Virus record (IMG/VR): IMGVR_UViG_3300017747_004654
Location: 1-53,366 of that record
Source of the DNA: a virus
Lineage: Duplodnaviria > Caudoviricetes
Length of the DNA: 53,366 bases
Direction: 5' to 3' (one strand)
In this document: piece after piece, positions 1-53,366 of the stretch
Layout of the letters: every line of letters starts with the position of its first letter
Numbering within the stretch: position 1 is the stretch's first letter
Notes under the pieces: model-generated
Seen by the model: only the letters and a program-made list of their open reading frames with translations
Databases searched by the model: none
Told to the model about the DNA's origin: nothing
Position numbers and translations under genes: made by a program

Positions 1-22
1 AAGAGATAAAATTATGGTAGCT

Positions 23-56
23 GTGGCACCCTTAAAAAAGGTGCTACTTTTATTTT
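23..56 (+). terminator. Rho-independent terminator
   Basis: GTGGCACC/GGTGCTAC stem followed by a T-rich tract. Confidence 0.7.
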
Positions 57-85
57 GGTTTATTAAATAAAAAATTATATATTAT
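54..85 (+). promoter_or_regulatory. Host-type (Bacteroidota-like) early/middle promoter
   Basis: TTTG-N20-TATATTAT, 20 nt upstream of ATG 106. Confidence 0.6.
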
Positions 86-105
86 ATTATATAAACTATT
101 AATTT

Positions 106-744
106 ATGACATGTATAGTAGGTTATCTATATAGAGATACTGTTTATCTTGGAGGAGACAGTGCAGGAACGGATGATAGCTTTTCTCAACAAATAAGAAA
201 AGATCCTAAAGTATTTAGTAATGGTCCTTTTATATTTGGTTTTACTTCTAGTTTTAGAATGGGACAATTATTAATGTCTTCAAAATTTCAACCATGGGAA
301 CAAAACCCAAACCAATCAGATTATGATTATATGGTAACAGATTTTATAGATAGTATTAGAAAACTATTTAAAAAAGGAGGATATTTACAAAAAAATTCTG
401 AAGGAGATGAAATTGGAGGAACATTTTTAGTTGGATATAAAGGAGTATTATATTATGTTGAAGATGATTTCCAAATTGGAATAATTGAAACTCCTTATCT
501 ATCAATAGGATGTGGATGTGATCTAGCATTAGGTTCAATGTATACTAGTGTTGAAACATTAGGAGGAGAACAACAAATCAGAAAACACCATATAAATGAT
601 ATTTTAACCAAAGCATTAGAAGCATCATCTAAATTTAGTGCAGGATGTAAACCCCCATTTAATTTTGTATCAATGAGTAAACACCACTCAGAAGAAATAG
701 CTAAAAATTTAAAACCTAAACCCATCCCACTTAAAAAGAAATAA
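106..744 (+). CDS. HslV/proteasome-beta-like Ntn protease
   Basis: N-terminal MTCIVG (Thr2 nucleophile), GGDS, downstream Lys (DPKVF), SIGCG motif. Confidence 0.7.
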   Translation: MTCIVGYLYRDTVYLGGDSAGTDDSFSQQIRKDPKVFSNGPFIFGFTSSFRMGQLLMSSKFQPWEQNPNQSDYDYMVTDFIDSIRKLFKKGGYLQKNSEGDEIGGTFLVGYKGVLYYVEDDFQIGIIETPYLSIGCGCDLALGSMYTSVETLGGEQQIRKHHINDILTKALEASSKFSAGCKPPFNFVSMSKHHSEEIAKNLKPKPIPLKKK

Positions 745-745
745 A

Positions 746-1288
746 ATGAAAGAATATAAAAAGAAAATTGTAATTGTAGGAAGTGGAGTGGCTGGAATAA
801 ATGCTGCTACCAAACTAGTAGATAACGGTTATCCTGGTGAACTGATAACAATAATAGATAAGGGAAACGATCCTCATAATCGTTTACCTGAAGAAGTAAT
901 GATAGGTATGTTAGGAGCTGGAGGTTGGAGTGATGGTAAATTAACATACCACACTGCTATCGGTGGTGTATTATCAAAATACTGTGGTGAGGAAAAAGCA
1001 ATGGAATTGATGGATCAAGTCATTAACAATTTCAGACGTTTCCACCCTAAACCAGAAGAAATATTTTGTTCCAACCCAGTAGAAGAACCTGATTTTATTA
1101 AACCATATTTTGGATTACGTTTATTTCCAGTATGGCACATAGGAAGTAATTATCTTTCTCTTATAGCAGTTGCTTGGTATCAATATTTATTATCGAAAGG
1201 AGTTAACTTCATTTGGAATACTGAAGTTACAGACATAAATTTTGAAACTAATGAAATCGAATATAAACCCGTTAAAACTAAAAAATAA
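746..1288 (+). CDS. FAD-dependent oxidoreductase, N-terminal fragment of a split gene
   Basis: Rossmann IVIVGSGVAG, GAGGWSDGKL and HIGS motifs; the protein ends mid-fold. Confidence 0.8.
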   Translation: MKEYKKKIVIVGSGVAGINAATKLVDNGYPGELITIIDKGNDPHNRLPEEVMIGMLGAGGWSDGKLTYHTAIGGVLSKYCGEEKAMELMDQVINNFRRFHPKPEEIFCSNPVEEPDFIKPYFGLRLFPVWHIGSNYLSLIAVAWYQYLLSKGVNFIWNTEVTDINFETNEIEYKPVKTKK

Positions 1289-1922
1289 AGCTTTTATATA
1301 TTATTTAGAAAAAGATAATAGTATATTTTATATAGGTAAAACAAAAAATATAAGATCTAGAGAAGCTGATTGGAAACGTGAATATGGAGATGATACTCAA
1401 TTTCATGTTATAGATGAAGTTAAGATTGAAGAATGGAAACAGTGGGAATGTTATTGGATTGAGCAATTTAAACAATGGGGATTTAATCTAATTAATCAAA
1501 ATAAAGGTGGAGGTGGACCTAATAAACATTCTGATGAAACTATTGAAAAAATTAGATCTAAAAAAATAGGTGTAAAACAAAATAGAACTAAAATTAGAAA
1601 AGATAAAGGATTAAAACATTTACAATCTGGTATAAAAATTGGTCGTCCTGAAGGATTTCATTATAGTGAAGAATTAAAACTTCATTTAAGTAATATGAAA
1701 AAAGGAAAATCAAATTACACAATAGAAGGTAAACGTAAATTAACAAATAAAGAATTATATATCTTTATTAATATAAATATTAATGAAGAATTTGAAGGTA
1801 TTAGATATGATTTTCAAAAGAAATATAATTTAAGATATAAAGGAATATATAATTTAGTCACAAATAAAGCAAAAACATATAAAGGATGGAAAATAAAGAA
1901 ATTAAAAGGATGCAAAGATTAG
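1251..1922 (+). mobile_element. Free-standing GIY-YIG homing endonuclease with NUMOD3-like repeats
   Basis: FIY...YIGKT..R, catalytic-type Glu (WECYWI), N..KGG, HSDETIEKIR and HYSEELKLHLS repeats; in-frame ATG at 1251 (TTG at 1242). Confidence 0.8.
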
Positions 1923-2362
1923 CAGGAATAATTACAGAAGATAAAGAATTTAAAAAGGGTCCTCTTGTATATCATTCAACTGATCTACAAAATGCTTCAA
2001 ATATATTAAAAAGTGGTGAAATTAAAACTTATGAAAATATATTGAAATCAACAAATCAAAATCCTGAAGATTGGTATGAAGATCCTAATTATGGTAAATT
2101 TGTATATGTTTCTGATTTCCCACATGATAATAATAATTTTTATGGATTAGGTGATTTAGATGTTACTTTTGTAATTGATAGTAATAAAATAAAACATAAA
2201 ATGACCCAAGCTGATAAAAGTTATGAAGGTGGAACAATATCAGTAAATGGTAACATACCATTAAATGCTGTTGAAAAAGTTATTTTACATAAAGAAGATA
2301 ATAATATAATTAAATTATTGAATGATAAAAAATTAAATTTGAAATTAAAAAATAACCAATGA
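1886..2362 (+). CDS. ADP-ribosyltransferase-fold protein with an N-terminal scaffold-like tag
   Basis: LVYHST..NIL.SG, VYVS, IPLNAVEKV; N-terminus RMQRLAGIITE. Confidence 0.6.
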   Translation: MENKEIKRMQRLAGIITEDKEFKKGPLVYHSTDLQNASNILKSGEIKTYENILKSTNQNPEDWYEDPNYGKFVYVSDFPHDNNNFYGLGDLDVTFVIDSNKIKHKMTQADKSYEGGTISVNGNIPLNAVEKVILHKEDNNIIKLLNDKKLNLKLKNNQ

Positions 2363-2736
2363 AAAAATCAGAATTACAACAAATTATTAAAGAAGAAATT
2401 AATAATATTTTAAAAGAAAATCTATCTCAAGATATTATTACCTTTCTTGAAACTAATGGATTCATTAAGATAAGAAATAGAGAAGAATATCTAAAAGTTA
2501 TTCCTATCTTAACCCAAGCTGGATATTCATTGGTTGGTTATAAATTTCCAATAAAAATAACCCCTTTTGATGTTGGTTATGGGCAAAGAAGACAACCTAG
2601 AAAAAATAGTATATATTTAACTCGAAATACTATTGACCCCAAATATGATAAAAAAAAGTGGTTATGGATAGCTGATGTTTTAGATAAAAATAACATTGAT
2701 GATAGATTTCCTATTGGAAAACCTTACGCTTTATAA
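2359..2736 (+). CDS. Hypothetical protein with a putative capsid-targeting leader
   Basis: MKKSELQQIIKEEINNILKE leader; ATGA overlap with the upstream gene. Confidence 0.6.
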   Translation: MKKSELQQIIKEEINNILKENLSQDIITFLETNGFIKIRNREEYLKVIPILTQAGYSLVGYKFPIKITPFDVGYGQRRQPRKNSIYLTRNTIDPKYDKKKWLWIADVLDKNNIDDRFPIGKPYAL

Positions 2737-2764
2737 ATTTTAAAATATAAAAATTGGATAAAAC

Positions 2765-3547
2765 ATGAGAAAAATTAAATTTGACACTTGCATAGTAGGC
2801 ACAGGTAAAGCAGGAATAGACTTTTCAGCTAAATTAGCTCAAAAATATAATTTACCTACCGAGCAAAAGTCGGTCCAAATAGGCTGTAGATTTGAAAGCC
2901 CACAAAAATACTTCCAAAAATTAATTGATATTAGCTATGATTTCAAATTATATCAAAAACCAAATGATAAAGTATCTTTACGTTCATTTTGTACAAATAA
3001 CAATGCAGCTTATGTGGCTGTTGAGAACACTTATGGGGATATAAGTTATAATGGACATGCTAAAAAAGGTGAAGAATTTAGAAATGATATGACCAACTTT
3101 GGTATTCTAATGGAAATTAAAGGCATTGAAAATCCATTTGAATGGTCACGTGACTTAGTAAATAAATTACAAATTAGACCTAATAATACAGGTCTATATT
3201 ATTCACCTAATGGTACCCGCACTCCATCAAATACATCTGAAGGAACACTTATTAATACAGCCCAAATTGATGAAATTGGATTAAGAGATGTAGATAACGC
3301 ATTTCAGGGATATTGGTTTTATATTAAACAATTTATTGACAAAATGAACGAAGTATTTGAATTTGGTGATGATTGGGGAATCTATATACCTGAGGTAAAA
3401 TATGCCGCACCAGAACCTTTAACAAATCATTCTGATTTATCTTTAGTAGAATATTCTAATGTTCATTTCGTCGGAGATGCATTATCAGCAAGAGGTATAA
3501 CTGTTAGTGGTGCCCAAGCCATTTATGTAGCTGAATCGCTTTTATAG
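2765..3547 (+). CDS. FAD-dependent oxidoreductase, C-terminal fragment of a split gene
   Basis: FDTCIVGTGKAG, IGCRFE, RSFCTN, YNGH, TNFGIL, PEVKY, FVGDA..RGI motifs continue the fold begun at 746. Confidence 0.8.
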   Translation: MRKIKFDTCIVGTGKAGIDFSAKLAQKYNLPTEQKSVQIGCRFESPQKYFQKLIDISYDFKLYQKPNDKVSLRSFCTNNNAAYVAVENTYGDISYNGHAKKGEEFRNDMTNFGILMEIKGIENPFEWSRDLVNKLQIRPNNTGLYYSPNGTRTPSNTSEGTLINTAQIDEIGLRDVDNAFQGYWFYIKQFIDKMNEVFEFGDDWGIYIPEVKYAAPEPLTNHSDLSLVEYSNVHFVGDALSARGITVSGAQAIYVAESLL

Positions 3548-3555
3548 AATGTGCC

Positions 3556-3564
3556 ATATGTATA
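3556..3564 (+). promoter_or_regulatory. Late-type upstream motif variant (ATATGTATA)
   Basis: One mismatch to ATATTTATA, upstream of ATG 3588. Confidence 0.5.
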
Positions 3565-3587
3565 ATAAAATTATACTTATTTAAATA

Positions 3588-4259
3588 ATGGACTTAAGAA
3601 AATACATTCGTGAAATGGTAGAATCAGAGCTTGCAGAGATGGCTCGTATTTCTACAAACATCAAAATTGGTGATTCTGAAAAATTTGAAGCAGCAAAAGA
3701 ACTATATGCTGGAAGATGGTATGCTGATCTTCTTGATTTTGTTGAAGAAGCAGGAGAAGTAGGTATCCCACAACCTGAACTAGCTAGAATGTTAGGAAAA
3801 TCAGGAATGCAAGCTATTAATCCAATAGTTAGAGACTTTGTAGAAGCAGGTATTCTTACTAAAGGTGATTTATCAATGGCTAAAAAAGAAAAATCTGAAC
3901 CTAGTGGAATTAAAGGTCGTCCTACATCAGAAAAAACATTAATGGCTAAAGCCGTTAATTCAAAACTTGAAGCAGACGCTAACTACGAACCGACAGAAGA
4001 AGAAATGGCAATGTTAGGTCCTGAATTTGTTGAAAAACTTAAAATGCGTGTTAAAGGATTACTAAGACGTGGTCGTCCGGTAGCAGCTTCTAAAGCAAAA
4101 GATGGTATGATGGCTGCTATGAAAAATGTAGGAAATGAAGATGTAGATGGTGATGGTGATGTTGATGATGAGGATTTAGATATTGAAGATATCCAAGAAT
4201 CAGATACACTTAATGAATCATTTATCAGAATGCAAAAAATCGCTGGTATCATTAAATAA
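3588..4259 (+). CDS. Putative internal head DNA-binding protein (wHTH plus AT-hook-like motifs)
   Basis: QPELARMLGKS...IVRDFVEAGIL wHTH-like segment; KGRP and RRGRP; C-terminal RMQKIAGIIK matches the scaffold tail. Confidence 0.55.
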   Translation: MDLRKYIREMVESELAEMARISTNIKIGDSEKFEAAKELYAGRWYADLLDFVEEAGEVGIPQPELARMLGKSGMQAINPIVRDFVEAGILTKGDLSMAKKEKSEPSGIKGRPTSEKTLMAKAVNSKLEADANYEPTEEEMAMLGPEFVEKLKMRVKGLLRRGRPVAASKAKDGMMAAMKNVGNEDVDGDGDVDDEDLDIEDIQESDTLNESFIRMQKIAGIIK

Positions 4260-4282
4260 ATTTTATTAACTTAATTTAAATT

Positions 4283-4312
4283 GAGGGCTTGGATTACCAA
4301 GTCCTCTTTTTT
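4283..4312 (+). terminator. Rho-independent terminator
   Basis: GAGGGCTTGG-atta-CCAAGTCCTC plus T6. Confidence 0.85.
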
Positions 4313-4319
4313 ATATTCA
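4288..4319 (+). promoter_or_regulatory. Host-type promoter embedded in the terminator
   Basis: CTTG-N20-TATATTCA. Confidence 0.6.
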
Positions 4320-4337
4320 AATAAAAATAAAAGTTAT

Positions 4338-4565
4338 ATGAGCAATAAAAAAACAGATATTAAGCGTATTAAATCTCCAGATGGGATTATTCGTTGTATT
4401 AAAGATGGAAAACTTCACAATACTGATGGTCCAGCAGTAATTTATCCTGATGGTAAAGAAGAGTACCATCTAAATGGTTTTCAATATTCTAAAGATGAAT
4501 ATAAAAAACGTAAAAAAGAAGGTGAAGGTTTACCATGGTTTAAAAAAAGAGGAGAAAGATTTTAG
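4338..4565 (+). CDS. Small protein with an LHxxDGPA (MORN-like) repeat
   Basis: GKLHNTDGPAVIYPDGKEEY; start moved from TTG 4281 (upstream of the terminator) to in-frame ATG 4338. Confidence 0.6.
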   Translation: MSNKKTDIKRIKSPDGIIRCIKDGKLHNTDGPAVIYPDGKEEYHLNGFQYSKDEYKKRKKEGEGLPWFKKRGERF

Positions 4566-4628
4566 AAGGAGGGGAGACCACCTTTATATAAAATAGATAA
4601 TCAAAGAAAAAATAAATACTAGAAAATT

Positions 4629-5159
4629 ATGCGCATAGGATTCACAGGAACAGTATCAGTTGGTAAAACTACTTTAGTTAATTCATTAAAAGAATTACAT
4701 GAATTTAAACACTATAATTTTGCTACAGAACGTAGTAAATATTTACGTGATTTAGGAATACCTTTAAATACTGATAGTACTTTAAAAGGTCAAACTATAT
4801 TTTTAGCTGAGCGTTGTTCTGAATTAATAAGAGAAAATACTATTACTGATAGAACAGTAATTGATGTTATGGCATTTACCAAATGTGCTAAATCAATTAA
4901 TGATTATAATAAAAAATCATTTATTGAATATGCTTCTCCATTTATTTGGGATTATGATTATATATTTTATGTTTCTCCTATTGGTATTAAGATTGAAGAT
5001 AATGGAGTTAGAGAAACTAATGCTGAATATCGTGATTTAATTGATTTTACTATTAAAAATATTATTAATAGTAATCTTCATAATATTAAAAATTTTGGTA
5101 TTATCTCTGGTACTACTGAAGAAAGAATTAAACAAATTAAATTTTACTTAGGTTTTTAA
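4629..5159 (+). CDS. P-loop nucleotide kinase/ATPase (AAA_28, NadR/dNMP-kinase-like)
   Basis: GTVSVGKTT Walker A, ITDR..D, EDNGVR. Confidence 0.7.
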   Translation: MRIGFTGTVSVGKTTLVNSLKELHEFKHYNFATERSKYLRDLGIPLNTDSTLKGQTIFLAERCSELIRENTITDRTVIDVMAFTKCAKSINDYNKKSFIEYASPFIWDYDYIFYVSPIGIKIEDNGVRETNAEYRDLIDFTIKNIINSNLHNIKNFGIISGTTEERIKQIKFYLGF

Positions 5160-5167
5160 TATTTATA
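5159..5167 (+). promoter_or_regulatory. Late-type motif ATATTTATA
   Basis: Exact motif 17 nt upstream of ATG 5185. Confidence 0.65.
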
Positions 5168-5184
5168 TTAAAACAATATATTAA

Positions 5185-5823
5185 ATGAAAAATATTAAAA
5201 ATCAAATCAAAGAAATAATTCGTGAAGAATTAAATAAAATTAAAGAAAATATGTCTTCAAAATGGGATTCTTTATCCCATGAACAACGAGAAGATTTAAT
5301 TTCTACAGTTATTAAAGACCCAGATGACTATTTAAAATATATTGGATGGAAATGGGCTGAATTACCTGATGAAATAACTAATTTATTAGATACTATTCAA
5401 GATAATGAATTAAATGAAAATGAAATGGATTTTAATAAAGGAGATATTGTTAAAATAGATCCATTTTTAGACACAGATCCTTATAGCAAACGAGGTGAAG
5501 AAGGAATAATTTCTGATTTTGATGATGAAATAGCAACTATAAAGTTTGATGATGGTATAACTGGAAAATACCAATGGGGAACTTTTAGTAAAGTAGATAT
5601 AGAAGAAGCTGGAACATATGCTGGTAATAAATCTATTGATGACCTCAAAAAAGATTCAGACTATAACACATTGAATCCCCAAACCAAAACAGATGTTGAA
5701 AAAAAATTAAAAACTGGAGGAAGTATCACAATTGGAGAAAATAATTCTTCAAAAACATCATTTACAGGTCGTCCAATAACAGAATCTTTAAATGATAGAT
5801 TTAAAAGATTATTAAATTCTTAA
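5185..5823 (+). CDS. Putative internal head protein with an SH3/KOW-like domain
   Basis: Leader QIKEIIREELNKIKE; FNKGDIVKI...GII..FDDG; C-terminal ESLNDRFKRLL. Confidence 0.5.
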   Translation: MKNIKNQIKEIIREELNKIKENMSSKWDSLSHEQREDLISTVIKDPDDYLKYIGWKWAELPDEITNLLDTIQDNELNENEMDFNKGDIVKIDPFLDTDPYSKRGEEGIISDFDDEIATIKFDDGITGKYQWGTFSKVDIEEAGTYAGNKSIDDLKKDSDYNTLNPQTKTDVEKKLKTGGSITIGENNSSKTSFTGRPITESLNDRFKRLLNS

Positions 5824-5847
5824 AATTACTTTTTAATTTATTTAATT

Positions 5848-5873
5848 AAGCACCTTATTAGGTGCTTTTTTTT
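5848..5873 (+). terminator. Rho-independent terminator
   Basis: AAGCACCT-tatt-AGGTGCTT plus T run. Confidence 0.85.
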
Positions 5874-5912
5874 ATTTTTCATATATGTATATACGTAATT
5901 ATATACTAATAT

Positions 5913-7487
5913 ATGTCTGAAAAAGTAGACTTTAAACAAATAATAAGAGAAGAATATGTTAAATGTATTAAAGATCCTTCTCATTTTATGAACAAATATT
6001 GTTATGTACAACATCCCCAAAGAGGTAGAGTTTTATTTAATTTATATCCTTTTCAATCTAAAGTATTAAATCTTTGGCAACATAATCAATATAATATTGT
6101 ATTAAAATCAAGACAGTTAGGTATATCAACATTAGCCGCTGGTTATTCACTTTGGTTAATGTTATTTCATAAAGATAAAAACATATTATGTGTTGCTACT
6201 AAATCCGAAACAGCAAAAAATATGGTAACTAAAGTTCGATTTATGTTTGAACAATTACCAACATGGCTTAAAATAGGTGTAGAAGAAAATAATAGATTAT
6301 CTTTAAGATTATCGAATGGTTCACAAATAAAAGCAGTTTCTGCAGCTAGTGATGCAGGTAGATCTGAAGCAGTATCACTATTAATAGTAGATGAAGCAGC
6401 ATTTATAGACAATATTGAGGATATATACACAAGTATCAAACCCACAATTTCAGCTGGAGGAGGTTGTTTAATTTTAAGTTCTCCTAATGGTGTTGGTAAT
6501 TGGTTTCATCAAACATGGGCTAGATCTGAAGCAGATAATAATGACTTTTTACCCATTAAATTACCATGGTATGTTCATCCTGAAAGAAATAAAGAATGGT
6601 TTGAAAAAGAAACCAACAACATGTCACCAAAATTAGTTGCTCAAGAATATGAATGTGACTTCATATCATCAGGAGATACTGTATTCTCTCCAGAACATAT
6701 TGAATTTTATGAAAAAACATATCTAAAAGAACCAATTGAACGTAGAGGAGTAGATAAAAATTTATGGATTTGGGAATCTGTTGATTATAATAAAAATTAT
6801 ATGGTTATAGCAGACGTAGCTAGAGGTGATGGAAAAGATTATTCTGCTTTTCATATAATGGATATACAAAACAATATTCAAGTTGGAGAATATAAAGGAC
6901 AACTAAATACTACAGATTTTGGACATTTATTAGTGGGTATAGCCTCAGAATATAATGAAGCATTACTTGTAGTAGAAAATGCTAGTATAGGGTGGGCAAC
7001 AATACAAACTATATTAGATAGAGGATATAAAAATTTCTATTATTCTCCTAAAAGTGAAGCAATGAATTTAGAATCATATTTGGATAAATATGATAACCCT
7101 AATAATTTTGTTCCTGGATTTACTATGTCTTTAAAAACTAGACCTATGGTAATATCTAAAATGACTGAATATTTTTCTGAAAAAAGTGTTATTATTCAAA
7201 GTAAACGTTTATTAGAAGAAATGAAAACTTTTATTTGGAAAAATGGAAGATCTGAAGCTCAACAAGGATATAATGATGATTTAATAATGAGTTTTGGAGT
7301 AGGATTATATGTTAGAGATACTGCTCTTAGATTTAAACAACAAAACTTAGATTTAACTCGTGCAGCTTTAGACAGCTTTAAAACTACTAAAACATCATAT
7401 AATGGAGTTTATAGTCCTTCAAAATCTGATAACCCATATAAATTTGATGTTAATGGAAATAATGAAGATTTAAGGTGGCTTTTTTAA
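5913..7487 (+). CDS. terL: Terminase large subunit (T4 gp17-like)
   Basis: LYPFQ, KSRQLGIST, LIVDEAAF, SSPNG, QEYEC.F, ADVARG..DYS, NDDL. Confidence 0.95.
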   Translation: MSEKVDFKQIIREEYVKCIKDPSHFMNKYCYVQHPQRGRVLFNLYPFQSKVLNLWQHNQYNIVLKSRQLGISTLAAGYSLWLMLFHKDKNILCVATKSETAKNMVTKVRFMFEQLPTWLKIGVEENNRLSLRLSNGSQIKAVSAASDAGRSEAVSLLIVDEAAFIDNIEDIYTSIKPTISAGGGCLILSSPNGVGNWFHQTWARSEADNNDFLPIKLPWYVHPERNKEWFEKETNNMSPKLVAQEYECDFISSGDTVFSPEHIEFYEKTYLKEPIERRGVDKNLWIWESVDYNKNYMVIADVARGDGKDYSAFHIMDIQNNIQVGEYKGQLNTTDFGHLLVGIASEYNEALLVVENASIGWATIQTILDRGYKNFYYSPKSEAMNLESYLDKYDNPNNFVPGFTMSLKTRPMVISKMTEYFSEKSVIIQSKRLLEEMKTFIWKNGRSEAQQGYNDDLIMSFGVGLYVRDTALRFKQQNLDLTRAALDSFKTTKTSYNGVYSPSKSDNPYKFDVNGNNEDLRWLF

Positions 7488-7523
7488 TATTTATTAATAT
7501 ATTATAAATCACAATATTTTAAA

Positions 7524-9398
7524 ATGGCAGATAAAAGTTTATTCTCAAGATTAAGAAGATTATTTTCTACAGATGTTGTTATACGCAACATTGGTGGTAA
7601 TGAATTAAAAGTTATTGATACCAACCAAATCCAACAATCTGGAGATATTTTAACCAATTCATTATATGATAGATATAGTAGATTATATGTAACTGGAAAT
7701 TCCCCAGTTTATAATCCTGCTATGAATTATCCATTAATGAGAACCCAATTATATAATGACTATGAAGCTATGGATACCGATGCTATATGTGCTTCAGCAT
7801 TAGATATATTATCAGATGAAAGTACTTTAAAAAATGATATGGGTGAAATGCTCCAAATAAAAAGTACAGATGAAAATATTCAAAAAATACTATATAATTT
7901 ATTTTATGATATATTAAATGTAGAATTTAATCTTTGGTCATGGGTTAGAAATATGTGTAAATATGGTGATTTCTTTTTAAAACTAGAAATTGCTGAAGGA
8001 TTGGGGGTATATAATGTTATCCCTTATACAGCATATAATATAGCAAGAGAAGAAGGATATGACCCAAAATCAATGAGTTCAGTTAGATTTAGATTTGATC
8101 CAAATGGTATTGGGTCTGAAACTCAAAATAGTTTTGGATTATTAACGGCAAAATCAGATGTAGGTGTATATTTTGATAATTATGAAATAGCTCATTTTAG
8201 ATTATTAGCAGATGTAAATTACTTACCATATGGACGTTCTTACCTAGAACCAGGAAGAAAGCTCTTTAAACAATTAACTATGATGGAAGATGCTATGTTA
8301 GTTCATCGTATAGTTAGAGCTCCTGAAAAACGAGTATTTTATATGAATGTAGGTGGGATTCCTCCAAATGAAGTAGATGCATTTATGGAAAAAACAATTT
8401 CCAAAATGAAACGCACCCCTTATATAGATCCAAATACTGGTCAATACAATATGAAATTTAACCTTCAAAACATGATGGAAGATTTTTACATCCCAGTAAG
8501 AGGAAATGATTCCTCTACTAAAATAGATGTTACTAAAGGATTAGATTATGACGGAATCACAGACGTTACTTATTTAAGAGATAAATTATTTGCTGCACTT
8601 AAAATACCTAAAGCTTTTTTAGGATATGATGATAAATTGCAAGGTAAAGCTACATTAGCTGCTGAAGATATAAGATTTGCTCGTACCATAGAACGTATTC
8701 AAAAGATTATTTTATCTGAGTTATATAAAATAGCATTAATACATTTATATTCTCAAGGATATAAAGATGAAAATTTAGTTAATTTTGAACTATCATTAAC
8801 TACTCCTTCTATAATTTATGAACAAGAAAGAATAGCATTAATGAAAGAAAAAGTTGAATTAGCTAAAAATATGCTTGAAGCTAACTTACTACCCTCAGAT
8901 TTTATATATGATTATATATTCCAATTTAGTCAAGACCAATATGATGAATATAGGGATTTAATAGTTTATGATAAAAAACGTAATTTTAGATATAAACAAA
9001 TTGAAGATGAAGGTAATGATCCATTAGAAAGTGGTGCATCATATGGAACTCCTCATGATTTAGCAACATTATATGGTCAAGGTAGATATCAATCTAATTC
9101 TAAAGATGTACCTTTGGGATATAATGAAGATACACCACTAGGAAGACCTAAAAAGAAAGTATCTAAAATAAATACTCAAGAAGATCCTTTAGGAAGAGAT
9201 AGATTAGGTAGAAAAGACATGAAAGTAGATGATCAACCTGGTATAGATAAAAGTGTAAAAGAAATTTCAACCGATAATACTAAAACAGAATATTTAAAAA
9301 ATAAAACATTGTTAGAAAATTTATCTAATAAAAAAATATTTACTAAAAATGATAAAAACAAAGAATCACTTTTAGATGAAGATCAATTAATTGATTAA
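7524..9398 (+). CDS. Portal protein (T4 gp20-like)
   Basis: PYGRSYLE, MEDAMLVHRIVRAPEKRVFY, EDF..PVRG, LFAALKIP, EDIRFARTI. Confidence 0.93.
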   Translation: MADKSLFSRLRRLFSTDVVIRNIGGNELKVIDTNQIQQSGDILTNSLYDRYSRLYVTGNSPVYNPAMNYPLMRTQLYNDYEAMDTDAICASALDILSDESTLKNDMGEMLQIKSTDENIQKILYNLFYDILNVEFNLWSWVRNMCKYGDFFLKLEIAEGLGVYNVIPYTAYNIAREEGYDPKSMSSVRFRFDPNGIGSETQNSFGLLTAKSDVGVYFDNYEIAHFRLLADVNYLPYGRSYLEPGRKLFKQLTMMEDAMLVHRIVRAPEKRVFYMNVGGIPPNEVDAFMEKTISKMKRTPYIDPNTGQYNMKFNLQNMMEDFYIPVRGNDSSTKIDVTKGLDYDGITDVTYLRDKLFAALKIPKAFLGYDDKLQGKATLAAEDIRFARTIERIQKIILSELYKIALIHLYSQGYKDENLVNFELSLTTPSIIYEQERIALMKEKVELAKNMLEANLLPSDFIYDYIFQFSQDQYDEYRDLIVYDKKRNFRYKQIEDEGNDPLESGASYGTPHDLATLYGQGRYQSNSKDVPLGYNEDTPLGRPKKKVSKINTQEDPLGRDRLGRKDMKVDDQPGIDKSVKEISTDNTKTEYLKNKTLLENLSNKKIFTKNDKNKESLLDEDQLID

Positions 9399-9408
9399 AA
9401 ATTTACAT

Positions 9409-9417
9409 ATATTTATA
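9409..9417 (+). promoter_or_regulatory. Late-type motif ATATTTATA
   Basis: Exact motif 13 nt upstream of ATG 9431. Confidence 0.65.
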
Positions 9418-9430
9418 AAAAATACATTTG

Positions 9431-10288
9431 ATGAAAATCGCACATTCTAAGTACCGTAATACTGGAATATTATTTGAAATTCTAATACGCCAAGTAACAT
9501 CTGATACTTTATCTGGAAAAGATTCCTCAGCATTGCCTATTATTAAAAAGTATTTTACTAAAACTGAACTTAGTAAAGAATATAGATTATATGAAACTTT
9601 ATTTAAAAATAAAAACCTTTCAGAATCAAAAGCAGAAATACTTATAAATACTTTATTGGAAGCTTCAACTAAATTAAATAAAACTTCATTAAGAAAACAA
9701 AAATATAATCTTATAAAAGAATTAAAAGAACATTATAATTTAGATGAATTATTTAAAACTAAATTACCAAATTATAAATTCCAAGCTGCATTTTTTATTC
9801 TTATAGAAAGTAAAAATTCTAAAGAAAATATAGATACTGAACAAGTATTTAATAATAAAATTACTTTATTAGAATCTTTAACTTCTTCAAAAATTAATAA
9901 AGAAGTCCCAAAGCCAACAGTACTTGATGAATTTAATGATTATGATAAAGATACTAGAATATTAACATATAAAATATTACTAGAAAAATTCAATAACAAG
10001 TATAAAAATTTAAGTGATAGACAAAAAAATATTTTAAAAGAATATATTAATTCTATAGATTCTACTCCAAAATTAAAAGAATTTTACAATCAAAATATTT
10101 TTGAATTAAAAACTGAAATTGTAGAATTAAATAAAAAAGTTAAAGATAAATCTGTTAGTATTAAGTTAAATGAAGTGGTTAAATTATTAAAAGAAATTGA
10201 TAAAACTTCTTCTATTAAAAGTGATGATATAGTAAATTTATTACAATATTATGATTTATTAAACGAATTAAAAGTAGTTAATAAATGA
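9431..10288 (+). CDS. Head-module hypothetical protein
   Basis: Long helical ORF between portal and protease; HSKYRNTGILFE N-terminus; ATG 9431 preferred over TTG 9428. Confidence 0.6.
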   Translation: MKIAHSKYRNTGILFEILIRQVTSDTLSGKDSSALPIIKKYFTKTELSKEYRLYETLFKNKNLSESKAEILINTLLEASTKLNKTSLRKQKYNLIKELKEHYNLDELFKTKLPNYKFQAAFFILIESKNSKENIDTEQVFNNKITLLESLTSSKINKEVPKPTVLDEFNDYDKDTRILTYKILLEKFNNKYKNLSDRQKNILKEYINSIDSTPKLKEFYNQNIFELKTEIVELNKKVKDKSVSIKLNEVVKLLKEIDKTSSIKSDDIVNLLQYYDLLNELKVVNK

Positions 10289-10638
10289 AACGTGATCAAT
10301 TAAAAGAAATAGTAAAGAAAAAACTTCAAGAGAATGGAGATGCAGTGGCTGCATTAAGAGATAAAAATTTAAAAGAAGTATTATCTCCTATGAAATTAGC
10401 AGATTTATTAGCTAAAGAAGGAGTTATTAAAGATGAATTTTTAGACATGAGAGGTGGAGCATCATCTAAACTTGGATTCATATTAGACAAATGTATTAAA
10501 GAATTAGAAATAGTAAAAGAAATATCTTCTACTGGGGGTGGAGCTTCTTTCACTCCAGGAGTTGGAGAACAATATGCTACACCAAAAGCATTTAATGGAA
10601 AGAAAAAACTTCCAATAATTAGAAAACCATTAAGATAA
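10285..10638 (+). CDS. Putative prohead core/internal protein
   Basis: MKRDQLKEIVKKKLQE leader; position in the head module. Confidence 0.5.
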   Translation: MKRDQLKEIVKKKLQENGDAVAALRDKNLKEVLSPMKLADLLAKEGVIKDEFLDMRGGASSKLGFILDKCIKELEIVKEISSTGGGASFTPGVGEQYATPKAFNGKKKLPIIRKPLR

Positions 10639-10642
10639 TTCA

Positions 10643-10651
10643 ATATTTATA
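10643..10651 (+). promoter_or_regulatory. Late-type motif ATATTTATA
   Basis: Exact motif only 3 nt upstream of ATG 10655. Confidence 0.6.
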
Positions 10652-10654
10652 ATC

Positions 10655-10903
10655 ATGAATAATTCTCGTAAAATAAAAGATTTAAAAATTAAAATTGCTA
10701 ATCTTGAATTAGAAATCAGATCACTGCTAGATGCAGGAAAATCTGAGCCCGGCATTATAGACGCTATAGCTGCGGATATAAGCGATTTTACTGACGAGAT
10801 TATGAAAGTAAAAAAAGAACTAAAAAGTATGGGAGTTAAAATTGATGAATCCATTAAATTAGTTGATTTATATGAAGATTTAACAAAAAATAAAAACAAT
10901 TAA
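10655..10903 (+). CDS. Small coiled-coil protein, possibly internal head protein
   Basis: Own upstream motif; C-terminal IDESIKLVDLYE resembles the KLxDIL.E tag. Confidence 0.5.
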   Translation: MNNSRKIKDLKIKIANLELEIRSLLDAGKSEPGIIDAIAADISDFTDEIMKVKKELKSMGVKIDESIKLVDLYEDLTKNKNN

Positions 10904-10909
10904 TCATAA

Positions 10910-11950
10910 ATGAAAACACTACAAGAACAATATAATTTAATTAAAGAAGGAAAAGGTAATAAAGATTTTTTCATGAAATCTACTTTAACTCAATTTCCTA
11001 ATTTAGTTAATAAATTTACTTCATTTAACTCAGCAATTCAAATATTATCTACAAAAGGTATTATTTCTGAAGGAATAGGAGGATTAGTATGTAAACCTGA
11101 AAAAGAACCAGATTGGTTTTCTATTTTTAAAGAAAATATAAATGAAGAATATGGTCATCAAGAAGCTAAAGCTGAAGAAAAAAAACCAACTAAAGATGTA
11201 GTTGATACTGAGATTGAAGGATATGATTATAAAGATTTAGATAACATAGATAATATCTATGGTGAACAATTTTTAAAAGGATTTTATACTGAAATGAGAG
11301 ATCCTAAAAATGAGGAAAAATCTGTAGAAGATCTTAAAAAAATTGTAGCTAAAAATTTAAAAAAAGATAGATTACACTATGTAAAGGATGGTCAATTTGG
11401 AGTTAAAGGATTAGGATATACTGAAGATGCACCTGGCTTAGGTATTCCAAAAGAAGCAAAAGGTAAATATAAAAGTAGTGGATATGGTACTTTGAAAGAA
11501 AACCAAGAAAAAAAACTAACTGAAAATTACATGATTTCTAAATCTGGTTCTAAAACAAATCCTTCATATGTTATAGAAAAAACAGACGGATCTGAACAAA
11601 TAAATATGTTTTTTGATTCTGAAGAAAAAGCTAAAGAATACGCTGATAAAAAAGGATTAAAAATTAGCCCTAAAAAGGGATATAATATGGAAGAATCATT
11701 AGATGAATATAAAAGCACATTAGGTGATTTTGATGGATCTGGTTTAATAGTAGTAGGTTCTACTCAACTAAATAACAATGCTATAGGTGATATGCTAGAA
11801 GAAACTGATTTTTATGGTATTTGGAATACTAGAGAAGGATATTGGTTTTTTCCAGAAGCAGAAGAAACTTTAGATATTTTAGAAAAAGAATTAGAACAAG
11901 AATTTATTCAAAGAGGAATTAGCGCTAGATTTGAAGGACAATATTATTAA
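10910..11950 (+). CDS. Acidic prohead core/internal head protein
   Basis: Directly upstream of the protease; many (L/I)xE sites (LIKE, ISE, INE, LKE, LTE). Confidence 0.55.
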   Translation: MKTLQEQYNLIKEGKGNKDFFMKSTLTQFPNLVNKFTSFNSAIQILSTKGIISEGIGGLVCKPEKEPDWFSIFKENINEEYGHQEAKAEEKKPTKDVVDTEIEGYDYKDLDNIDNIYGEQFLKGFYTEMRDPKNEEKSVEDLKKIVAKNLKKDRLHYVKDGQFGVKGLGYTEDAPGLGIPKEAKGKYKSSGYGTLKENQEKKLTENYMISKSGSKTNPSYVIEKTDGSEQINMFFDSEEKAKEYADKKGLKISPKKGYNMEESLDEYKSTLGDFDGSGLIVVGSTQLNNNAIGDMLEETDFYGIWNTREGYWFFPEAEETLDILEKELEQEFIQRGISARFEGQYY

Positions 11951-11959
11951 AATTATCCC

Positions 11960-12592
11960 ATGAAACAAATTTTAAAAGAATATCATTCATTTAATTCAAA
12001 ACCCTTAACAATAAACGAAGCCTTATCAAAACAAGGTGGTAATTTATTTGTTGAAGGTATTTTGGCTACTGTAGAAGAAAAAAATGGTAATGGAAGATAT
12101 TATAAAAAAGAATTATGGGAAAGAGAAATTGAAAAATTTCAACAAAAAATAAATAACCACACCACTGAAACCTGTGGAGAACTAGACCACCCCGATAGTC
12201 AAATAATTAATTTAAAAAATGCATCTCATGCTGTTAGAAAATTATGGTGGGAGGGTGATGTAATTAAAGGATTATTAGAAATATTTTGTGCTGAAGATAG
12301 AAGAGGGAATGTTGCTGGTAGAATAGCAGGTTCATTTTTTTATAATAATTTATTAACTGGTATTTCTTCTCGTGGTATGGGTTCACTTAAACAAGTGGGT
12401 GAAATTTTAGAAGTACAAGATGATTTTGAACTATTAACCTGGGATCTAGTAAGTAATCCTTCAAACCACGGATCATACATGTCTCCAGTTAGTTTAAATG
12501 AAGGAGCAAATTCAGTATATGATCCTTATCATAAAGTAAATTCAATATTGAAAGATATTTTATGTTCTAATGGATCTTGCCCCATAATTTAA
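11960..12592 (+). CDS. Prohead maturation protease (T4 gp21-like)
   Basis: NGNGR.Y, GELDHP, GISSRGMGS, WDLVSNPS. Confidence 0.93.
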   Translation: MKQILKEYHSFNSKPLTINEALSKQGGNLFVEGILATVEEKNGNGRYYKKELWEREIEKFQQKINNHTTETCGELDHPDSQIINLKNASHAVRKLWWEGDVIKGLLEIFCAEDRRGNVAGRIAGSFFYNNLLTGISSRGMGSLKQVGEILEVQDDFELLTWDLVSNPSNHGSYMSPVSLNEGANSVYDPYHKVNSILKDILCSNGSCPII

Positions 12593-12618
12593 CATTATTT
12601 AAAAAATATTTTAAAATT

Positions 12619-12645
12619 AAGATACATTTATGTATCTTTTTTTTT
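12619..12645 (+). terminator. Rho-independent terminator
   Basis: AAGATACA/TGTATCTT stem plus T run. Confidence 0.7.
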
Positions 12646-12692
12646 CTTTTTTTCGATTTTAATCTTTTTTCGGGTATGTATGGATATACAAT

Positions 12693-12777
12693 ATGCTACG
12701 TCCTGTAGTATTAACCGAAAACTAATCCCCATTATACTTTTTTAATAAGTATATTTCCAAAAACAAATTTTAGGAAA
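12693..12777 (+). promoter_or_regulatory. Structured 5' leader of the scaffold gene
   Basis: Three hairpins: 12693-12711, 12733-12753 and 12754-12777, the last abutting the ATG. Confidence 0.45.
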
Positions 12778-13770
12778 ATGAACAGAGATTTTTTAAAAGA
12801 AGCTATCGCTGATGCGAAGACAATCAAAGAAACAGCAATTGTGAATGCTAAAAAAGCTTTAGAAGAAACTTTTACCCCCCATTTACAATCCATGCTTTCT
12901 GCAAAAATTTCAGAAATAGAAGAAGCTGATCTAGAAGAAAATGAACTAGAAGAAGTAGAAGCTATAGATGAAATGGACAAAGAAATGGATGAAATGATGA
13001 AAAATGAAGATGAAAATCTAACTTATGAAACAGAAATGAAAAAAGGTAAAGATTTAGAAGAAGTAGATTTAGATGAACTATTAGCTGAACTAGAAAATGT
13101 TAATGAAGCTGAAGAAGAAATGGATGACACAGAAATGGATTCTGAAATGGATGATATGGATATAGATTCTAAAATGTCTGAAGAAGAATTTAGCATTGAA
13201 GACATGTCTGAAGAAGAATTAGTTTCATTTATTGAAAATGTAATTGAAGACATGATTAAAAGTGGTGAGCTAGAAGCTGGTGAATCAATGGAAAGTGAAG
13301 AAGAATTAGATGAAGAAATCAATTTAGAAGCACTTTTTAATGAAGAAGAAGAAATGGAAGAAGCTTATGAAGAAGATAAAATGATGGAAGCTTTAAAAAA
13401 CAAACTAAAAACAACTGAAACTGAACTTAAAGAAGCATATAGTGCTATCAACGAGATGAAGAATCAGTTAAATGAAGTAAATCTTTTAAATGCTAAATTG
13501 CTTTACGTTAACAAAATTTTCAAAGCTAAAACATTATCTGAAGGCCAAAAATTAGATGTTTTAACAGCATTTGATAAAGCAACAAATGTTAAAGAAGTAA
13601 AATTAATTTTTGAAACCCTTCATACCAATTTCAAAACATCAAAAACTCCAATTAAAGAAAATAGAATTGGATTTGCTTCAAAACCAACACAAGTTGTATC
13701 AAACCAAAAACCAATTATGGAAGTTGATGCTTTAGTAACCAAATTCCAAAAATTAGCAGGTATTATTTAA
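12778..13770 (+). CDS. Prohead scaffold protein (gp22-like)
   Basis: Highly acidic coiled-coil protein between protease and capsid; C-terminal KFQKLAGII. Confidence 0.85.
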   Translation: MNRDFLKEAIADAKTIKETAIVNAKKALEETFTPHLQSMLSAKISEIEEADLEENELEEVEAIDEMDKEMDEMMKNEDENLTYETEMKKGKDLEEVDLDELLAELENVNEAEEEMDDTEMDSEMDDMDIDSKMSEEEFSIEDMSEEELVSFIENVIEDMIKSGELEAGESMESEEELDEEINLEALFNEEEEMEEAYEEDKMMEALKNKLKTTETELKEAYSAINEMKNQLNEVNLLNAKLLYVNKIFKAKTLSEGQKLDVLTAFDKATNVKEVKLIFETLHTNFKTSKTPIKENRIGFASKPTQVVSNQKPIMEVDALVTKFQKLAGII

Positions 13771-13809
13771 AAACAAAAACAAACTAAAAACAATTAAAAA
13801 CTAAACAAA

Positions 13810-15438
13810 ATGTCAAACACGATTCAAAATCTTTTAGAATCATCAAACCCATGGCAGTCATTGCAAAATGATGCTGCACGTTTGGCTTCTAAATGGACCA
13901 AAACAGGCTTACTTGAAGGCCTTAATGGAGAAATTGAAAAAAATAACATGTCACTTCTCCTTGAAAATCAAGCAAAACAATTACTTATTGAATCTTCACT
14001 TTCAGGTGGTGGTGTAGCTGGTGCTAGCTTTACAGTAGGTACTGGTGAACAATGGGCTGGAATTGCTCTTCCAATGGTAAGAAAAGTATTTGGACAAATT
14101 TCTTCTAAAGAATTTGTTTCTGTACAACCAATGAACTTACCTTCTGGTCTTGTATTCTTCCTAGATTTCCAATATGGAACTACTAAAGCTCCATTTACAT
14201 CTGGTACTTCACTTTATGGTACCACTTCAGGATCAGCTGATGCTTCAGGTGGTCTTTATGGTGGTGGTAGATTTACTTATTCTACTAACAACACTCAATC
14301 ACTTAATCCATCAGTTGCAGTAGTTACTGCTTCTTGGTCTGACTTTAATTTTGATTCAGCATATTCTGCTTCAGCAGTAAATGATGAGTATAAAAAAATA
14401 ACAGTTACTTTAGGTGCTGGTAGTAATGCTGATTTTAATGGTGTTAGAGGATTTACCTTTACTTCAGGTAGTCAAGTTACAGTTGCAAATAACCTTCCAG
14501 CATTTACTACAACTAATAATACTTCAACCGTATCATTTATTATAACAGGATCTGTTATTCCATCTGTTGCTACATTGAGTAATGCAACTTGTTCTTTCCA
14601 AACTCAACCTTTGGATAACAAGAGAGGTGATTTTGAAGATGGAAACACTACACTTAATGGTAACAACAACCCAATTGTAATTCCTGAACTTAACATTCAA
14701 ATGAGAAGTGAAGCTATTACTGCTAAAACTAAAAAGTTAAAAGCTGTATGGACTCCTGAATTTGCTCAAGACTTGAATGCTTATCAAAATTTGGATGCTG
14801 AATCTGAATTGACTAGCATTATGAGTGAATATGTTTCATTAGAAATTGACCTTGAAATTCTTGACATGTTAATTGAAAATGCTCCTAGCGTAGAATATTG
14901 GTCAGCTATTAACAACCAAGCAATTACTAGCGCTACAGGTGATGGTACATTTAATAACAGTTTAGGATTTTATAACACTCAAGGTGGATGGTTCCAAACA
15001 TTGGGCACTAAAATTCAGAAACTTAGCAACGTTATTCATCAGAAAACTCTTCGTGGTGGAGCTAATTTCTTAGTATGTTCTCCAACAGTAGCAACAGTTA
15101 TTGAATCAATTGCTGGATTTGCTTCTAACACTGATGGTGATGCTCACAAACAAAAATATGCGTTTGGTGTACAAAAAGCTGGTCAATTAAATGGTCGCTA
15201 TACTGTATACAAAAACCCATATATGCAAGAAAATACAATCTTGTTGGGATATAAAGGAAACCAATTCCTTGAAACTGGTGCTGTATTTGCTCCATATGTT
15301 CCATTGATTATGACTCCTCTTGTATACGATCCTGATACCTTTACTCCAAGAAAAGGTCTCTTGACTCGTTATGCTAAAAAGATGGTTCGTCCTGAATTCT
15401 ATGCTAAGATTTATGTTAGTGGTTTGAATACCCTATAA
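13810..15438 (+). CDS. Major capsid protein (T4 gp23-like)
   Basis: VSVQPM..PSGLVF, KLKAVWTPEFAQDL, LEID.EIL, APYVPL, F.PRKGLLTRY. Confidence 0.96.
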   Translation: MSNTIQNLLESSNPWQSLQNDAARLASKWTKTGLLEGLNGEIEKNNMSLLLENQAKQLLIESSLSGGGVAGASFTVGTGEQWAGIALPMVRKVFGQISSKEFVSVQPMNLPSGLVFFLDFQYGTTKAPFTSGTSLYGTTSGSADASGGLYGGGRFTYSTNNTQSLNPSVAVVTASWSDFNFDSAYSASAVNDEYKKITVTLGAGSNADFNGVRGFTFTSGSQVTVANNLPAFTTTNNTSTVSFIITGSVIPSVATLSNATCSFQTQPLDNKRGDFEDGNTTLNGNNNPIVIPELNIQMRSEAITAKTKKLKAVWTPEFAQDLNAYQNLDAESELTSIMSEYVSLEIDLEILDMLIENAPSVEYWSAINNQAITSATGDGTFNNSLGFYNTQGGWFQTLGTKIQKLSNVIHQKTLRGGANFLVCSPTVATVIESIAGFASNTDGDAHKQKYAFGVQKAGQLNGRYTVYKNPYMQENTILLGYKGNQFLETGAVFAPYVPLIMTPLVYDPDTFTPRKGLLTRYAKKMVRPEFYAKIYVSGLNTL

Positions 15439-15457
15439 TAAATTAGAAATCTAAAAT

Positions 15458-15495
15458 AGAAGGGCATCAATTATTTGATGCCTTTCTTTTTTTTT
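15458..15495 (+). terminator. Rho-independent terminator after the capsid gene, overlapping a host-type promoter
   Basis: AGAAGGGCATCAA-ttat-TTGATGCCTTTCT plus T run; TTTG(15474)-N19-TATATTTA. Confidence 0.85.
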
Positions 15496-15561
15496 ATATA
15501 TTTACATATATAATTTTGTTATTTATAGTTATTTTATTATATTTATTAATAAATAAAATTT

Positions 15562-16476
15562 ATGATTGAAACTCCTAGCCAATTGCCAATATCTAGTTAT
15601 GTAATGAATTTTCCATTTTCTCTAGATACAAAGAATCCAAATAATATATGGATGAATGAATTAAGTGAAGAAGAATTAAAAGTAAATAGACCTAAAGCCT
15701 ATAAGCAGTTTATGGATCTTTATAATTTTTTAGCCGGGAATAGTTTAGTATATCTCCTTCCTAGTTATGGTAATTATCAAGATCAAGTATATGTTGCTAA
15801 TCTAGGAATATACCTTCCACACATAGAAGATTCAAATAATATAATTTTATCAAATTATACCTCTAAACCTAGACGTGGTGAAGAAAATGTTGGGGAAGAT
15901 TTTTTTAATTTAATGAATTATAAAACGCATAAATGTCCTTATTATTGGGAAGGTGAGGCCGATTTGAAGTTCTTGCGTAATAACGTTTATATTGGCGGTT
16001 ATAACATAAGATCTAATGTTGAGGCATACAAATGGATGGAAGAAAATTTCAAAATGAAAATTATACCATTAGAAATGGTAGATGAATATTTATATCACTT
16101 AGATTGTTCTATATTTCCTATCAATAATAATAAAACAATAATTTGTACAGAATTATATAAACCAGATGAAATTAAACAATTAGAAGAATATACTGAAATT
16201 ATAGATATTAATATAGATGAAGCATATAGTGGTATTACAAATTCTGTAAGAATGGGCAACATGATTTTATGTGCTTCAAATATATCTGAATTGAAAAAAA
16301 CCCATGAATATTATAATTATGAAAAAAACAAAATAGAAATCTTAGAAAAAATATGTTCCAATGAAGGTATGGAACCAATCATATTTAATCTATCAGAATA
16401 TATGAAATCTGGGGCCATGTTGAGTTGTATGATTTTTCATCTTAATAGAGTTGACCAAAATAAAAAATTATTATAA
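15562..16476 (+). CDS. Amidinotransferase/DDAH/arginine deiminase-family enzyme
   Basis: DQVYVAN, EGEAD, YHLD, SGAMLSC (His/Asp/Cys set of the pentein fold). Confidence 0.8.
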   Translation: MIETPSQLPISSYVMNFPFSLDTKNPNNIWMNELSEEELKVNRPKAYKQFMDLYNFLAGNSLVYLLPSYGNYQDQVYVANLGIYLPHIEDSNNIILSNYTSKPRRGEENVGEDFFNLMNYKTHKCPYYWEGEADLKFLRNNVYIGGYNIRSNVEAYKWMEENFKMKIIPLEMVDEYLYHLDCSIFPINNNKTIICTELYKPDEIKQLEEYTEIIDINIDEAYSGITNSVRMGNMILCASNISELKKTHEYYNYEKNKIEILEKICSNEGMEPIIFNLSEYMKSGAMLSCMIFHLNRVDQNKKLL

Positions 16477-17195
16477 TGGCTAAAACTTTAGAAAAATGGT
16501 TATCTACGGATGTTGCAAAAGCTGAAAAATTAGGAATAACCAAGTTATCGACTGAATTCTTTTTTAGAGATCCACCTCGTCCAAATTATATAGATCACGA
16601 ATATTTTTACTCACCGGCTGATGGTGTAATTTTATATCAAAAATTCATTAATAATCCTATTGATCCTGTAGTTGAAATAAAAGGTATAGATTATACCTTA
16701 CAGGATATTATGAATGATTCTGATTATGATAAACCATCTTTAGTAATAGGTGTTTTTATGAGTTTTTATGATCCTCATATTATAAGAACACCATATAGTG
16801 GTATAATTCAATATAAAAGTTTAGAACCAATTGAATCAACAAATAGACCAATGTTAGCTGTTGAAAAAGATATTTTAAATGAAGCAATTAATCCTAATAA
16901 TTTAGGATATCTTAAGTATAATGAACGAATGTTAGTTAAAATATATTCACCTTCATTAGATTATACTTATTATATGTGTTTAATAGCTGATGAAGATGTA
17001 AATGTCATAATGCCTTTTACAATAGAACAAAATGAATCTTTTTCTCAAAATCAAAGATTTGCTTTAGTAAGATGGGGTTCACAAACAGAAATAATTTTAC
17101 CTTTTGATGATAGATATGAATTTGAATTATGTCAAAATAATCATATGCATATAGAAGCTGGTTTAGATACAATTGTAAAAATTACTCATAAATAA
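16476..17195 (+). CDS. Phosphatidylserine decarboxylase-like pyruvoyl enzyme
   Basis: FFFRDP, YSPADG, MS.YDPH...P, RWGSQT putative self-cleavage site; TAATG coupling to the upstream gene. Confidence 0.7.
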   Translation: MAKTLEKWLSTDVAKAEKLGITKLSTEFFFRDPPRPNYIDHEYFYSPADGVILYQKFINNPIDPVVEIKGIDYTLQDIMNDSDYDKPSLVIGVFMSFYDPHIIRTPYSGIIQYKSLEPIESTNRPMLAVEKDILNEAINPNNLGYLKYNERMLVKIYSPSLDYTYYMCLIADEDVNVIMPFTIEQNESFSQNQRFALVRWGSQTEIILPFDDRYEFELCQNNHMHIEAGLDTIVKITHK

Positions 17196-17207
17196 ATTTA
17201 TAAATTT

Positions 17208-17897
17208 ATGTCTCAACAAAATAATGAAGATACTTTTTCTAATAAAAGAAAACCTAAAGGTCCTATAAAATTTAAATTAGAATTAAACGAAGAACAAAAA
17301 GAAGCCAAACAAATTATTCTTGACAACCCAGTAACACTTATTAAAGGTATGGCTGGATCAGGTAAAACATTACTTGCTTGTCAAATAGCTTTAGATATGA
17401 CTTTTAAAAGAGAAATTGAAAAAATTATAATTACTCGTCCCACTGTATCTAAAGAAGAAATTGGATTTTTACCAGGTGATTTAAAAGAAAAAATGGATCC
17501 TTGGTTAGCACCTATTTATTCTAATTTATATCTATTATATGATAAAGAAAAAATAGATAAAATGGTTCAAGAAAATCAAATTGAAATAGTTCCATTTGCA
17601 TTTATGCGTGGTCGAACTTTTCCAAATTCTATTGTTATAGTAGATGAATGTCAAAATATTACTAATCAACAAACAGAAATGATGCTAGGTCGTTTAGGTA
17701 AAGGTGGTAAAATTATATTTTGTGGAGATTTATCCCAAGTAGATTTAAAAAGTAAAAAAGATTCAGGTATTAGTTTTTTTGCTCGTTTAGAAGAACGAAT
17801 TAAAGGAGTTAAAATTATCACTTTAAAGAAAAATCATCGTCACGAAATTGTTGAGGAGATATTAAAAACATATGAGGATTATAGGGATATTCAATAA
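17208..17897 (+). CDS. phoH: PhoH-family ATPase
   Basis: GMAGSGKT, GFLPGDL.EK, FMRGRTF, VDECQN, GD..QVDL, RH. Confidence 0.93.
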   Translation: MSQQNNEDTFSNKRKPKGPIKFKLELNEEQKEAKQIILDNPVTLIKGMAGSGKTLLACQIALDMTFKREIEKIIITRPTVSKEEIGFLPGDLKEKMDPWLAPIYSNLYLLYDKEKIDKMVQENQIEIVPFAFMRGRTFPNSIVIVDECQNITNQQTEMMLGRLGKGGKIIFCGDLSQVDLKSKKDSGISFFARLEERIKGVKIITLKKNHRHEIVEEILKTYEDYRDIQ

Positions 17898-17908
17898 AAA
17901 CTAAACAT

Positions 17909-17938
17909 AAGTCATTCAATAAAAAAATGGCTTTTTTT
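17909..17938 (+). terminator. Probable terminator
   Basis: AAGTCATT/AATGGCTT stem plus T run. Confidence 0.5.
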
Positions 17939-17948
17939 CTGTCTTTTA

Positions 17949-17957
17949 ATATTTATA
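17949..17957 (+). promoter_or_regulatory. Late-type motif ATATTTATA
   Basis: Exact motif 15 nt upstream of ATG 17973. Confidence 0.65.
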
Positions 17958-17972
17958 ACAAAAATATATTTC

Positions 17973-18353
17973 ATGGCTGCTGGTAGATATTCATTCACTA
18001 TAGAACAAGGCTCAACTCTAAATTTAGAATTACAATATAAAGATGCTAATGGAAATCCTATTAACCTTACTGACTATAGTGGTAAAATGCAAATTAGAGA
18101 AAGTGTCTCTTCACCCACAGCCTATATTACTTTAAGTAGTTCATTAAAACCAGATGGTACTGGTTTAAATTTTAGTGGTTCAAACGGAACTACACCTCCA
18201 ATATCCGGTTCAATAGGAGTATATATTTCAGCTGCCTCATCTTCTGCTCTGAATTTTTCAACTGGAGTATATGATTTGGAGATAGCTTCAGGAAGTATTG
18301 TGACAAGAATTTTAGAAGGTCAAGTTAAATTATCACTTAATGTTACTCGATAA
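17973..18353 (+). CDS. Virion structural protein (Ig-like fibre adaptor, BppU-N-like)
   Basis: IEQG.T...PINLT.Y...MQIR...YDLEI...RILEG pattern typical of phage fibre adaptors. Confidence 0.6.
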   Translation: MAAGRYSFTIEQGSTLNLELQYKDANGNPINLTDYSGKMQIRESVSSPTAYITLSSSLKPDGTGLNFSGSNGTTPPISGSIGVYISAASSSALNFSTGVYDLEIASGSIVTRILEGQVKLSLNVTR

Positions 18354-20299
18354 TGTCAGATTGTATAGGACCAACTAATATAATTCCTAACAACAATCAA
18401 GTCGTTTTACAAGATGTTAATAAGACAATTAAGATAATCGATAATAATTGTTGTACCGCAGTTGATGTTACTCAACCAGTAACTTCTGTGGTTCAAATAT
18501 TGACAGGACCTTTAGGCCCTAAAGGAGATGTAGGTCCTCAAGGTCCATCTGGATCACAAGGCCCATCAGGATCAATTGGCCCATCAGGTTCATCTCAACC
18601 ATTTTCATATATTAGTGGAACTACATGGTCAACAACAAGCAGTATTGAAATATCTGGATCATTGACAGTTAGTGGTTCCAATACATTTAGAAATATAGGT
18701 TTAGCTTTATTCTCAGGATCTACTAACTTATCAGGATCAGGAACATTAAATGGATATCCTTTATTAACAAGTAATGATACTGGATCTTTATTATTAAGTA
18801 GTTTATTTAATAGCTTTACCTCATCTTATTATACAGACAGCGCAAGTTTTGATACTCGAATTTTAAATAATTCATCCAGTATAGCTATATTATCAAGTAG
18901 TTTTTTAAATACTTCTAGTTTATTAAGTACACGAGTAACTGCTTTAGAAAACTTTAGTTCTTCTTTAGATAATACATTTGCAACAGACGCTCAATTAAAT
19001 GCTGCTACTGCTAGTTTAAGTAGTTCAATAGCTGCATTATCTAGCAGTTATATAGCTTCTAGTGCGTCTTTTAGCGCGAGTATAGCTTCACTTACTAATG
19101 CTACTAGTTCATATGTCTTGAACTCACAAACGAGTTCAATGACAGTACTGAGTGCAAATTATGCTAATACCGCTTCCTTTGTAACTCTAGCTCAAAGTGC
19201 ATCATATGTACAAACAGCTCAAACAGCTAGTTATGTATTAAACGCTATAAGTGCATCATTTGCCTCTAATGGAGGAGTAACTCAAATAGTAGCAGGAACA
19301 AATATATCAATTACAAACGGAGGTTCAGGTTCAGTTACAATTAACTCAACTGGAGCAGGAGGTTCAGCATTTCCATTTACGGGAAGTGCTCAGATAACAG
19401 GTTCTTTAGGAGTAACAGGATCACTTACAGTATCAGGTTCAATAACAGGATCATTATTTGGTACTTCTAGTTGGGCTACTAACTCAATAACAGCTTCATA
19501 TGCTTTAAATGGAGGAGTAGCACAATTACTAGCAGGACCAAACATAACATTATCACCAACAAATGGATTAGGACAAGTCACAGTTAGTGCTACATTAAGT
19601 GGAAGTACAGTTTTTAATACTGCAACAGGATCATATGGTAGTTTTTACGATACTACAACTCAAACAAATCCTGTAGCAAATATACCTCGTTCAATGTCTT
19701 TTAATTCAACAGACATTTCAAACGGAATATCAGTATCAGGATCAACAAATCCTTTTAACACTTATATTAAGACAGAAAATGCTGGAGTATACAATATTCA
19801 ATTTTCAGCACAAGTAGAAAAAACAGATAGTGGAACAGATGAAATAGTAATTTGGTTAAGAAAAAATGGTATAGATCTTACAGATTCAGCCACAAAATTA
19901 ACATTATCTGGAAATGGTACTAAAGTAGTAGCTGCTTGGAATTGGTTTGTTTCTTCAGCTGCAAATGATTATTATCAGATTATATGGGTATCAGCTGATA
20001 CAGGTATGAGACTATATGCTGAACCTGCTGATGGAACTCCAGGTATTCCTTCACTTATTGTAACTGCAAATAGAGTAGATCAATTTTTATCAAATACAGG
20101 TTCATTTAGTGGTTCATTTATAGGAATTGCTACAACAGCATCTTATGCTCTAACAGCTAGTTACTTACTAGGTAGTGCTTCATATTCAACCACCTCATCG
20201 TATGCAGTTAGTTCATCATTTGCTATATCAGCATCTTGGGCTCCTGGGGGGTTAGTAGACACAACAGCAATAGAAGCACAATTATGGTTTTTAACTTAA
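18353..20299 (+). CDS. Tail/head fibre protein
   Basis: Collagen-like GPxG repeats, Ser/Thr-rich coiled segment, repeated TASYA/SASF motifs, C-terminal beta domain. Confidence 0.75.
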   Translation: MSDCIGPTNIIPNNNQVVLQDVNKTIKIIDNNCCTAVDVTQPVTSVVQILTGPLGPKGDVGPQGPSGSQGPSGSIGPSGSSQPFSYISGTTWSTTSSIEISGSLTVSGSNTFRNIGLALFSGSTNLSGSGTLNGYPLLTSNDTGSLLLSSLFNSFTSSYYTDSASFDTRILNNSSSIAILSSSFLNTSSLLSTRVTALENFSSSLDNTFATDAQLNAATASLSSSIAALSSSYIASSASFSASIASLTNATSSYVLNSQTSSMTVLSANYANTASFVTLAQSASYVQTAQTASYVLNAISASFASNGGVTQIVAGTNISITNGGSGSVTINSTGAGGSAFPFTGSAQITGSLGVTGSLTVSGSITGSLFGTSSWATNSITASYALNGGVAQLLAGPNITLSPTNGLGQVTVSATLSGSTVFNTATGSYGSFYDTTTQTNPVANIPRSMSFNSTDISNGISVSGSTNPFNTYIKTENAGVYNIQFSAQVEKTDSGTDEIVIWLRKNGIDLTDSATKLTLSGNGTKVVAAWNWFVSSAANDYYQIIWVSADTGMRLYAEPADGTPGIPSLIVTANRVDQFLSNTGSFSGSFIGIATTASYALTASYLLGSASYSTTSSYAVSSSFAISASWAPGGLVDTTAIEAQLWFLT

Positions 20300-20311
20300 A
20301 ATAAGTATAAT

Positions 20312-23248
20312 ATGGGAAGAAGAAGTAATAGTGGATATATTGGAGATGATTTTTCACAAGATGCTAAAGGAGTTATAGACTTAAATAAAAAAACTACAAC
20401 TAGAATAAATAACAGCGATCTTTATTATCAAGATGATGCTTCACTTTTTTCAGGTCCCGCTTTTGAAACTGGAAGTCTTAATCTATTAGGATCATCAGGA
20501 TATGGATCTGGATCAATAATATCATCAAGTTTAGTAAGTGGAACACTAGCAACTTTAACAATATATAATGCCGGAAGTGGTTATGGCACTAATGCAACAT
20601 TAAGCTTTTCAGGTGGTGGTGGTACAAACGCTAATGGTTATGTATCAACATTTTCAGTAGGAACTTTATCAGTTGTAGAACGATTAGGATATATAAAAGA
20701 TATAATAATAACTGATCCTGGTGAAGGATACACTTCTACACCAACAATGTCTGTCTCCGCTCCAGTAACAGCAAATGGAGTAGCTGGAGTGACAGCAATT
20801 ATATCTGCTTCAATCACAGGTGGTACTTTAACAGGATATACAATACACAATTCTGGAAGTAATTATAGAGCAGGTAGTAATTATCCAACAATAACAATAA
20901 CTGGAGGAGGAGCTTCCAGATCCGCATCTGCAGTACCAGTATTAGAATTTGGTAGAAATTATACTAGTGCCCCAACAGTTACAGTAACTGGGGGAGGTAC
21001 TGGTGCAGTAGTATCAGCATCAATAGTAGCTCCATTATCAGCATCCGGAATTATAACTAATGCCGGTGGAGGTTATACATCTGCACCTTCAATTTATATT
21101 CCATCAGCAAATAGTACAGTGTCTGCTTCTTCAACAATAAGTGCAGGAGCAATAAACACAGTAACAATAGTAACAGGATCAGAATTATTTAATTTCCCAC
21201 CAGCTGTTAATGTTGGTGGTGAGTTAAGTTATCCTGCTTTAAGTGATAATCAAATATATGGTACATATGCTGTTTATAATAACAATTCAAATTGGGTAGC
21301 ATTTAATATAACAACAAATGGAGGAGGAGGGTATACTGTTGATTGGGGAGATGGTACTACAAATAACTATAATACAAACGTAACATCTTCACACCAATAC
21401 ACAACATCATCATTTAATACATTATCAAGTTCGTTATACGATGGAGCTAAATTAACACAAATAAAAGTAACATTATCAGGAAGTGCAACATCTTTTGCAA
21501 CAGTAACTTTTACAACAGTACCAACCCCAACAACAGGATCCTTTAATCCTGCAAATACTACTATTCCAAATCAATGGTTATCAATTGCAATGGCTGGGAG
21601 TAATGTTACATCACTTATTTTGGCGTCTTCTCCAGCAGCATCAAGTACCTTCCTAGAAAAGTTCTACTACTCTGGTTCAAATAAAATAACTAATTTTACA
21701 AGTATGTTTACAAGCTGTTATAGTTTAACAGAAGTCACAGACCTTTTTATGGGAAGCGGTTCTAGTTATACAAGTATGTTTAGTACTTGTACTAAATTAA
21801 AAAAACTTCCTATTATTAATGTTAACAACGCTACAGACTTAACCAGTATGTTTAGTGGTTGTTCTAATTTAGAAACAGTAACATTTGCAAGTGCTAGTAA
21901 TGTAACAAATTGGAGTAATACTTTCCAAAATTGCTATAACCTACTAAATATTAATAATGATAATTTTAGTACTACAACTATAGGAGGCTTACAAAATACA
22001 TTTAACAACTGTTATAAATTAAGATCACTACCCCCAATAAATGTTACTAATGTTAACAGTTTAAACAGTACTTTCTCAGGTTGCTATAACCTAACTAGTA
22101 TAAAATTTATAGGTAATACTTCAAAAGTAACAAATTTTACAAGTACATTTGCCAACTGTTATTCACTAATAGACATACCCAGAACACTTGATTGTAGATC
22201 AACAACATCTATTACTAGTTTATTTAGCAGCTGTTATAGTTTAAAAAAATCTCCTAGATTCACAAACACAAATAATATAACAAATGTTTCAAATTTATTT
22301 CAAAACTGTTATAATTTAACAAAAGTTAGTTTATTTGATACAAGCAATGTTAATACTTTTGGTAATATGTTCGTAAATTGTTTTCCATTAACCAGTATCC
22401 CCAAATTTAATTTAAGAAGTGGTACTACAGTATCAGGTATGTTTCAAAATTGCAGCAATTTAAAAACTATACCACTATTAAATACAGCAAATATTAGCAC
22501 CTTCACTTCTATGTTTTCAGGTTGTAGTTCTTTAATATCTATACCACCCATTAATACATCAAAAGGTATAACTTTTACTACTATGTTTAATAGTTGCATA
22601 TCATTAAAAACAATACCATACTTGGATACTTCAAATGGCACAGCTATGGACAGTATGTTTCAAGCTTGTACTAGTTTAGAAGAAATACCAGCACTTAATA
22701 CTTCAAATGCAACAACACTATCGGCTATGTTCTCTGGTGCGAATTCATTAAAAAGAGTACCAAATTTTAATATAGCCAATTGTACAACTATTGCAAATAT
22801 GTTTCAAAATTGCGCTGCATTAAAAGAGGCTCCGTTGTTTTACAATGCAAATAAACTTACAACATTGGCTACTATTTTTAGTGGCTGTAATAGTTTAAAA
22901 AGGATACCAGGAATGACTGGTACAGTAGCAAGTACAACTCTCGTTGCAACTAATATGGTTGCAAGTTGCTTTAATTTAATTGAAATAGGTTCAATACCAA
23001 CTAGTGGAATAACTACTACTACAACTATGTTTGCTAATTGTCGTGGTTTAAGACGTATGCAAATAACAAACATAAATGCTACTTTTGACATATCTAACCA
23101 AAACCTCGACTCAGTTGCACTTAATGAAGTTTATACAAACCTATCAGCAACAGGTACAGGAAAAACAATTACAGTAACAGGAAACTGGGGTACTGCTAAT
23201 GATAATCCAACAATTGCTACAGCTAAAGGTTGGTCAGTTTCAGGATAA
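20312..23248 (+). CDS. Adhesin/receptor-binding protein with BspA/DUF285-like leucine-rich repeats
   Basis: G.GYT.AP repeats, PKD-like VDWGDG, about 20 repeats of SMFxxCxSLxxIPxxNT. Confidence 0.75.
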   Translation: MGRRSNSGYIGDDFSQDAKGVIDLNKKTTTRINNSDLYYQDDASLFSGPAFETGSLNLLGSSGYGSGSIISSSLVSGTLATLTIYNAGSGYGTNATLSFSGGGGTNANGYVSTFSVGTLSVVERLGYIKDIIITDPGEGYTSTPTMSVSAPVTANGVAGVTAIISASITGGTLTGYTIHNSGSNYRAGSNYPTITITGGGASRSASAVPVLEFGRNYTSAPTVTVTGGGTGAVVSASIVAPLSASGIITNAGGGYTSAPSIYIPSANSTVSASSTISAGAINTVTIVTGSELFNFPPAVNVGGELSYPALSDNQIYGTYAVYNNNSNWVAFNITTNGGGGYTVDWGDGTTNNYNTNVTSSHQYTTSSFNTLSSSLYDGAKLTQIKVTLSGSATSFATVTFTTVPTPTTGSFNPANTTIPNQWLSIAMAGSNVTSLILASSPAASSTFLEKFYYSGSNKITNFTSMFTSCYSLTEVTDLFMGSGSSYTSMFSTCTKLKKLPIINVNNATDLTSMFSGCSNLETVTFASASNVTNWSNTFQNCYNLLNINNDNFSTTTIGGLQNTFNNCYKLRSLPPINVTNVNSLNSTFSGCYNLTSIKFIGNTSKVTNFTSTFANCYSLIDIPRTLDCRSTTSITSLFSSCYSLKKSPRFTNTNNITNVSNLFQNCYNLTKVSLFDTSNVNTFGNMFVNCFPLTSIPKFNLRSGTTVSGMFQNCSNLKTIPLLNTANISTFTSMFSGCSSLISIPPINTSKGITFTTMFNSCISLKTIPYLDTSNGTAMDSMFQACTSLEEIPALNTSNATTLSAMFSGANSLKRVPNFNIANCTTIANMFQNCAALKEAPLFYNANKLTTLATIFSGCNSLKRIPGMTGTVASTTLVATNMVASCFNLIEIGSIPTSGITTTTTMFANCRGLRRMQITNINATFDISNQNLDSVALNEVYTNLSATGTGKTITVTGNWGTANDNPTIATAKGWSVSG

Positions 23249-23253
23249 TTTAA

Positions 23254-23262
23254 ATATTTATA
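23254..23262 (+). promoter_or_regulatory. Late-type motif ATATTTATA
   Basis: Exact motif 3 nt upstream of ATG 23266. Confidence 0.6.
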
Positions 23263-23265
23263 AGT

Positions 23266-23544
23266 ATGAATGAAGATACCGAAGGATTTTACAAAATAGA
23301 CTCAACATCAGGAGAAGTATTATGTGGGCCTAATTTTGTATTAAATGCAAACTATGAACTGCATAAATCAGAAGAAAAGAAAAAAGAAAAAAAAGATAGA
23401 AAAGATTATCCTGATGGATGGTATTGGTTTGATACAGAACAAGAAGCCTATACCTATTTTAATATAGAATGGTATCCAGAAGTTTATACAATAGGATTAT
23501 TAAAACCATGGTTAAATGAAACAAACAACATAGAAAATGGCTAA
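23266..23544 (+). CDS. Hypothetical protein (possible fibre assembly protein)
   Basis: Follows the adhesin; YPDGWYWF motif. Confidence 0.5.
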   Translation: MNEDTEGFYKIDSTSGEVLCGPNFVLNANYELHKSEEKKKEKKDRKDYPDGWYWFDTEQEAYTYFNIEWYPEVYTIGLLKPWLNETNNIENG

Positions 23545-23866
23545 TACGTATAAATTAAATGCTAACGAAATAAACGCTACTGGATCAACTACTATATACA
23601 CAGTACCAATTAACGTTACTTCTTCAATAATAAAAAGTTTATATATATCAAATATAACAACTGGTAGTATAAATATTGATGTTATTATAAATAAAAGTGG
23701 ATCTGCAACTAACTACTGGTTAATTCAAAGTTCATCAATTCCTACTCAAGTATCATTTCAACCAATTTCAGATACATTGATTTTACAATTAGGTGATTCT
23801 ATGAAGATTAGCAATAATACTATTAGTGGATCTCATACTTTATTATCATATATGGAAATAACTTAA
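23537..23866 (+). CDS. Small beta-rich virion protein
   Basis: TTIYTVP...IKSLYISN...L.LGD pattern seen in phage structural proteins; [ST]GS-rich. Confidence 0.55.
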   Translation: MANTYKLNANEINATGSTTIYTVPINVTSSIIKSLYISNITTGSINIDVIINKSGSATNYWLIQSSSIPTQVSFQPISDTLILQLGDSMKISNNTISGSHTLLSYMEIT

Positions 23867-23909
23867 TTGATATCACTCACTTTGTGATACTTATATAAAA
23901 TGTATTATT

Positions 23910-24605
23910 ATGATTTGGTTAACAGCAGTTTTTAGTTTTATAAAAAAGTTTGGTTTACTTTTATTTAATGGATTAAAAAAATTCTTTAAATGGGATAGTG
24001 AACAAGGTAAATGGTTATCACCATTAAAAACTTTTATTATATTAGGATTAGTTATATATATTCTATACGTACATTCTTGTACTAAAGTAAATTGTCCTAC
24101 AATTGTACAAAGTATAGATACAGTGACAGTTACACACATTGATACGGTTTGGTTTGAAAAACCACAAACAACCACAGGTAAAAAACCTAAAAAACAACCA
24201 GGTGGAACATCTACTACAACAGATCCAAAAACTCCATGTGATAGTTTATTCCAATACACTCAAGAATATGAAGATAGTTTAATTAAAGGTCTATTAACTG
24301 CAGATGTAAAAGGTGAACTTATAGGAAGTAAATTTACATATATTCCTAAATTCCCAAAATACATATACAGAGTTGATACAGTAAAAATAACGAAGACTGT
24401 TAAAGAGGAAGTAGAAAGAAAAAGACCTTATGGGTTTATAATAGGAGGTGGAATGAATGTTGCACATAATCAAACATTTGGATTCACAGTAGATATAGGA
24501 GTGCAATTTAAACAGGGATTTGATATAATCTATCGATTTGATCCAATAAGAACAACACATAGTTTGGGTTTAACATATACATTTGAATTTAATAAAAGAA
24601 AATAA
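23910..24605 (+). CDS. Membrane-anchored protein, possibly lysis/spanin-like
   Basis: Transmembrane segment FIILGLVIYILYV; C-terminal amphipathic beta strands ending YTFEF. Confidence 0.45.
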   Translation: MIWLTAVFSFIKKFGLLLFNGLKKFFKWDSEQGKWLSPLKTFIILGLVIYILYVHSCTKVNCPTIVQSIDTVTVTHIDTVWFEKPQTTTGKKPKKQPGGTSTTTDPKTPCDSLFQYTQEYEDSLIKGLLTADVKGELIGSKFTYIPKFPKYIYRVDTVKITKTVKEEVERKRPYGFIIGGGMNVAHNQTFGFTVDIGVQFKQGFDIIYRFDPIRTTHSLGLTYTFEFNKRK

Positions 24606-24619
24606 TAATTCTTTTCTTA

Positions 24620-24628
24620 ATATTTATA
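24620..24628 (+). promoter_or_regulatory. Late-type motif ATATTTATA
   Basis: Exact motif 16 nt upstream of ATG 24645. Confidence 0.65.
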
Positions 24629-24644
24629 GCAAAATGTATTATTC

Positions 24645-25796
24645 ATGAATATCCCTATTTATCCCGGTAGTTCATCATTTTTTCCAGGAAACACTCCTTT
24701 TGGATTTTATGATAATGATTATCAATTCCAAACAGATGCCGATAAAGTAGCCACATTTTGTGCTAGAAGATTAGGGTATCCTATTATGGAAGTTGAATTA
24801 CAAGATTTAAATTTTTATGCTGCTTTTGAAGAAGCAATTACCACATATGGTAATGAATTATACGCTTATAATTTAAGAGAAAATTTTCTCTCAATACAAG
24901 GTTCTCCCACAGGCTCAGATTTAAATAATACACTAATTGTACCTAATATGGGAACAATTATTAGAATATCTGAACAATATGGAGTAGAAGCAGGAGTAGG
25001 AGGTAATGTAACTTGGAGAAAAGGTTTATTAACATTAACTGCAAGTGTACAAGAATATGATTTAAATGTTTGGGCTCTTAATAATGGTATAACAACTGGA
25101 GATTTAGAAATAAAAAGAGTATTTTATGAAGCTCCTCCTTCAATTGTTAGATATTTTGACCCATGGACTGGTACCAATTCAGGAAATAGTTTAGCAACAT
25201 TTGGATTTGGTAATGGTTCACCTGCAATATCATTTGTAATGTCTCCTGTTTATGCAGATTTGGAAAGAATTCAATCAATTGAATTTAATGATACTGTAAG
25301 AAGATCCCATTATACATTTGAATTAATTAATAACAGATTAAAAATATTCCCTATCCCTCAGGATAATGATTTACCTTTATATTTCCAATATATTTTAAAA
25401 TCAGAAAGAAATAATCCACAATATTTAGGTTCACCTAGTGGAAGTTCAGGTTTAGTAACTAATGTATCAAATGCTCCATACAGTAATCCTACATATTCTT
25501 TAATAAATTCTATTGGAAGACAATGGATATTTGAATATACTTTATCATTGTGTAAAGAAATGTTAGGATATGTAAGAGGTAAATATTCACAATTACCTAT
25601 TCCTAACAGTGAAGTAACATTAAATCAATCTGATTTAATAAATGCTGCTACTACTGAAAAACAAGCTTTAATTGAAAGATTAAGAACATATTTAGATGAT
25701 ACTTCTAGAACAAAATTATTAGAAGCAAGAGCTAATGAAACTGATTATAAGATAAAGGAGATGGGAAATGTACCTTTTACAATTTACATTGGTTAA
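24645..25796 (+). CDS. Neck/head-tail adaptor (gp13-like)
   Basis: RRLGYPIMEVEL, WI.EY.L.L.KEMLG.VRGKY, synteny. Confidence 0.8.
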   Translation: MNIPIYPGSSSFFPGNTPFGFYDNDYQFQTDADKVATFCARRLGYPIMEVELQDLNFYAAFEEAITTYGNELYAYNLRENFLSIQGSPTGSDLNNTLIVPNMGTIIRISEQYGVEAGVGGNVTWRKGLLTLTASVQEYDLNVWALNNGITTGDLEIKRVFYEAPPSIVRYFDPWTGTNSGNSLATFGFGNGSPAISFVMSPVYADLERIQSIEFNDTVRRSHYTFELINNRLKIFPIPQDNDLPLYFQYILKSERNNPQYLGSPSGSSGLVTNVSNAPYSNPTYSLINSIGRQWIFEYTLSLCKEMLGYVRGKYSQLPIPNSEVTLNQSDLINAATTEKQALIERLRTYLDDTSRTKLLEARANETDYKIKEMGNVPFTIYIG

Positions 25797-25818
25797 TATA
25801 TTAATAAAAAAATAAATT

Positions 25819-26328
25819 ATGGCTCTTTTTGGTGGACAACGTGATATTAGTTTTTTTAAACATCTTAATAGAGAATTGTTAGGAGATATTATTACCCAAC
25901 AAGCCGCATATTATAAATTTTCTATTTCTAAAACCAAATCCAACATATATGGAGAATCAGTGGATGGAAAATTCTACCAAGATCCAGTATTATTAAATTG
26001 TTTAATTAATATAGGAGATCAAGAAAATCCTGTAAGTGAAATAGGAGTTGATTTTGCTCAAACTATAGAATTTTATTTTTTAAGAGATGATTTAGTTACT
26101 GCAAATTTAGTTCCTGAAGTTGGAGATATTGTAATGTATAAAGAGGGATATTATGAAGTAGATACTATTATTAATAATCAACAATATGTAGGAAAAGATC
26201 CATGGTATCCTAATGCTTTAAATCCATTAAATCCTGGATTAGAAAATTTTGGTTGGAATATAAGCATAATTTGTAAAACTCATTATGTTCCTAAAGACAA
26301 AGTAAGTATAACTAAAGCAAGATTGTAA
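25819..26328 (+). CDS. Neck/head-closure protein (gp14-like)
   Basis: NIYGES, PEVGDIV, YYEV; synteny. Confidence 0.7.
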   Translation: MALFGGQRDISFFKHLNRELLGDIITQQAAYYKFSISKTKSNIYGESVDGKFYQDPVLLNCLINIGDQENPVSEIGVDFAQTIEFYFLRDDLVTANLVPEVGDIVMYKEGYYEVDTIINNQQYVGKDPWYPNALNPLNPGLENFGWNISIICKTHYVPKDKVSITKARL

Positions 26329-26329
26329 A

Positions 26330-27187
26330 ATGGCTAAGAAAAATCCAACTCCTAAAAAGCAAAAAGAAATATCTAATAGTTTTATTAATCCATATAATAC
26401 TACTATAGGTAATCCTAATAATGCTATACCTGATAAAGATAATAGAAGTCTTCAAATATCGGTAAATGGAGATGATACAAAACCATTTTCATTAGGAATT
26501 TCAGATATAGATGAATCCATATTTTACTATTTTAATGAAGTTATTAAACCATATGTTATACAAAATGGAGATAGAATTTCAATCCCCATAATATATAGTT
26601 CTCAAGAAAAATGGAAATCATATCAACAAGATGGATATTATAGAGATGATAAAGGTAAAATAATGTTACCTTTAATTGCTTTAAAAAGAGATTCAATAGA
26701 TAAAGTTAGATCTATAGGTAATAAATTAGATTCTAATTATCCTAATAATTATCAAGTATTTGAAAAAAAATATAGTTCTAAAAATGCTTATAACCATTTT
26801 AATATAATAAATAATAGAATTCCTGAAAAAGAATATTATGTTGTTGTAATACCAGATTATGTCACTATAACATATAGTTGTACTATTTTTACATATTATA
26901 TTGAACAAATGAATAAAGTAATTGAAGCCATAAATTACGCATCAGATTCATATTGGGGAAATCCAGAAAGATTTAAATTTAAAACTAAAATAGATGGATT
27001 TACACTTGCAAATGAATTACAACAAAGTGATGAAAGGATAGTAAAAACAACATTTAATCTTGTATTGGATGGATATTTAATTCCTGATACTATACAAAAG
27101 AATTTAAGTGCCCTTAAGAAATTTTCAAGTAAAACCCAAATTATAATAACTTCTGAAACAGTATCAGATATTTCTCAAATTAGGTAA
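26330..27187 (+). CDS. Tail terminator/sheath stabiliser (gp15-like)
   Basis: IPIIY...EKW, LP.I, P.YV.ITY, QMN..IE; immediately upstream of the sheath. Confidence 0.7.
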   Translation: MAKKNPTPKKQKEISNSFINPYNTTIGNPNNAIPDKDNRSLQISVNGDDTKPFSLGISDIDESIFYYFNEVIKPYVIQNGDRISIPIIYSSQEKWKSYQQDGYYRDDKGKIMLPLIALKRDSIDKVRSIGNKLDSNYPNNYQVFEKKYSSKNAYNHFNIINNRIPEKEYYVVVIPDYVTITYSCTIFTYYIEQMNKVIEAINYASDSYWGNPERFKFKTKIDGFTLANELQQSDERIVKTTFNLVLDGYLIPDTIQKNLSALKKFSSKTQIIITSETVSDISQIR

Positions 27188-27195
27188 TATTTATA
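27187..27195 (+). promoter_or_regulatory. Late-type motif ATATTTATA
   Basis: Exact motif 13 nt upstream of ATG 27209. Confidence 0.65.
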
Positions 27196-27208
27196 ATAAA
27201 TTAAATTT

Positions 27209-27457
27209 ATGGAACAAATAGTTTTATCATCTGAAGAATTACAATTATTGAAAAATCTTAAAACTAAACAAGACCAATTAATCTTTAATTTAGGTCAAAA
27301 TGAATATCTTAAAAAAGATATCCAAGAACAGATAAATTCAATACTTGATGAACTTAAAAAAATAAAACAAGAAGGAGAAAATATAGGAAAATCTCTAAAT
27401 GAAAAATACGGAGATGGAAATATTGATCTCAACACAGGAATTTTTTCTAAAATCTAG
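27209..27457 (+). CDS. Small coiled-coil protein
   Basis: Heptad pattern; KYGDGNIDL.TG C-terminus. Confidence 0.6.
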   Translation: MEQIVLSSEELQLLKNLKTKQDQLIFNLGQNEYLKKDIQEQINSILDELKKIKQEGENIGKSLNEKYGDGNIDLNTGIFSKI

Positions 27458-27476
27458 AACTTTAAACAAATTCTGC

Positions 27477-27485
27477 ATATTTATA
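27477..27485 (+). promoter_or_regulatory. Late-type motif ATATTTATA
   Basis: Exact motif 17 nt upstream of the sheath ATG. Confidence 0.65.
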
Positions 27486-27502
27486 ATAAATAAATCTATA
27501 AA

Positions 27503-29218
27503 ATGGCAGAACAAATTTTAAGTCCTGGTGTATTTTCCAGTGAAAATGACCAATCATTCATAACCCAAGGCCCAGTTACTGTTGGAGCAGCTATTATAGG
27601 CCCAACCGTAAAAGGAAAAGTTGGAATCCCAACAATAGTCACTTCATATAGTGATTTTACAAATAAGTTTGGATCTACTTTAATATCTGGAGGTGCAAAT
27701 TACAGTTACTTTACATCTGTAGCTGTTTATAATTACTTTGATAATGGTGGAACTTCAATGCTAGTAACTAGAATAGCTAGTGGTTCTTACACTCCAGCTG
27801 TATCTACAGCTATAAGCGCTAGTACTCAAGCATCATCTCAACCATCATTTACATTAGAAACCCTTTCAGTGGGAACACTTATGAATAGTTCAGGTAGTGA
27901 AGATAATGCCGGAGCCTTAATAAGTGGTTCTTCTGATAATTTAAGATGGGAAATATCTCAAGCTGATACTAGTTCAGGACAATTTACATTATTAATTAGA
28001 CAAGGAAATGATACTACTAACAATAAATCAATTTTAGAAACTTGGAGTAATTTATCATTAGATCCTTTAACATCAAATTATATAGAAAAAGTAATAGGAA
28101 ACCAAATTGAAAATATAGCTACAGATGGTTCAACATATTATGTTCAAACATCAGGTTCATTTCCGAATTTAAGTAGATATGTTAGAATTAAATCAGTTAA
28201 TTTATCAACTCCTAATTATTTTGATAACAATGGAGTAGCAAAAGCTCAATATACTTCTTCTATACCTTTAGTAGCTAGTGGGACATTTAATAGCGCTACA
28301 GGTGCTCCTCCTACTAATATAAAATTCTATGAAAATATCACAGCTACTAACACACAAGGATTATCATTTAGTAACTATACTCAATCAATATCTTTATTAA
28401 GTAATAAAGATGATTATAAATACACCTTAATAGTAGCCCCAGGTTTAATATATAATTTCTCAAATCACCCAACTCCATTGAATAGCATTATGAATAATGC
28501 TAGAAATAGAGGAGATCATATGGCTGTTATTGATTTAGTAGAATATGGCTCAAATACATCTACTACAGTATCTAAAGCAGTATCAATAGATAACAGTTAC
28601 GCAGCATCATATTGGCCTTGGGTACAAACAGTAGATCCAAACACTGGAAATTATATTTGGGTTCCTGCTTCAACGATGATTCCTGGAATATATGCTCAAA
28701 GTGATAGTGTAAGTGAAGCATGGTTTGCTCCTGCTGGATTTTCTCGTGGTGGTTTGAATAATGTTATCCAAGCCGAGCAAAGATTACCCCAAACAACAAG
28801 AGATACTTTATATAGTAACAAAGTAAATCCAATAGCAACCTTCCCAGGCCAAGGTGTTGTAGTATTTGGACAAAAAACACTCCAAACAAAAGCTTCAGCA
28901 CTTGATAGAGTAGGAGTTAGAAGATTATTAATAACTCTTAAATCATATATTTCTCAAGTATCTAATAATTTGGTATTTGAACAAAACTCAATAGCAACTA
29001 GAAATAATTTCTTAGCTCAAGTTAATCCATACTTAGAAAGTGTAAAACAACGTCAAGGATTATACGCTTATAAGGTAGTAATGGATGATAGTAATAATAC
29101 TGCTGATGTAATTGATAGAAATCAATTAGTAGGACAAATATATTTACAACCTACTAAAACAGCAGAATTTATATTACTTGACTTTAATATATTACCCACA
29201 GGAGCAACTTTTAGTTAA
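27503..29218 (+). CDS. Contractile tail sheath protein (gp18-like)
   Basis: SPGVF..E.D.S, WFAPAG..RG, NPI..FPGQG.VVFGQKTL, RVGVRRLL, P.KTAEFI. Confidence 0.95.
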   Translation: MAEQILSPGVFSSENDQSFITQGPVTVGAAIIGPTVKGKVGIPTIVTSYSDFTNKFGSTLISGGANYSYFTSVAVYNYFDNGGTSMLVTRIASGSYTPAVSTAISASTQASSQPSFTLETLSVGTLMNSSGSEDNAGALISGSSDNLRWEISQADTSSGQFTLLIRQGNDTTNNKSILETWSNLSLDPLTSNYIEKVIGNQIENIATDGSTYYVQTSGSFPNLSRYVRIKSVNLSTPNYFDNNGVAKAQYTSSIPLVASGTFNSATGAPPTNIKFYENITATNTQGLSFSNYTQSISLLSNKDDYKYTLIVAPGLIYNFSNHPTPLNSIMNNARNRGDHMAVIDLVEYGSNTSTTVSKAVSIDNSYAASYWPWVQTVDPNTGNYIWVPASTMIPGIYAQSDSVSEAWFAPAGFSRGGLNNVIQAEQRLPQTTRDTLYSNKVNPIATFPGQGVVVFGQKTLQTKASALDRVGVRRLLITLKSYISQVSNNLVFEQNSIATRNNFLAQVNPYLESVKQRQGLYAYKVVMDDSNNTADVIDRNQLVGQIYLQPTKTAEFILLDFNILPTGATFS

Positions 29219-29241
29219 TTAATTAAATAAATAATAAATTG

Positions 29242-29284
29242 AATGCTCTTCTACAATATTCAAAAAAAATAGAAGGGCATTTTT
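29242..29284 (+). terminator. Terminator/attenuator between sheath and tube
   Basis: AATGCTCTTCTA/TAGAAGGGCATT stem plus Ts. Confidence 0.65.
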
Positions 29285-29368
29285 ATACCACATATTTATT
29301 AACAAAAAATAGATTTTCCTTTTTTTTATAATATTTATCAACGATACAAAAAAACAAAAATATAAATC

Positions 29369-29857
29369 ATGGCAATATTAGACGCAAACGAAATATTTTT
29401 TACAAGCTTTGAACCCAAACAAGCTAATCGTTTTATACTATATGTAGATGGATTTCCTTCATATATTATAAAAGGAATGGGAGCTGTTACTTTAGAAATG
29501 GGGAAAGTTGAATTAAATCATATTAATATAAACCGTTATGTTAAAGGAAAAACCAAATGGGGAAACATTCAGTTAACATTATTTGATCCTATCACTCCTT
29601 CAGGTGCTCAAGCAGTAATGGAATGGGTTCGTTTACATCACGAATCAGTAACTGGACGTGACGGTTATTCTGATTTTTATAAAAAAGATTTAACTGTAAA
29701 CATTTTAGGACCAGTAGGTGATATCGTAAGTGAATGGATTTTAAAAGGATGTTTAATAGAAAATACAAATTTTGGTGAATTAAGTTGGGATACAGAAAAT
29801 ACAGCAGTAAATATCCAAATGACTGTCCAACCAGATTATTGCATATTGAATTATTAA
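29369..29857 (+). CDS. Tail tube protein (gp19-like)
   Basis: EPK..NRF, GKTKW..I.LT..D, YKKD, W.L.G; follows the sheath; ATATTTATC at 29331. Confidence 0.9.
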   Translation: MAILDANEIFFTSFEPKQANRFILYVDGFPSYIIKGMGAVTLEMGKVELNHININRYVKGKTKWGNIQLTLFDPITPSGAQAVMEWVRLHHESVTGRDGYSDFYKKDLTVNILGPVGDIVSEWILKGCLIENTNFGELSWDTENTAVNIQMTVQPDYCILNY

Positions 29858-29876
29858 TTTGTAAAATTAAATTATG

Positions 29877-29910
29877 AAAACCCCAACCAAAAATTGGGGT
29901 TTTTATTTTT
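29877..29910 (+). terminator. Rho-independent terminator
   Basis: AAAACCCCAA/TTGGGGTTTT stem plus Ts. Confidence 0.8.
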
Positions 29911-29917
29911 ATAAAAT

Positions 29918-30484
29918 ATGCTTTTAAAAGAAATAATAGATTATATTGGAGTAGAAGATATTCCAACATTCCAAAATTGGGATGAATTAAAAGAGTTTTT
30001 TAAAGAACATAAATCTGAATTAGAATATTTAAAGAATTATGAAGGTGAAACTAATCTATTAGGAAGTGGATCAAACGGTAAAGCATTTAGAATTAAAGGA
30101 ACAAATAAAGTAATAAAAGTTACTACTAGTAGAGAAGAATTAGGAAATGCTAAAGCATTATTAAATAAAAATTTTACAACTTTAGCTCACATATATTATG
30201 TTCAAAATATTAAACCTAATTTAGGAATAATAATAACAGATCTATATGAACCTTTAAGTAGTAAAGAAAAAATTGAATTTAAAAATATTATACCATACGC
30301 TTTAGAATATTTTTATGATAATTGGAAAGATTATAAAAAATATATAAAAAATCCCAAAATTATTGAATTTATAGAACATCTTAAAATAGAATATTCTTCA
30401 AGCTTAAATCTAGATGAAATAGATTTTCATATAGGTAATATATTAAAAAATAAAGAAGGCGATTATATATTAATTGATATTTAA
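29918..30484 (+). CDS. Minimal protein-kinase-like enzyme
   Basis: LLGSGSNGKAF Gly loop, VIKVT Lys, alphaC Glu, DFHIGNIL catalytic loop, LIDI. Confidence 0.75.
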   Translation: MLLKEIIDYIGVEDIPTFQNWDELKEFFKEHKSELEYLKNYEGETNLLGSGSNGKAFRIKGTNKVIKVTTSREELGNAKALLNKNFTTLAHIYYVQNIKPNLGIIITDLYEPLSSKEKIEFKNIIPYALEYFYDNWKDYKKYIKNPKIIEFIEHLKIEYSSSLNLDEIDFHIGNILKNKEGDYILIDI

Positions 30485-30590
30485 GTCAACGCCATTTATT
30501 AATTTTAATTTTAAATTGATTATAACGCATATATTAATTTAATAACGCATTATAAAATTTTTATATTAATTTTATTTTTTAAAAAACACA

Positions 30591-30599
30591 ATATTTATA
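30591..30599 (+). promoter_or_regulatory. Late-type motif ATATTTATA
   Basis: Exact motif upstream of ATG 30628. Confidence 0.6.
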
Positions 30600-30627
30600 A
30601 CATATAACCAATTAAAACAACAACACT

Positions 30628-30909
30628 ATGCCAGCTCCAGGAAATTTTGAATACACTAATGGAAATAACAAACTTAAAGATATTGAACAATATCTTGATT
30701 CAGTATCATCTTATTTAACCAATAGTTCACTTCCGGCTTCAACTGTTAGTGAAAGCTTAACAGTAAATAATTTATTAACTCTTACTCCAATCACTACTGC
30801 TTTACCTACAGGTAAACCAACAGGTTCAATAGTAGCCTCAGGTAGTGGAGCAAGTTTAAAATTGTATTTATATAACGGAACATCATGGATGTCAGGTTCT
30901 TGGGTTTAA
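30628..30909 (+). CDS. Small fibre-like virion protein
   Basis: PTGSI...KLYLYNGTSW fibre-type motif. Confidence 0.55.
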   Translation: MPAPGNFEYTNGNNKLKDIEQYLDSVSSYLTNSSLPASTVSESLTVNNLLTLTPITTALPTGKPTGSIVASGSGASLKLYLYNGTSWMSGSWV

Positions 30910-30933
30910 AAATAACACTATATTAAAATTTAG

Positions 30934-30959
30934 AAACCCACAATTTTGTGGGTTTTTTT
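30934..30959 (+). terminator. Rho-independent terminator
   Basis: AAACCCACA/TGTGGGTTT stem plus Ts. Confidence 0.85.
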
Positions 30960-30980
30960 AACAATTTTTTACAAAAAATA

Positions 30981-31012
30981 TTTGGCTTTTAAAGATATTG
31001 TATATATATTTA
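30981..31012 (+). promoter_or_regulatory. Host-type promoter
   Basis: TTTG-N20-TATATTTA. Confidence 0.65.
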
Positions 31013-31038
31013 CATAAGAAATTATAAAATTAAAAATT

Positions 31039-31389
31039 ATGAATACTGAAAAATTAGTTCAAGGGATTAAACAAAGATTAATTATAGCTGGTGTATTAGG
31101 TATAATATTTTACCCATTTTATAAAATGACTGGTAAAAAAGTTGGGCCAGCCATGGTTTTAACAGGTTTATTTATTTTTTTAATTCCTGTATTTCTAATA
31201 GGTTTTATGGGTATTGGTAGTGCAATTTATAATGCCACATTAACTCCTGAACAGCAAAAAGAACAAGAAAACAAAAAATTACTAGAAAGTGTTTTTGAAA
31301 TTAATTGGGATGAACACTTGGATGATTATGATGAAGATCACATGTATGATCCTAACAAATACCCACCAGCATTCCCTGATGGTGAATAA
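31039..31389 (+). CDS. Two-TM membrane protein (moron-like)
   Basis: Two hydrophobic segments and an acidic tail; has its own promoter and terminator. Confidence 0.65.
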   Translation: MNTEKLVQGIKQRLIIAGVLGIIFYPFYKMTGKKVGPAMVLTGLFIFLIPVFLIGFMGIGSAIYNATLTPEQQKEQENKKLLESVFEINWDEHLDDYDEDHMYDPNKYPPAFPDGE

Positions 31390-31411
31390 AATAATTATGA
31401 AAAAAATAATT

Positions 31412-31446
31412 AAGCTTGTTCTTTTGAATAAGCTTTTTTATATTTT
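31412..31446 (+). terminator. Terminator with an embedded host-type promoter
   Basis: AAGCTTGTTC-tttt-GAATAAGCTT plus Ts; CTTG-N20-TATATTTT. Confidence 0.65.
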
Positions 31447-31448
31447 AT

Positions 31449-31457
31449 ATATTTATA
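31449..31457 (+). promoter_or_regulatory. Late-type motif ATATTTATA
   Basis: Exact motif upstream of ATG 31485. Confidence 0.6.
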
Positions 31458-31484
31458 TAAGTAATAAAGTTATTAAAATAGATT

Positions 31485-32237
31485 ATGGAAAACAATTCAA
31501 ACCCTACTCCCCAAACCCATTCATTTCCTACCGAAGAAATTGAATTACCATCTAAAGGATTATTATACCCATTAGATAATCCTCTTTCATCTGGTAAAAT
31601 TACTATGAGATATATGACTGCTGAACATGAAGATATATTAACTAATAAATCATATATTGAAAAAGGAGTAGTATTAGATAAATTAATGCAATCTTTAATA
31701 GTATCTAAAGTAAATTATGATGATATAATTATTGGAGATAAAAATGCTATTATGGTAGCAGCTCGTGTATTAGGATATGGTAAAGATTATGAATTTATGT
31801 ATGACGGGGAAAAACAAGTTGTTGATTTATCTAAAATTGAAAATAAACCATTTGATGAATCATTAGTAACTAAAGGTATAAATGAGTTTAATTTTACTCT
31901 TCCCAGTAATGGTACTAAAATTACATTTAAAATATTAAATGGTCATGATGAAAAGAAAATAGATCAAGAACTTAAAGGGTTATCCAAAATTAATTCTAAT
32001 AATTCACCAACTTTATCTACTCGTCTTAAATATATTATAACATCTGTTGAAGAAGATAAAGATCCCAAAACAATTAGACAATTAGTAACCAATCTCTTAG
32101 TCAGAGATTCCAAAGCATTAAGGGATTATATAAAAAAAATCCAACCAGATGTAGATCTGACTTTTTTTCCCCTCGGACAAGACACATCCGTTTCAATCCC
32201 CGTCGGTATTGGATTTTTTTGGCCTGACAGTGAATAA
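31485..32237 (+). CDS. Tail/baseplate assembly chaperone (T4 gp26-like)
   Basis: IELPSKG..Y, MT...EDIL, D...I...R..GYG, FFWP C-terminus; upstream of the tape measure. Confidence 0.8.
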   Translation: MENNSNPTPQTHSFPTEEIELPSKGLLYPLDNPLSSGKITMRYMTAEHEDILTNKSYIEKGVVLDKLMQSLIVSKVNYDDIIIGDKNAIMVAARVLGYGKDYEFMYDGEKQVVDLSKIENKPFDESLVTKGINEFNFTLPSNGTKITFKILNGHDEKKIDQELKGLSKINSNNSPTLSTRLKYIITSVEEDKDPKTIRQLVTNLLVRDSKALRDYIKKIQPDVDLTFFPLGQDTSVSIPVGIGFFWPDSE

Positions 32238-32508
32238 CTGTGCTGAAATTAGATTAAATATATTTACACAAATCCACGAAATTGTATTTCATGGAAAAGG
32301 AGGATATAACTGGAATACAGTGTATAATATGCCTATATGGTTAAGGAAATTTACTTTTAATAAAATCCAAGAATATTACGAAAAGGAAAATAAACAAGTA
32401 GAGGAAATGTCTCAAGGAGATAAAAAAGTACTTATGGATTCTAGTGGTAGAATTAATAAAGAAAATCTTCCTTTATCACCACAAAATAAAAAAACATCAT
32501 ATAAATAA
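32209..32508 (+). CDS. gp51-like chaperone extension, probably expressed by frameshift
   Basis: Overlaps the upstream gene in the +1 frame at a T7 run; no ATG before internal MPIWLR; VYNMPIWLRK motif. Confidence 0.7.
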   Translation: MDFFGLTVNNCAEIRLNIFTQIHEIVFHGKGGYNWNTVYNMPIWLRKFTFNKIQEYYEKENKQVEEMSQGDKKVLMDSSGRINKENLPLSPQNKKTSYK

Positions 32509-32523
32509 TTTTTTATTTAGCTT

Positions 32524-32532
32524 ATATTTATA
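32524..32532 (+). promoter_or_regulatory. Late-type motif ATATTTATA
   Basis: Exact motif 9 nt upstream of the tape-measure ATG. Confidence 0.6.
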
Positions 32533-32541
32533 AATAAAATA

Positions 32542-34890
32542 ATGGCTGATAATAAAAATAAACCCCAAGGTTATACGCCGGAAGATATAGAAAATAGTAA
32601 AGAATTTCTTAGTAATCTTACTAAAATTAATAAGGAATTAAAAGAAAATAAAAAAAATAATAAAGAAATTCTAAATATAACAAAAAATCTTGAATCAACT
32701 TCTTCAAAAATATTATTAATCCAAAAAGATGAAATAAAAGCAACAGATGAAGAATTACAATCTTTATCAAAATTTTTAGAAAAAAAAATTCAAGAATTAA
32801 AAATAGAAAAACAAATATTACAAGCTAAAGATCCTAAAAATGAAAATGAACAAATACAAAAGCAATTAAAATCAATAAATACTCTTGAAGGTTCATTAGT
32901 AAGTCAACAAAAAGCTTTACAAAATATGATGGGGAGTTCTAAAGGATTTGGGAACGCCCTTAAAAGCGCGGTTGGAGAATCTAAATTACTAAGTGGACTT
33001 ACATCAAAAATATCTCCAAATCTTATAAAGGGTTTAGAATCTATGAATCCATATGTTTTAGCTACTACTATATTAGTTGAACTTATTAATCAATTAATAG
33101 AAGCTTTTAAATTTCTTGATAGTTCAAGTGGTGTACTAGCTAAAAATTTTGGAACTTCATATGATGAAGCAGCAAAACTTAATTCTGAATTAATCCAAAC
33201 AGCAGCTTCATCAGGAAATATATATGCTACTACAAAAAACCTACAAGAAGCATATTCAGATATAAACAATGCATTTGGTACATTTGCTAGATTAAATGAT
33301 AAAACATTACTTACCTATACTGAATTAACAAAACAAATAGGTTTATCCAAAGAAGCATCTTTATCTTTATTTAAAAGTTCATTACTTACCAGTAAACCTT
33401 TAGAAAAAACTACTAAAGAATTTATGGGGCAAGCTAAATTAATGTCCGTACAAAAAGGTTTAGCCCTTAATCAAAAACAACTCCAAGAAAGTATCTCCAA
33501 AATTTCATCAGCAACTACTCTTTCATTAAAAGCAAATCCTAAAGCATTGGCAGAAGCTGTAGTAAATGCTAAAGCTTTAGGAGTTGAGATGGATCAAGTA
33601 GAAAAAATAGCTAATTCATTATTACAATTTGAATCCTCTATTGAAAATGAAATGGCTGCTGAATTATTAACTGGAAAACAAATAAATTTAGAAAGAGCTA
33701 GATTAGCATCTTTAAATGGAGATATAGCTACAGTTGCTGAAGAAATAGCTAAACAAGTTGGTACTGCTGCTCAATTTGGTAAAATGAATGTTCTTCAACA
33801 AGAAGCATTAGCTAAAGGAGTAGGAATGGAAAGAGAAGAATTAGCAAAAGCATTAACTGAACGAGAAGCATTGAAAAACATAGGTGTTAAAGATGCTGCT
33901 GAAGCAAAGAAAAAATTTGATTTATTAGTAAAGGAAAAAGGATATGCTACTGCTGTTAAAGAATTAGGAGATGAACAATATGCCAAACAACTCCAAAGTG
34001 CTAGTTTACAGGAAAGATTTAATCAATTAATTGAAAAAGGTAAAGAATTATTTGTTCAAATGGTTGAACCATTAATGCAATTTGTTGGTCCTTATATGGA
34101 ATTATTAACTGTATATTGGGGTGAACTTTTTAAACAAGTAGAGGCAATAATGGAACCTTTTAAAGAAATTGGTAAAGAATTAGGATTAATTAAAGAAGGT
34201 AGTGGAGGGTTTATGGATATAATGAAAAAAATTATACCAATAATAACCAAACTACACCCAGCAATCATTAGTCTACAATTAGCTGTTAAAGTAATAATGT
34301 TTCCTATTTTGCAAATAGTTAAAGGATTTAATTTAATTAAAACAATAATACAAAATATAGGCCCAGCACTTAATGGAAACGAAGAAGCAATAAAAAAAAT
34401 AGGTGAATCTGCTAAATCATATTTCATAGCACCTTTTAAATATCTTTTTGAAATAATTACTTTTGTTCCTAAAAAAATAATATCAGCATTTGATCCACTT
34501 AAAGGTTTAATAAGTAGCATAATTGACAGAATCGAAAATTCTATGCTTGGAAGTGTTATAAAAAAAGGAGCAGGAATTTTAGGTTCTACAAATATTTTTG
34601 GTAGTATAAAATCAGCAGTGGGTGTTCAAGATGGTATAGCTCCATCAAGTAAAGGTCCATTTACTATAACTGATAAATATGGAGCTACAGCAGTAACAGC
34701 TCAAGGTGATAATTTAGCTGTTAGCCCAAACATGTCTAAAGGTAATAATGTTTCATCTGCAGGTATGGTAGAAGAATTAAAAGCTATAAAACAATTATTA
34801 TCACAAATATTATCTAAAGAAGGAACTATAAATATTGATGGAAATAAAATTGGTCAAGCTTTGAGTTTAGCATCTTATAAAACTCAATAA
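32542..34890 (+). CDS. Tape measure protein
   Basis: Long Ala/Lys/Glu helical protein, FESSIE.E..AELLTG, after the chaperones. Confidence 0.85.
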   Translation: MADNKNKPQGYTPEDIENSKEFLSNLTKINKELKENKKNNKEILNITKNLESTSSKILLIQKDEIKATDEELQSLSKFLEKKIQELKIEKQILQAKDPKNENEQIQKQLKSINTLEGSLVSQQKALQNMMGSSKGFGNALKSAVGESKLLSGLTSKISPNLIKGLESMNPYVLATTILVELINQLIEAFKFLDSSSGVLAKNFGTSYDEAAKLNSELIQTAASSGNIYATTKNLQEAYSDINNAFGTFARLNDKTLLTYTELTKQIGLSKEASLSLFKSSLLTSKPLEKTTKEFMGQAKLMSVQKGLALNQKQLQESISKISSATTLSLKANPKALAEAVVNAKALGVEMDQVEKIANSLLQFESSIENEMAAELLTGKQINLERARLASLNGDIATVAEEIAKQVGTAAQFGKMNVLQQEALAKGVGMEREELAKALTEREALKNIGVKDAAEAKKKFDLLVKEKGYATAVKELGDEQYAKQLQSASLQERFNQLIEKGKELFVQMVEPLMQFVGPYMELLTVYWGELFKQVEAIMEPFKEIGKELGLIKEGSGGFMDIMKKIIPIITKLHPAIISLQLAVKVIMFPILQIVKGFNLIKTIIQNIGPALNGNEEAIKKIGESAKSYFIAPFKYLFEIITFVPKKIISAFDPLKGLISSIIDRIENSMLGSVIKKGAGILGSTNIFGSIKSAVGVQDGIAPSSKGPFTITDKYGATAVTAQGDNLAVSPNMSKGNNVSSAGMVEELKAIKQLLSQILSKEGTINIDGNKIGQALSLASYKTQ

Positions 34891-34895
34891 TTACA

Positions 34896-34904
34896 ATATT
34901 TATA
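34896..34904 (+). promoter_or_regulatory. Late-type motif ATATTTATA
   Basis: Exact motif 14 nt upstream of ATG 34919. Confidence 0.65.
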
Positions 34905-34918
34905 ATAAAAACAAAAAT

Positions 34919-35176
34919 ATGGGACTATTAGATAAATTAACAAACAATGGATCTACACTTTCTGTAGGTAATGGAGCTACACCATCTATCAATCCATTAG
35001 CAACTGCTGCTTCTAGATTACATGATAGCTATTCTATAAATGGAAGTAATGCTTCTTTGGTAAATAGTCAATATGCTTCATATAATGATGGAGCTATTAA
35101 TATTTTACCCCAACCTTCACAATTAGATTTAGACGGAGCTACACCTACTCAGTATTTAGATAATCTACCTGGATAA
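34919..35176 (+). CDS. Small tail/baseplate protein
   Basis: Synteny; upstream late motif. Confidence 0.5.
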   Translation: MGLLDKLTNNGSTLSVGNGATPSINPLATAASRLHDSYSINGSNASLVNSQYASYNDGAINILPQPSQLDLDGATPTQYLDNLPG

Positions 35177-35179
35177 TAA

Positions 35180-36991
35180 ATGGGTTTAATTAATCGTCAA
35201 ACAGATTTAAAAAGCCTAAAATTTGGAAATGATAGATTTGGTGGTGGTTCTTCAAATCAACCATACATCCAAACCCCTATTCCTGATGGAGTAAGTGCTT
35301 TAGGAAACCAAAATACAGACTTTATTTTGAGAGGGGGAATATTATCTCCTATTCTTGCCGCGTTTGATGCTGCAAGATTAACAAAATACATGTTTGATAT
35401 TAAATCTCCTGCAGGACTTTTATTCACCACAAAACAAAATCTTTTATCATTACAAAATGTAAAATCTGTAGGATTCCCAGCAAATCCAAATTTAATCCCT
35501 TCATCAATAAATGGAGGCATATATTTACCTACTAATACCATAGCTCAAGCTTTAGTTAATCCTTTAGGAATACACTTACCAAAACAAGGTTTATTACCTA
35601 TTCCACCAAGTGATCAAGAAAAATATTTTTATATAACTAAAGATTTAGAATCCGCAAATCATTTATCAAACAGATTAACTTTACTATTTAAAACAAAAAT
35701 AGAAAATTCAGGTTCAATATCAAATAAAACATTTGGGGTTGATAGCGCAGATGGTAGTGGTGTATTATTAAAATATTCTGGTGGACCTAATTCTGTTGGA
35801 GGATTTGGAAATACAATTATTAGAATTACAAATCCAACATTACCAAAATCAGGATCAATTGCTATATCTTTCCCAACAGGAAAATATAATGGTGCTACTG
35901 TTACAACATATCAAATACCTATTTCTTCATCAATAAAATTTATAGATGGAGAAGTACCCCAATATACCTTACTTTCTGGAAGTTATGTTTCTAACAATTA
36001 TGCTAATTCTACTACTAACTTTACAGAAAATTATAATATTGTTTACACATATAATAGAACTTTATTAGAATCTATAAATACAAACACCACAGGCTCAACA
36101 AGATTAATAAAAAATAACCCAATTACTAATCTTACTGATTTTAGACAAGTATTAATAAAAGATAATAAACTAAATACATCTACAATATTATCATTATCTC
36201 CAGATTATTCTACAAAAAATATTGAAAACCGAGTAAATTTAGGAGATCCAGGAATAAGAAATAGAGATAGATTTAATTATACTTCTGGTTCTAGTGATGG
36301 GCCTTTAGACAAAATTACTGCTTCTCCTATCTATAAAGCTTCAGGTCATAAACAAGATTATACAGGCAAAGACCCAGAAGAATTAAACGATTTGGTTTCT
36401 TTTAGAATAGCAATAATAGATAATGATAATCCTAGTCAATATCATTTTATTCATTTTAGAGCATTTATAGATAGTTTTTCAGATTCATATACTGCAGAAT
36501 GGGGGGATGTAAAATATGTAGGAAGAGGAGAAAAATTTTATAATTATAATGGATTTGATAGAAGTATATCTTTAGCATTTACTGTTCCTGCTCAATCAAA
36601 GCAAGAATTAATTCCAATGTATAAAAAACTCAATTACCTAGCATCATCTCTAACCCCAGATTATAATCAAAATAATGGAGGATTTATGAGAGGTAATATT
36701 GCTAAATTAACTGTAGGTGGATATGTTTATGAACAACCTGGAATTATTAAATCATTAACATATGATATTCCTAGTGAATCTCCTTGGGAAATAGCATTAA
36801 ATACTAATGGAGAAATTGATAAAAGTGTTAAAGAATTACCTCATATTATAAAAGTAAGTTCATTTACATTTGTTCCTATTCATAGTTTTCTTCCTAAATT
36901 TCAAGGAGATGATGTTAATGGTAGAGCTAGATTTATTTCATTAAAAAGTGGAAATGATAATTATAGTGATACAACAAATATTTTATTTTAA
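35180..36991 (+). CDS. Baseplate/tail-tube initiator protein (gp48/gp54-like C-terminus)
   Basis: FRAFI..FSD.Y...W....YVGRGE.FY.Y.GF.R.I...F, LTVG. Confidence 0.7.
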   Translation: MGLINRQTDLKSLKFGNDRFGGGSSNQPYIQTPIPDGVSALGNQNTDFILRGGILSPILAAFDAARLTKYMFDIKSPAGLLFTTKQNLLSLQNVKSVGFPANPNLIPSSINGGIYLPTNTIAQALVNPLGIHLPKQGLLPIPPSDQEKYFYITKDLESANHLSNRLTLLFKTKIENSGSISNKTFGVDSADGSGVLLKYSGGPNSVGGFGNTIIRITNPTLPKSGSIAISFPTGKYNGATVTTYQIPISSSIKFIDGEVPQYTLLSGSYVSNNYANSTTNFTENYNIVYTYNRTLLESINTNTTGSTRLIKNNPITNLTDFRQVLIKDNKLNTSTILSLSPDYSTKNIENRVNLGDPGIRNRDRFNYTSGSSDGPLDKITASPIYKASGHKQDYTGKDPEELNDLVSFRIAIIDNDNPSQYHFIHFRAFIDSFSDSYTAEWGDVKYVGRGEKFYNYNGFDRSISLAFTVPAQSKQELIPMYKKLNYLASSLTPDYNQNNGGFMRGNIAKLTVGGYVYEQPGIIKSLTYDIPSESPWEIALNTNGEIDKSVKELPHIIKVSSFTFVPIHSFLPKFQGDDVNGRARFISLKSGNDNYSDTTNILF

Positions 36992-36994
36992 AAA

Positions 36995-37297
36995 ATGGAC
37001 AGATATTCTAAAATAGATATATTATCTTCACCAACTGGTAAAAAATACTATAAAGGAGTTACATACCCGGAAATACCTTTATCTGAAAATGATATATATA
37101 TTATTACTTCTATTGGAGATAGATTAGATATAATATCACAACAATATTATTCTGATAGTTCTTTATACTGGATATTACTTTCATCAAACCCAACTTCAGA
37201 TCAATCAAGTCTTTACCCAGAAGTAGGAACACAATTAAGGATTCCTACAAATTTAGATGAAATATTAACTAATTTTAATAAAATAAATGGTTTATGA
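36995..37297 (+). CDS. LysM/gpX-like baseplate protein
   Basis: GDRLD.IS.QYY.D..LYWI...NP...G..LRIP. Confidence 0.8.
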   Translation: MDRYSKIDILSSPTGKKYYKGVTYPEIPLSENDIYIITSIGDRLDIISQQYYSDSSLYWILLSSNPTSDQSSLYPEVGTQLRIPTNLDEILTNFNKINGL

Positions 37298-40179
37298 AAA
37301 GTGGAAATATAATTGGAGAAGGATTTGATGATTATGTTGAAAAACAAATAAATATAAGGCAAAAAAAACTTAGTGAATTAGATAAAACTAATGAAAGTAT
37401 TTTAGTTTTTAATTCTAGTGCTCCTTGGATTAGATTAGCATCTAGTGTTAATCTTACTGATGAAGATAGTAAAGTTAAAGAAATATTAGGGAGTAATTTT
37501 TCAAATTATAAAGGAAGTGAATTAGCTAAAAATTTTGTTTTATTTGGAGGAGTATCAACATATTCTGGAAATCATACTTCTGGAGTAGCTAGATCAAATA
37601 ATAGTCTTAATTTGAATAAGTCATATGGGTTTGGAGGATTAAATAATGGATTAGTTCCTTTACCTGGTATTGAATCTGTAAATATTACTAGTTATAATAG
37701 AGGTTCTTTAAGAAAAGCAGAAATTAAACTAAGAGCATACAACACACTCCAGTTTTATATAATAGATATATTATATATGAGAGTTGGTTATACTGCTTTA
37801 TTAGAATGGGGTCATTCTTTATATTTTAATAATAATGAAAATTATGAAAAAAATAATACATTTGTAACAACACCATATACTAATTTATTTTCAAAAAATT
37901 CTTTAAATCCAACCACACCCAACTTAAATAATATCCCCCAATCTAAGCCTACAGCTGCATCACAATTAGAAATAGCTATTGCCCGACAAAAAATACTTAA
38001 CCCTAATAATGTAACTCAATATAGTATCATAGAAGATATAGAAAAAGAAAGAGAATTAAGAAGTGGGAATTATGATGGTTTTTTTGGAAAAATAACTAGT
38101 TTTAATTGGTCTTTAACACCAAATGGAGCATATGATATAAATATTACTATGATTTCTATTGGAGATGTTATAGAATCTTTAAAAACTAACATTTCATTAA
38201 ATAATGAAATAATAAATAATGAAACCACTGATACAAAGGATACTGTAGAACCTGCTAAAAATATAGCAAGTACATTAATAGACCTAGGAAAACAAGCTAT
38301 TGACAGTAATAATGGTGAATACAAATTAACAACAATACCAGAATTTAATAATATTGAAAAACAACTAATTTCTATAACACCTAAAGGCAAAGATGAAAAA
38401 CCATATTATTATATAAAATTAGGAATATTATTACAAGTTATAGAACAACAATTATTAATATATAATAAACAATTTGGAGAAAAAGTACCTTATATTAAAA
38501 TAGATAATGATTTTGATAGAAATATATTTTTAACAGTCCCATACCAATTCTCATCAGATTATAACATATGTTTAATACCCACTACAGTTGCAACTGACCA
38601 AAATAATGGAATATCTTTATTACAAGATAAATTAGGAAGTCAAGTAAGAATAAGTGAAAATGTATATGCTGGAAAATTAATGCACATTCACATAAATATG
38701 GATATTATTCCTAAAATTTTGGATCAACTTATTGATGAAGATGGAAAAGTACCTATACTTTCTTTTTTAGAAACATTAATGGAGGAGATTCAAAAAGCTT
38801 TAGGAAATATAAACAAATTTACAGTTACATATGATGATATTACAAATACTTTAAAAATATTAGACGATAATCCTATTCCTTATTTAAAAAATATAACAGA
38901 ATTAAACTATCAAAATAAATTAACTACATTTAATATAAATGGAGTTCAATATGAAAAATTAGGAAGTTTTATTAATAGTATTGATTTAAAGGCTGAAATA
39001 AGCAATGAATTAGCAACTATAATAGCTGTAGGAGCTCAAGCTAGTGGAAATATTGTAGGAGCAAATGCTACTGCATTTTCAACCTGGAATAAAGGATTAA
39101 TAGATAGAATAATTCCTGAAAAAATAACAGCTGGTGAACCAGGAAGTAATTCAAATCCTTATACTACATTTATAAATAATGTTACACTAATTAATAATAT
39201 TTTATTAAGATTATATAAGGATTTTGATTGGTCATCAGATGAAGATATTAATACATTAACCCAATTATATACAGATACTTTAAATTATTATATGGGTTAT
39301 TTAGCACAAAATAATCAAATATCTCCTCCTGGATTTATTCCTTTTAATTTAGGATTAAATATGAAAGGATTATCAGGAATGAAATTATATCAAACTTTTA
39401 AAGTAACTGAAAATTTATTACCCCCAACATATAATAAAAATTTAAGATTTATTATAAAGAATTTAGATCATTCTATAGATAGTAATGGGTGGATAACTAA
39501 AATTCAATCACTCACTACAGGAGCAGATCCTTCTGGTTCATCATATACACCCCCACAAATAATTATAAATTCTTCCACTCCTGCTGAAGAAAATACCGGT
39601 AAAAGCTTAGCACCTGCAACAGGTAATACTGCAGATCAATCAAATATTGGTTCTTGTGGTTCACCTTCATTACTAAATAATAATATATTTAGTCCCCATA
39701 AAAATTTAAATACTGCTCAAAATATAATAGACCAAATACAAAAAATACAACCACCCCTTGTAAAATCTAGTGGATATTGTTCTCGTTATGCTTATAATTA
39801 TGCTGATAAATTTATTAACATCCCTTCAGGAGATCCAGGACCATCATTAAAACTAAGTGGAAAAGGAAATGCTAAAGACGATTCAACAAGAAATTTTTTA
39901 TATAGTATTGGTTATAAGTTAGATATAGTAGCTAAAAATTATACCAAAGCTAATATAATAAAATTAATAGACAGTCAACAATATAAACTTGGAGATATTG
40001 CTGTATATCATGCTAATGATGCACCTATTGATGCATACACTAAATATGGACATATAGCAATGTATATAGGAAATGGTAGATGGCTTTCAGATTTTAAACA
40101 TGGTTCATTTGTATACCGAAATAGTGGTGGTACTCACAATTGTTGGAATTTATACATATTAAGAGCACCTATTATATAA
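37294..40179 (+). CDS. Baseplate hub protein with a C-terminal NlpC/P60/CHAP-like amidase
   Basis: Hub-like N-terminal region; C-terminal SSGYCSRY...GDIAVY...YGHIAMY.G..WLSDF. Confidence 0.7.
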   Translation: MKSGNIIGEGFDDYVEKQINIRQKKLSELDKTNESILVFNSSAPWIRLASSVNLTDEDSKVKEILGSNFSNYKGSELAKNFVLFGGVSTYSGNHTSGVARSNNSLNLNKSYGFGGLNNGLVPLPGIESVNITSYNRGSLRKAEIKLRAYNTLQFYIIDILYMRVGYTALLEWGHSLYFNNNENYEKNNTFVTTPYTNLFSKNSLNPTTPNLNNIPQSKPTAASQLEIAIARQKILNPNNVTQYSIIEDIEKERELRSGNYDGFFGKITSFNWSLTPNGAYDINITMISIGDVIESLKTNISLNNEIINNETTDTKDTVEPAKNIASTLIDLGKQAIDSNNGEYKLTTIPEFNNIEKQLISITPKGKDEKPYYYIKLGILLQVIEQQLLIYNKQFGEKVPYIKIDNDFDRNIFLTVPYQFSSDYNICLIPTTVATDQNNGISLLQDKLGSQVRISENVYAGKLMHIHINMDIIPKILDQLIDEDGKVPILSFLETLMEEIQKALGNINKFTVTYDDITNTLKILDDNPIPYLKNITELNYQNKLTTFNINGVQYEKLGSFINSIDLKAEISNELATIIAVGAQASGNIVGANATAFSTWNKGLIDRIIPEKITAGEPGSNSNPYTTFINNVTLINNILLRLYKDFDWSSDEDINTLTQLYTDTLNYYMGYLAQNNQISPPGFIPFNLGLNMKGLSGMKLYQTFKVTENLLPPTYNKNLRFIIKNLDHSIDSNGWITKIQSLTTGADPSGSSYTPPQIIINSSTPAEENTGKSLAPATGNTADQSNIGSCGSPSLLNNNIFSPHKNLNTAQNIIDQIQKIQPPLVKSSGYCSRYAYNYADKFINIPSGDPGPSLKLSGKGNAKDDSTRNFLYSIGYKLDIVAKNYTKANIIKLIDSQQYKLGDIAVYHANDAPIDAYTKYGHIAMYIGNGRWLSDFKHGSFVYRNSGGTHNCWNLYILRAPII

Positions 40180-40185
40180 TATAAA

Positions 40186-40830
40186 ATGTATACACCTTTA
40201 TCAAAGATAAAAACAAATTTATATACTAATGGAGAAGAATATATTTTAAAAAATTCTCCGTATGTTGGATTTTATTATAAGTTATATAATGGACAAGCTT
40301 TTACTGGAAAAAATCCAAATGATTCTCCAACAGAAGAATTAACCCCTATAATAACTAAATTTTCTCCTGAGAATAGTAATTTTAAAACCAATAAAATAAT
40401 AACATTTGATTATATATCAGTAGTAAATGAAGATTTATTAAACAAAACTAATAGTGAACTAATTTTAAATTACAATAAATTAAAAAACATAACAGAACAA
40501 AATTATCAACCGAATAATATTCCCGTTATTTACTATCCTTCACCAACTCCTTCAGATTATCAATTAAGTGAATTTACAAGATATTTTTGTAAAAAAACCA
40601 ATCAAAACATATACATAGAAATATCTTTAGATTATTATACTAAATTAACTAATCAAGACCCTACATCATTATTTACACTATATTTCCCATTTAAAATGCA
40701 ATGGAAAATAAGTGGTGATAAAGAACAAGTATTTTTAACTAATAAAAACATGACTAAATATACTGAAAATCAATTTAAATTACCTGGTTTAGGAGTATAT
40801 TTAAAAGATTATTTAAAATTTTATAAATAA
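40186..40830 (+). CDS. Hypothetical tail/baseplate-associated protein
   Basis: End of the tail operon; YTNG.EY, P.PT..DY...RYF. Confidence 0.55.
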   Translation: MYTPLSKIKTNLYTNGEEYILKNSPYVGFYYKLYNGQAFTGKNPNDSPTEELTPIITKFSPENSNFKTNKIITFDYISVVNEDLLNKTNSELILNYNKLKNITEQNYQPNNIPVIYYPSPTPSDYQLSEFTRYFCKKTNQNIYIEISLDYYTKLTNQDPTSLFTLYFPFKMQWKISGDKEQVFLTNKNMTKYTENQFKLPGLGVYLKDYLKFYK

Positions 40831-40837
40831 AAAATAT

Positions 40838-40907
40838 ACGGTTTAGGACCGTTATAGCTGCGGCTATATTAAAAGCACCCCCAAATCGCTATCAGGGGTG
40901 CTTTTTT
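40838..40907 (+). ncRNA. Candidate structured RNA: two hairpins plus a terminator
   Basis: ACGGTT/GACCGT, TATAGC/GCTATA and AAAAGCACCCC/GGGGTGCTTTT stems forming a GC-rich island. Confidence 0.5.
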
Positions 40908-40939
40908 AAACTTAGGTAAATTAATAAATTCAATTAAAG

Positions 40940-40971
40940 CTTGATATTTTAAAAGATTTTATTTATATTAG
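40940..40971 (+). promoter_or_regulatory. Host-type promoter
   Basis: CTTG-N20-TATATTAG upstream of the polymerase gene. Confidence 0.65.
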
Positions 40972-40989
40972 AGTAAATAGTTATGAAAA

Positions 40990-42273
40990 ATGTCGTTTTG
41001 GTTAATAGAAAACAAAGAACAATTAGATTATTTTCAATCTAAAAATTATAAAAAGGTATTTATTGAATTAATTCTAGGAAATAATAATTATCATCCTACA
41101 TTAAATAATCTTTCTTTAATTTATATAAGACCGTTATCAGCGCATAAAGGATACATGGTGGCCATTTCGCACAGTGAGACTTTATCTTGCAATATAACGC
41201 ATATAGACGCGTTATTACGCACGTATGATGAAGTGTATGTTCGCGATAAAAAAAATTATATGTATTTTTTTCAATTAAAAAGTGTTTTAGATATTAATTT
41301 TATTGAAAAAACACCAGATGAAAATTTACCATTTGTTTTTAATCATTTTTATAATTTATATTCTGATAATAAAGATATAAACAAAATAATTCCTGTAGTA
41401 AAACATTATGAAAGATGTGAAGAATTATATAAAATTGTAAAACCTATTATTGATAAACCATTACCAAACCATTTTAATTTTTACAATAAAAATTTAACAA
41501 ATATTTTTTGGTTTATAGAACAAGAAGGATTAAAAATAGATAAAGATTTATTACACAATCTTAACCTACATAATTCAAATTATTCTATAGATGATAGTAA
41601 AATATATAGTAAATATAATTTATATAATATTACTGGAAGGCCTTCAAATAGTTTTAATGGATTAAATTTTCTTTCATTAAATAAAAAAACCGGCCAAAGA
41701 AAAACAATCATTCCAGATAATGATTATTTATTAGAAATAGATATAAGTGCATATCATCCTACATTAGCAAGTCAATTAATAGAATATAATTTTTACAAAA
41801 ACCCATATGAATTACTATCAGAAGAATTGAATATGGGTGTTGGGGAAGCTAAATTAAAAATGTTTGAAGTTATATATGGTGGAAATTTTAAAGGATTAGA
41901 AAATATAGAATTTTTTTCAAAATTAAAAAAATTTATTGAAAGTTTATGGGAAGAATTTAATAAAGTAGGATATGTAGAAGAATCTATAAGCGGGTTTAGA
42001 TTTTACAAAAAAGATTTTAATAAAGAAATGAATAAATATAAATTATTCAATTACTTATTACAATGTAAAGAAACAGCACAAAATGTTGTTATATTAAAGA
42101 AAATAATTACATTATTGAAAGATAAGGAAAGTAAAATAATATTATACACTTATGATTCGTTTTGTTTAGACATGAAAAAAGAAGAAAATAATATTATTAA
42201 TGATATATTAGATATATTTAAAAATTTTAAATTAAATACAAAAATAAAAGAAGGGGTAAATTATGATTTTTGA
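40990..42273 (+). CDS. Compact family-A DNA polymerase-like protein
   Basis: TGRPSN, motif A LEIDISAYHP, motif B AK...F..IYGG, motif C YTYDSF. Confidence 0.75.
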   Translation: MSFWLIENKEQLDYFQSKNYKKVFIELILGNNNYHPTLNNLSLIYIRPLSAHKGYMVAISHSETLSCNITHIDALLRTYDEVYVRDKKNYMYFFQLKSVLDINFIEKTPDENLPFVFNHFYNLYSDNKDINKIIPVVKHYERCEELYKIVKPIIDKPLPNHFNFYNKNLTNIFWFIEQEGLKIDKDLLHNLNLHNSNYSIDDSKIYSKYNLYNITGRPSNSFNGLNFLSLNKKTGQRKTIIPDNDYLLEIDISAYHPTLASQLIEYNFYKNPYELLSEELNMGVGEAKLKMFEVIYGGNFKGLENIEFFSKLKKFIESLWEEFNKVGYVEESISGFRFYKKDFNKEMNKYKLFNYLLQCKETAQNVVILKKIITLLKDKESKIILYTYDSFCLDMKKEENNIINDILDIFKNFKLNTKIKEGVNYDF

Positions 42274-42284
42274 ACAGTATAAGG

Positions 42285-42293
42285 ATATTTATA
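42285..42293 (+). promoter_or_regulatory. Late-type motif ATATTTATA
   Basis: Exact motif; suggests the downstream start is ATG 42326. Confidence 0.5.
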
Positions 42294-42325
42294 ATTGTTA
42301 TGATTATGATTCTAGTATAGATAAC

Positions 42326-42712
42326 ATGCAAAATAAATTACTGTGTACTTTTACTACTAATGAAGATATAGAAGATCTTATAAGTCATCTTTCATCTACA
42401 TATAGTATTATGTATAATAAAATTTTTGTATTAAAAATACTTAATGAAGACGAAATAGTATGTACATATAATATAGATCAGGGAAATGTAGATAGTATCC
42501 CTTCAAATACTATATTAGTACATCGTAAAAAAGAAACAAATTCTCTATACACCATAAACGCACTAAATGAATTAATAAAATCATTAAATGGTGGTCAACT
42601 CAACAACAATTTTAAAATAAATTGGGATAATTACAGAAATACTATCCTATTAACTAGGCAATCTGAATTAAAACAATTGAAAACCAAAATTTACAAAATT
42701 GTTGAAGTTTAA
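42326..42712 (+). CDS. Hypothetical protein
   Basis: LLCTF...CTYN...TILVHRKKETNSLYTINALN; the ORF track starts at 42263, in-frame ATG 42326 preferred. Confidence 0.6.
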   Translation: MQNKLLCTFTTNEDIEDLISHLSSTYSIMYNKIFVLKILNEDEIVCTYNIDQGNVDSIPSNTILVHRKKETNSLYTINALNELIKSLNGGQLNNNFKINWDNYRNTILLTRQSELKQLKTKIYKIVEV

Positions 42713-42744
42713 TTTGGTTTATTAAAAAGGTTTTATTATTTTGT
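42713..42744 (+). promoter_or_regulatory. Host-type promoter
   Basis: TTTG-N20-TATTTTGT; shares TTTGGTTTATTAAA with the promoter at 54. Confidence 0.55.
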
Positions 42745-42766
42745 TATAAATTAAAAAAAATAGATT

Positions 42767-43639
42767 ATGGATTTAAATTCAATTAAAAACAAACTCGGTT
42801 CTTTACAAAAAAGAGAAAACAAAGACAAAAAAGAAAAAATTGATTACACAAAGTATATTTGGAAACCCAAAAGTGAAGGAAAATATCAAATTAGATTTGT
42901 TCCTAATAAATTTAATAACGAATACCCATTCAAAGAAGTATTTATTCATTATGGTTATACTAAATACCCATTGTATGCTTTAACTAATTGGGGTGAAAAA
43001 GATCCAATTGTTGAATTTGCTAAAGAATTACGTAAAACTAATGATAGAGAAAATTGGTCTTTAGCTAAAAAATTAGACCCCAAAATGCGTATATTCGCCC
43101 CAGTAATTATTAGAGGTGAAGAAGATAAAGGTGTACGTTGGTGGGAATTTGGTAAAGAAATTTATATGCAGCTGTTAGGAATTGCTGAAGATGAAGATTA
43201 TGGTGATTACACTGATATAAATGAAGGACGTGATTTCACAGTTGAAGCCGTGTTAGGTGATGTTGGAGGAAGAAAAAATAGTATTAAATGTAATTTAAGA
43301 ATTAAACCAAAAACATCACAGTTGAGTTCTAATGCTAAGGAAGTTGAAAAATGGTTAGAAGAACAAACTGATATTTTAGATATTCAAATAAAACATGATT
43401 TTAATAAAATAAAAGAAATTCTCCATAATTTCCTATCTCCTGAAGAAGAAGCTGAAGAAGTTGAAGAAGTTGAAGAGACTGAAGATACCGAAGAAACTGA
43501 AGAGACTAATAAAAATGGTACTGATTTACCATGGGAAAACAATTCTAAAAAATCTTCTAAAGCTGACAATTATACATTAAATACTTCAAAATCTAAAAAA
43601 CAAAAGTTTGATGAGCTTTTTGAAGATGATGAAAAATAA
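42767..43639 (+). CDS. Single-stranded DNA-binding protein (gp32-like)
   Basis: WKP....IRFVP, DPI.E, WEFGK.IY, D...GRDF, acidic C-terminal tail. Confidence 0.85.
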   Translation: MDLNSIKNKLGSLQKRENKDKKEKIDYTKYIWKPKSEGKYQIRFVPNKFNNEYPFKEVFIHYGYTKYPLYALTNWGEKDPIVEFAKELRKTNDRENWSLAKKLDPKMRIFAPVIIRGEEDKGVRWWEFGKEIYMQLLGIAEDEDYGDYTDINEGRDFTVEAVLGDVGGRKNSIKCNLRIKPKTSQLSSNAKEVEKWLEEQTDILDIQIKHDFNKIKEILHNFLSPEEEAEEVEEVEETEDTEETEETNKNGTDLPWENNSKKSSKADNYTLNTSKSKKQKFDELFEDDEK

Positions 43640-43654
43640 TTAAAATTATAGAAA

Positions 43655-44746
43655 ATGACAAAACAAAATTCAATAACGGCTGCTGTATCACAGCAGTTGA
43701 AAGCTAAATTTGACCTTGAAAAATTTAAAGAAAAAAAATCTTTAAATAATAATGTTAAATTTAAAGAACAAAAATGGATTCCATTTTCATCTGCTGTAAA
43801 GAATGCTCTTAGCATCCCCGGCATCCCCATGGGTCATATTACTATAGCAAGAGGTGGATCAGATACTGGAAAAACTACTCTTTTAATAGAGGCAGCAGTA
43901 TCTGCCCAAAAAATGGGTATATTACCTGTTTTTATAATTACAGAAATGAAATGGGATTTTTCCCATGCTCAAAAAATGGGATTTAAACTTGAAGCTATTC
44001 CTAACTCAGAAAATGGTTCAGTAGATTATAGAGGATTTTTCTTATATATTGATAGATCATCCTTAAATACTATTGAAGATGTTTCAGCTTTTATAGCAGA
44101 TTTATTAAATGAACAAACCAAAGGAAATTTACCATATGATTTATTATTTCTTTGGGATTCAGTAGGTTCAATTCCATGTCAAATGAGTATGGATAATGGT
44201 AGAAATAATCCTATGTGGAATGCTGGAGCAATGGCTACACAATTTGGTAACTTTATTAATCAAAAATTCCCATTATCTCGAAAAGAAAATTATCCACACA
44301 TTAATACATTTTTTGTAATTAATAAAACAGGTGTACAACCAGCAGAAACTCCTATGTCCCAACCTAGAATGACTAATAAAGGAGGAAATGCAATGTATTG
44401 GGATGCTTCTATTGTTATAACTTTTGGAAATGTTACCAATAGTGGTACTTCAAAAATTAAAGCAGTTAAAAATAAGAAAAATGTAGAATTTGCTAAACGT
44501 ACTAAAATTGCCATTGATAAAATCCATGCGGATTGTGGTATAGCTACTAGATCAACAGTAATAGTTACACCCCATGGTTTTATTGATGATGATGTTAAAG
44601 CTATAGATAGATATAAAAAAGATTATTCTAAAGAATGGTTTCCTGATGGAGGGGGTGGAGATATTCAAATAATTGAAGATAATTCTGAATGGGAAGAAAG
44701 TAGAAGTATTTCACCTATAATTGAAATAGATAATAATGATGATTAA
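43655..44746 (+). CDS. uvsX: RecA/UvsX-like recombinase
   Basis: GIPMGHI...G.SDTGKTT, WDSVGS, GG.A. Confidence 0.85.
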   Translation: MTKQNSITAAVSQQLKAKFDLEKFKEKKSLNNNVKFKEQKWIPFSSAVKNALSIPGIPMGHITIARGGSDTGKTTLLIEAAVSAQKMGILPVFIITEMKWDFSHAQKMGFKLEAIPNSENGSVDYRGFFLYIDRSSLNTIEDVSAFIADLLNEQTKGNLPYDLLFLWDSVGSIPCQMSMDNGRNNPMWNAGAMATQFGNFINQKFPLSRKENYPHINTFFVINKTGVQPAETPMSQPRMTNKGGNAMYWDASIVITFGNVTNSGTSKIKAVKNKKNVEFAKRTKIAIDKIHADCGIATRSTVIVTPHGFIDDDVKAIDRYKKDYSKEWFPDGGGGDIQIIEDNSEWEESRSISPIIEIDNNDD

Positions 44747-45771
44747 TGGATAAAAATTTATTTAAAATTTTAGATGGAATAAATAAAGATGAAAATAATA
44801 CTCCCAAACATGAAAGAATATTACTTATAGATGGTTTAAATCTATTTTTTAGAAATTTTGCTGTTTTAAATTATATAAACCAAGATGGAGTTCATATTGG
44901 GGGATTAGGAGGATTTTTACGTTCATTAGGGTTTCTAATTAACCAAACCAAACCTACTTCAGTGTATATTGTATTTGATGGTGAAGGTTCTTCTATGAAT
45001 AGAAAAACTCTACTACCAGAATATAAATCAAATAGAAATAACAATAAAGTAGTAAATTGGAAAACATTTAATGATGTTGAAGAAGAAAACAATGCTAAAA
45101 TAGATCAAATTTCTAGGTTAATTTTATATCTTAGATGTCTTCCTGTTAAAATAATATCTTTACCCAAAACAGAAGCAGATGATGTTATTGCTTATTTAAG
45201 TAAAATTTTATCAAAAAATCCTAAAAATAAAACTTTTATCATATCTAATGATCAAGATTATTTTCAATTAATAACAGATAATATTACTGTATATAAACCA
45301 ACAGATAAAGAATATTATACTAAAGAAATATTATATAAAAAATATAATATTTTACCTGAAAATTTTATTCTGTATAAAACATTATTAGGAGATGCTTCCG
45401 ATAAAATTCAAGGGATTAAAGGATTAGGTAAAAAAGGTATATTAAAAAAATTCCCCGAACTATCAGAAAAAATATTATCTTTAGAGGATATTTTTAAGAT
45501 ATGTGAAAAAAAATATCAAGAACATATTGTTTATTCAAGAATAATTTTTGAAAAAAATAAAATATTGGATAACTATAGATTAATGAATCTACATAATCCA
45601 TTTTTAGATGATAATGATAAAATTTTCTTAAATGAATGTGTAAATTCTCCTAATAATAGTTTGAATGTTAAAGATTTTATTGTACTTTATAATCAAGATG
45701 GATTAAACAATGTTATAAAAAATGTAAATTTTTGGATTAAAGATAATTTTTTAACTTTAAATAGTTTTTAA
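44746..45771 (+). CDS. 5'-3' exonuclease/flap endonuclease (T4 RNase H-like)
   Basis: LIDGLN, VFDG, YK.NR, EADDVIA, SNDQD, GD.SD.I.GIKGLG. Confidence 0.9.
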   Translation: MDKNLFKILDGINKDENNTPKHERILLIDGLNLFFRNFAVLNYINQDGVHIGGLGGFLRSLGFLINQTKPTSVYIVFDGEGSSMNRKTLLPEYKSNRNNNKVVNWKTFNDVEEENNAKIDQISRLILYLRCLPVKIISLPKTEADDVIAYLSKILSKNPKNKTFIISNDQDYFQLITDNITVYKPTDKEYYTKEILYKKYNILPENFILYKTLLGDASDKIQGIKGLGKKGILKKFPELSEKILSLEDIFKICEKKYQEHIVYSRIIFEKNKILDNYRLMNLHNPFLDDNDKIFLNECVNSPNNSLNVKDFIVLYNQDGLNNVIKNVNFWIKDNFLTLNSF

Positions 45772-45826
45772 AATTATATAGGTTATAATTAAATTAAAGT
45801 TTTGTTTTTAAAATAATAATCACAAT

Positions 45827-47206
45827 ATGACATTACAATCACTAGACAAATACGGATTTTCATTTCAAGTAAAAGTAATTGCTTCATTACTAACTGATAA
45901 AATTTTTTTGACAAATATTAATGATTCTTTAGATATAGAATATTTTTCTAATCAAAGTCATAAATGGGTTATACAACAAATACTTCAATATTATTCTAAA
46001 TATAATACATTTCCAACAATGGAAATTTTAAAAATAGAATTAAAAAAAATAGATAATGAAGTATTACAAATTGCAGTTAAAGAACAATTAAAAGAAGCAT
46101 ATGTTGCTTCCGAACAAGATTTAAGATATATTAAGGAAGAGTTTTTAAATTTTTGTAAAAATCAAAAATTAAAAAACGCGTTATTAGGTTCAGTAGATTT
46201 ATTACGCGCAAATGATTATGATTCAATAAGAACTCTCATTAATAACGCGCTTAAAGCGGGTCAAGACCAAAATATAGGGATGGAATATGAAAAAGATATT
46301 GAATCTAGATATAGAGAAAATAGTAGAAAAGAAATACCATTTCCTTGGAAAACTCTTAATAATATAACCCAAGGAGGATATGGTAAAGGAGATTTAGTAT
46401 TAATTTTTGGAAACCCAGGAGGAGGAAAATCATGGTCTTTAATTAGTATGGCTGCTGAAGCTGCTAAATCCGGAAAAAATGTAGTGTATTATACTTTAGA
46501 ATTAGATGATACATATATTGGAAAAAGATTAGATGCTTATTTTACAGGTATTCCTGTAGATAAAATTGATAAACATCGAAAAGAAGTTGAACAAGCAATG
46601 GAAAATATTCCTGGTAAAATAATTGTTATGGGATATCCACCTAAAAAAGCATCTTTAATAACTGTAGAAAAACATTTAGAACAATTAAAAAATAACCATG
46701 ATTTTGAAGCAGATGTTGTTTTTATAGATTATTTAGATTTATTAAAAAATAGAGGTTCTAGAAAAGAAAGAAAAGATGATATTGATGATGTTTATACTGA
46801 AGCTAAAGGTTTGGCTAAAGAATTAGAAATCCCAATCGTTTCTCCATCTCAAGCTAATCGATCCGGAACTGGAAAATCAATATTAGAAGGAGAACATATT
46901 GCTGGTAGTTTTGATAAATTAATGATTGGAGATATAGTAATATCCTTAGCAAGAACTAGAAAAGATAAATTACAAGGTACTGGAAGATGGCATATAATGA
47001 AAAATAGATATGGTCCTGATGGAATGAGTTATTTATCAAGTATAGATACTACTACTGGAAAGATAGAAATAGATGAAGAACAAATAGACATAGAAGATGA
47101 AAAAGATTTTAATGAAAATAAAAAAAGTAATTCTTATAGTAATATAAATAATGATGAAAAAGATTTTTTAAAAAGAAAATTCTTTGAATTAGAAACTAAT
47201 ACTTAA
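45827..47206 (+). CDS. Replicative DnaB-like helicase (gp41-like)
   Basis: GNPGGGKS, YTLEL, FIDYLD, SQANR, KNRYG. Confidence 0.9.
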   Translation: MTLQSLDKYGFSFQVKVIASLLTDKIFLTNINDSLDIEYFSNQSHKWVIQQILQYYSKYNTFPTMEILKIELKKIDNEVLQIAVKEQLKEAYVASEQDLRYIKEEFLNFCKNQKLKNALLGSVDLLRANDYDSIRTLINNALKAGQDQNIGMEYEKDIESRYRENSRKEIPFPWKTLNNITQGGYGKGDLVLIFGNPGGGKSWSLISMAAEAAKSGKNVVYYTLELDDTYIGKRLDAYFTGIPVDKIDKHRKEVEQAMENIPGKIIVMGYPPKKASLITVEKHLEQLKNNHDFEADVVFIDYLDLLKNRGSRKERKDDIDDVYTEAKGLAKELEIPIVSPSQANRSGTGKSILEGEHIAGSFDKLMIGDIVISLARTRKDKLQGTGRWHIMKNRYGPDGMSYLSSIDTTTGKIEIDEEQIDIEDEKDFNENKKSNSYSNINNDEKDFLKRKFFELETNT

Positions 47207-47209
47207 TTT

Positions 47210-47218
47210 ATATTTATA
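47210..47218 (+). promoter_or_regulatory. Late-type motif ATATTTATA
   Basis: Exact motif upstream of nrdB. Confidence 0.5.
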
Positions 47219-47251
47219 TTCATAACTGAAAGAAAAATTAATATAAAACAT

Positions 47252-48205
47252 ATGGCAATAACTGAACCTCGTCTTTATTATAAACCTTTTGAATATGAAA
47301 CAGCGTTTGAATATTATAAAAACCAACATCGTGCTCATTGGTTAGCTGATGAAGTACCTTTAGCATCTGATTTAAATGATTGGAAACTTAAACTAAATGA
47401 ATCCGAAAAAAACTTAATTGGAAACATTTTAAAATCATTTGCTCAAACAGAAGTACATGTTAATGATTATTGGTCAACAAAAGTATCAATTTGGTTTCCT
47501 AAACCTGAAATTCAAGCAATGGCTCGTGTATTTGCTGATTTTGAATCGATTCATGCTGAAGCATATGCTCGTTTAAATGAAGAATTAGGTTTAGATGATT
47601 TTAGAGCGTTTTTAGAAGATGAAGTATCAAAAGCTAAAATTGATCGTTTAATTGAGGTACCTGGAGAAACATTAGAGGAAAGAGCATTATCATTAGCTAT
47701 ATTCTCAGCGTTTACTGAAGGTGTAAATTTATTTAGTTCATTTGCAATATTGATGAGTTTTCAATTAAGAAACTTAATGAAGGGCACAGGTCAAATTGTC
47801 GCTTGGAGTGTTCGAGATGAGTCATTGCATTCAAAAGCAGGATGCTGGCTATTTAAAACATTACTTCAGGAACAACCAGAACTAGATACCCCAGAATTAA
47901 GAAGTAAAGTTGTAGAAGCATGTGAATTATCAATTCAGTTAGAGTTTGACTTTATTGAGAAAGCATTTGAGATGGGTGATATTGATGGTTTAACTAAAGA
48001 CCAATTAAAAAACTTTATTAAAGCAAGAGCAAATGAAAAACTAGTAGAACTAGGGTACAGTGGGGTATATAATGACATTGATCCATCTTTACTTAAACAA
48101 ATAGAGTGGTTTGGACATTTAACTAATGGAGTTGAACATCAAGACTTCTTTGCAGGTCGAGTAACAAGTTATTCAAAATCAACAGCAGATTGGGACGATT
48201 TATAA
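47252..48205 (+). CDS. nrdB: Ribonucleotide reductase class I beta subunit
   Basis: W...EV....D..DW, ESIHAEAY (radical Tyr), EGV.LFSSF, RDESLH, DFF..RVT.Y. Confidence 0.95.
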   Translation: MAITEPRLYYKPFEYETAFEYYKNQHRAHWLADEVPLASDLNDWKLKLNESEKNLIGNILKSFAQTEVHVNDYWSTKVSIWFPKPEIQAMARVFADFESIHAEAYARLNEELGLDDFRAFLEDEVSKAKIDRLIEVPGETLEERALSLAIFSAFTEGVNLFSSFAILMSFQLRNLMKGTGQIVAWSVRDESLHSKAGCWLFKTLLQEQPELDTPELRSKVVEACELSIQLEFDFIEKAFEMGDIDGLTKDQLKNFIKARANEKLVELGYSGVYNDIDPSLLKQIEWFGHLTNGVEHQDFFAGRVTSYSKSTADWDDL

Positions 48206-48215
48206 AATAAATACC

Positions 48216-48893
48216 ATGAAATTACTAGACATATTATTAGAAACATATAAAGAAGAATATAAATTAAATCTTAAAGAGGGTTTAATTAAAACTACTAATA
48301 TTGGTAAAACATTAAATCTTTTAGAAAAAAAATATTCATCAAAATTTATATTTACTAGAAGTAAAAATTCATTTTATATTAAAACATTTAGTACAAATAT
48401 TAATACTTTATTAAATGATATTATTAAAGACGCAGATACTTTAGGATGGTTTCCTTCATTTATGGAAACTGAAAAATATACAGGACAGTGGGATAAAAAA
48501 TATTTTAAAGAAGGTGAAATTAAATTAAGATTTGAAGCTAAATTTGATGAAGAAATAGTTGAAAATATTCCTTCTATTTTATATCATATTACTCCTACAC
48601 AAAATGTTAATAAAATTTTAAATATAGGGTTAGTACCTAAATCAAGATCAAAAGCATCATATCATCCTGATAGAGTTTATTTATCTAAAGATTTAGAAGA
48701 TATAGAAGATTTAGGAGAAATGTTTTATCAAAAGACAGGAATAAAAAACTGGACAATATTAAAAATAGAGACAGATATGGTTCCTGGAGGATATTTAAAA
48801 CTATATACTGATCCAAATTATAAATTAGGGTATTATACTTTAAACAATATCCCACCGCAAGCAATAGAAAAAATTAAAGAAATAAATTTATGA
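48216..48893 (+). CDS. Tpt1/KptA-like ADP-ribosyltransferase-fold protein with a putative capsid-targeting leader
   Basis: LYHIT....KIL..GL.P.SR.....RVYLS, ILKI, IPPQAI; MKLLDILLE leader. Confidence 0.65.
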   Translation: MKLLDILLETYKEEYKLNLKEGLIKTTNIGKTLNLLEKKYSSKFIFTRSKNSFYIKTFSTNINTLLNDIIKDADTLGWFPSFMETEKYTGQWDKKYFKEGEIKLRFEAKFDEEIVENIPSILYHITPTQNVNKILNIGLVPKSRSKASYHPDRVYLSKDLEDIEDLGEMFYQKTGIKNWTILKIETDMVPGGYLKLYTDPNYKLGYYTLNNIPPQAIEKIKEINL

Positions 48894-50611
48894 GCACAGT
48901 AGATACAAGTAAGTGGGTTAAAGGAAAAAACTACCCTGAATGGATGGATGACATCGCAGTAAGCATGATTTCAAAAGGTTATTTATTGCCTGATGAAGAT
49001 GTTTTTGATGCGTATAAACGAGTTAGTAAAGCAGCATCCCGTAGATTAAAACGTAAAGATTTACAACCATTCTTTTACGAAGCAATAGTTAAAAATTGGT
49101 TATGCTTAGCCTCACCTATTTTATCAAATATGGGTACTGAACGTGGAATGCCCATTTCATGTTTTGGCATTAATGTTGGAGACAGCATTGAAGGTATTGC
49201 AGATGCAAATTCAGAATTAATGCGATTATCATCTCAAGGTGGAGGTGTTGGAATTGGTTTATCTCGTATTAGAGGACGAGGTAAATCTATTAAAGATAAT
49301 GGAGTAAGTGAAGGTGTTGTACCTTGGGCTAAAATATATGATTCAACTATTCTAGCTACAAACCAAGGTTCAGTTCGTAGAGGTGCAGCTTCAATTAATT
49401 TATCTATTAACCACCCAGATATCGAAGAATTTTTAGGTATTCGCCGTCCAAAAGGTGATGTTAATAGACAATGTTTAAATTTACATCAATGTGTTGTTAT
49501 TGATGATGAATTCATGAATAAATTAGAAAATGGAGATTCTAGAGCTAAAAAGTTGTGGGGTGAAATTTTAAAAACACGCCTTGAAACTGGTGAACCGTAT
49601 ATTATGTTTGAGGACAATATGAACAATGCAAATCCTGAAGCATATAAAAACAATAATTTAAAAGTTGAATTTACAAATATATGTTCAGAAATTGCACTCT
49701 ATAGTGATGAACTCCACTCATTCATCTGCTGTCTATCTTCATTAAATTTAGCTCGTTGGGATGAATGGAAAGATTATAAATTTGAAAACGGAATGACTCT
49801 CCCTGAATTAACTTGCTGGTTTCTAGAAGGCGTATTACAGGAATTCATTGATAGAGCTAAAAATATGAAATTCATGGAAAACACAGTCCGCTCAGCCACT
49901 AAAGGTAGAGCAATAGGAATTGGCGTTTTAGGATGGCATACATTTTTACAACAAAAAGGAATACCATTTGTAGGCATTCAAGCAAGTGCACAAACAAGAA
50001 TTATATCAGAATTTATATATAACGAAGCATTAAAAGCAAGCAGAAAACAAGCAGAACTTTATGGTGAACCAGAATGGTGTAAAGGAACAGGTTTGAGACA
50101 TACCCACCACATTGCTATTGCCCCAACAGTTTCAAATGCTCATATTTCAGGAGGTGTATCACCTTCAATTGAACCTATTCCTGCAAATGTATATAATTTA
50201 AAAACTGCAAAAGGTGTTTTTATTAAATGTAATAAAATTTTAGAAGCGTTACTTGAGAAAAAAGGATACAATATTGATAGTGTTTGGGATCAAATTTTAA
50301 AAGATCAAGGATCTGTTTTAGGTTTACCTGATTATATTTTAACTAATGAAGAAAAAGAAATATTTTTAACTTTCAAAGAAATTAATCAATTAGAAATTGT
50401 AAAACAGAATGGTATTAGACAAAAATATGTTGATCAAGCTATTTCATTAAATTTATGCTTCGATCCAAATGATACTCCAAAATGGATTTCCCAAGTACAT
50501 AAAGAGGCTTGGAAACAAGGTATTAAAACATTGTATTATTTACGTACTGAAAGTGTGTTGAGAGGAGACAATTTACAACGTTTAGCAGATTGTGTTGCCT
50601 GTGAAAGTTAA
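48890..50611 (+). CDS. nrdA: Ribonucleotide reductase class I alpha subunit (no ATP cone)
   Basis: SP.L.N.G, ISCF, GGGVG, RRGA, TNICSEI, APT.S, KTLYY, C-terminal CVAC. Confidence 0.95.
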   Translation: MSTVDTSKWVKGKNYPEWMDDIAVSMISKGYLLPDEDVFDAYKRVSKAASRRLKRKDLQPFFYEAIVKNWLCLASPILSNMGTERGMPISCFGINVGDSIEGIADANSELMRLSSQGGGVGIGLSRIRGRGKSIKDNGVSEGVVPWAKIYDSTILATNQGSVRRGAASINLSINHPDIEEFLGIRRPKGDVNRQCLNLHQCVVIDDEFMNKLENGDSRAKKLWGEILKTRLETGEPYIMFEDNMNNANPEAYKNNNLKVEFTNICSEIALYSDELHSFICCLSSLNLARWDEWKDYKFENGMTLPELTCWFLEGVLQEFIDRAKNMKFMENTVRSATKGRAIGIGVLGWHTFLQQKGIPFVGIQASAQTRIISEFIYNEALKASRKQAELYGEPEWCKGTGLRHTHHIAIAPTVSNAHISGGVSPSIEPIPANVYNLKTAKGVFIKCNKILEALLEKKGYNIDSVWDQILKDQGSVLGLPDYILTNEEKEIFLTFKEINQLEIVKQNGIRQKYVDQAISLNLCFDPNDTPKWISQVHKEAWKQGIKTLYYLRTESVLRGDNLQRLADCVACES

Positions 50612-50625
50612 ACAATATAAATTTT

Positions 50626-51261
50626 ATGAAAGTTCATTATATTTGGATAGGTACTGAAGAAATACCTTTTAAATATTTAGATAATTTTAAAAAATGTACT
50701 TCTCTAAATCCAATTTTTTCATTTCAAATATGGAAAAATCACGATTGTATTAATATATTAGATGAATATGGACTATCAAATTATTGGTTAGAATTAACAT
50801 TTATTTGTAAATGTAATTTATTAAAATATTTAATATTACATAAATTCGGAGGAATATATACCGATTTTGATATAACATGGAAAATATCTTTTACAAAAAT
50901 ATTAAATGATTTTAATTTTGGATATAATGATTTAATATTAACGGTTTTAGATAATAATCCTATCAACATAAATAATAATTTAGTAGATTTATTAGATGAC
51001 CCATTTATAGTAAGTAAACCAAACATTTTAGGAGCATGTATTAATTATTGTAAAAATAGAAATAAATTAAAATACGATGGAGATTTTTTCATAAAAAATA
51101 AACAGTTAAAAATACATGATTTAGAACCTATAGGTCCTTTTGGACTAACAGAATGGATATATTTTAATAATATTAAATTTTCAAGTTTCCATCAATCTAT
51201 GTTATTAGATAAAAATGGATATTTTGGAAAACATGAACAAAAAACAATTTGGAAAAGTTAA
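50626..51261 (+). CDS. DXD glycosyltransferase (GT32/OCH1-like)
   Basis: HYIWIG, YLIL..FGGIYTDFD, GPF.LT. Confidence 0.8.
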   Translation: MKVHYIWIGTEEIPFKYLDNFKKCTSLNPIFSFQIWKNHDCINILDEYGLSNYWLELTFICKCNLLKYLILHKFGGIYTDFDITWKISFTKILNDFNFGYNDLILTVLDNNPININNNLVDLLDDPFIVSKPNILGACINYCKNRNKLKYDGDFFIKNKQLKIHDLEPIGPFGLTEWIYFNNIKFSSFHQSMLLDKNGYFGKHEQKTIWKS

Positions 51262-51283
51262 ATTTATTTCATATATTTAAAAT

Positions 51284-52096
51284 ATGCACAAAATAAAAGT
51301 ATTTCATGAAGCCCCATTATCATTAATGGATAAAATCCAACAACACACTGATGGTGATTATTGTCTTCCTCATTTAATAGATAAACACCCAGAATATGAA
51401 TATTATTTTATTAGAGCTAAAACATTAAATAGATATATTTTAATGGATAATTCTCTTCATGAATTAGGAGTACCATATTCTGAAGATAGATTGTTTCATT
51501 GGTTAGAAGTATTACAACCTAATGAATTTTTTGTTCCTGATTATTGGCAAGATAAAAATAAATCTGTAGTTTCTGCTAAAACATGGATAAATTATGAAAA
51601 AAACTATTCTAATACTAAATTTATAGCTGTAGTACAAGCAGACAATGTAACTGAAGCAATAGAATGTTTTCAAATTTATAAAGATTTGGGATATAAAAAA
51701 ATTGCTTTATCATATGGAGCAAATTGGTATAAAGATATATCTCCATTAGCTGAATTTAACAACAACCATTTAGATTTAGCAAAAATGTTGGGGAGAATTG
51801 AATTTATTAAAATATTATATTCAAAAGGATTATTAACAGATAATGATAATATTCATTTATTAGGTTGTTCTTTACCTCAAGAATTCGTACATTACCACGA
51901 TAAAAAAGCTATAAAATCTATAGATACTTCTAACCCAATAATATCAGCATATGAAGGATTAAAATATAGTGATACGGGATTAAATATAAAACCAAAAACT
52001 AAAATAGATGAAATAATAGAAATTAATAAAGATAAAATTTTACCTGAATTATTAAATTATAATATTTCAATGTTTAGAAAAATAAATAAGTTATGA
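51284..52096 (+). CDS. TGT-fold protein (queuine tRNA-ribosyltransferase/DpdA-like)
   Basis: ILMDNS, VPD, AVVQ, IHLLG, SIDTS motifs; adjacent to queC. Confidence 0.55.
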   Translation: MHKIKVFHEAPLSLMDKIQQHTDGDYCLPHLIDKHPEYEYYFIRAKTLNRYILMDNSLHELGVPYSEDRLFHWLEVLQPNEFFVPDYWQDKNKSVVSAKTWINYEKNYSNTKFIAVVQADNVTEAIECFQIYKDLGYKKIALSYGANWYKDISPLAEFNNNHLDLAKMLGRIEFIKILYSKGLLTDNDNIHLLGCSLPQEFVHYHDKKAIKSIDTSNPIISAYEGLKYSDTGLNIKPKTKIDEIIEINKDKILPELLNYNISMFRKINKL

Positions 52097-52593
52097 TAAA
52101 ATTAAAACTTATATATGAACAACTTTTAAAAGAGGTAGGAGATTTAGAAAATATTAAATCTTACCCTTATACTTCTAATAGTTTTTCTACGGATTTAGGT
52201 TTAAAAGCAAATGTTAGATTTCAAGAATATAATAATAGAGATATAGAAGCATTAAATCTTAATACTAAATATTATCAAGCCCCAATATTTAATGTTATTT
52301 TTGATATTGAAGGAGATGAAAACCAATTTATTAAAACAACATTAGATGAATATTTAAAAATAATTAAAACTGTAACTGAAATATGTGTTGATTTTATTAA
52401 AGAAAAAAATCCAAACGGATTAACATTTTTTGCAGCCTCTAAAAATAGAAATAATTTATTTAAAACTGATCCTCAAAAATCTAAATTTTATAAAGTTATA
52501 GTTATAAAACAATTAAGTAAAATTCAAGGATGGGGATTAATAAATTTATCATTAGATGATGAATTTGAAGGATTTATGATGTATAAAAAATAA
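52093..52593 (+). CDS. Hypothetical protein with a putative capsid-targeting leader
   Basis: MIKLKLIYEQLLKE leader; ATGA overlap. Confidence 0.55.
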   Translation: MIKLKLIYEQLLKEVGDLENIKSYPYTSNSFSTDLGLKANVRFQEYNNRDIEALNLNTKYYQAPIFNVIFDIEGDENQFIKTTLDEYLKIIKTVTEICVDFIKEKNPNGLTFFAASKNRNNLFKTDPQKSKFYKVIVIKQLSKIQGWGLINLSLDDEFEGFMMYKK

Positions 52594-52597
52594 AAAT

Positions 52598-53366
52598 ATG
52601 AAACAAAAACAAAAACACGCTGTACTCTCTTTAAGTGGAGGTATGGATTCAAGCACTTTGCTACTTCATCTGTTAGCTAATGGGTATGAAGTAACTTGTT
52701 TAAGTTTTGATTATGGACAAAAACATAAAGTTGAACTAGAACGAGCAACTGAATTAGTAAAATATTTAAATAAATGTCGTGAGGGAATAGAAGGTGAATT
52801 TCCAAATCAATTATCTTTATTTTTTAATTATTACCCTATTAAACATCAAATTATTAAATTAGATGGTTTATCTCAATTATTGAATTCATCATTAGTTGAA
52901 GGTGGTTCAGAAGTTCCTGAAGGACATTATGAAGATGAAAATATGAAAGCTACAGTTGTCCCTAACCGTAATATGATATTTAGTTCAATAGTTCAATCAG
53001 TAGCTTTATCAATAGCAACTAAAAATAATTCAAATTGTATTATAGCTTTAGGCCTGCACAGTGGAGATCACGCCGTTTATCCTGATACTACAGAAGAATT
53101 TAGGAAATCTTGCTTAGAAACATTTAGAATAGGAAATTGGGAATCTCATTTAGTAGATTATTACACTCCATATATGGATACTGATAAATTTGGTATTTTA
53201 GAAGATGGGGAACATTGTTGTAAACAATTAGGTTTAGATTTTGATGAAGTTTATAAAAGAACGAATACAAGTTACAAACCAATTAAAATAGCATCTAATG
53301 CAACTAATCATTATATAGCTTCTGATCCTCACCCAACAAATTGTCAGTATAAATGGTATTCTGATT
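52598..53366 (+). CDS. queC: 7-cyano-7-deazaguanine synthase, truncated by the window end and absent from the ORF track
   Basis: Manual translation MKQKQKHAVLSLSGGMDSSTLL, FDYGQKH, VPEGHY, TVVPNRN, HSGDHAVYPD. Confidence 0.92.
   Translation, partial: MKQKQKHAVLSLSGGMDSSTLLLHLLANGYEVTCLSFDYGQKHKVELERATELVKYLNKCREGIEGEFPNQLSLFFNYYPIKHQIIKLDGLSQLLNSSLVEGGSEVPEGHYEDENMKATVVPNRNMIFSSIVQSVALSIATKNNSNCIIALGLHSGDHAVYPDTTEEFRKSCLETFRIGNWESHLVDYYTPYMDTDKFGILEDGEHCCKQLGLDFDEVYKRTNTSYKPIKIASNATNHYIASDPHPTNCQYKWYSD

What the first reader, a model, noticed from the sequence alone, without database searches (positions are those of the whole stretch)
1886..13770. Scaffold C-terminal peptide reused as a portable cargo tag on unrelated proteins
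Seen: the scaffold ends KFQKLAGII (13741-13770). Near-identical peptides sit at the C-terminus of the wHTH/AT-hook protein (ESFIRMQKIAGIIK, 4227-4259) and at the N-terminus of an ART-fold protein (RMQRLAGIITE, 1886-1939). A weaker version ends ORF 5185 (ESLNDRFKRLL). In the three carriers a small-hydrophobic-x-Glu site separates tag from body (LNE, ITE, ITE). Established: scaffold C-terminal helices bind coat protein in HK97-fold viruses such as P22, T4 gp21 cleaves after (L/I)xE, and encapsulins load cargo by short terminal peptides. Inference: the phage uses the scaffold's capsid-binding helix as an N- or C-terminal loading tag that the prohead protease removes, releasing cargo for injection.
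Basis: partly seen in the sequence, partly recalled or inferred. Interest (0 to 1): 0.87.

Follow-up and report, generated by a model that had tools for sequence, protein, structure and literature searches.

The report
Scaffold tail peptide reused as portable tag
In this T4-like marine phage and its relatives, the short peptide that ends the head scaffolding protein also sits at the very start or end of many unrelated small proteins, most likely as a removable address label that loads them into the phage head.

Summary
The 8-residue motif occurs 3 times in the six frames of the window (expected 0.0003), each time at a protein end. In a scan of viral contigs for RMQK[LF]AGI, 80 of 81 hits were terminal: 66 within 4 residues of a stop and 14 within 15 residues of a start Met. 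The scaffold C-end motif is conserved out to Microcystis phage Mel-JY01 and Rhodothermus phage RM378.

The N-terminal form marks 1126 protein-cluster representatives, and their bodies are mostly unrelated to each other. An [LI]xE site lies wherever the tag meets a body: after N-tags, before C-tags, and on both sides of internal tags. The phage has a T4 gp21-family protease. The window's carriers are an ADP-ribosyltransferase-fold protein and a probable winged-helix protein.

My best reading, about 0.6, is a cleavable prohead-targeting tag that mimics the scaffold tail. It resembles the T4 capsid-targeting sequence but has a different sequence and works at either end. Binding to the capsid protein, cleavage and injection are not shown. 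The fourth, "weaker" copy in ORF 5185 is not supported. I found no printed description of the motif.

The parts
12778..13770 (+). Acidic head scaffolding protein (330 aa), between the protease and the major capsid protein
   Evidence: Position and composition. Homologues in 65 related loci share the N-end ...LLKEAIADAK..., the NLLNAKLLYxNKIF block and the C-end tag.
13723..13767 (+). Scaffold C-terminal tag VDALVTKFQKLAGII, preceded by I-M-E (13714-13722)
   Evidence: A117 and G118 are invariant, and R112, K115 and L116 are nearly invariant, in 31 scaffold tails (alignment A2). The same kind of tail is present in Mel-JY01 and RM378.
1886..1939 (+). N-terminal tag MENKEIKRMQRLAGIITE of ORF 1886, ending in the I-T-E site
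   Evidence: E 0.0058. The tag is kept in 15 of the 74 homologues that have a leader (85 found).
1886..2362 (+). Tagged cargo 1: 158-aa protein with an ADP-ribosyltransferase-like fold
   Evidence: Model pLDDT 82.7. Best Foldseek PDB hits are Tpt1/KptA and DarT, then scabin: best E 2.9e-5, 2 hits at E <= 0.001, TM 0.42-0.59 for the Tpt1, DarT and scabin rows. The Atlas gave DarT/PARP and Arr as leads only. No Pfam or PHROG hit.
3588..4259 (+). Tagged cargo 2: 223-aa protein with an N-terminal helix, a probable winged-helix domain (residues about 35-99), two invariant GRP motifs and an acidic stretch
   Evidence: Model pLDDT 71.4, pTM 0.36. VIA-align wide: Z-alpha, MarR, ArsR, TFE and LexA winged helices at Z 5.8-7.4, below the tool's caution line of 8. 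Foldseek found nothing at E <= 0.001. G110-R111-P112 and R161-G162-R163 are invariant in 35 sequences.
4209..4256 (+). L-N-E site plus C-terminal tag SFIRMQKIAGIIK of ORF 3588
   Evidence: E 0.00087. Of 70 homologues, the tag lies within 3 residues of the end in 43, 4-15 residues from the end in 9, and is internal in 12.
11960..12592 (+). Prohead protease, T4 gp21 family
   Evidence: Pfam Peptidase_S77, E 9.4e-21. PHROG 207, head maturation protease, E 2.2e-42.
13810..15438 (+). T4 gp23-like major capsid protein. The likely maturation site is L59-I60-E61 (13984-13992).
   Evidence: tblastn: immuto 54%, Mel-JY01 49%, RM378 34%, T4-like phages 24-27%. E61 is invariant in 26 sequences. T4 gp23 reads L-T-E at residues 63-65, and the review says 65 residues are removed.
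5185..5823 (+). ORF 5185, whose tail ...ITESLNDRFKRLLNS was proposed as a weak copy. It is not accepted here as a tag.
   Evidence: No hit in the profile search. The tail is kept in its one non-identical homologue.

Best explanation
The window is part of a T4-like ('Far-T4', immuto-like) myovirus. Its head is built on an internal scaffolding core and matured by a gp21-type serine protease.

The last 15 or so residues of the scaffolding protein (core E-x-x-x-F-x-R-[MF]-[QK]-[KQ]-L-A-G-[IL]-[IL]) form a short, probably helical, docking peptide. It holds the scaffold to a conserved partner inside the prohead. That partner could be the capsid protein's inner face or propeptide, or the core itself.

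The phage lineage has copied this peptide onto the N-end, the C-end or an inter-domain linker of many unrelated small proteins, so they are co-assembled into the prohead core. Wherever the peptide joins a body there is an [LI]-x-E site. The prohead protease cuts there, frees the body inside the head and lets the tag leave with the scaffold debris. The freed proteins stay with the DNA and are probably delivered to the next host. In this window they are an ADP-ribosyltransferase-fold enzyme, comparable to T4 Alt, and a DNA-binding-type protein.

Shown here: the motif, its terminal position, its portability, the flanking sites, the protease family and the carrier folds. Inferred: docking, cleavage, packaging and injection.
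For: (1) Specificity. There are 3 matches in the window against 0.0003 expected.

(2) Terminal position. In 80 loci returned by a scan of viral contigs for back-translated RMQK[LF]AGI, there were 81 hits: 66 within 4 residues of a stop, 14 within 15 residues of a start Met, and 1 (L131) without an upstream Met.

(3) Whole genomes. A tag profile run against the six frames of the window, three long relatives and the complete Flavobacterium phage immuto genome (552 kb in all) gave 12 hits at E <= 0.072. These were 5 scaffold ends, 1 ORF 3588 end, 5 N-terminal copies and 1 ambiguous copy.

(4) Portability.
- 24 N-tagged bodies of at least 30 aa fall into 23 BLAST clusters, whereas 81 scaffolds form one cluster.
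- A profile of the N-tag finds 1126 representatives of 50%-identity clusters at E <= 1e-3. Of the best 150, 134 carry it at the N-end only.
- The 102 of those that are at least 100 aa fall into 66 BLAST clusters.

(5) Modularity.
- ORF 3588 homologues keep the tag at the extreme C-end even when an extra domain is inserted before it.
- In 12 of 70 homologues the tag lies between two domains, as [LI]NE-tag-ITE.
- ORF 1886 homologues carry four or more different leaders on one conserved body.

(6) Cleavage-type sites.
- The E of an [LI]xE falls within 6 residues after the Gly in 21 of 26 N-tags, against 5.8% at control positions.
- An [LI]xE lies 5-9 residues before 66 of 88 C-tags, against 15.5% at control positions.
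- 63 of 74 ORF 1886-family leaders end in [LI]xE 5-8 residues before the body.

(7) The protease is Peptidase_S77. The capsid protein has an invariant E61 in an L-I-E context, like T4 gp23 L-T-E65.

(8) Deep conservation of the scaffold tail, out to Mel-JY01 and RM378, argues for a structural contact.

(9) Gene context. The genomic setting is visible (a terminase, portal or capsid gene on the same record or locus) for 19 of the 26 N- or internally tagged genes examined. Of these 19, 13 lie within 7.5 kb upstream of the large terminase gene or inside the head module (plus the window).

(10) Precedent from passages read in the T4 head review (PMC9958956). T4 internal proteins and the ADP-ribosyltransferase Alt are core components, their small N-terminal peptides are removed by gp21, and a ~10-aa N-terminal sequence targets foreign proteins into the core.
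Against: - No experiment or proteome shows any tagged protein in a virion. The two bodies in this window have no match in the 50,697 deposited phage records.
- The [LI]xE next to the tag could be part of the binding motif rather than a cleavage site. The counts come from related sequences and are not independent.
- The same ART-like body carries leaders that do not resemble the scaffold tail (59 of 74 leaders). Mimicry of the scaffold tail is therefore not required for whatever the leaders do.
- Three tagged genes lie far from the head genes: G001, G002 and immuto gp230, at 31 to 94 kb.
- ORF 1886 and ORF 3588 lack, within 60 nt upstream, the ATATTTATA motif that precedes many structural genes.
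- The tag helix is modelled with low confidence: pLDDT about 56 in ORF 1886 and 53-78 in ORF 3588.
- T4 gp22 has no such tail, so the analogy is functional and not a matter of homology.
Confidence: 0.6

Rival explanations
1. This is the same targeting function with a different partner. The tag does not dock on the capsid protein. It pairs with the scaffold or core itself (helix-helix self-association), or with the portal or the protease. Carriers would then be incorporated as core components, as is assumed for the T4 capsid-targeting sequence.
For: The T4 review says the capsid-targeting sequence localises proteins 'in the core structure' and that the mechanism 'remains mysterious'. Nothing in my data identifies the partner. 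The tag works at N-, C- and internal positions, which suits a simple helix-pairing module.
Against: In the phages where the contact has been solved, the scaffold's C-terminal region binds the capsid protein. This is stated in the 80alpha abstract; for P22 I am relying on recall. A scaffold needs a capsid-protein contact somewhere, and this tail is one of its two best-conserved segments.
Confidence: 0.22
2. The peptide is a general interaction or oligomerisation helix, or a regulatory peptide. Examples are a protease-recruitment exosite, a degradation signal, or a handle for a phage or host hub protein. It would be shared by the scaffold and many small proteins without serving head loading.
For: Some carriers are encoded far from the head genes. 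Among the 102 carriers of at least 100 aa taken from the best 150 profile hits, 8 Pfam families matched, each in one member: RecA, KaiC-type ATPase, TnsA-like nuclease, HD, PBECR4 nuclease, nSTAND3, DUF6576 and AHD. Other leader types can replace it on the same body.
Against: The invariant, clade-wide position at the extreme end of the scaffolding protein ties the peptide to head assembly. The [LI]xE boundaries match the specificity expected of the encoded S77 protease. The RecA-family hit may be a fused gene call and was not checked.
Confidence: 0.12
3. The shared peptide is only a by-product of modular gene shuffling. It would be a recombination joint or a leftover of duplicated scaffold gene ends, with no function in the carriers.
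For: Tagged genes cluster in a variable region upstream of the terminase gene. Leaders are swapped between homologous bodies.
Against: Conservation is at the protein level and not the DNA level: only 3-4 of 6-7 identical residues use the same codon within the window. The peptide is kept on hundreds of diverged bodies while those bodies have lost all similarity. Its position is strictly terminal or site-flanked.
Confidence: 0.04

Closest known systems
T4 capsid-targeting sequence (CTS) on internal proteins IPII/IPIII, and processing of IPs and Alt by gp21
   Same: Both have a T4-type prohead with a scaffolding core and an S77 protease. Both use a short terminal peptide shared by otherwise diverse small proteins and removed at an (L/I)xE-type site. 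In both, the cargo includes an ADP-ribosyltransferase-type enzyme. [quoted passage not shown]
   Different: Here the peptide is about 15-22 residues and equals the scaffold's own C-terminal tail. It works at the N-end, the C-end and internally, and it marks over a thousand protein clusters. T4 gp22 has no such tail. I did not fetch the T4 IP sequences, so similarity to the T4 CTS itself was not tested.
Scaffold C-terminal capsid-binding segment shared by a second protein: phage 80alpha scaffold and SaPI1 CpmB
   Same: [quoted passage not shown]
   Different: CpmB is a rival scaffold from a satellite that changes capsid size. It is not cargo and not a portable tag on many proteins. It has no link to T4-type protease sites and belongs to a different phage lineage.
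Encapsulin cargo-loading peptides
   Same: Both use a short terminal peptide that directs unrelated cargo into an HK97-fold shell. This works like the case here. I saw only the search listing for the review PMC8229669; the details are recalled.
   Different: Encapsulins have no portal, scaffold, protease or DNA, and their peptide is not removed. This element is a tailed phage (terminase, portal, sheath), so it is not a member of that family.
N-terminal capsid-targeting of phage P1 Dar proteins, and protease-processed ejection proteins of giant phages (SPN3US / phiKZ type)
   Same: Head-internal proteins are delivered to the host. Some have N-terminal targeting regions or propeptides cut by the prohead protease. 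I saw only search listings.
   Different: No identity with the scaffold tail has been reported there, as far as the listings show. The papers were not read.

Membership tests
T4-type capsid-targeting sequence / internal-protein system | Prohead matured by a gp21-family (Peptidase_S77) protease | tested here: met
   ORF 11960-12592: Pfam PF03420, E 9.4e-21; PHROG 207, E 2.2e-42.
T4-type capsid-targeting sequence / internal-protein system | A short terminal peptide conserved on otherwise unrelated proteins | tested here: met
   80 of 81 hits are terminal. 24 N-tagged bodies fall into 23 clusters. 1126 cluster representatives match the N-tag profile.
T4-type capsid-targeting sequence / internal-protein system | A protease site of the (L/I)xE type between the peptide and the body | tested here: met
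   At the sequence level only. 21 of 26 N-tags against a 5.8% control; 66 of 88 C-tags against a 15.5% control. Internal tags have a site on each side. Actual cleavage was not tested.
T4-type capsid-targeting sequence / internal-protein system | Sequence similarity to the T4 CTS | not tested
   The T4 IP sequences were not fetched. T4 gp22, gp21, gp67 and gp68 termini were read, and the motif does not occur in the parts printed.
T4-type capsid-targeting sequence / internal-protein system | The tagged protein is packaged into proheads and processed | not testable with these tools
   This needs virion or prohead proteomics or reporter fusions. No proteome was found for immuto or Mel-JY01 (listings only).
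Scaffold C-terminal capsid-protein-binding helix (P22 / 80alpha type) | Conserved segment at the extreme C-end of the scaffolding protein | tested here: met
   19 scaffold ends in 80 portal-anchored loci. 63 of the 66 C-terminal hits were assigned to scaffolds: the non-scaffold C-tagged cluster members from those loci are L110, L112 and L169. Alignment A2. Mel-JY01 and RM378.
Scaffold C-terminal capsid-protein-binding helix (P22 / 80alpha type) | Helical structure of the segment | tested here: inconclusive
   The tag is modelled as a helix in both carriers: H3-12 with pLDDT about 56, and H204-218 with pLDDT 53-78.
Scaffold C-terminal capsid-protein-binding helix (P22 / 80alpha type) | Direct contact with the inner face of the major capsid protein | not testable with these tools
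   No usable result was obtained here (see Tried and rejected). It needs cryo-EM of proheads or binding assays.
Encapsulin cargo-loading peptide | The shell is an encapsulin (no portal, terminase or tail), with cargo retained uncleaved | tested here: not met
   The window encodes terminase, portal, protease, sheath, tube and baseplate. It works like a cargo-loading peptide but is not a member.
ADP-ribosyltransferase superfamily (ORF 1886 body) | ART fold | tested here: met
   Foldseek PDB: Tpt1 E 2.9e-5 and 4.9e-4, then DarT, KptA and scabin. TM is 0.42-0.59 for the Tpt1, DarT and scabin rows. 46 of the 47 listed rows are ART-superfamily enzymes or the small protein CC0527.
ADP-ribosyltransferase superfamily (ORF 1886 body) | Catalytic residues (H-Y-E or R-S-E type) in place | not tested
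   H30, Y49, S76 and E114 are invariant in 34 sequences, but they were not mapped onto a solved active site.
Winged helix-turn-helix (ORF 3588, residues 35-99) | Winged-helix fold | tested here: inconclusive
   VIA-align wide gives Z 7.4, rmsd 2.1 over 58 residues, to the ZBP1 Z-alpha domain, followed by many MarR, ArsR and LexA rows. All are below the tool's caution line of Z 8. Foldseek found nothing at E <= 0.001.

The most novel reading that the evidence does not exclude
A tailed phage lineage runs a natural, general cargo-loading system. Any protein that carries the scaffold's tail peptide, at either end or in a linker, docks in the scaffold's own pocket on the capsid protein propeptide. 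It is then enclosed, cut free by the prohead protease and injected. The 1126 or more tagged protein clusters would then be a large and almost wholly uncharacterised arsenal of injected effectors (ADP-ribosyltransferases, nucleases, DNA binders, anti-defence proteins). The tag would also reveal, by its sequence alone, how proteins are localised in T4-type cores, and would link phage scaffolds to encapsulin cargo peptides.
Probability: 0.3. Interest if true: 0.9.

Novelty: new variant of a known kind. Interest (0 to 1): 0.74.

Why it matters
[quoted passage not shown] Here the sequence suggests a concrete and testable mechanism, which is mimicry of the scaffold's own docking tail.

If that is right, three things follow:
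- Packaged and injected proteins could be listed from sequence alone in a large, abundant clade of aquatic T4-like phages. Most of these proteins have no known family: 8 Pfam families matched, each in one of the 102 carriers scanned.
- The head-borne ADP-ribosyltransferase would be explained as a counterpart of T4 Alt.
- It would provide a natural, position-independent, self-removing tag for loading foreign proteins into phage heads.

At least one cultured host-phage pair (Flavobacterium sp. LMO8 and phage immuto) carries two N-tagged genes, so the idea can be tested at the bench.

Tried and rejected
- **Complex prediction.** The major capsid protein (alignment A3, 26 rows) was folded with the last 50 residues of the scaffold (alignment A2, 31 rows). 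The verdict was 'no answer' (score 0.00, mark 0.32) and the controls were not run. This says nothing either way.
- **T4 late promoter TATAAATA.** 31 matches against 26.7 expected, so it is not enriched. A different motif, ATATTTATA, was followed instead.
- **ORF 5185 as a fourth copy.** No profile hit, and only 2 homologues were found. Rejected as unproven.
- **Cultured relatives with virion data.** Neither ORF 1886 nor ORF 3588 has any tblastn match in the 50,697 phage records. A 36-aa N-tag query found only the four immuto records plus two chance-level hits. No paper on Mel-JY01 was found. The 5 listed of the 8 papers that mention immuto concern DNA modification, polymerases or ecology, judging by their titles; they were not read.
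- **Foldseek on the whole ORF 3588 model.** Nothing at E <= 0.001.
- **Loose regex in the 80 portal loci.** It also picked up 2 internal matches (L063 and L078:13042...QK[KQ]R[LI]AGLDEIEK...) that lack the R[MF]Q context. I take these as unrelated.
- **N-terminal 'IIREE'-type helix as a second tag.** I considered this for ORFs 2359, 3588, 5185 and 10285. I did not adopt it for the window because the large terminase also starts with such a helix, so it may only reflect composition. It is reported only for the ORF 1886 family, where leader swapping is seen on one body.

Full report
**What the window is.** The 53-kb contig is the whole record held for this genome. It has about 28% G+C. It encodes, on the + strand:
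- a large terminase (5913-7487) and a portal (7524-9398);
- four small or medium ORFs;
- a prohead protease (11960-12592), a very acidic scaffolding protein (12778-13770) and a major capsid protein (13810-15438);
- then sheath, tube, baseplate and replication genes.

The protease belongs to the T4 gp21 family (Pfam Peptidase_S77, E 9.4e-21; PHROG 207, E 2.2e-42). The capsid protein is closest to Flavobacterium phage immuto (54%), Microcystis phage Mel-JY01 (49%) and Rhodothermus phage RM378 (34%). It is 24-27% identical to T4-like coliphages. This is therefore a distant T4-type head module.

**The observation.** These are the last residues of the scaffold, the last residues of ORF 3588-4259 and residues 8-15 of ORF 1886-2362. 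The expected count is 0.0003, and none of 300 simulated sequences had a match. The three copies use different synonymous codons, so the repeat is kept at the protein level. The proposed fourth copy at the end of ORF 5185 lacks the invariant Ala-Gly and was not found by a tag profile. Its tail is kept in its only non-identical homologue, so I leave it open but do not count it.

**Is it terminal in relatives?** I asked this in three independent ways.
1. *Portal-anchored loci.* In 80 loci fetched with the portal protein, a loose pattern gave 23 hits. Of these, 19 were at the C-end of the scaffold ORF, one was N-terminal (L071), one was ambiguous (L040), and two were internal matches without the R[MF]Q context, which I regard as unrelated.
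These held 81 hits. 66 lay 1-4 residues before a stop, 14 lay 5-12 residues after a Met, and one (L131) had no Met upstream in the open frame.
3. *Whole genomes.* A tag profile was run against the six frames of five genomes: the window, three contigs of 77-156 kb, and the complete 160-kb immuto genome (552 kb in all). It gave 12 hits at E <= 0.072, and the next hits (E >= 0.36) lacked Ala-Gly. Each genome has the scaffold end plus one or two further copies, including immuto gp083 and gp230.

The scaffold tail is also present in Mel-JY01 (...ERMKKLAGIVK) and in the RM378 ORF next to its capsid gene (...ERIKRLAGL). It is absent from T4 gp22.

**Is it portable?**
- *Bodies are unrelated.* Of 114 distinct carriers collected from these loci, 110 had bodies of at least 30 aa. 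81 scaffolds formed one BLAST cluster. The 24 N-tagged or internally tagged bodies formed 23 clusters.
- *N-terminal consensus.* The N-terminal form has a longer consensus, MKKQILSEEFxRMQKLAGIITE.
- *Scale.* A profile of that consensus, searched against 1.84 billion cluster representatives, found 1126 proteins at E <= 1e-3 and 16 at E <= 1e-10. Among the best 150, 134 carry it at the N-end only and 8 have a second copy. Most of the 8 others have a Met just before the consensus, which suggests a mis-called start. The profile contains the start Met, so it favours the N-terminal form.
- *Cargo diversity.* The 102 carriers of at least 100 aa fall into 66 BLAST clusters. Only 8 Pfam families matched, each in one member: RecA, KaiC-type ATPase, TnsA-like nuclease, HD, PBECR4 nuclease, nSTAND3, DUF6576 and AHD.
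- *Double tags.* Three proteins of 874-1005 aa carry a tag at both ends.

**Modularity within families.**
- *ORF 3588 family (70 homologues).* The tag is within 3 residues of the end in 43, is followed by a short tail in 9, and is absent in 6. In 12 it lies between the conserved body and an extra C-terminal domain, as ...[LI]NE-SFxRMQKLAGLITE-.... Some members have an extra domain inserted before the tag, which still ends the protein.
- *ORF 1886 family (85 homologues, 74 with a leader).* The body is 54-82% identical to the window's protein among the 33 homologues aligned, but the leader is swapped. 15 have the scaffold-like tag, 35 have a ...KFIATTIREYLNE leader, 12 have a ...EIREMIDKVKSFNQFINE leader, 1 has an ...LKQIIKEEI... 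leader and 11 have others.
- The scaffold-like tag is thus one of several interchangeable leaders. This supports a propeptide role. It also shows that resemblance to the scaffold tail is not the only solution.

**The boundary sites.**
- After N-tags, the Glu of an [LI]xE falls within 6 residues of the Gly in 21 of 26 cases, against 5.8% at control positions.
- Before C-tags, an [LI]xE lies 5-9 residues upstream in 66 of 88 cases, against 15.5% at control positions.
- 63 of 74 ORF 1886-family leaders end in [LI]xE 5-8 residues before the body.
- Internal tags have a site on each side.
- These sequences are related to each other, so the ratios are descriptive. The site could also be part of the docking motif.
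- The capsid protein has an invariant Glu61 in L-I-E. T4 gp23 reads L-T-E at residues 63-65, and the review states that gp21 removes its 65-residue N-terminal region.

**The carriers in the window.**
- *ORF 1886.* The model (pLDDT 82.7) matches tRNA 2'-phosphotransferase Tpt1/KptA, DarT and scabin (best E 2.9e-5; TM 0.42-0.59 for those rows). That is the ADP-ribosyltransferase fold. The language-model look-up pointed the same way, but only as a lead.
- *ORF 3588.* The model (pLDDT 71.4, pTM 0.36) gave nothing with Foldseek. Residues 35-99 align to many winged-helix domains at Z 5.8-7.4, below the tool's caution line. Two GRP motifs are invariant.
- Neither body occurs in the deposited phage records.

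**Gene context.** The genomic setting is visible for 19 of the 26 N- or internally tagged genes examined. Of these 19, 13 lie within 7.5 kb upstream of the terminase gene or inside the head module, among conserved neighbours. Three lie 31-94 kb away.

**Interpretation.** The simplest account is a prohead-targeting tag that mimics the scaffold's docking tail and is removed by the S77 protease. This parallels the T4 capsid-targeting sequence and the processing of T4 internal proteins and Alt (passages read in PMC3012670, and PMC9958956). I put this at about 0.6. Which partner the tail binds is open. The one complex prediction allowed gave no verdict. The rivals are the same function through the core, portal or protease (0.22), a non-packaging interaction or regulatory peptide (0.12), and a functionless shuffling joint (0.04).

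**Novelty.** Exact-string searches of the paper library for seven forms of the motif found no paper. The concept has precedents:
- the T4 CTS;
- SaPI1 CpmB competing with the 80alpha scaffold for its capsid-protein site (abstract);
- encapsulin cargo peptides (listing only).

What is new is that the tag equals the scaffold's own tail, that it works at either end or in a linker, and its scale. I rate it a new variant of a known kind. It would make a question the T4 field calls 'mysterious' directly testable in a cultured phage.

**Limits.** All functional steps are inferred. The contigs behind the 1126 representatives could not be inspected, and the C-terminal form was not searched at that scale.

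Noticed in passing
window, + strand: 5159, 9409, 10643, 17949, 23254, 24620, 27187, 27477, 30591, 31449, 32524, 34896, 47210: ATATTTATA lies 11-41 nt upstream of the start codons of 13 mostly structural genes. There are 19 matches against 9.3 expected, and only 1 of 100 shuffles reached 19. It is probably this clade's late promoter. The T4 late box TATAAATA is not enriched (31 against 26.7). The motif is not found within 60 nt upstream of the tagged ORFs 1886 and 3588.
   Followed up: partly
window 10285-10638 (residues 75-108) and 13810-15438 (residues about 66-85): The small head-module ORF 10285 shares a GGGASFTxGxGEQ(Y/W)A stretch with the region of the capsid protein just after its predicted maturation site. 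tblastn with ORF 10285 hits both its own homologues and the capsid gene's 5' part in several loci.
   Followed up: no
window 5611-5733 (ORF 5185 residues 143-183); L125:8968-9090; L053:1436-1630: A roughly 40-residue module (GTYAG..DDLKKDP.Y..L....EK.L..G) recurs in different contexts. In L125 it lies at the C-end of a long open frame. In L053 it follows directly after an N-terminal leader ending in LNE. It may be a second portable module.
   Followed up: no
proteins P0159, P0174, P0182, P0158: Three proteins of 874-1005 aa carry the tag near both the N-end and the C-end. One 47-aa fragment has two tags in tandem. Several 'N plus internal' cases have a Met just before the second tag, so they may be fused calls of adjacent tagged genes.
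   Followed up: no
L129:280-688, L133:1003-4010, L104:392-3262, L170:7631-10327: Some relatives carry two or three differently bodied N-tagged genes close together upstream of the terminase gene. This looks like a small variable 'cargo islet'.
   Followed up: partly
window 48216-48893: A second ORF (225 aa) has an ...LYHITP... stretch and an N-terminal helix ending in LKE, which recalls the ORF 1886 family (LLYHSTD). This was seen by eye only. No search or fold was run.
   Followed up: no
L223 (T4 record), gp21 C-end: T4 gp21 ends ...AEAMKKAL, which faintly recalls ...RMKKLAG. This is too short to judge and was not pursued.
   Followed up: no
L031:9668-10906: One scaffold homologue ends ...QFARMRELAFYSTKH instead of the usual tail. 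It may be a frameshifted or diverged end, and it is the one clear exception among the 65 scaffolds listed.
   Followed up: no

Follow-up and report, generated by a model that had tools for sequence, protein, structure and literature searches.

Many unrelated small proteins in a clade of Far-T4-type aquatic myophages begin with the same leader peptide, a discrete, strictly N-terminal module that is conserved at the peptide level and stands in front of very diverse small cargos. This leader, here termed family A, is a charged, amphipathic helix of 20-22 residues with a heptad-like pattern and the consensus MK(IT)KSxLKQIIKEEIxKVLxE. We consider the chances about even that it is a clip-off propeptide or address tag of this clade, comparable to the capsid targeting sequence (CTS) of phage T4. 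The window analysed here is the whole of a 53-kb contig (53,366 nucleotides, 27% G+C) from a Far-T4-type myophage, whose closest cultured relative is Flavobacterium phage immuto and whose gp23-type MCP is recognised by PF07068 (E=3.2e-75).

Leader family A in the window

A preliminary description of the window had proposed that seven ORFs with unrelated products share a short N-terminal helix ending in (L/I)xE. All the ORFs that it named exist, with the positions and N-termini given there. The candidate leaders and their carriers are the following.

2359..2418, + strand: leader A, residues 1-20 of ORF 2359-2736 (MKKSELQQIIKEEINNILKE), from profile score and leader swaps among homologues
2359..2736, + strand: cargo ORF of 125 aa, with an AlphaFold model
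3588..3638, + strand: claimed leader of ORF 3588-4259, doubtful
5185..5247, + strand: leader A, residues 1-21 of ORF 5185-5823 (MKNIKNQIKEIIREELNKIKE), from profile score and as best N-terminal pair with 2359
5185..5823, + strand: cargo ORF of 212 aa, three shuffled small modules in a chain, from partial matches of distant proteins
5913..7487, + strand: large terminase, a false positive owing to FKQIIREEY at its N-terminus, which looks like the leader core
10285..10332, + strand: leader-like start of 16 aa on ORF 10285-10638, a small head-module protein; marginal profile score
29918..30484, + strand: claimed 'kinase' carrier, non-member (0.4-3.7 bits, inside the shuffles)
48216..48893, + strand: Tpt1/KptA-like protein (ART-superfamily fold, from Foldseek) between nrdB and nrdA
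52093..52593, + strand: claimed carrier, non-member (-1.6 to -2.8 bits, inside the shuffles)

As a signal in its own right, (L/I)xE near the N-terminus did not stand up: it occurs in the first 25 residues of 20 of the 58 window ORFs as against 24.9% of 13,883 internal windows (binomial test, p=0.066), and the variant with Glu at positions 10-22 behaves alike (14/58 versus 15.7%, p=0.062). The claimed mutual similarity of the N-termini is likewise barely above background, with 8 of 1653 pairs (0.48%) scoring at least 30 versus 0.28% for internal windows.

We then scored the window N-termini with a leader profile from which all window sequences had been left out, using 11,600 shuffled N-termini as the control. 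ORFs 2359 (31-35 bits) and 5185 (12-16 bits) reach scores attained by none of the 11,600 shuffles; they also form the best pair in an all-against-all comparison of N-termini (score 45) and are clear members of the family. ORF 10285 is a marginal member, since its 4-7 bits are reached by 0.11% of the shuffles, and it probably carries a degenerate leader A; its gene lies between those of the portal and the protease, and its orthologues in G012 and immuto have a similar start fused to a motif like the MCP N-arm. For ORF 3588 (-0.8 bits, reached by 15% of the shuffles) a leader remnant is doubtful and would be short at most: only about 11 residues, which resemble a leader variant seen in P0026-28, precede its domain, because residues 12-94 align inside P0027. 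The other three claimed leaders (29918, 48216 and 52093) score at the level of the shuffles, with 3.7, -0.7 and -1.6 bits over their first 30 residues, as do the N-termini of the prohead protease, the MCP and ORF 10910, which had been thought to start similarly. Thus, leader A is found on two to four small window proteins, two clear, one marginal and one doubtful, with three of the seven claimed leaders at chance level.

It could be argued that the resemblance is a composition effect, the genome being AT-rich and its N-termini rich in Lys, Glu and Ile. Composition does account for the generic (L/I)xE criterion, and also for the N-termini of 10910, the MCP, the protease and the three non-members 29918, 48216 and 52093. 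As an account of the family it is contradicted by the shuffle scores of 2359 and 5185, by the internal stretches of the 58 window proteins, none of which exceeds 1 bit with the leader profile, and by the T4-type genomes of Syn9 and HTVC008M (147-177 kb), where a six-frame scan found no leader A: the window-free profile peaked at 6.6 bits, and the A2 profile, which includes the window leaders, at 9.0 bits. A further point against it is the fixed position of the core octapeptide, at codon 6 or 8 from the Met in 104 of 130 IMG/VR ORFs, as against two leader-like cases among 89 prokaryotic matches. For the core members this explanation is refuted, and as an account of the family we hold it to be highly improbable.

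Several candidates were rejected as carriers. The large terminase scores 7-12 bits through its KQIIREE stretch, which is the terminase N-terminus conserved in six relatives and runs into KCxKDPxxF; as the terminase is not a head-internal protein, a leader-type helix can evidently arise independently. ORF 48216 scores -0.7 to -3.8 bits, inside the shuffles, and its conserved, non-swappable N-terminal 32 residues are shared, like the rest of the protein, by 19 of 19 aligned homologues. This protein, which has no Pfam match, is predicted from structural comparison of its model (pLDDT 78.7) to have the fold of the ADP-ribosyltransferase superfamily, in the Tpt1/KptA branch (Foldseek E=3.4e-6, probability 1.00, TM 0.38-0.48). 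ORF 29918 also lacks a Pfam match, and the N-terminus of ORF 52093 belongs to a look-alike pair of only two members, with G012|40833. Carriers had further been said to interrupt gene clusters: the positions are right for 2359 (within a split oxidoreductase), 48216 (between nrdB and nrdA) and 52093 (preceding queC), while of these only 2359 belongs to the family.

One leader in front of freely varying cargos

The idea of one leader joined to a freely varying domain proved correct, and far beyond the window: the parts behind the leader in 94 IMG/VR leader ORFs fall into 83 unrelated cargo clusters. More than 126 stretches with the core octapeptide were found in IMG/VR, and 43 of 50 matches to the leader profile begin at or before residue 3, whereas 596 Gb of prokaryote genomes yielded 89 matches, of which two were flagged as leader-like and one is convincing. 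The nucleotide sequences behind 127 of the stretches comprise 77 distinct 24-nt cores, with an identity of 0.46 at the third codon position versus 0.71 at positions 1 and 2, which argues for selection on the peptide.

The cargos are small ORFans and not, as had been supposed, enzymes: 91 of the 94 carriers have no Pfam domain above the curated cut-off. ORF 2359 has neither a Pfam nor a PHROG match, and its AlphaFold model (pLDDT 88), with a helix spanning residues 3-33, found no fold match in the PDB at E<=0.001. Its family displays the leader exchange directly, in that, of 21 aligned rows, 9 begin with leader A and 5 with another leader, while 7 lack one. In ORF 5185, which has the motif ATATTTATA 26 nt upstream, the partial matches of distant proteins begin or end near residues 21-24, 80-82, 138-142 and 188-192.

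Genes with leader A also occur in tandem arrays of 3-6, and most of them lie outside the head module; with tagged genes classed by a crude regex, a late-like promoter motif lies directly upstream of only 10 of 41 tagged versus 118 of 898 untagged genes. One member, G018|35402, directly follows the protease gene, and a conserved protein of 133-145 aa after the protease has a leader-like start. The head protease family PF03420 is encoded in 15 of 23 carrier contigs of at least 40 kb, the remaining 8 being 12-65% complete, and in five carrier contigs with head modules the MCP, TerL and portal belong to the same clade as those of the window. An S77 protease by itself does not entail the leader, since a six-frame scan found none in the T4-type phages Syn9 and HTVC008M and a database search gave no match in P-SSM2 and S-PM2.

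The leader end and the head protease

The following features of the head module bear on the end of the leader.

11960..12592, + strand: prohead protease of the T4 gp21/Peptidase_S77 type (PF03420, E=9.4e-21; phrog_207, E=2.2e-42)
12778..13770, + strand: scaffold-like prohead core protein, between protease and MCP
13810..13992, + strand: predicted MCP propeptide, residues 1-61, LLIE then SS, from alignment with T4 gp23

The end of leader A, V-L-x-E plus a small residue, resembles the predicted maturation site of the MCP, where Glu61 aligns with Glu65 of T4 gp23 and a hydrophobic-x-Glu occupies the column in all six clade MCPs. Of 130 leaders, 64 have a Glu six residues past the EEI, and in 61 of these [LIVM] stands two positions ahead of the Glu. 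A further 20 leaders have the site one residue earlier, so that 81 of 130 show [LIVM]xE five or six residues past the EEI. In the logo of 79 leaders, P4 is Val in 29, P3 is Leu in 60, P1 is Glu and P1' is G/A/N/S in 47, and conservation ends after the Glu. The protease, which is the presumed processing enzyme, itself has an N-terminal L-x-E at residue 7 that is conserved in the clade. The link between leader and head protease, as read from these sequences, is circumstantial but coherent.

Alternatively, the leader might be a permanent N-terminal helix that is spread by recombination and never cut, with a job unrelated to the capsid, such as self-association, binding of a host factor or phage machine, or localisation. 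We judge this possible, though not probable. Its amphipathic heptad-like pattern would suit such a role, as would the look-alike helix of the terminase, the position of most carriers outside the head module without a late-like motif, and the 46-51 of 130 leaders (about 38%) that have no site in the expected register. In the model of 2359 the leader is, moreover, continuous with the next helix, so that the proposed cut would fall inside a helix. This alternative leaves the abrupt stop of conservation at V-L-x-E plus a small residue unexplained. It also sits poorly with the confinement of the leader to S77-protease phages, with the relative scarcity of [LIVM]xE sites in the parts behind the leader (observed/expected 0.85-0.99 versus 1.20 in other ORFs), and with the three further, interchangeable leaders described below, which end alike and one of which copies the C-terminus of the scaffold.

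The distribution of such sites also bears on the fate of the cargos, which could be accessory material of the core or scaffold that is targeted to the prohead core and cut, then degraded and expelled at maturation and never injected. [LIVM]xE sites are densest, at 3.5-8.2 per 100 aa, in the head-module proteins 9428, 10285 and 10910 and in the scaffold, which has 27 of them (8.2 per 100 aa versus 1.93 in the proteome); ORF 5185 has its sites at residues 21, 78, 141 and 185, at the borders of its modules, the first being the IKE21 that ends its leader, and the lack of a recognisable domain in 91 of 94 cargos would also fit. Against this, both sites of ORF 2359 lie in the leader, which ends LKE20, while its site-free cargo domain folds confidently in the model; cargo parts are relatively site-poor overall; and 83 clusters in 94 ORFs would seem to resemble arms-race cargo more than structural filler. 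We regard the degradation of the cargos as quite unlikely.

Further leader families and the scaffold C-terminus

Unbiased clustering of 970 N-termini recovered family A (41 members), a separate cluster of 10 signal peptides and three more leader families, all of which end in hydrophobic-x-Glu and are interchangeable with leader A. The leader types are A (KQIIKEEI), B/C (NFDLKKFLVENKL), D (a copy of the scaffold C-terminus) and E (LLENWxKFLxE); A, B/C and D are all present in immuto. In the window, two features are related to the scaffold C-terminus.

1886..1939, + strand: family D leader (MENKEIKRMQRLAGIITE) on ORF 1886-2362, adjoining 2359, from a de novo N-terminal cluster
4221..4256, + strand: C-terminal peptide of ORF 3588 (FIRMQKIAGIIK), matching the C-terminus of the scaffold protein

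Family D emerged as a de novo cluster of seven, its motif being the conserved C-terminus of the scaffold, where FQKLAGII is kept in relatives, and it ends I-T-E. It differs from family A in sequence, although the two occur in the same phages and frequently on adjacent genes (1886 and 2359; G012|136220 and 136730). Within the last 14 residues, the signature [LIM]AG[ILV] is confined to 8 of 970 ORFs, namely six scaffolds, ORF 3588 and one protein beside a protease, and of 100 3'-complete IMG/VR ORFs with the octapeptide of leader A, none ends in a scaffold-type peptide.

Comparison with known systems

The CTS of T4 has been demonstrated to load foreign proteins, whereas for leader A a loading function is suggested by sequence. 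Both are short N-terminal peptides on unrelated, fast-changing proteins, both end in hydrophobic-x-Glu, and both occur in phages with a gp21/S77 protease, a gp23-type MCP and a scaffold; short Glu-terminated starts are also found on head proteins, namely gp21, gp22 and gp24 in T4 and the protease and MCP in the window. The likeness considered here is one of architecture. In the accounts of T4 consulted here, the CTS is the sole part shared by the diverse internal proteins, is carried by IPI, IPII, IPIII and Alt and is removed by gp21 (PMC3012670, PMC9026906); it has 10 residues there as against the 20-22 of leader A. Leader A also marks far more genes per clade, forms tandem arrays and, unlike the CTS, occurs alongside at least three further leader families with which it can be exchanged.

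In giant phages, N-terminal propeptides of head proteins are cut by gp21-like proteases, SPN3US gp245 and phiKZ gp175 (PMC10052503, PMC9026906), and for a related protease the parts of the source bearing on cleavage give P4 Val, Ala-x-Glu and P1' Ser, the N-terminal propeptides being 20 and 24 residues long (PMC10052503). Such propeptides share with the predicted cut of leader A a motif cleaved after Glu, a preferred P4 Val and a small P1', but have Ala-x-Glu in place of Leu-x-Glu, and those parts of the sources do not describe them as a single family of leaders that is shared and can be swapped. Signal peptides and lipoprotein signals are likewise N-terminal address labels on unrelated proteins; leader A differs from signal peptides in being without a hydrophobic core or signal-peptidase site.

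A candidate loading and clip-off tag

If leader A is a CTS-like tag, the helix would first give the new protein an affinity for the assembling prohead core; the gp21/S77-type protease 11960 would then cut after the Glu of the terminal V-L-x-E, a site of the kind predicted for it in the capsid protein; and the freed cargo domain would remain in the head and may exit with the DNA. Packaging, cleavage and injection of the carriers are what we infer from the parallel with T4, and an anti-defence role may be conjectured. More tentatively, and at well below an even chance, a small set of at least four interchangeable clip-off leaders may mark a large and rapidly changing set of ORFans in Far-T4-type phages of aquatic bacteria, which would thereby be loaded into the capsid and delivered along with the DNA. 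Each type of leader might have its own docking partner in the prohead, for example the capsid protein, at the scaffold site, for D and the core for A.

Should this docking and loading be true, the injected proteome of uncultured phages could be predicted from their leaders alone. If the leader does serve for loading and cleavage, its 20 residues would be enough to recognise from sequence, throughout the clade, which proteins are packaged and possibly injected, and would provide the first functional handle on its carriers, since most of these are ORFans. The proposal is directly testable in the cultured relative immuto. If true, it would carry the concept of the T4 CTS beyond a few enterobacterial phages, into a distant lineage of aquatic phages with several parallel leaders.

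The genome and its clade

The 53,366-base contig is an entire genome record with a G+C content of 25-32%, and all 58 of its sizeable ORFs lie on the + strand. Pfam and PHROGs matches recover the following genes, with ORFs named by start coordinate:

5913, + strand: T4-type large terminase (TerL)
7524, + strand: gp20 portal
11960, + strand: Peptidase_S77/gp21 prohead protease
13810, + strand: gp23 major capsid protein (MCP)
+ strand: sheath, tube and baseplate genes
+ strand: UvsX-, DnaB-, NrdA/B- and QueC-type genes

Judged by MCP, the cultured phage closest to the window is Flavobacterium phage vB_FspM_immuto (hereafter immuto; 54% identity), and the MCPs of T4 and cyanophages match at about 25-36% identity over parts of the protein only. 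The window is a fragment of a Far-T4-type myophage.

A leader family with few members in the window

The preliminary description held that unrelated ORFs scattered across this genome begin with a similar short helix ending in (L/I)xE, and the ORFs and N-termini it quoted are indeed present. That loose ending, though, is no more frequent than chance: [LI]xE falls within residues 1-25 in 20 of the 58 ORFs versus 24.9% of 13,883 internal windows (p=0.066), and, with the Glu restricted to positions 10-22, in 14 of the 58 versus 15.7% (p=0.062). Best ungapped scores of N-terminal pairs are close to those of internal-window pairs, with at least 30 reached by 0.48% of 1653 and 0.28% of 9918, respectively; the highest-scoring N-terminal pair is 2359-5185 (score 45), and the terminase N-terminus scores 33-36 against each of these two.

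A profile of exact matches to KQIIKEEI, the core of the leader that we term family A, proved too narrow, with 5185 at -5 bits. We therefore adopted an iterated profile built from seven related contigs or genomes and search-returned proteins, with window sequences excluded; it gave 50 matches of at least 10 bits, 43 of them beginning at residue 3 or earlier.

Scores of window N-termini with the window-free profile
ORF 2359: 31-35 bits, reached by 0 of 11,600 shuffled N-termini
ORF 5185: 12-16 bits, reached by 0 of 11,600 shuffled N-termini
ORF 10285: 4-7 bits, reached by 0.11% of shuffled N-termini
ORF 3588: -0.8 bits, reached by 15% of shuffled N-termini
ORF 29918: 3.7 bits, within shuffles
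ORF 48216: -0.7 bits, within shuffles
ORF 52093: -1.6 bits, within shuffles

The N-termini of the protease, MCP and ORF 10910 likewise fall within the shuffles, and inside the window proteins no stretch scores above 1 bit. Scanned in six frames, phages Syn9 and HTVC008M reached at most 6.6 bits with the window-free profile and 9.0 bits with A2, a second profile made from DNA references only, with the window leaders included. The terminase N-terminus scores 7-12 bits, but its KQIIREE is part of an N-terminus kept in six relatives and continues directly into KCxKDPxxF, for which reason we take it for a look-alike. In 3588, residues 12-94 align to an internal part of P0027, a search-returned protein (E=1e-13), leaving at most 11 residues ahead of the domain, which resemble the variant leader of P0026-28.

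The window thus contains a real leader family of two to four members: 2359 and 5185, with 10285 marginal and 3588 doubtful. Random N-termini of a biased proteome, one rival explanation, fail for 2359 and 5185 and suffice for 48216, 52093 and 29918, the last of which had been proposed as a kinase carrying the leader.

Sequence, position and distribution of family A

Twenty-two homologues of 2359 were found, 20 of which were aligned with the query; they are alike from about residue 29 on, but their N-termini differ (nine rows with MKKSELKQIIKEEI..LKEN, five with MKKADNFD..WLVENK..LNE and seven with a short start or none), which makes the leader a swappable module. A related-locus search with 5185 gave, besides one near-identical contig, just two weak partial matches.

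Searching IMG/VR with a degenerate DNA pattern for KQIIKEEI gave more than 126 stretches among the matches listed. Among the 130 distinct ORF contexts in these matches, the motif starts at codon 8 in 67 and at codon 6 in 37, the remainder being at codons 13-26 (9), codon 30 or later (8), codon 1 (2), codon 7 (1) and codon 9 (1), or with no upstream ATG found (5); where the motif starts at codon 13 or beyond, several ORFs have an in-frame ATG upstream of an internal MK(I)TK start. Tandem runs of 3-5 family-A genes occur in several contigs. The consensus is MK(I/L)TKSQLKQIIKEEIxKVLxE, and conservation ends at the Glu 5-6 residues past EEI: among the matches listed, this Glu lies six residues past in 64 of 130 leaders (61 with [LIVM] two before) and five past in 26 (20 with [LIVM] two before). 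With this Glu as P1 of a proposed cut, the 79 Glu-ended leaders among these matches show Leu at P3 in 60, Val at P4 in 29 and G/A/N/S at P1' in 47.

One alternative is that the shared element is a DNA-level repeat or recombination signal. However, the leader cores among the matches listed comprise 77 distinct sequences in 127 stretches, with identity of 0.46 at third positions versus 0.71 at positions 1+2; synonymous codons vary freely, so the constraint is on the peptide and this alternative is ruled out. A RiPP or double-glycine leader was likewise set aside on the grounds of cargo size (median ORF length 105 aa for 94 leader ORFs among the matches listed) and the lack of a Gly-Gly end.

As a control, prokaryote genomes totalling 596 Gb were scanned with the same DNA pattern; of the 89 stretches obtained, two were flagged leader-like by rule, and only one, on a 6.5-kb Flavobacteriaceae MAG contig (L249), looks convincing. 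A tblastn search of cultured phages with the 25-residue 2359 leader returned no match, an uninformative result with a query probably too short or filtered. Among five cultured T4-type phages searched for the leader, only immuto matched, and a local profile scan found three family-A genes in it (NC_055915; 102294, 102880 and 113188). The leader was not described in the accessible text of the literature retrieved with motif strings, the capsid targeting sequence (CTS) with marine or T4-like phages, and immuto, or of the main Far-T4 paper (PMC4360716).

Diverse cargo behind one leader

The idea of one leader with varied domains is borne out at large scale: diverse C-terminal parts follow it, the cargo of the 94 leader ORFs among the matches listed forming 83 BLASTP clusters, 76 of them singletons. 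Only three of these 94 score above a Pfam cut-off, with matches to DnaJ, to FliG_C and, at the borderline, to DUF2115, the last extending over the leader itself. In the IMG/VR locus L086:1-348, a J-domain (DnaJ, 53.5 bits) immediately follows a family-A leader. The predicted structure of 2359 (pLDDT 88) has no fold match in the PDB by Foldseek at E<=0.001, and Protein Atlas gave no usable result for it. Three modules in a row make up ORF 5185, each recurring separately behind leader A, another leader or none. Its modules (5185-5823) are KWDxLS..DPD..LPD, an SH3-like stretch and GTYAG..TIGE, which are separate or reordered in distant proteins, with hydrophobic-x-Glu at each module border. Because Pfam matches are few, 2359 lacks a PDB fold match and 5185 consists of small modules, the term 'enzymes', earlier applied to the carriers, is inapt.

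Other leader families and a reused scaffold tail

De novo clustering of 970 N-termini, limited to proteins with unrelated remainders, gave five groups: family A (41 members), signal peptides (10), family D (EQFxRMQKLAGIITE; 7, including window ORF 1886), family E (MKKLLTEWRKFLKE; 7) and family B/C (MENFDLKKFLVENKL..LLKE; 5). A hydrophobic-x-Glu end is common to all four leader families. Family D is the conserved C-terminus of the scaffold (ORF 12778-13770), and this scaffold-type C-terminal motif occurs in 8 of 970 ORFs, namely six scaffolds, window ORF 3588 and a protease-adjacent 762-aa protein.

The scaffold C-terminal peptide ..QKLAGII (13735-13767) appears again at the 3588 C-terminus (4221-4256) and, with TE added, opens ORF 1886-2362; such reuse is seen also in the related contig G012 (four genes) and immuto (two genes). 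In immuto, family D is carried by the genes at 25061 and 111675 and family B/C by those at 1803, 103806, 117631 and 118632. Family E (MKKLLTEWRKFLKE / LFENWNKFLNE) marks 5-6 tandem genes at 125833-131988 of G004 and occurs at a further locus at 17689-21469 of G008, both fetched loci.

Insertion sites and other proposed carriers

An FAD/NAD oxidoreductase gene lies in two pieces, 746-1288 and 2765-3547, each matching phrog_12409 (profile positions 2-162 and 185-276), and the gap (746-3547) holds a GIY-YIG endonuclease-like ORF (1242-1922) and the leader-tagged genes 1886 and 2359. This arrangement suggests that a homing-endonuclease cassette carried the tagged genes along.

ORF 48216 had been described as a leader-bearing ART. 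Its model (pLDDT 78.7; Foldseek E=3.4e-6, TM 0.38-0.48) predicts a Tpt1/KptA-like fold of the ART superfamily, so that part stands, but a leader is not demonstrable: in all 19 aligned homologues, residues 1-32 are as much a part of the conserved protein as the rest of it. Residues 1-21 are modelled as a low-confidence helix apart from the domain. The nrdB-nrdA slot that holds this gene (47252-50611) is a recurrent accessory-gene insertion site, and in G012 (90754-94186) its occupant is an unrelated gene whose clear family-A leader matches the 48216 start at 10 of 21 residues, not significantly.

ORF 29918-30484, which follows the tail tube gene with a terminator-like hairpin ahead, has a glycine-rich loop that resembles a kinase loop only on visual inspection. 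Among the fetched genomes the ORF has a single relative (immuto 103366-103806), which lies between family-A and family-B/C genes.

Possible links to late expression and head maturation

The + strand of the window has 15 copies of the motif ATATTTATA and the - strand four (e.g. 5159, 9409, 17949, 27477, 34896). Thirteen of the 15 + strand copies lie at most 60 nt upstream of a start, and the genes so preceded are 11 virion-module genes, 5185 and nrdB, making it a candidate late promoter. Related motifs occur in the relatives, the one in G012 standing upstream of six homologues of window virion genes versus none for the other motif. A late-like motif precedes 10 of 41 tagged genes versus 118 of 898 others, which is not decisive for their timing.

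Among the matches listed, 15 of 23 carrier contigs of at least 40 kb encode PF03420 (gp21/S77) above cut-off, the other eight having CheckV completeness of 12-65%. Where a fetched carrier contig has a head module, as five do, it belongs to the same clade as the window (identity to the window of 45-62% for TerL, 35-68% for portal and 37-63% for MCP, the last matched in four of five). The head module itself holds some family-A genes, such as G018|35402 immediately 3' of the protease gene.

Glu65 of T4 gp23, which we take to be the gp21 cut site (the record annotation states only cleavage by gp21), aligns to Glu61 of the window MCP (LLIE then SS), and hydrophobic-x-Glu occupies this column in all six clade MCPs. 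In T4, gp21, gp22 and gp24, all of them head proteins, open with short Glu-terminated stretches, as do the clade proteases. Per 100 aa, [LIVM]xE occurs 8.2 times in the scaffold, 6.3 in ORF 9428 and 5.1 in ORF 10285, versus 1.93 in the proteome. Both such sites of 2359 lie within the leader, and those of 5185 (residues 21, 78, 141 and 185) lie near module borders; observed/expected ratios are 0.85 (75 ORFs) and 0.99 (26 ORFs) for cargo parts and 1.20 for 527 other ORFs. A predicted complex of scaffold and 2359 scored 0.01, which speaks neither for nor against binding.

ORF 9428-10288, a head-module protein in all six relatives with a head module and without a family match, may be a prohead-core component. 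The C-terminal part of 10285-10638 (ISSTGGGASFTPGVGEQY) resembles the MCP just past its predicted cut (SSLSGGGVAGASFTVGTGEQW, 13993-14070), and its orthologues in G012 and immuto consist of a leader plus the MCP-like motif and nothing else.

In the accessible text of two reports, T-even internal proteins are diverse and have only the CTS in common, ten residues are enough for loading, and the CTS may be a general protein-loading route of T4-like phages (PMC3012670, PMC9026906). The accessible text of a third gives, for a gp21-related protease, an Ala-x-Glu logo with Val at P4 and Ser at P1', along with N-terminal propeptides 20 and 24 residues long (PMC10052503). Roles of the carriers in injection and anti-defence are speculation. 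By analogy with these systems, the best available explanation of leader A, to which we give an even chance, is that it would serve as a tag for loading varied proteins into the capsid and for their cleavage there.
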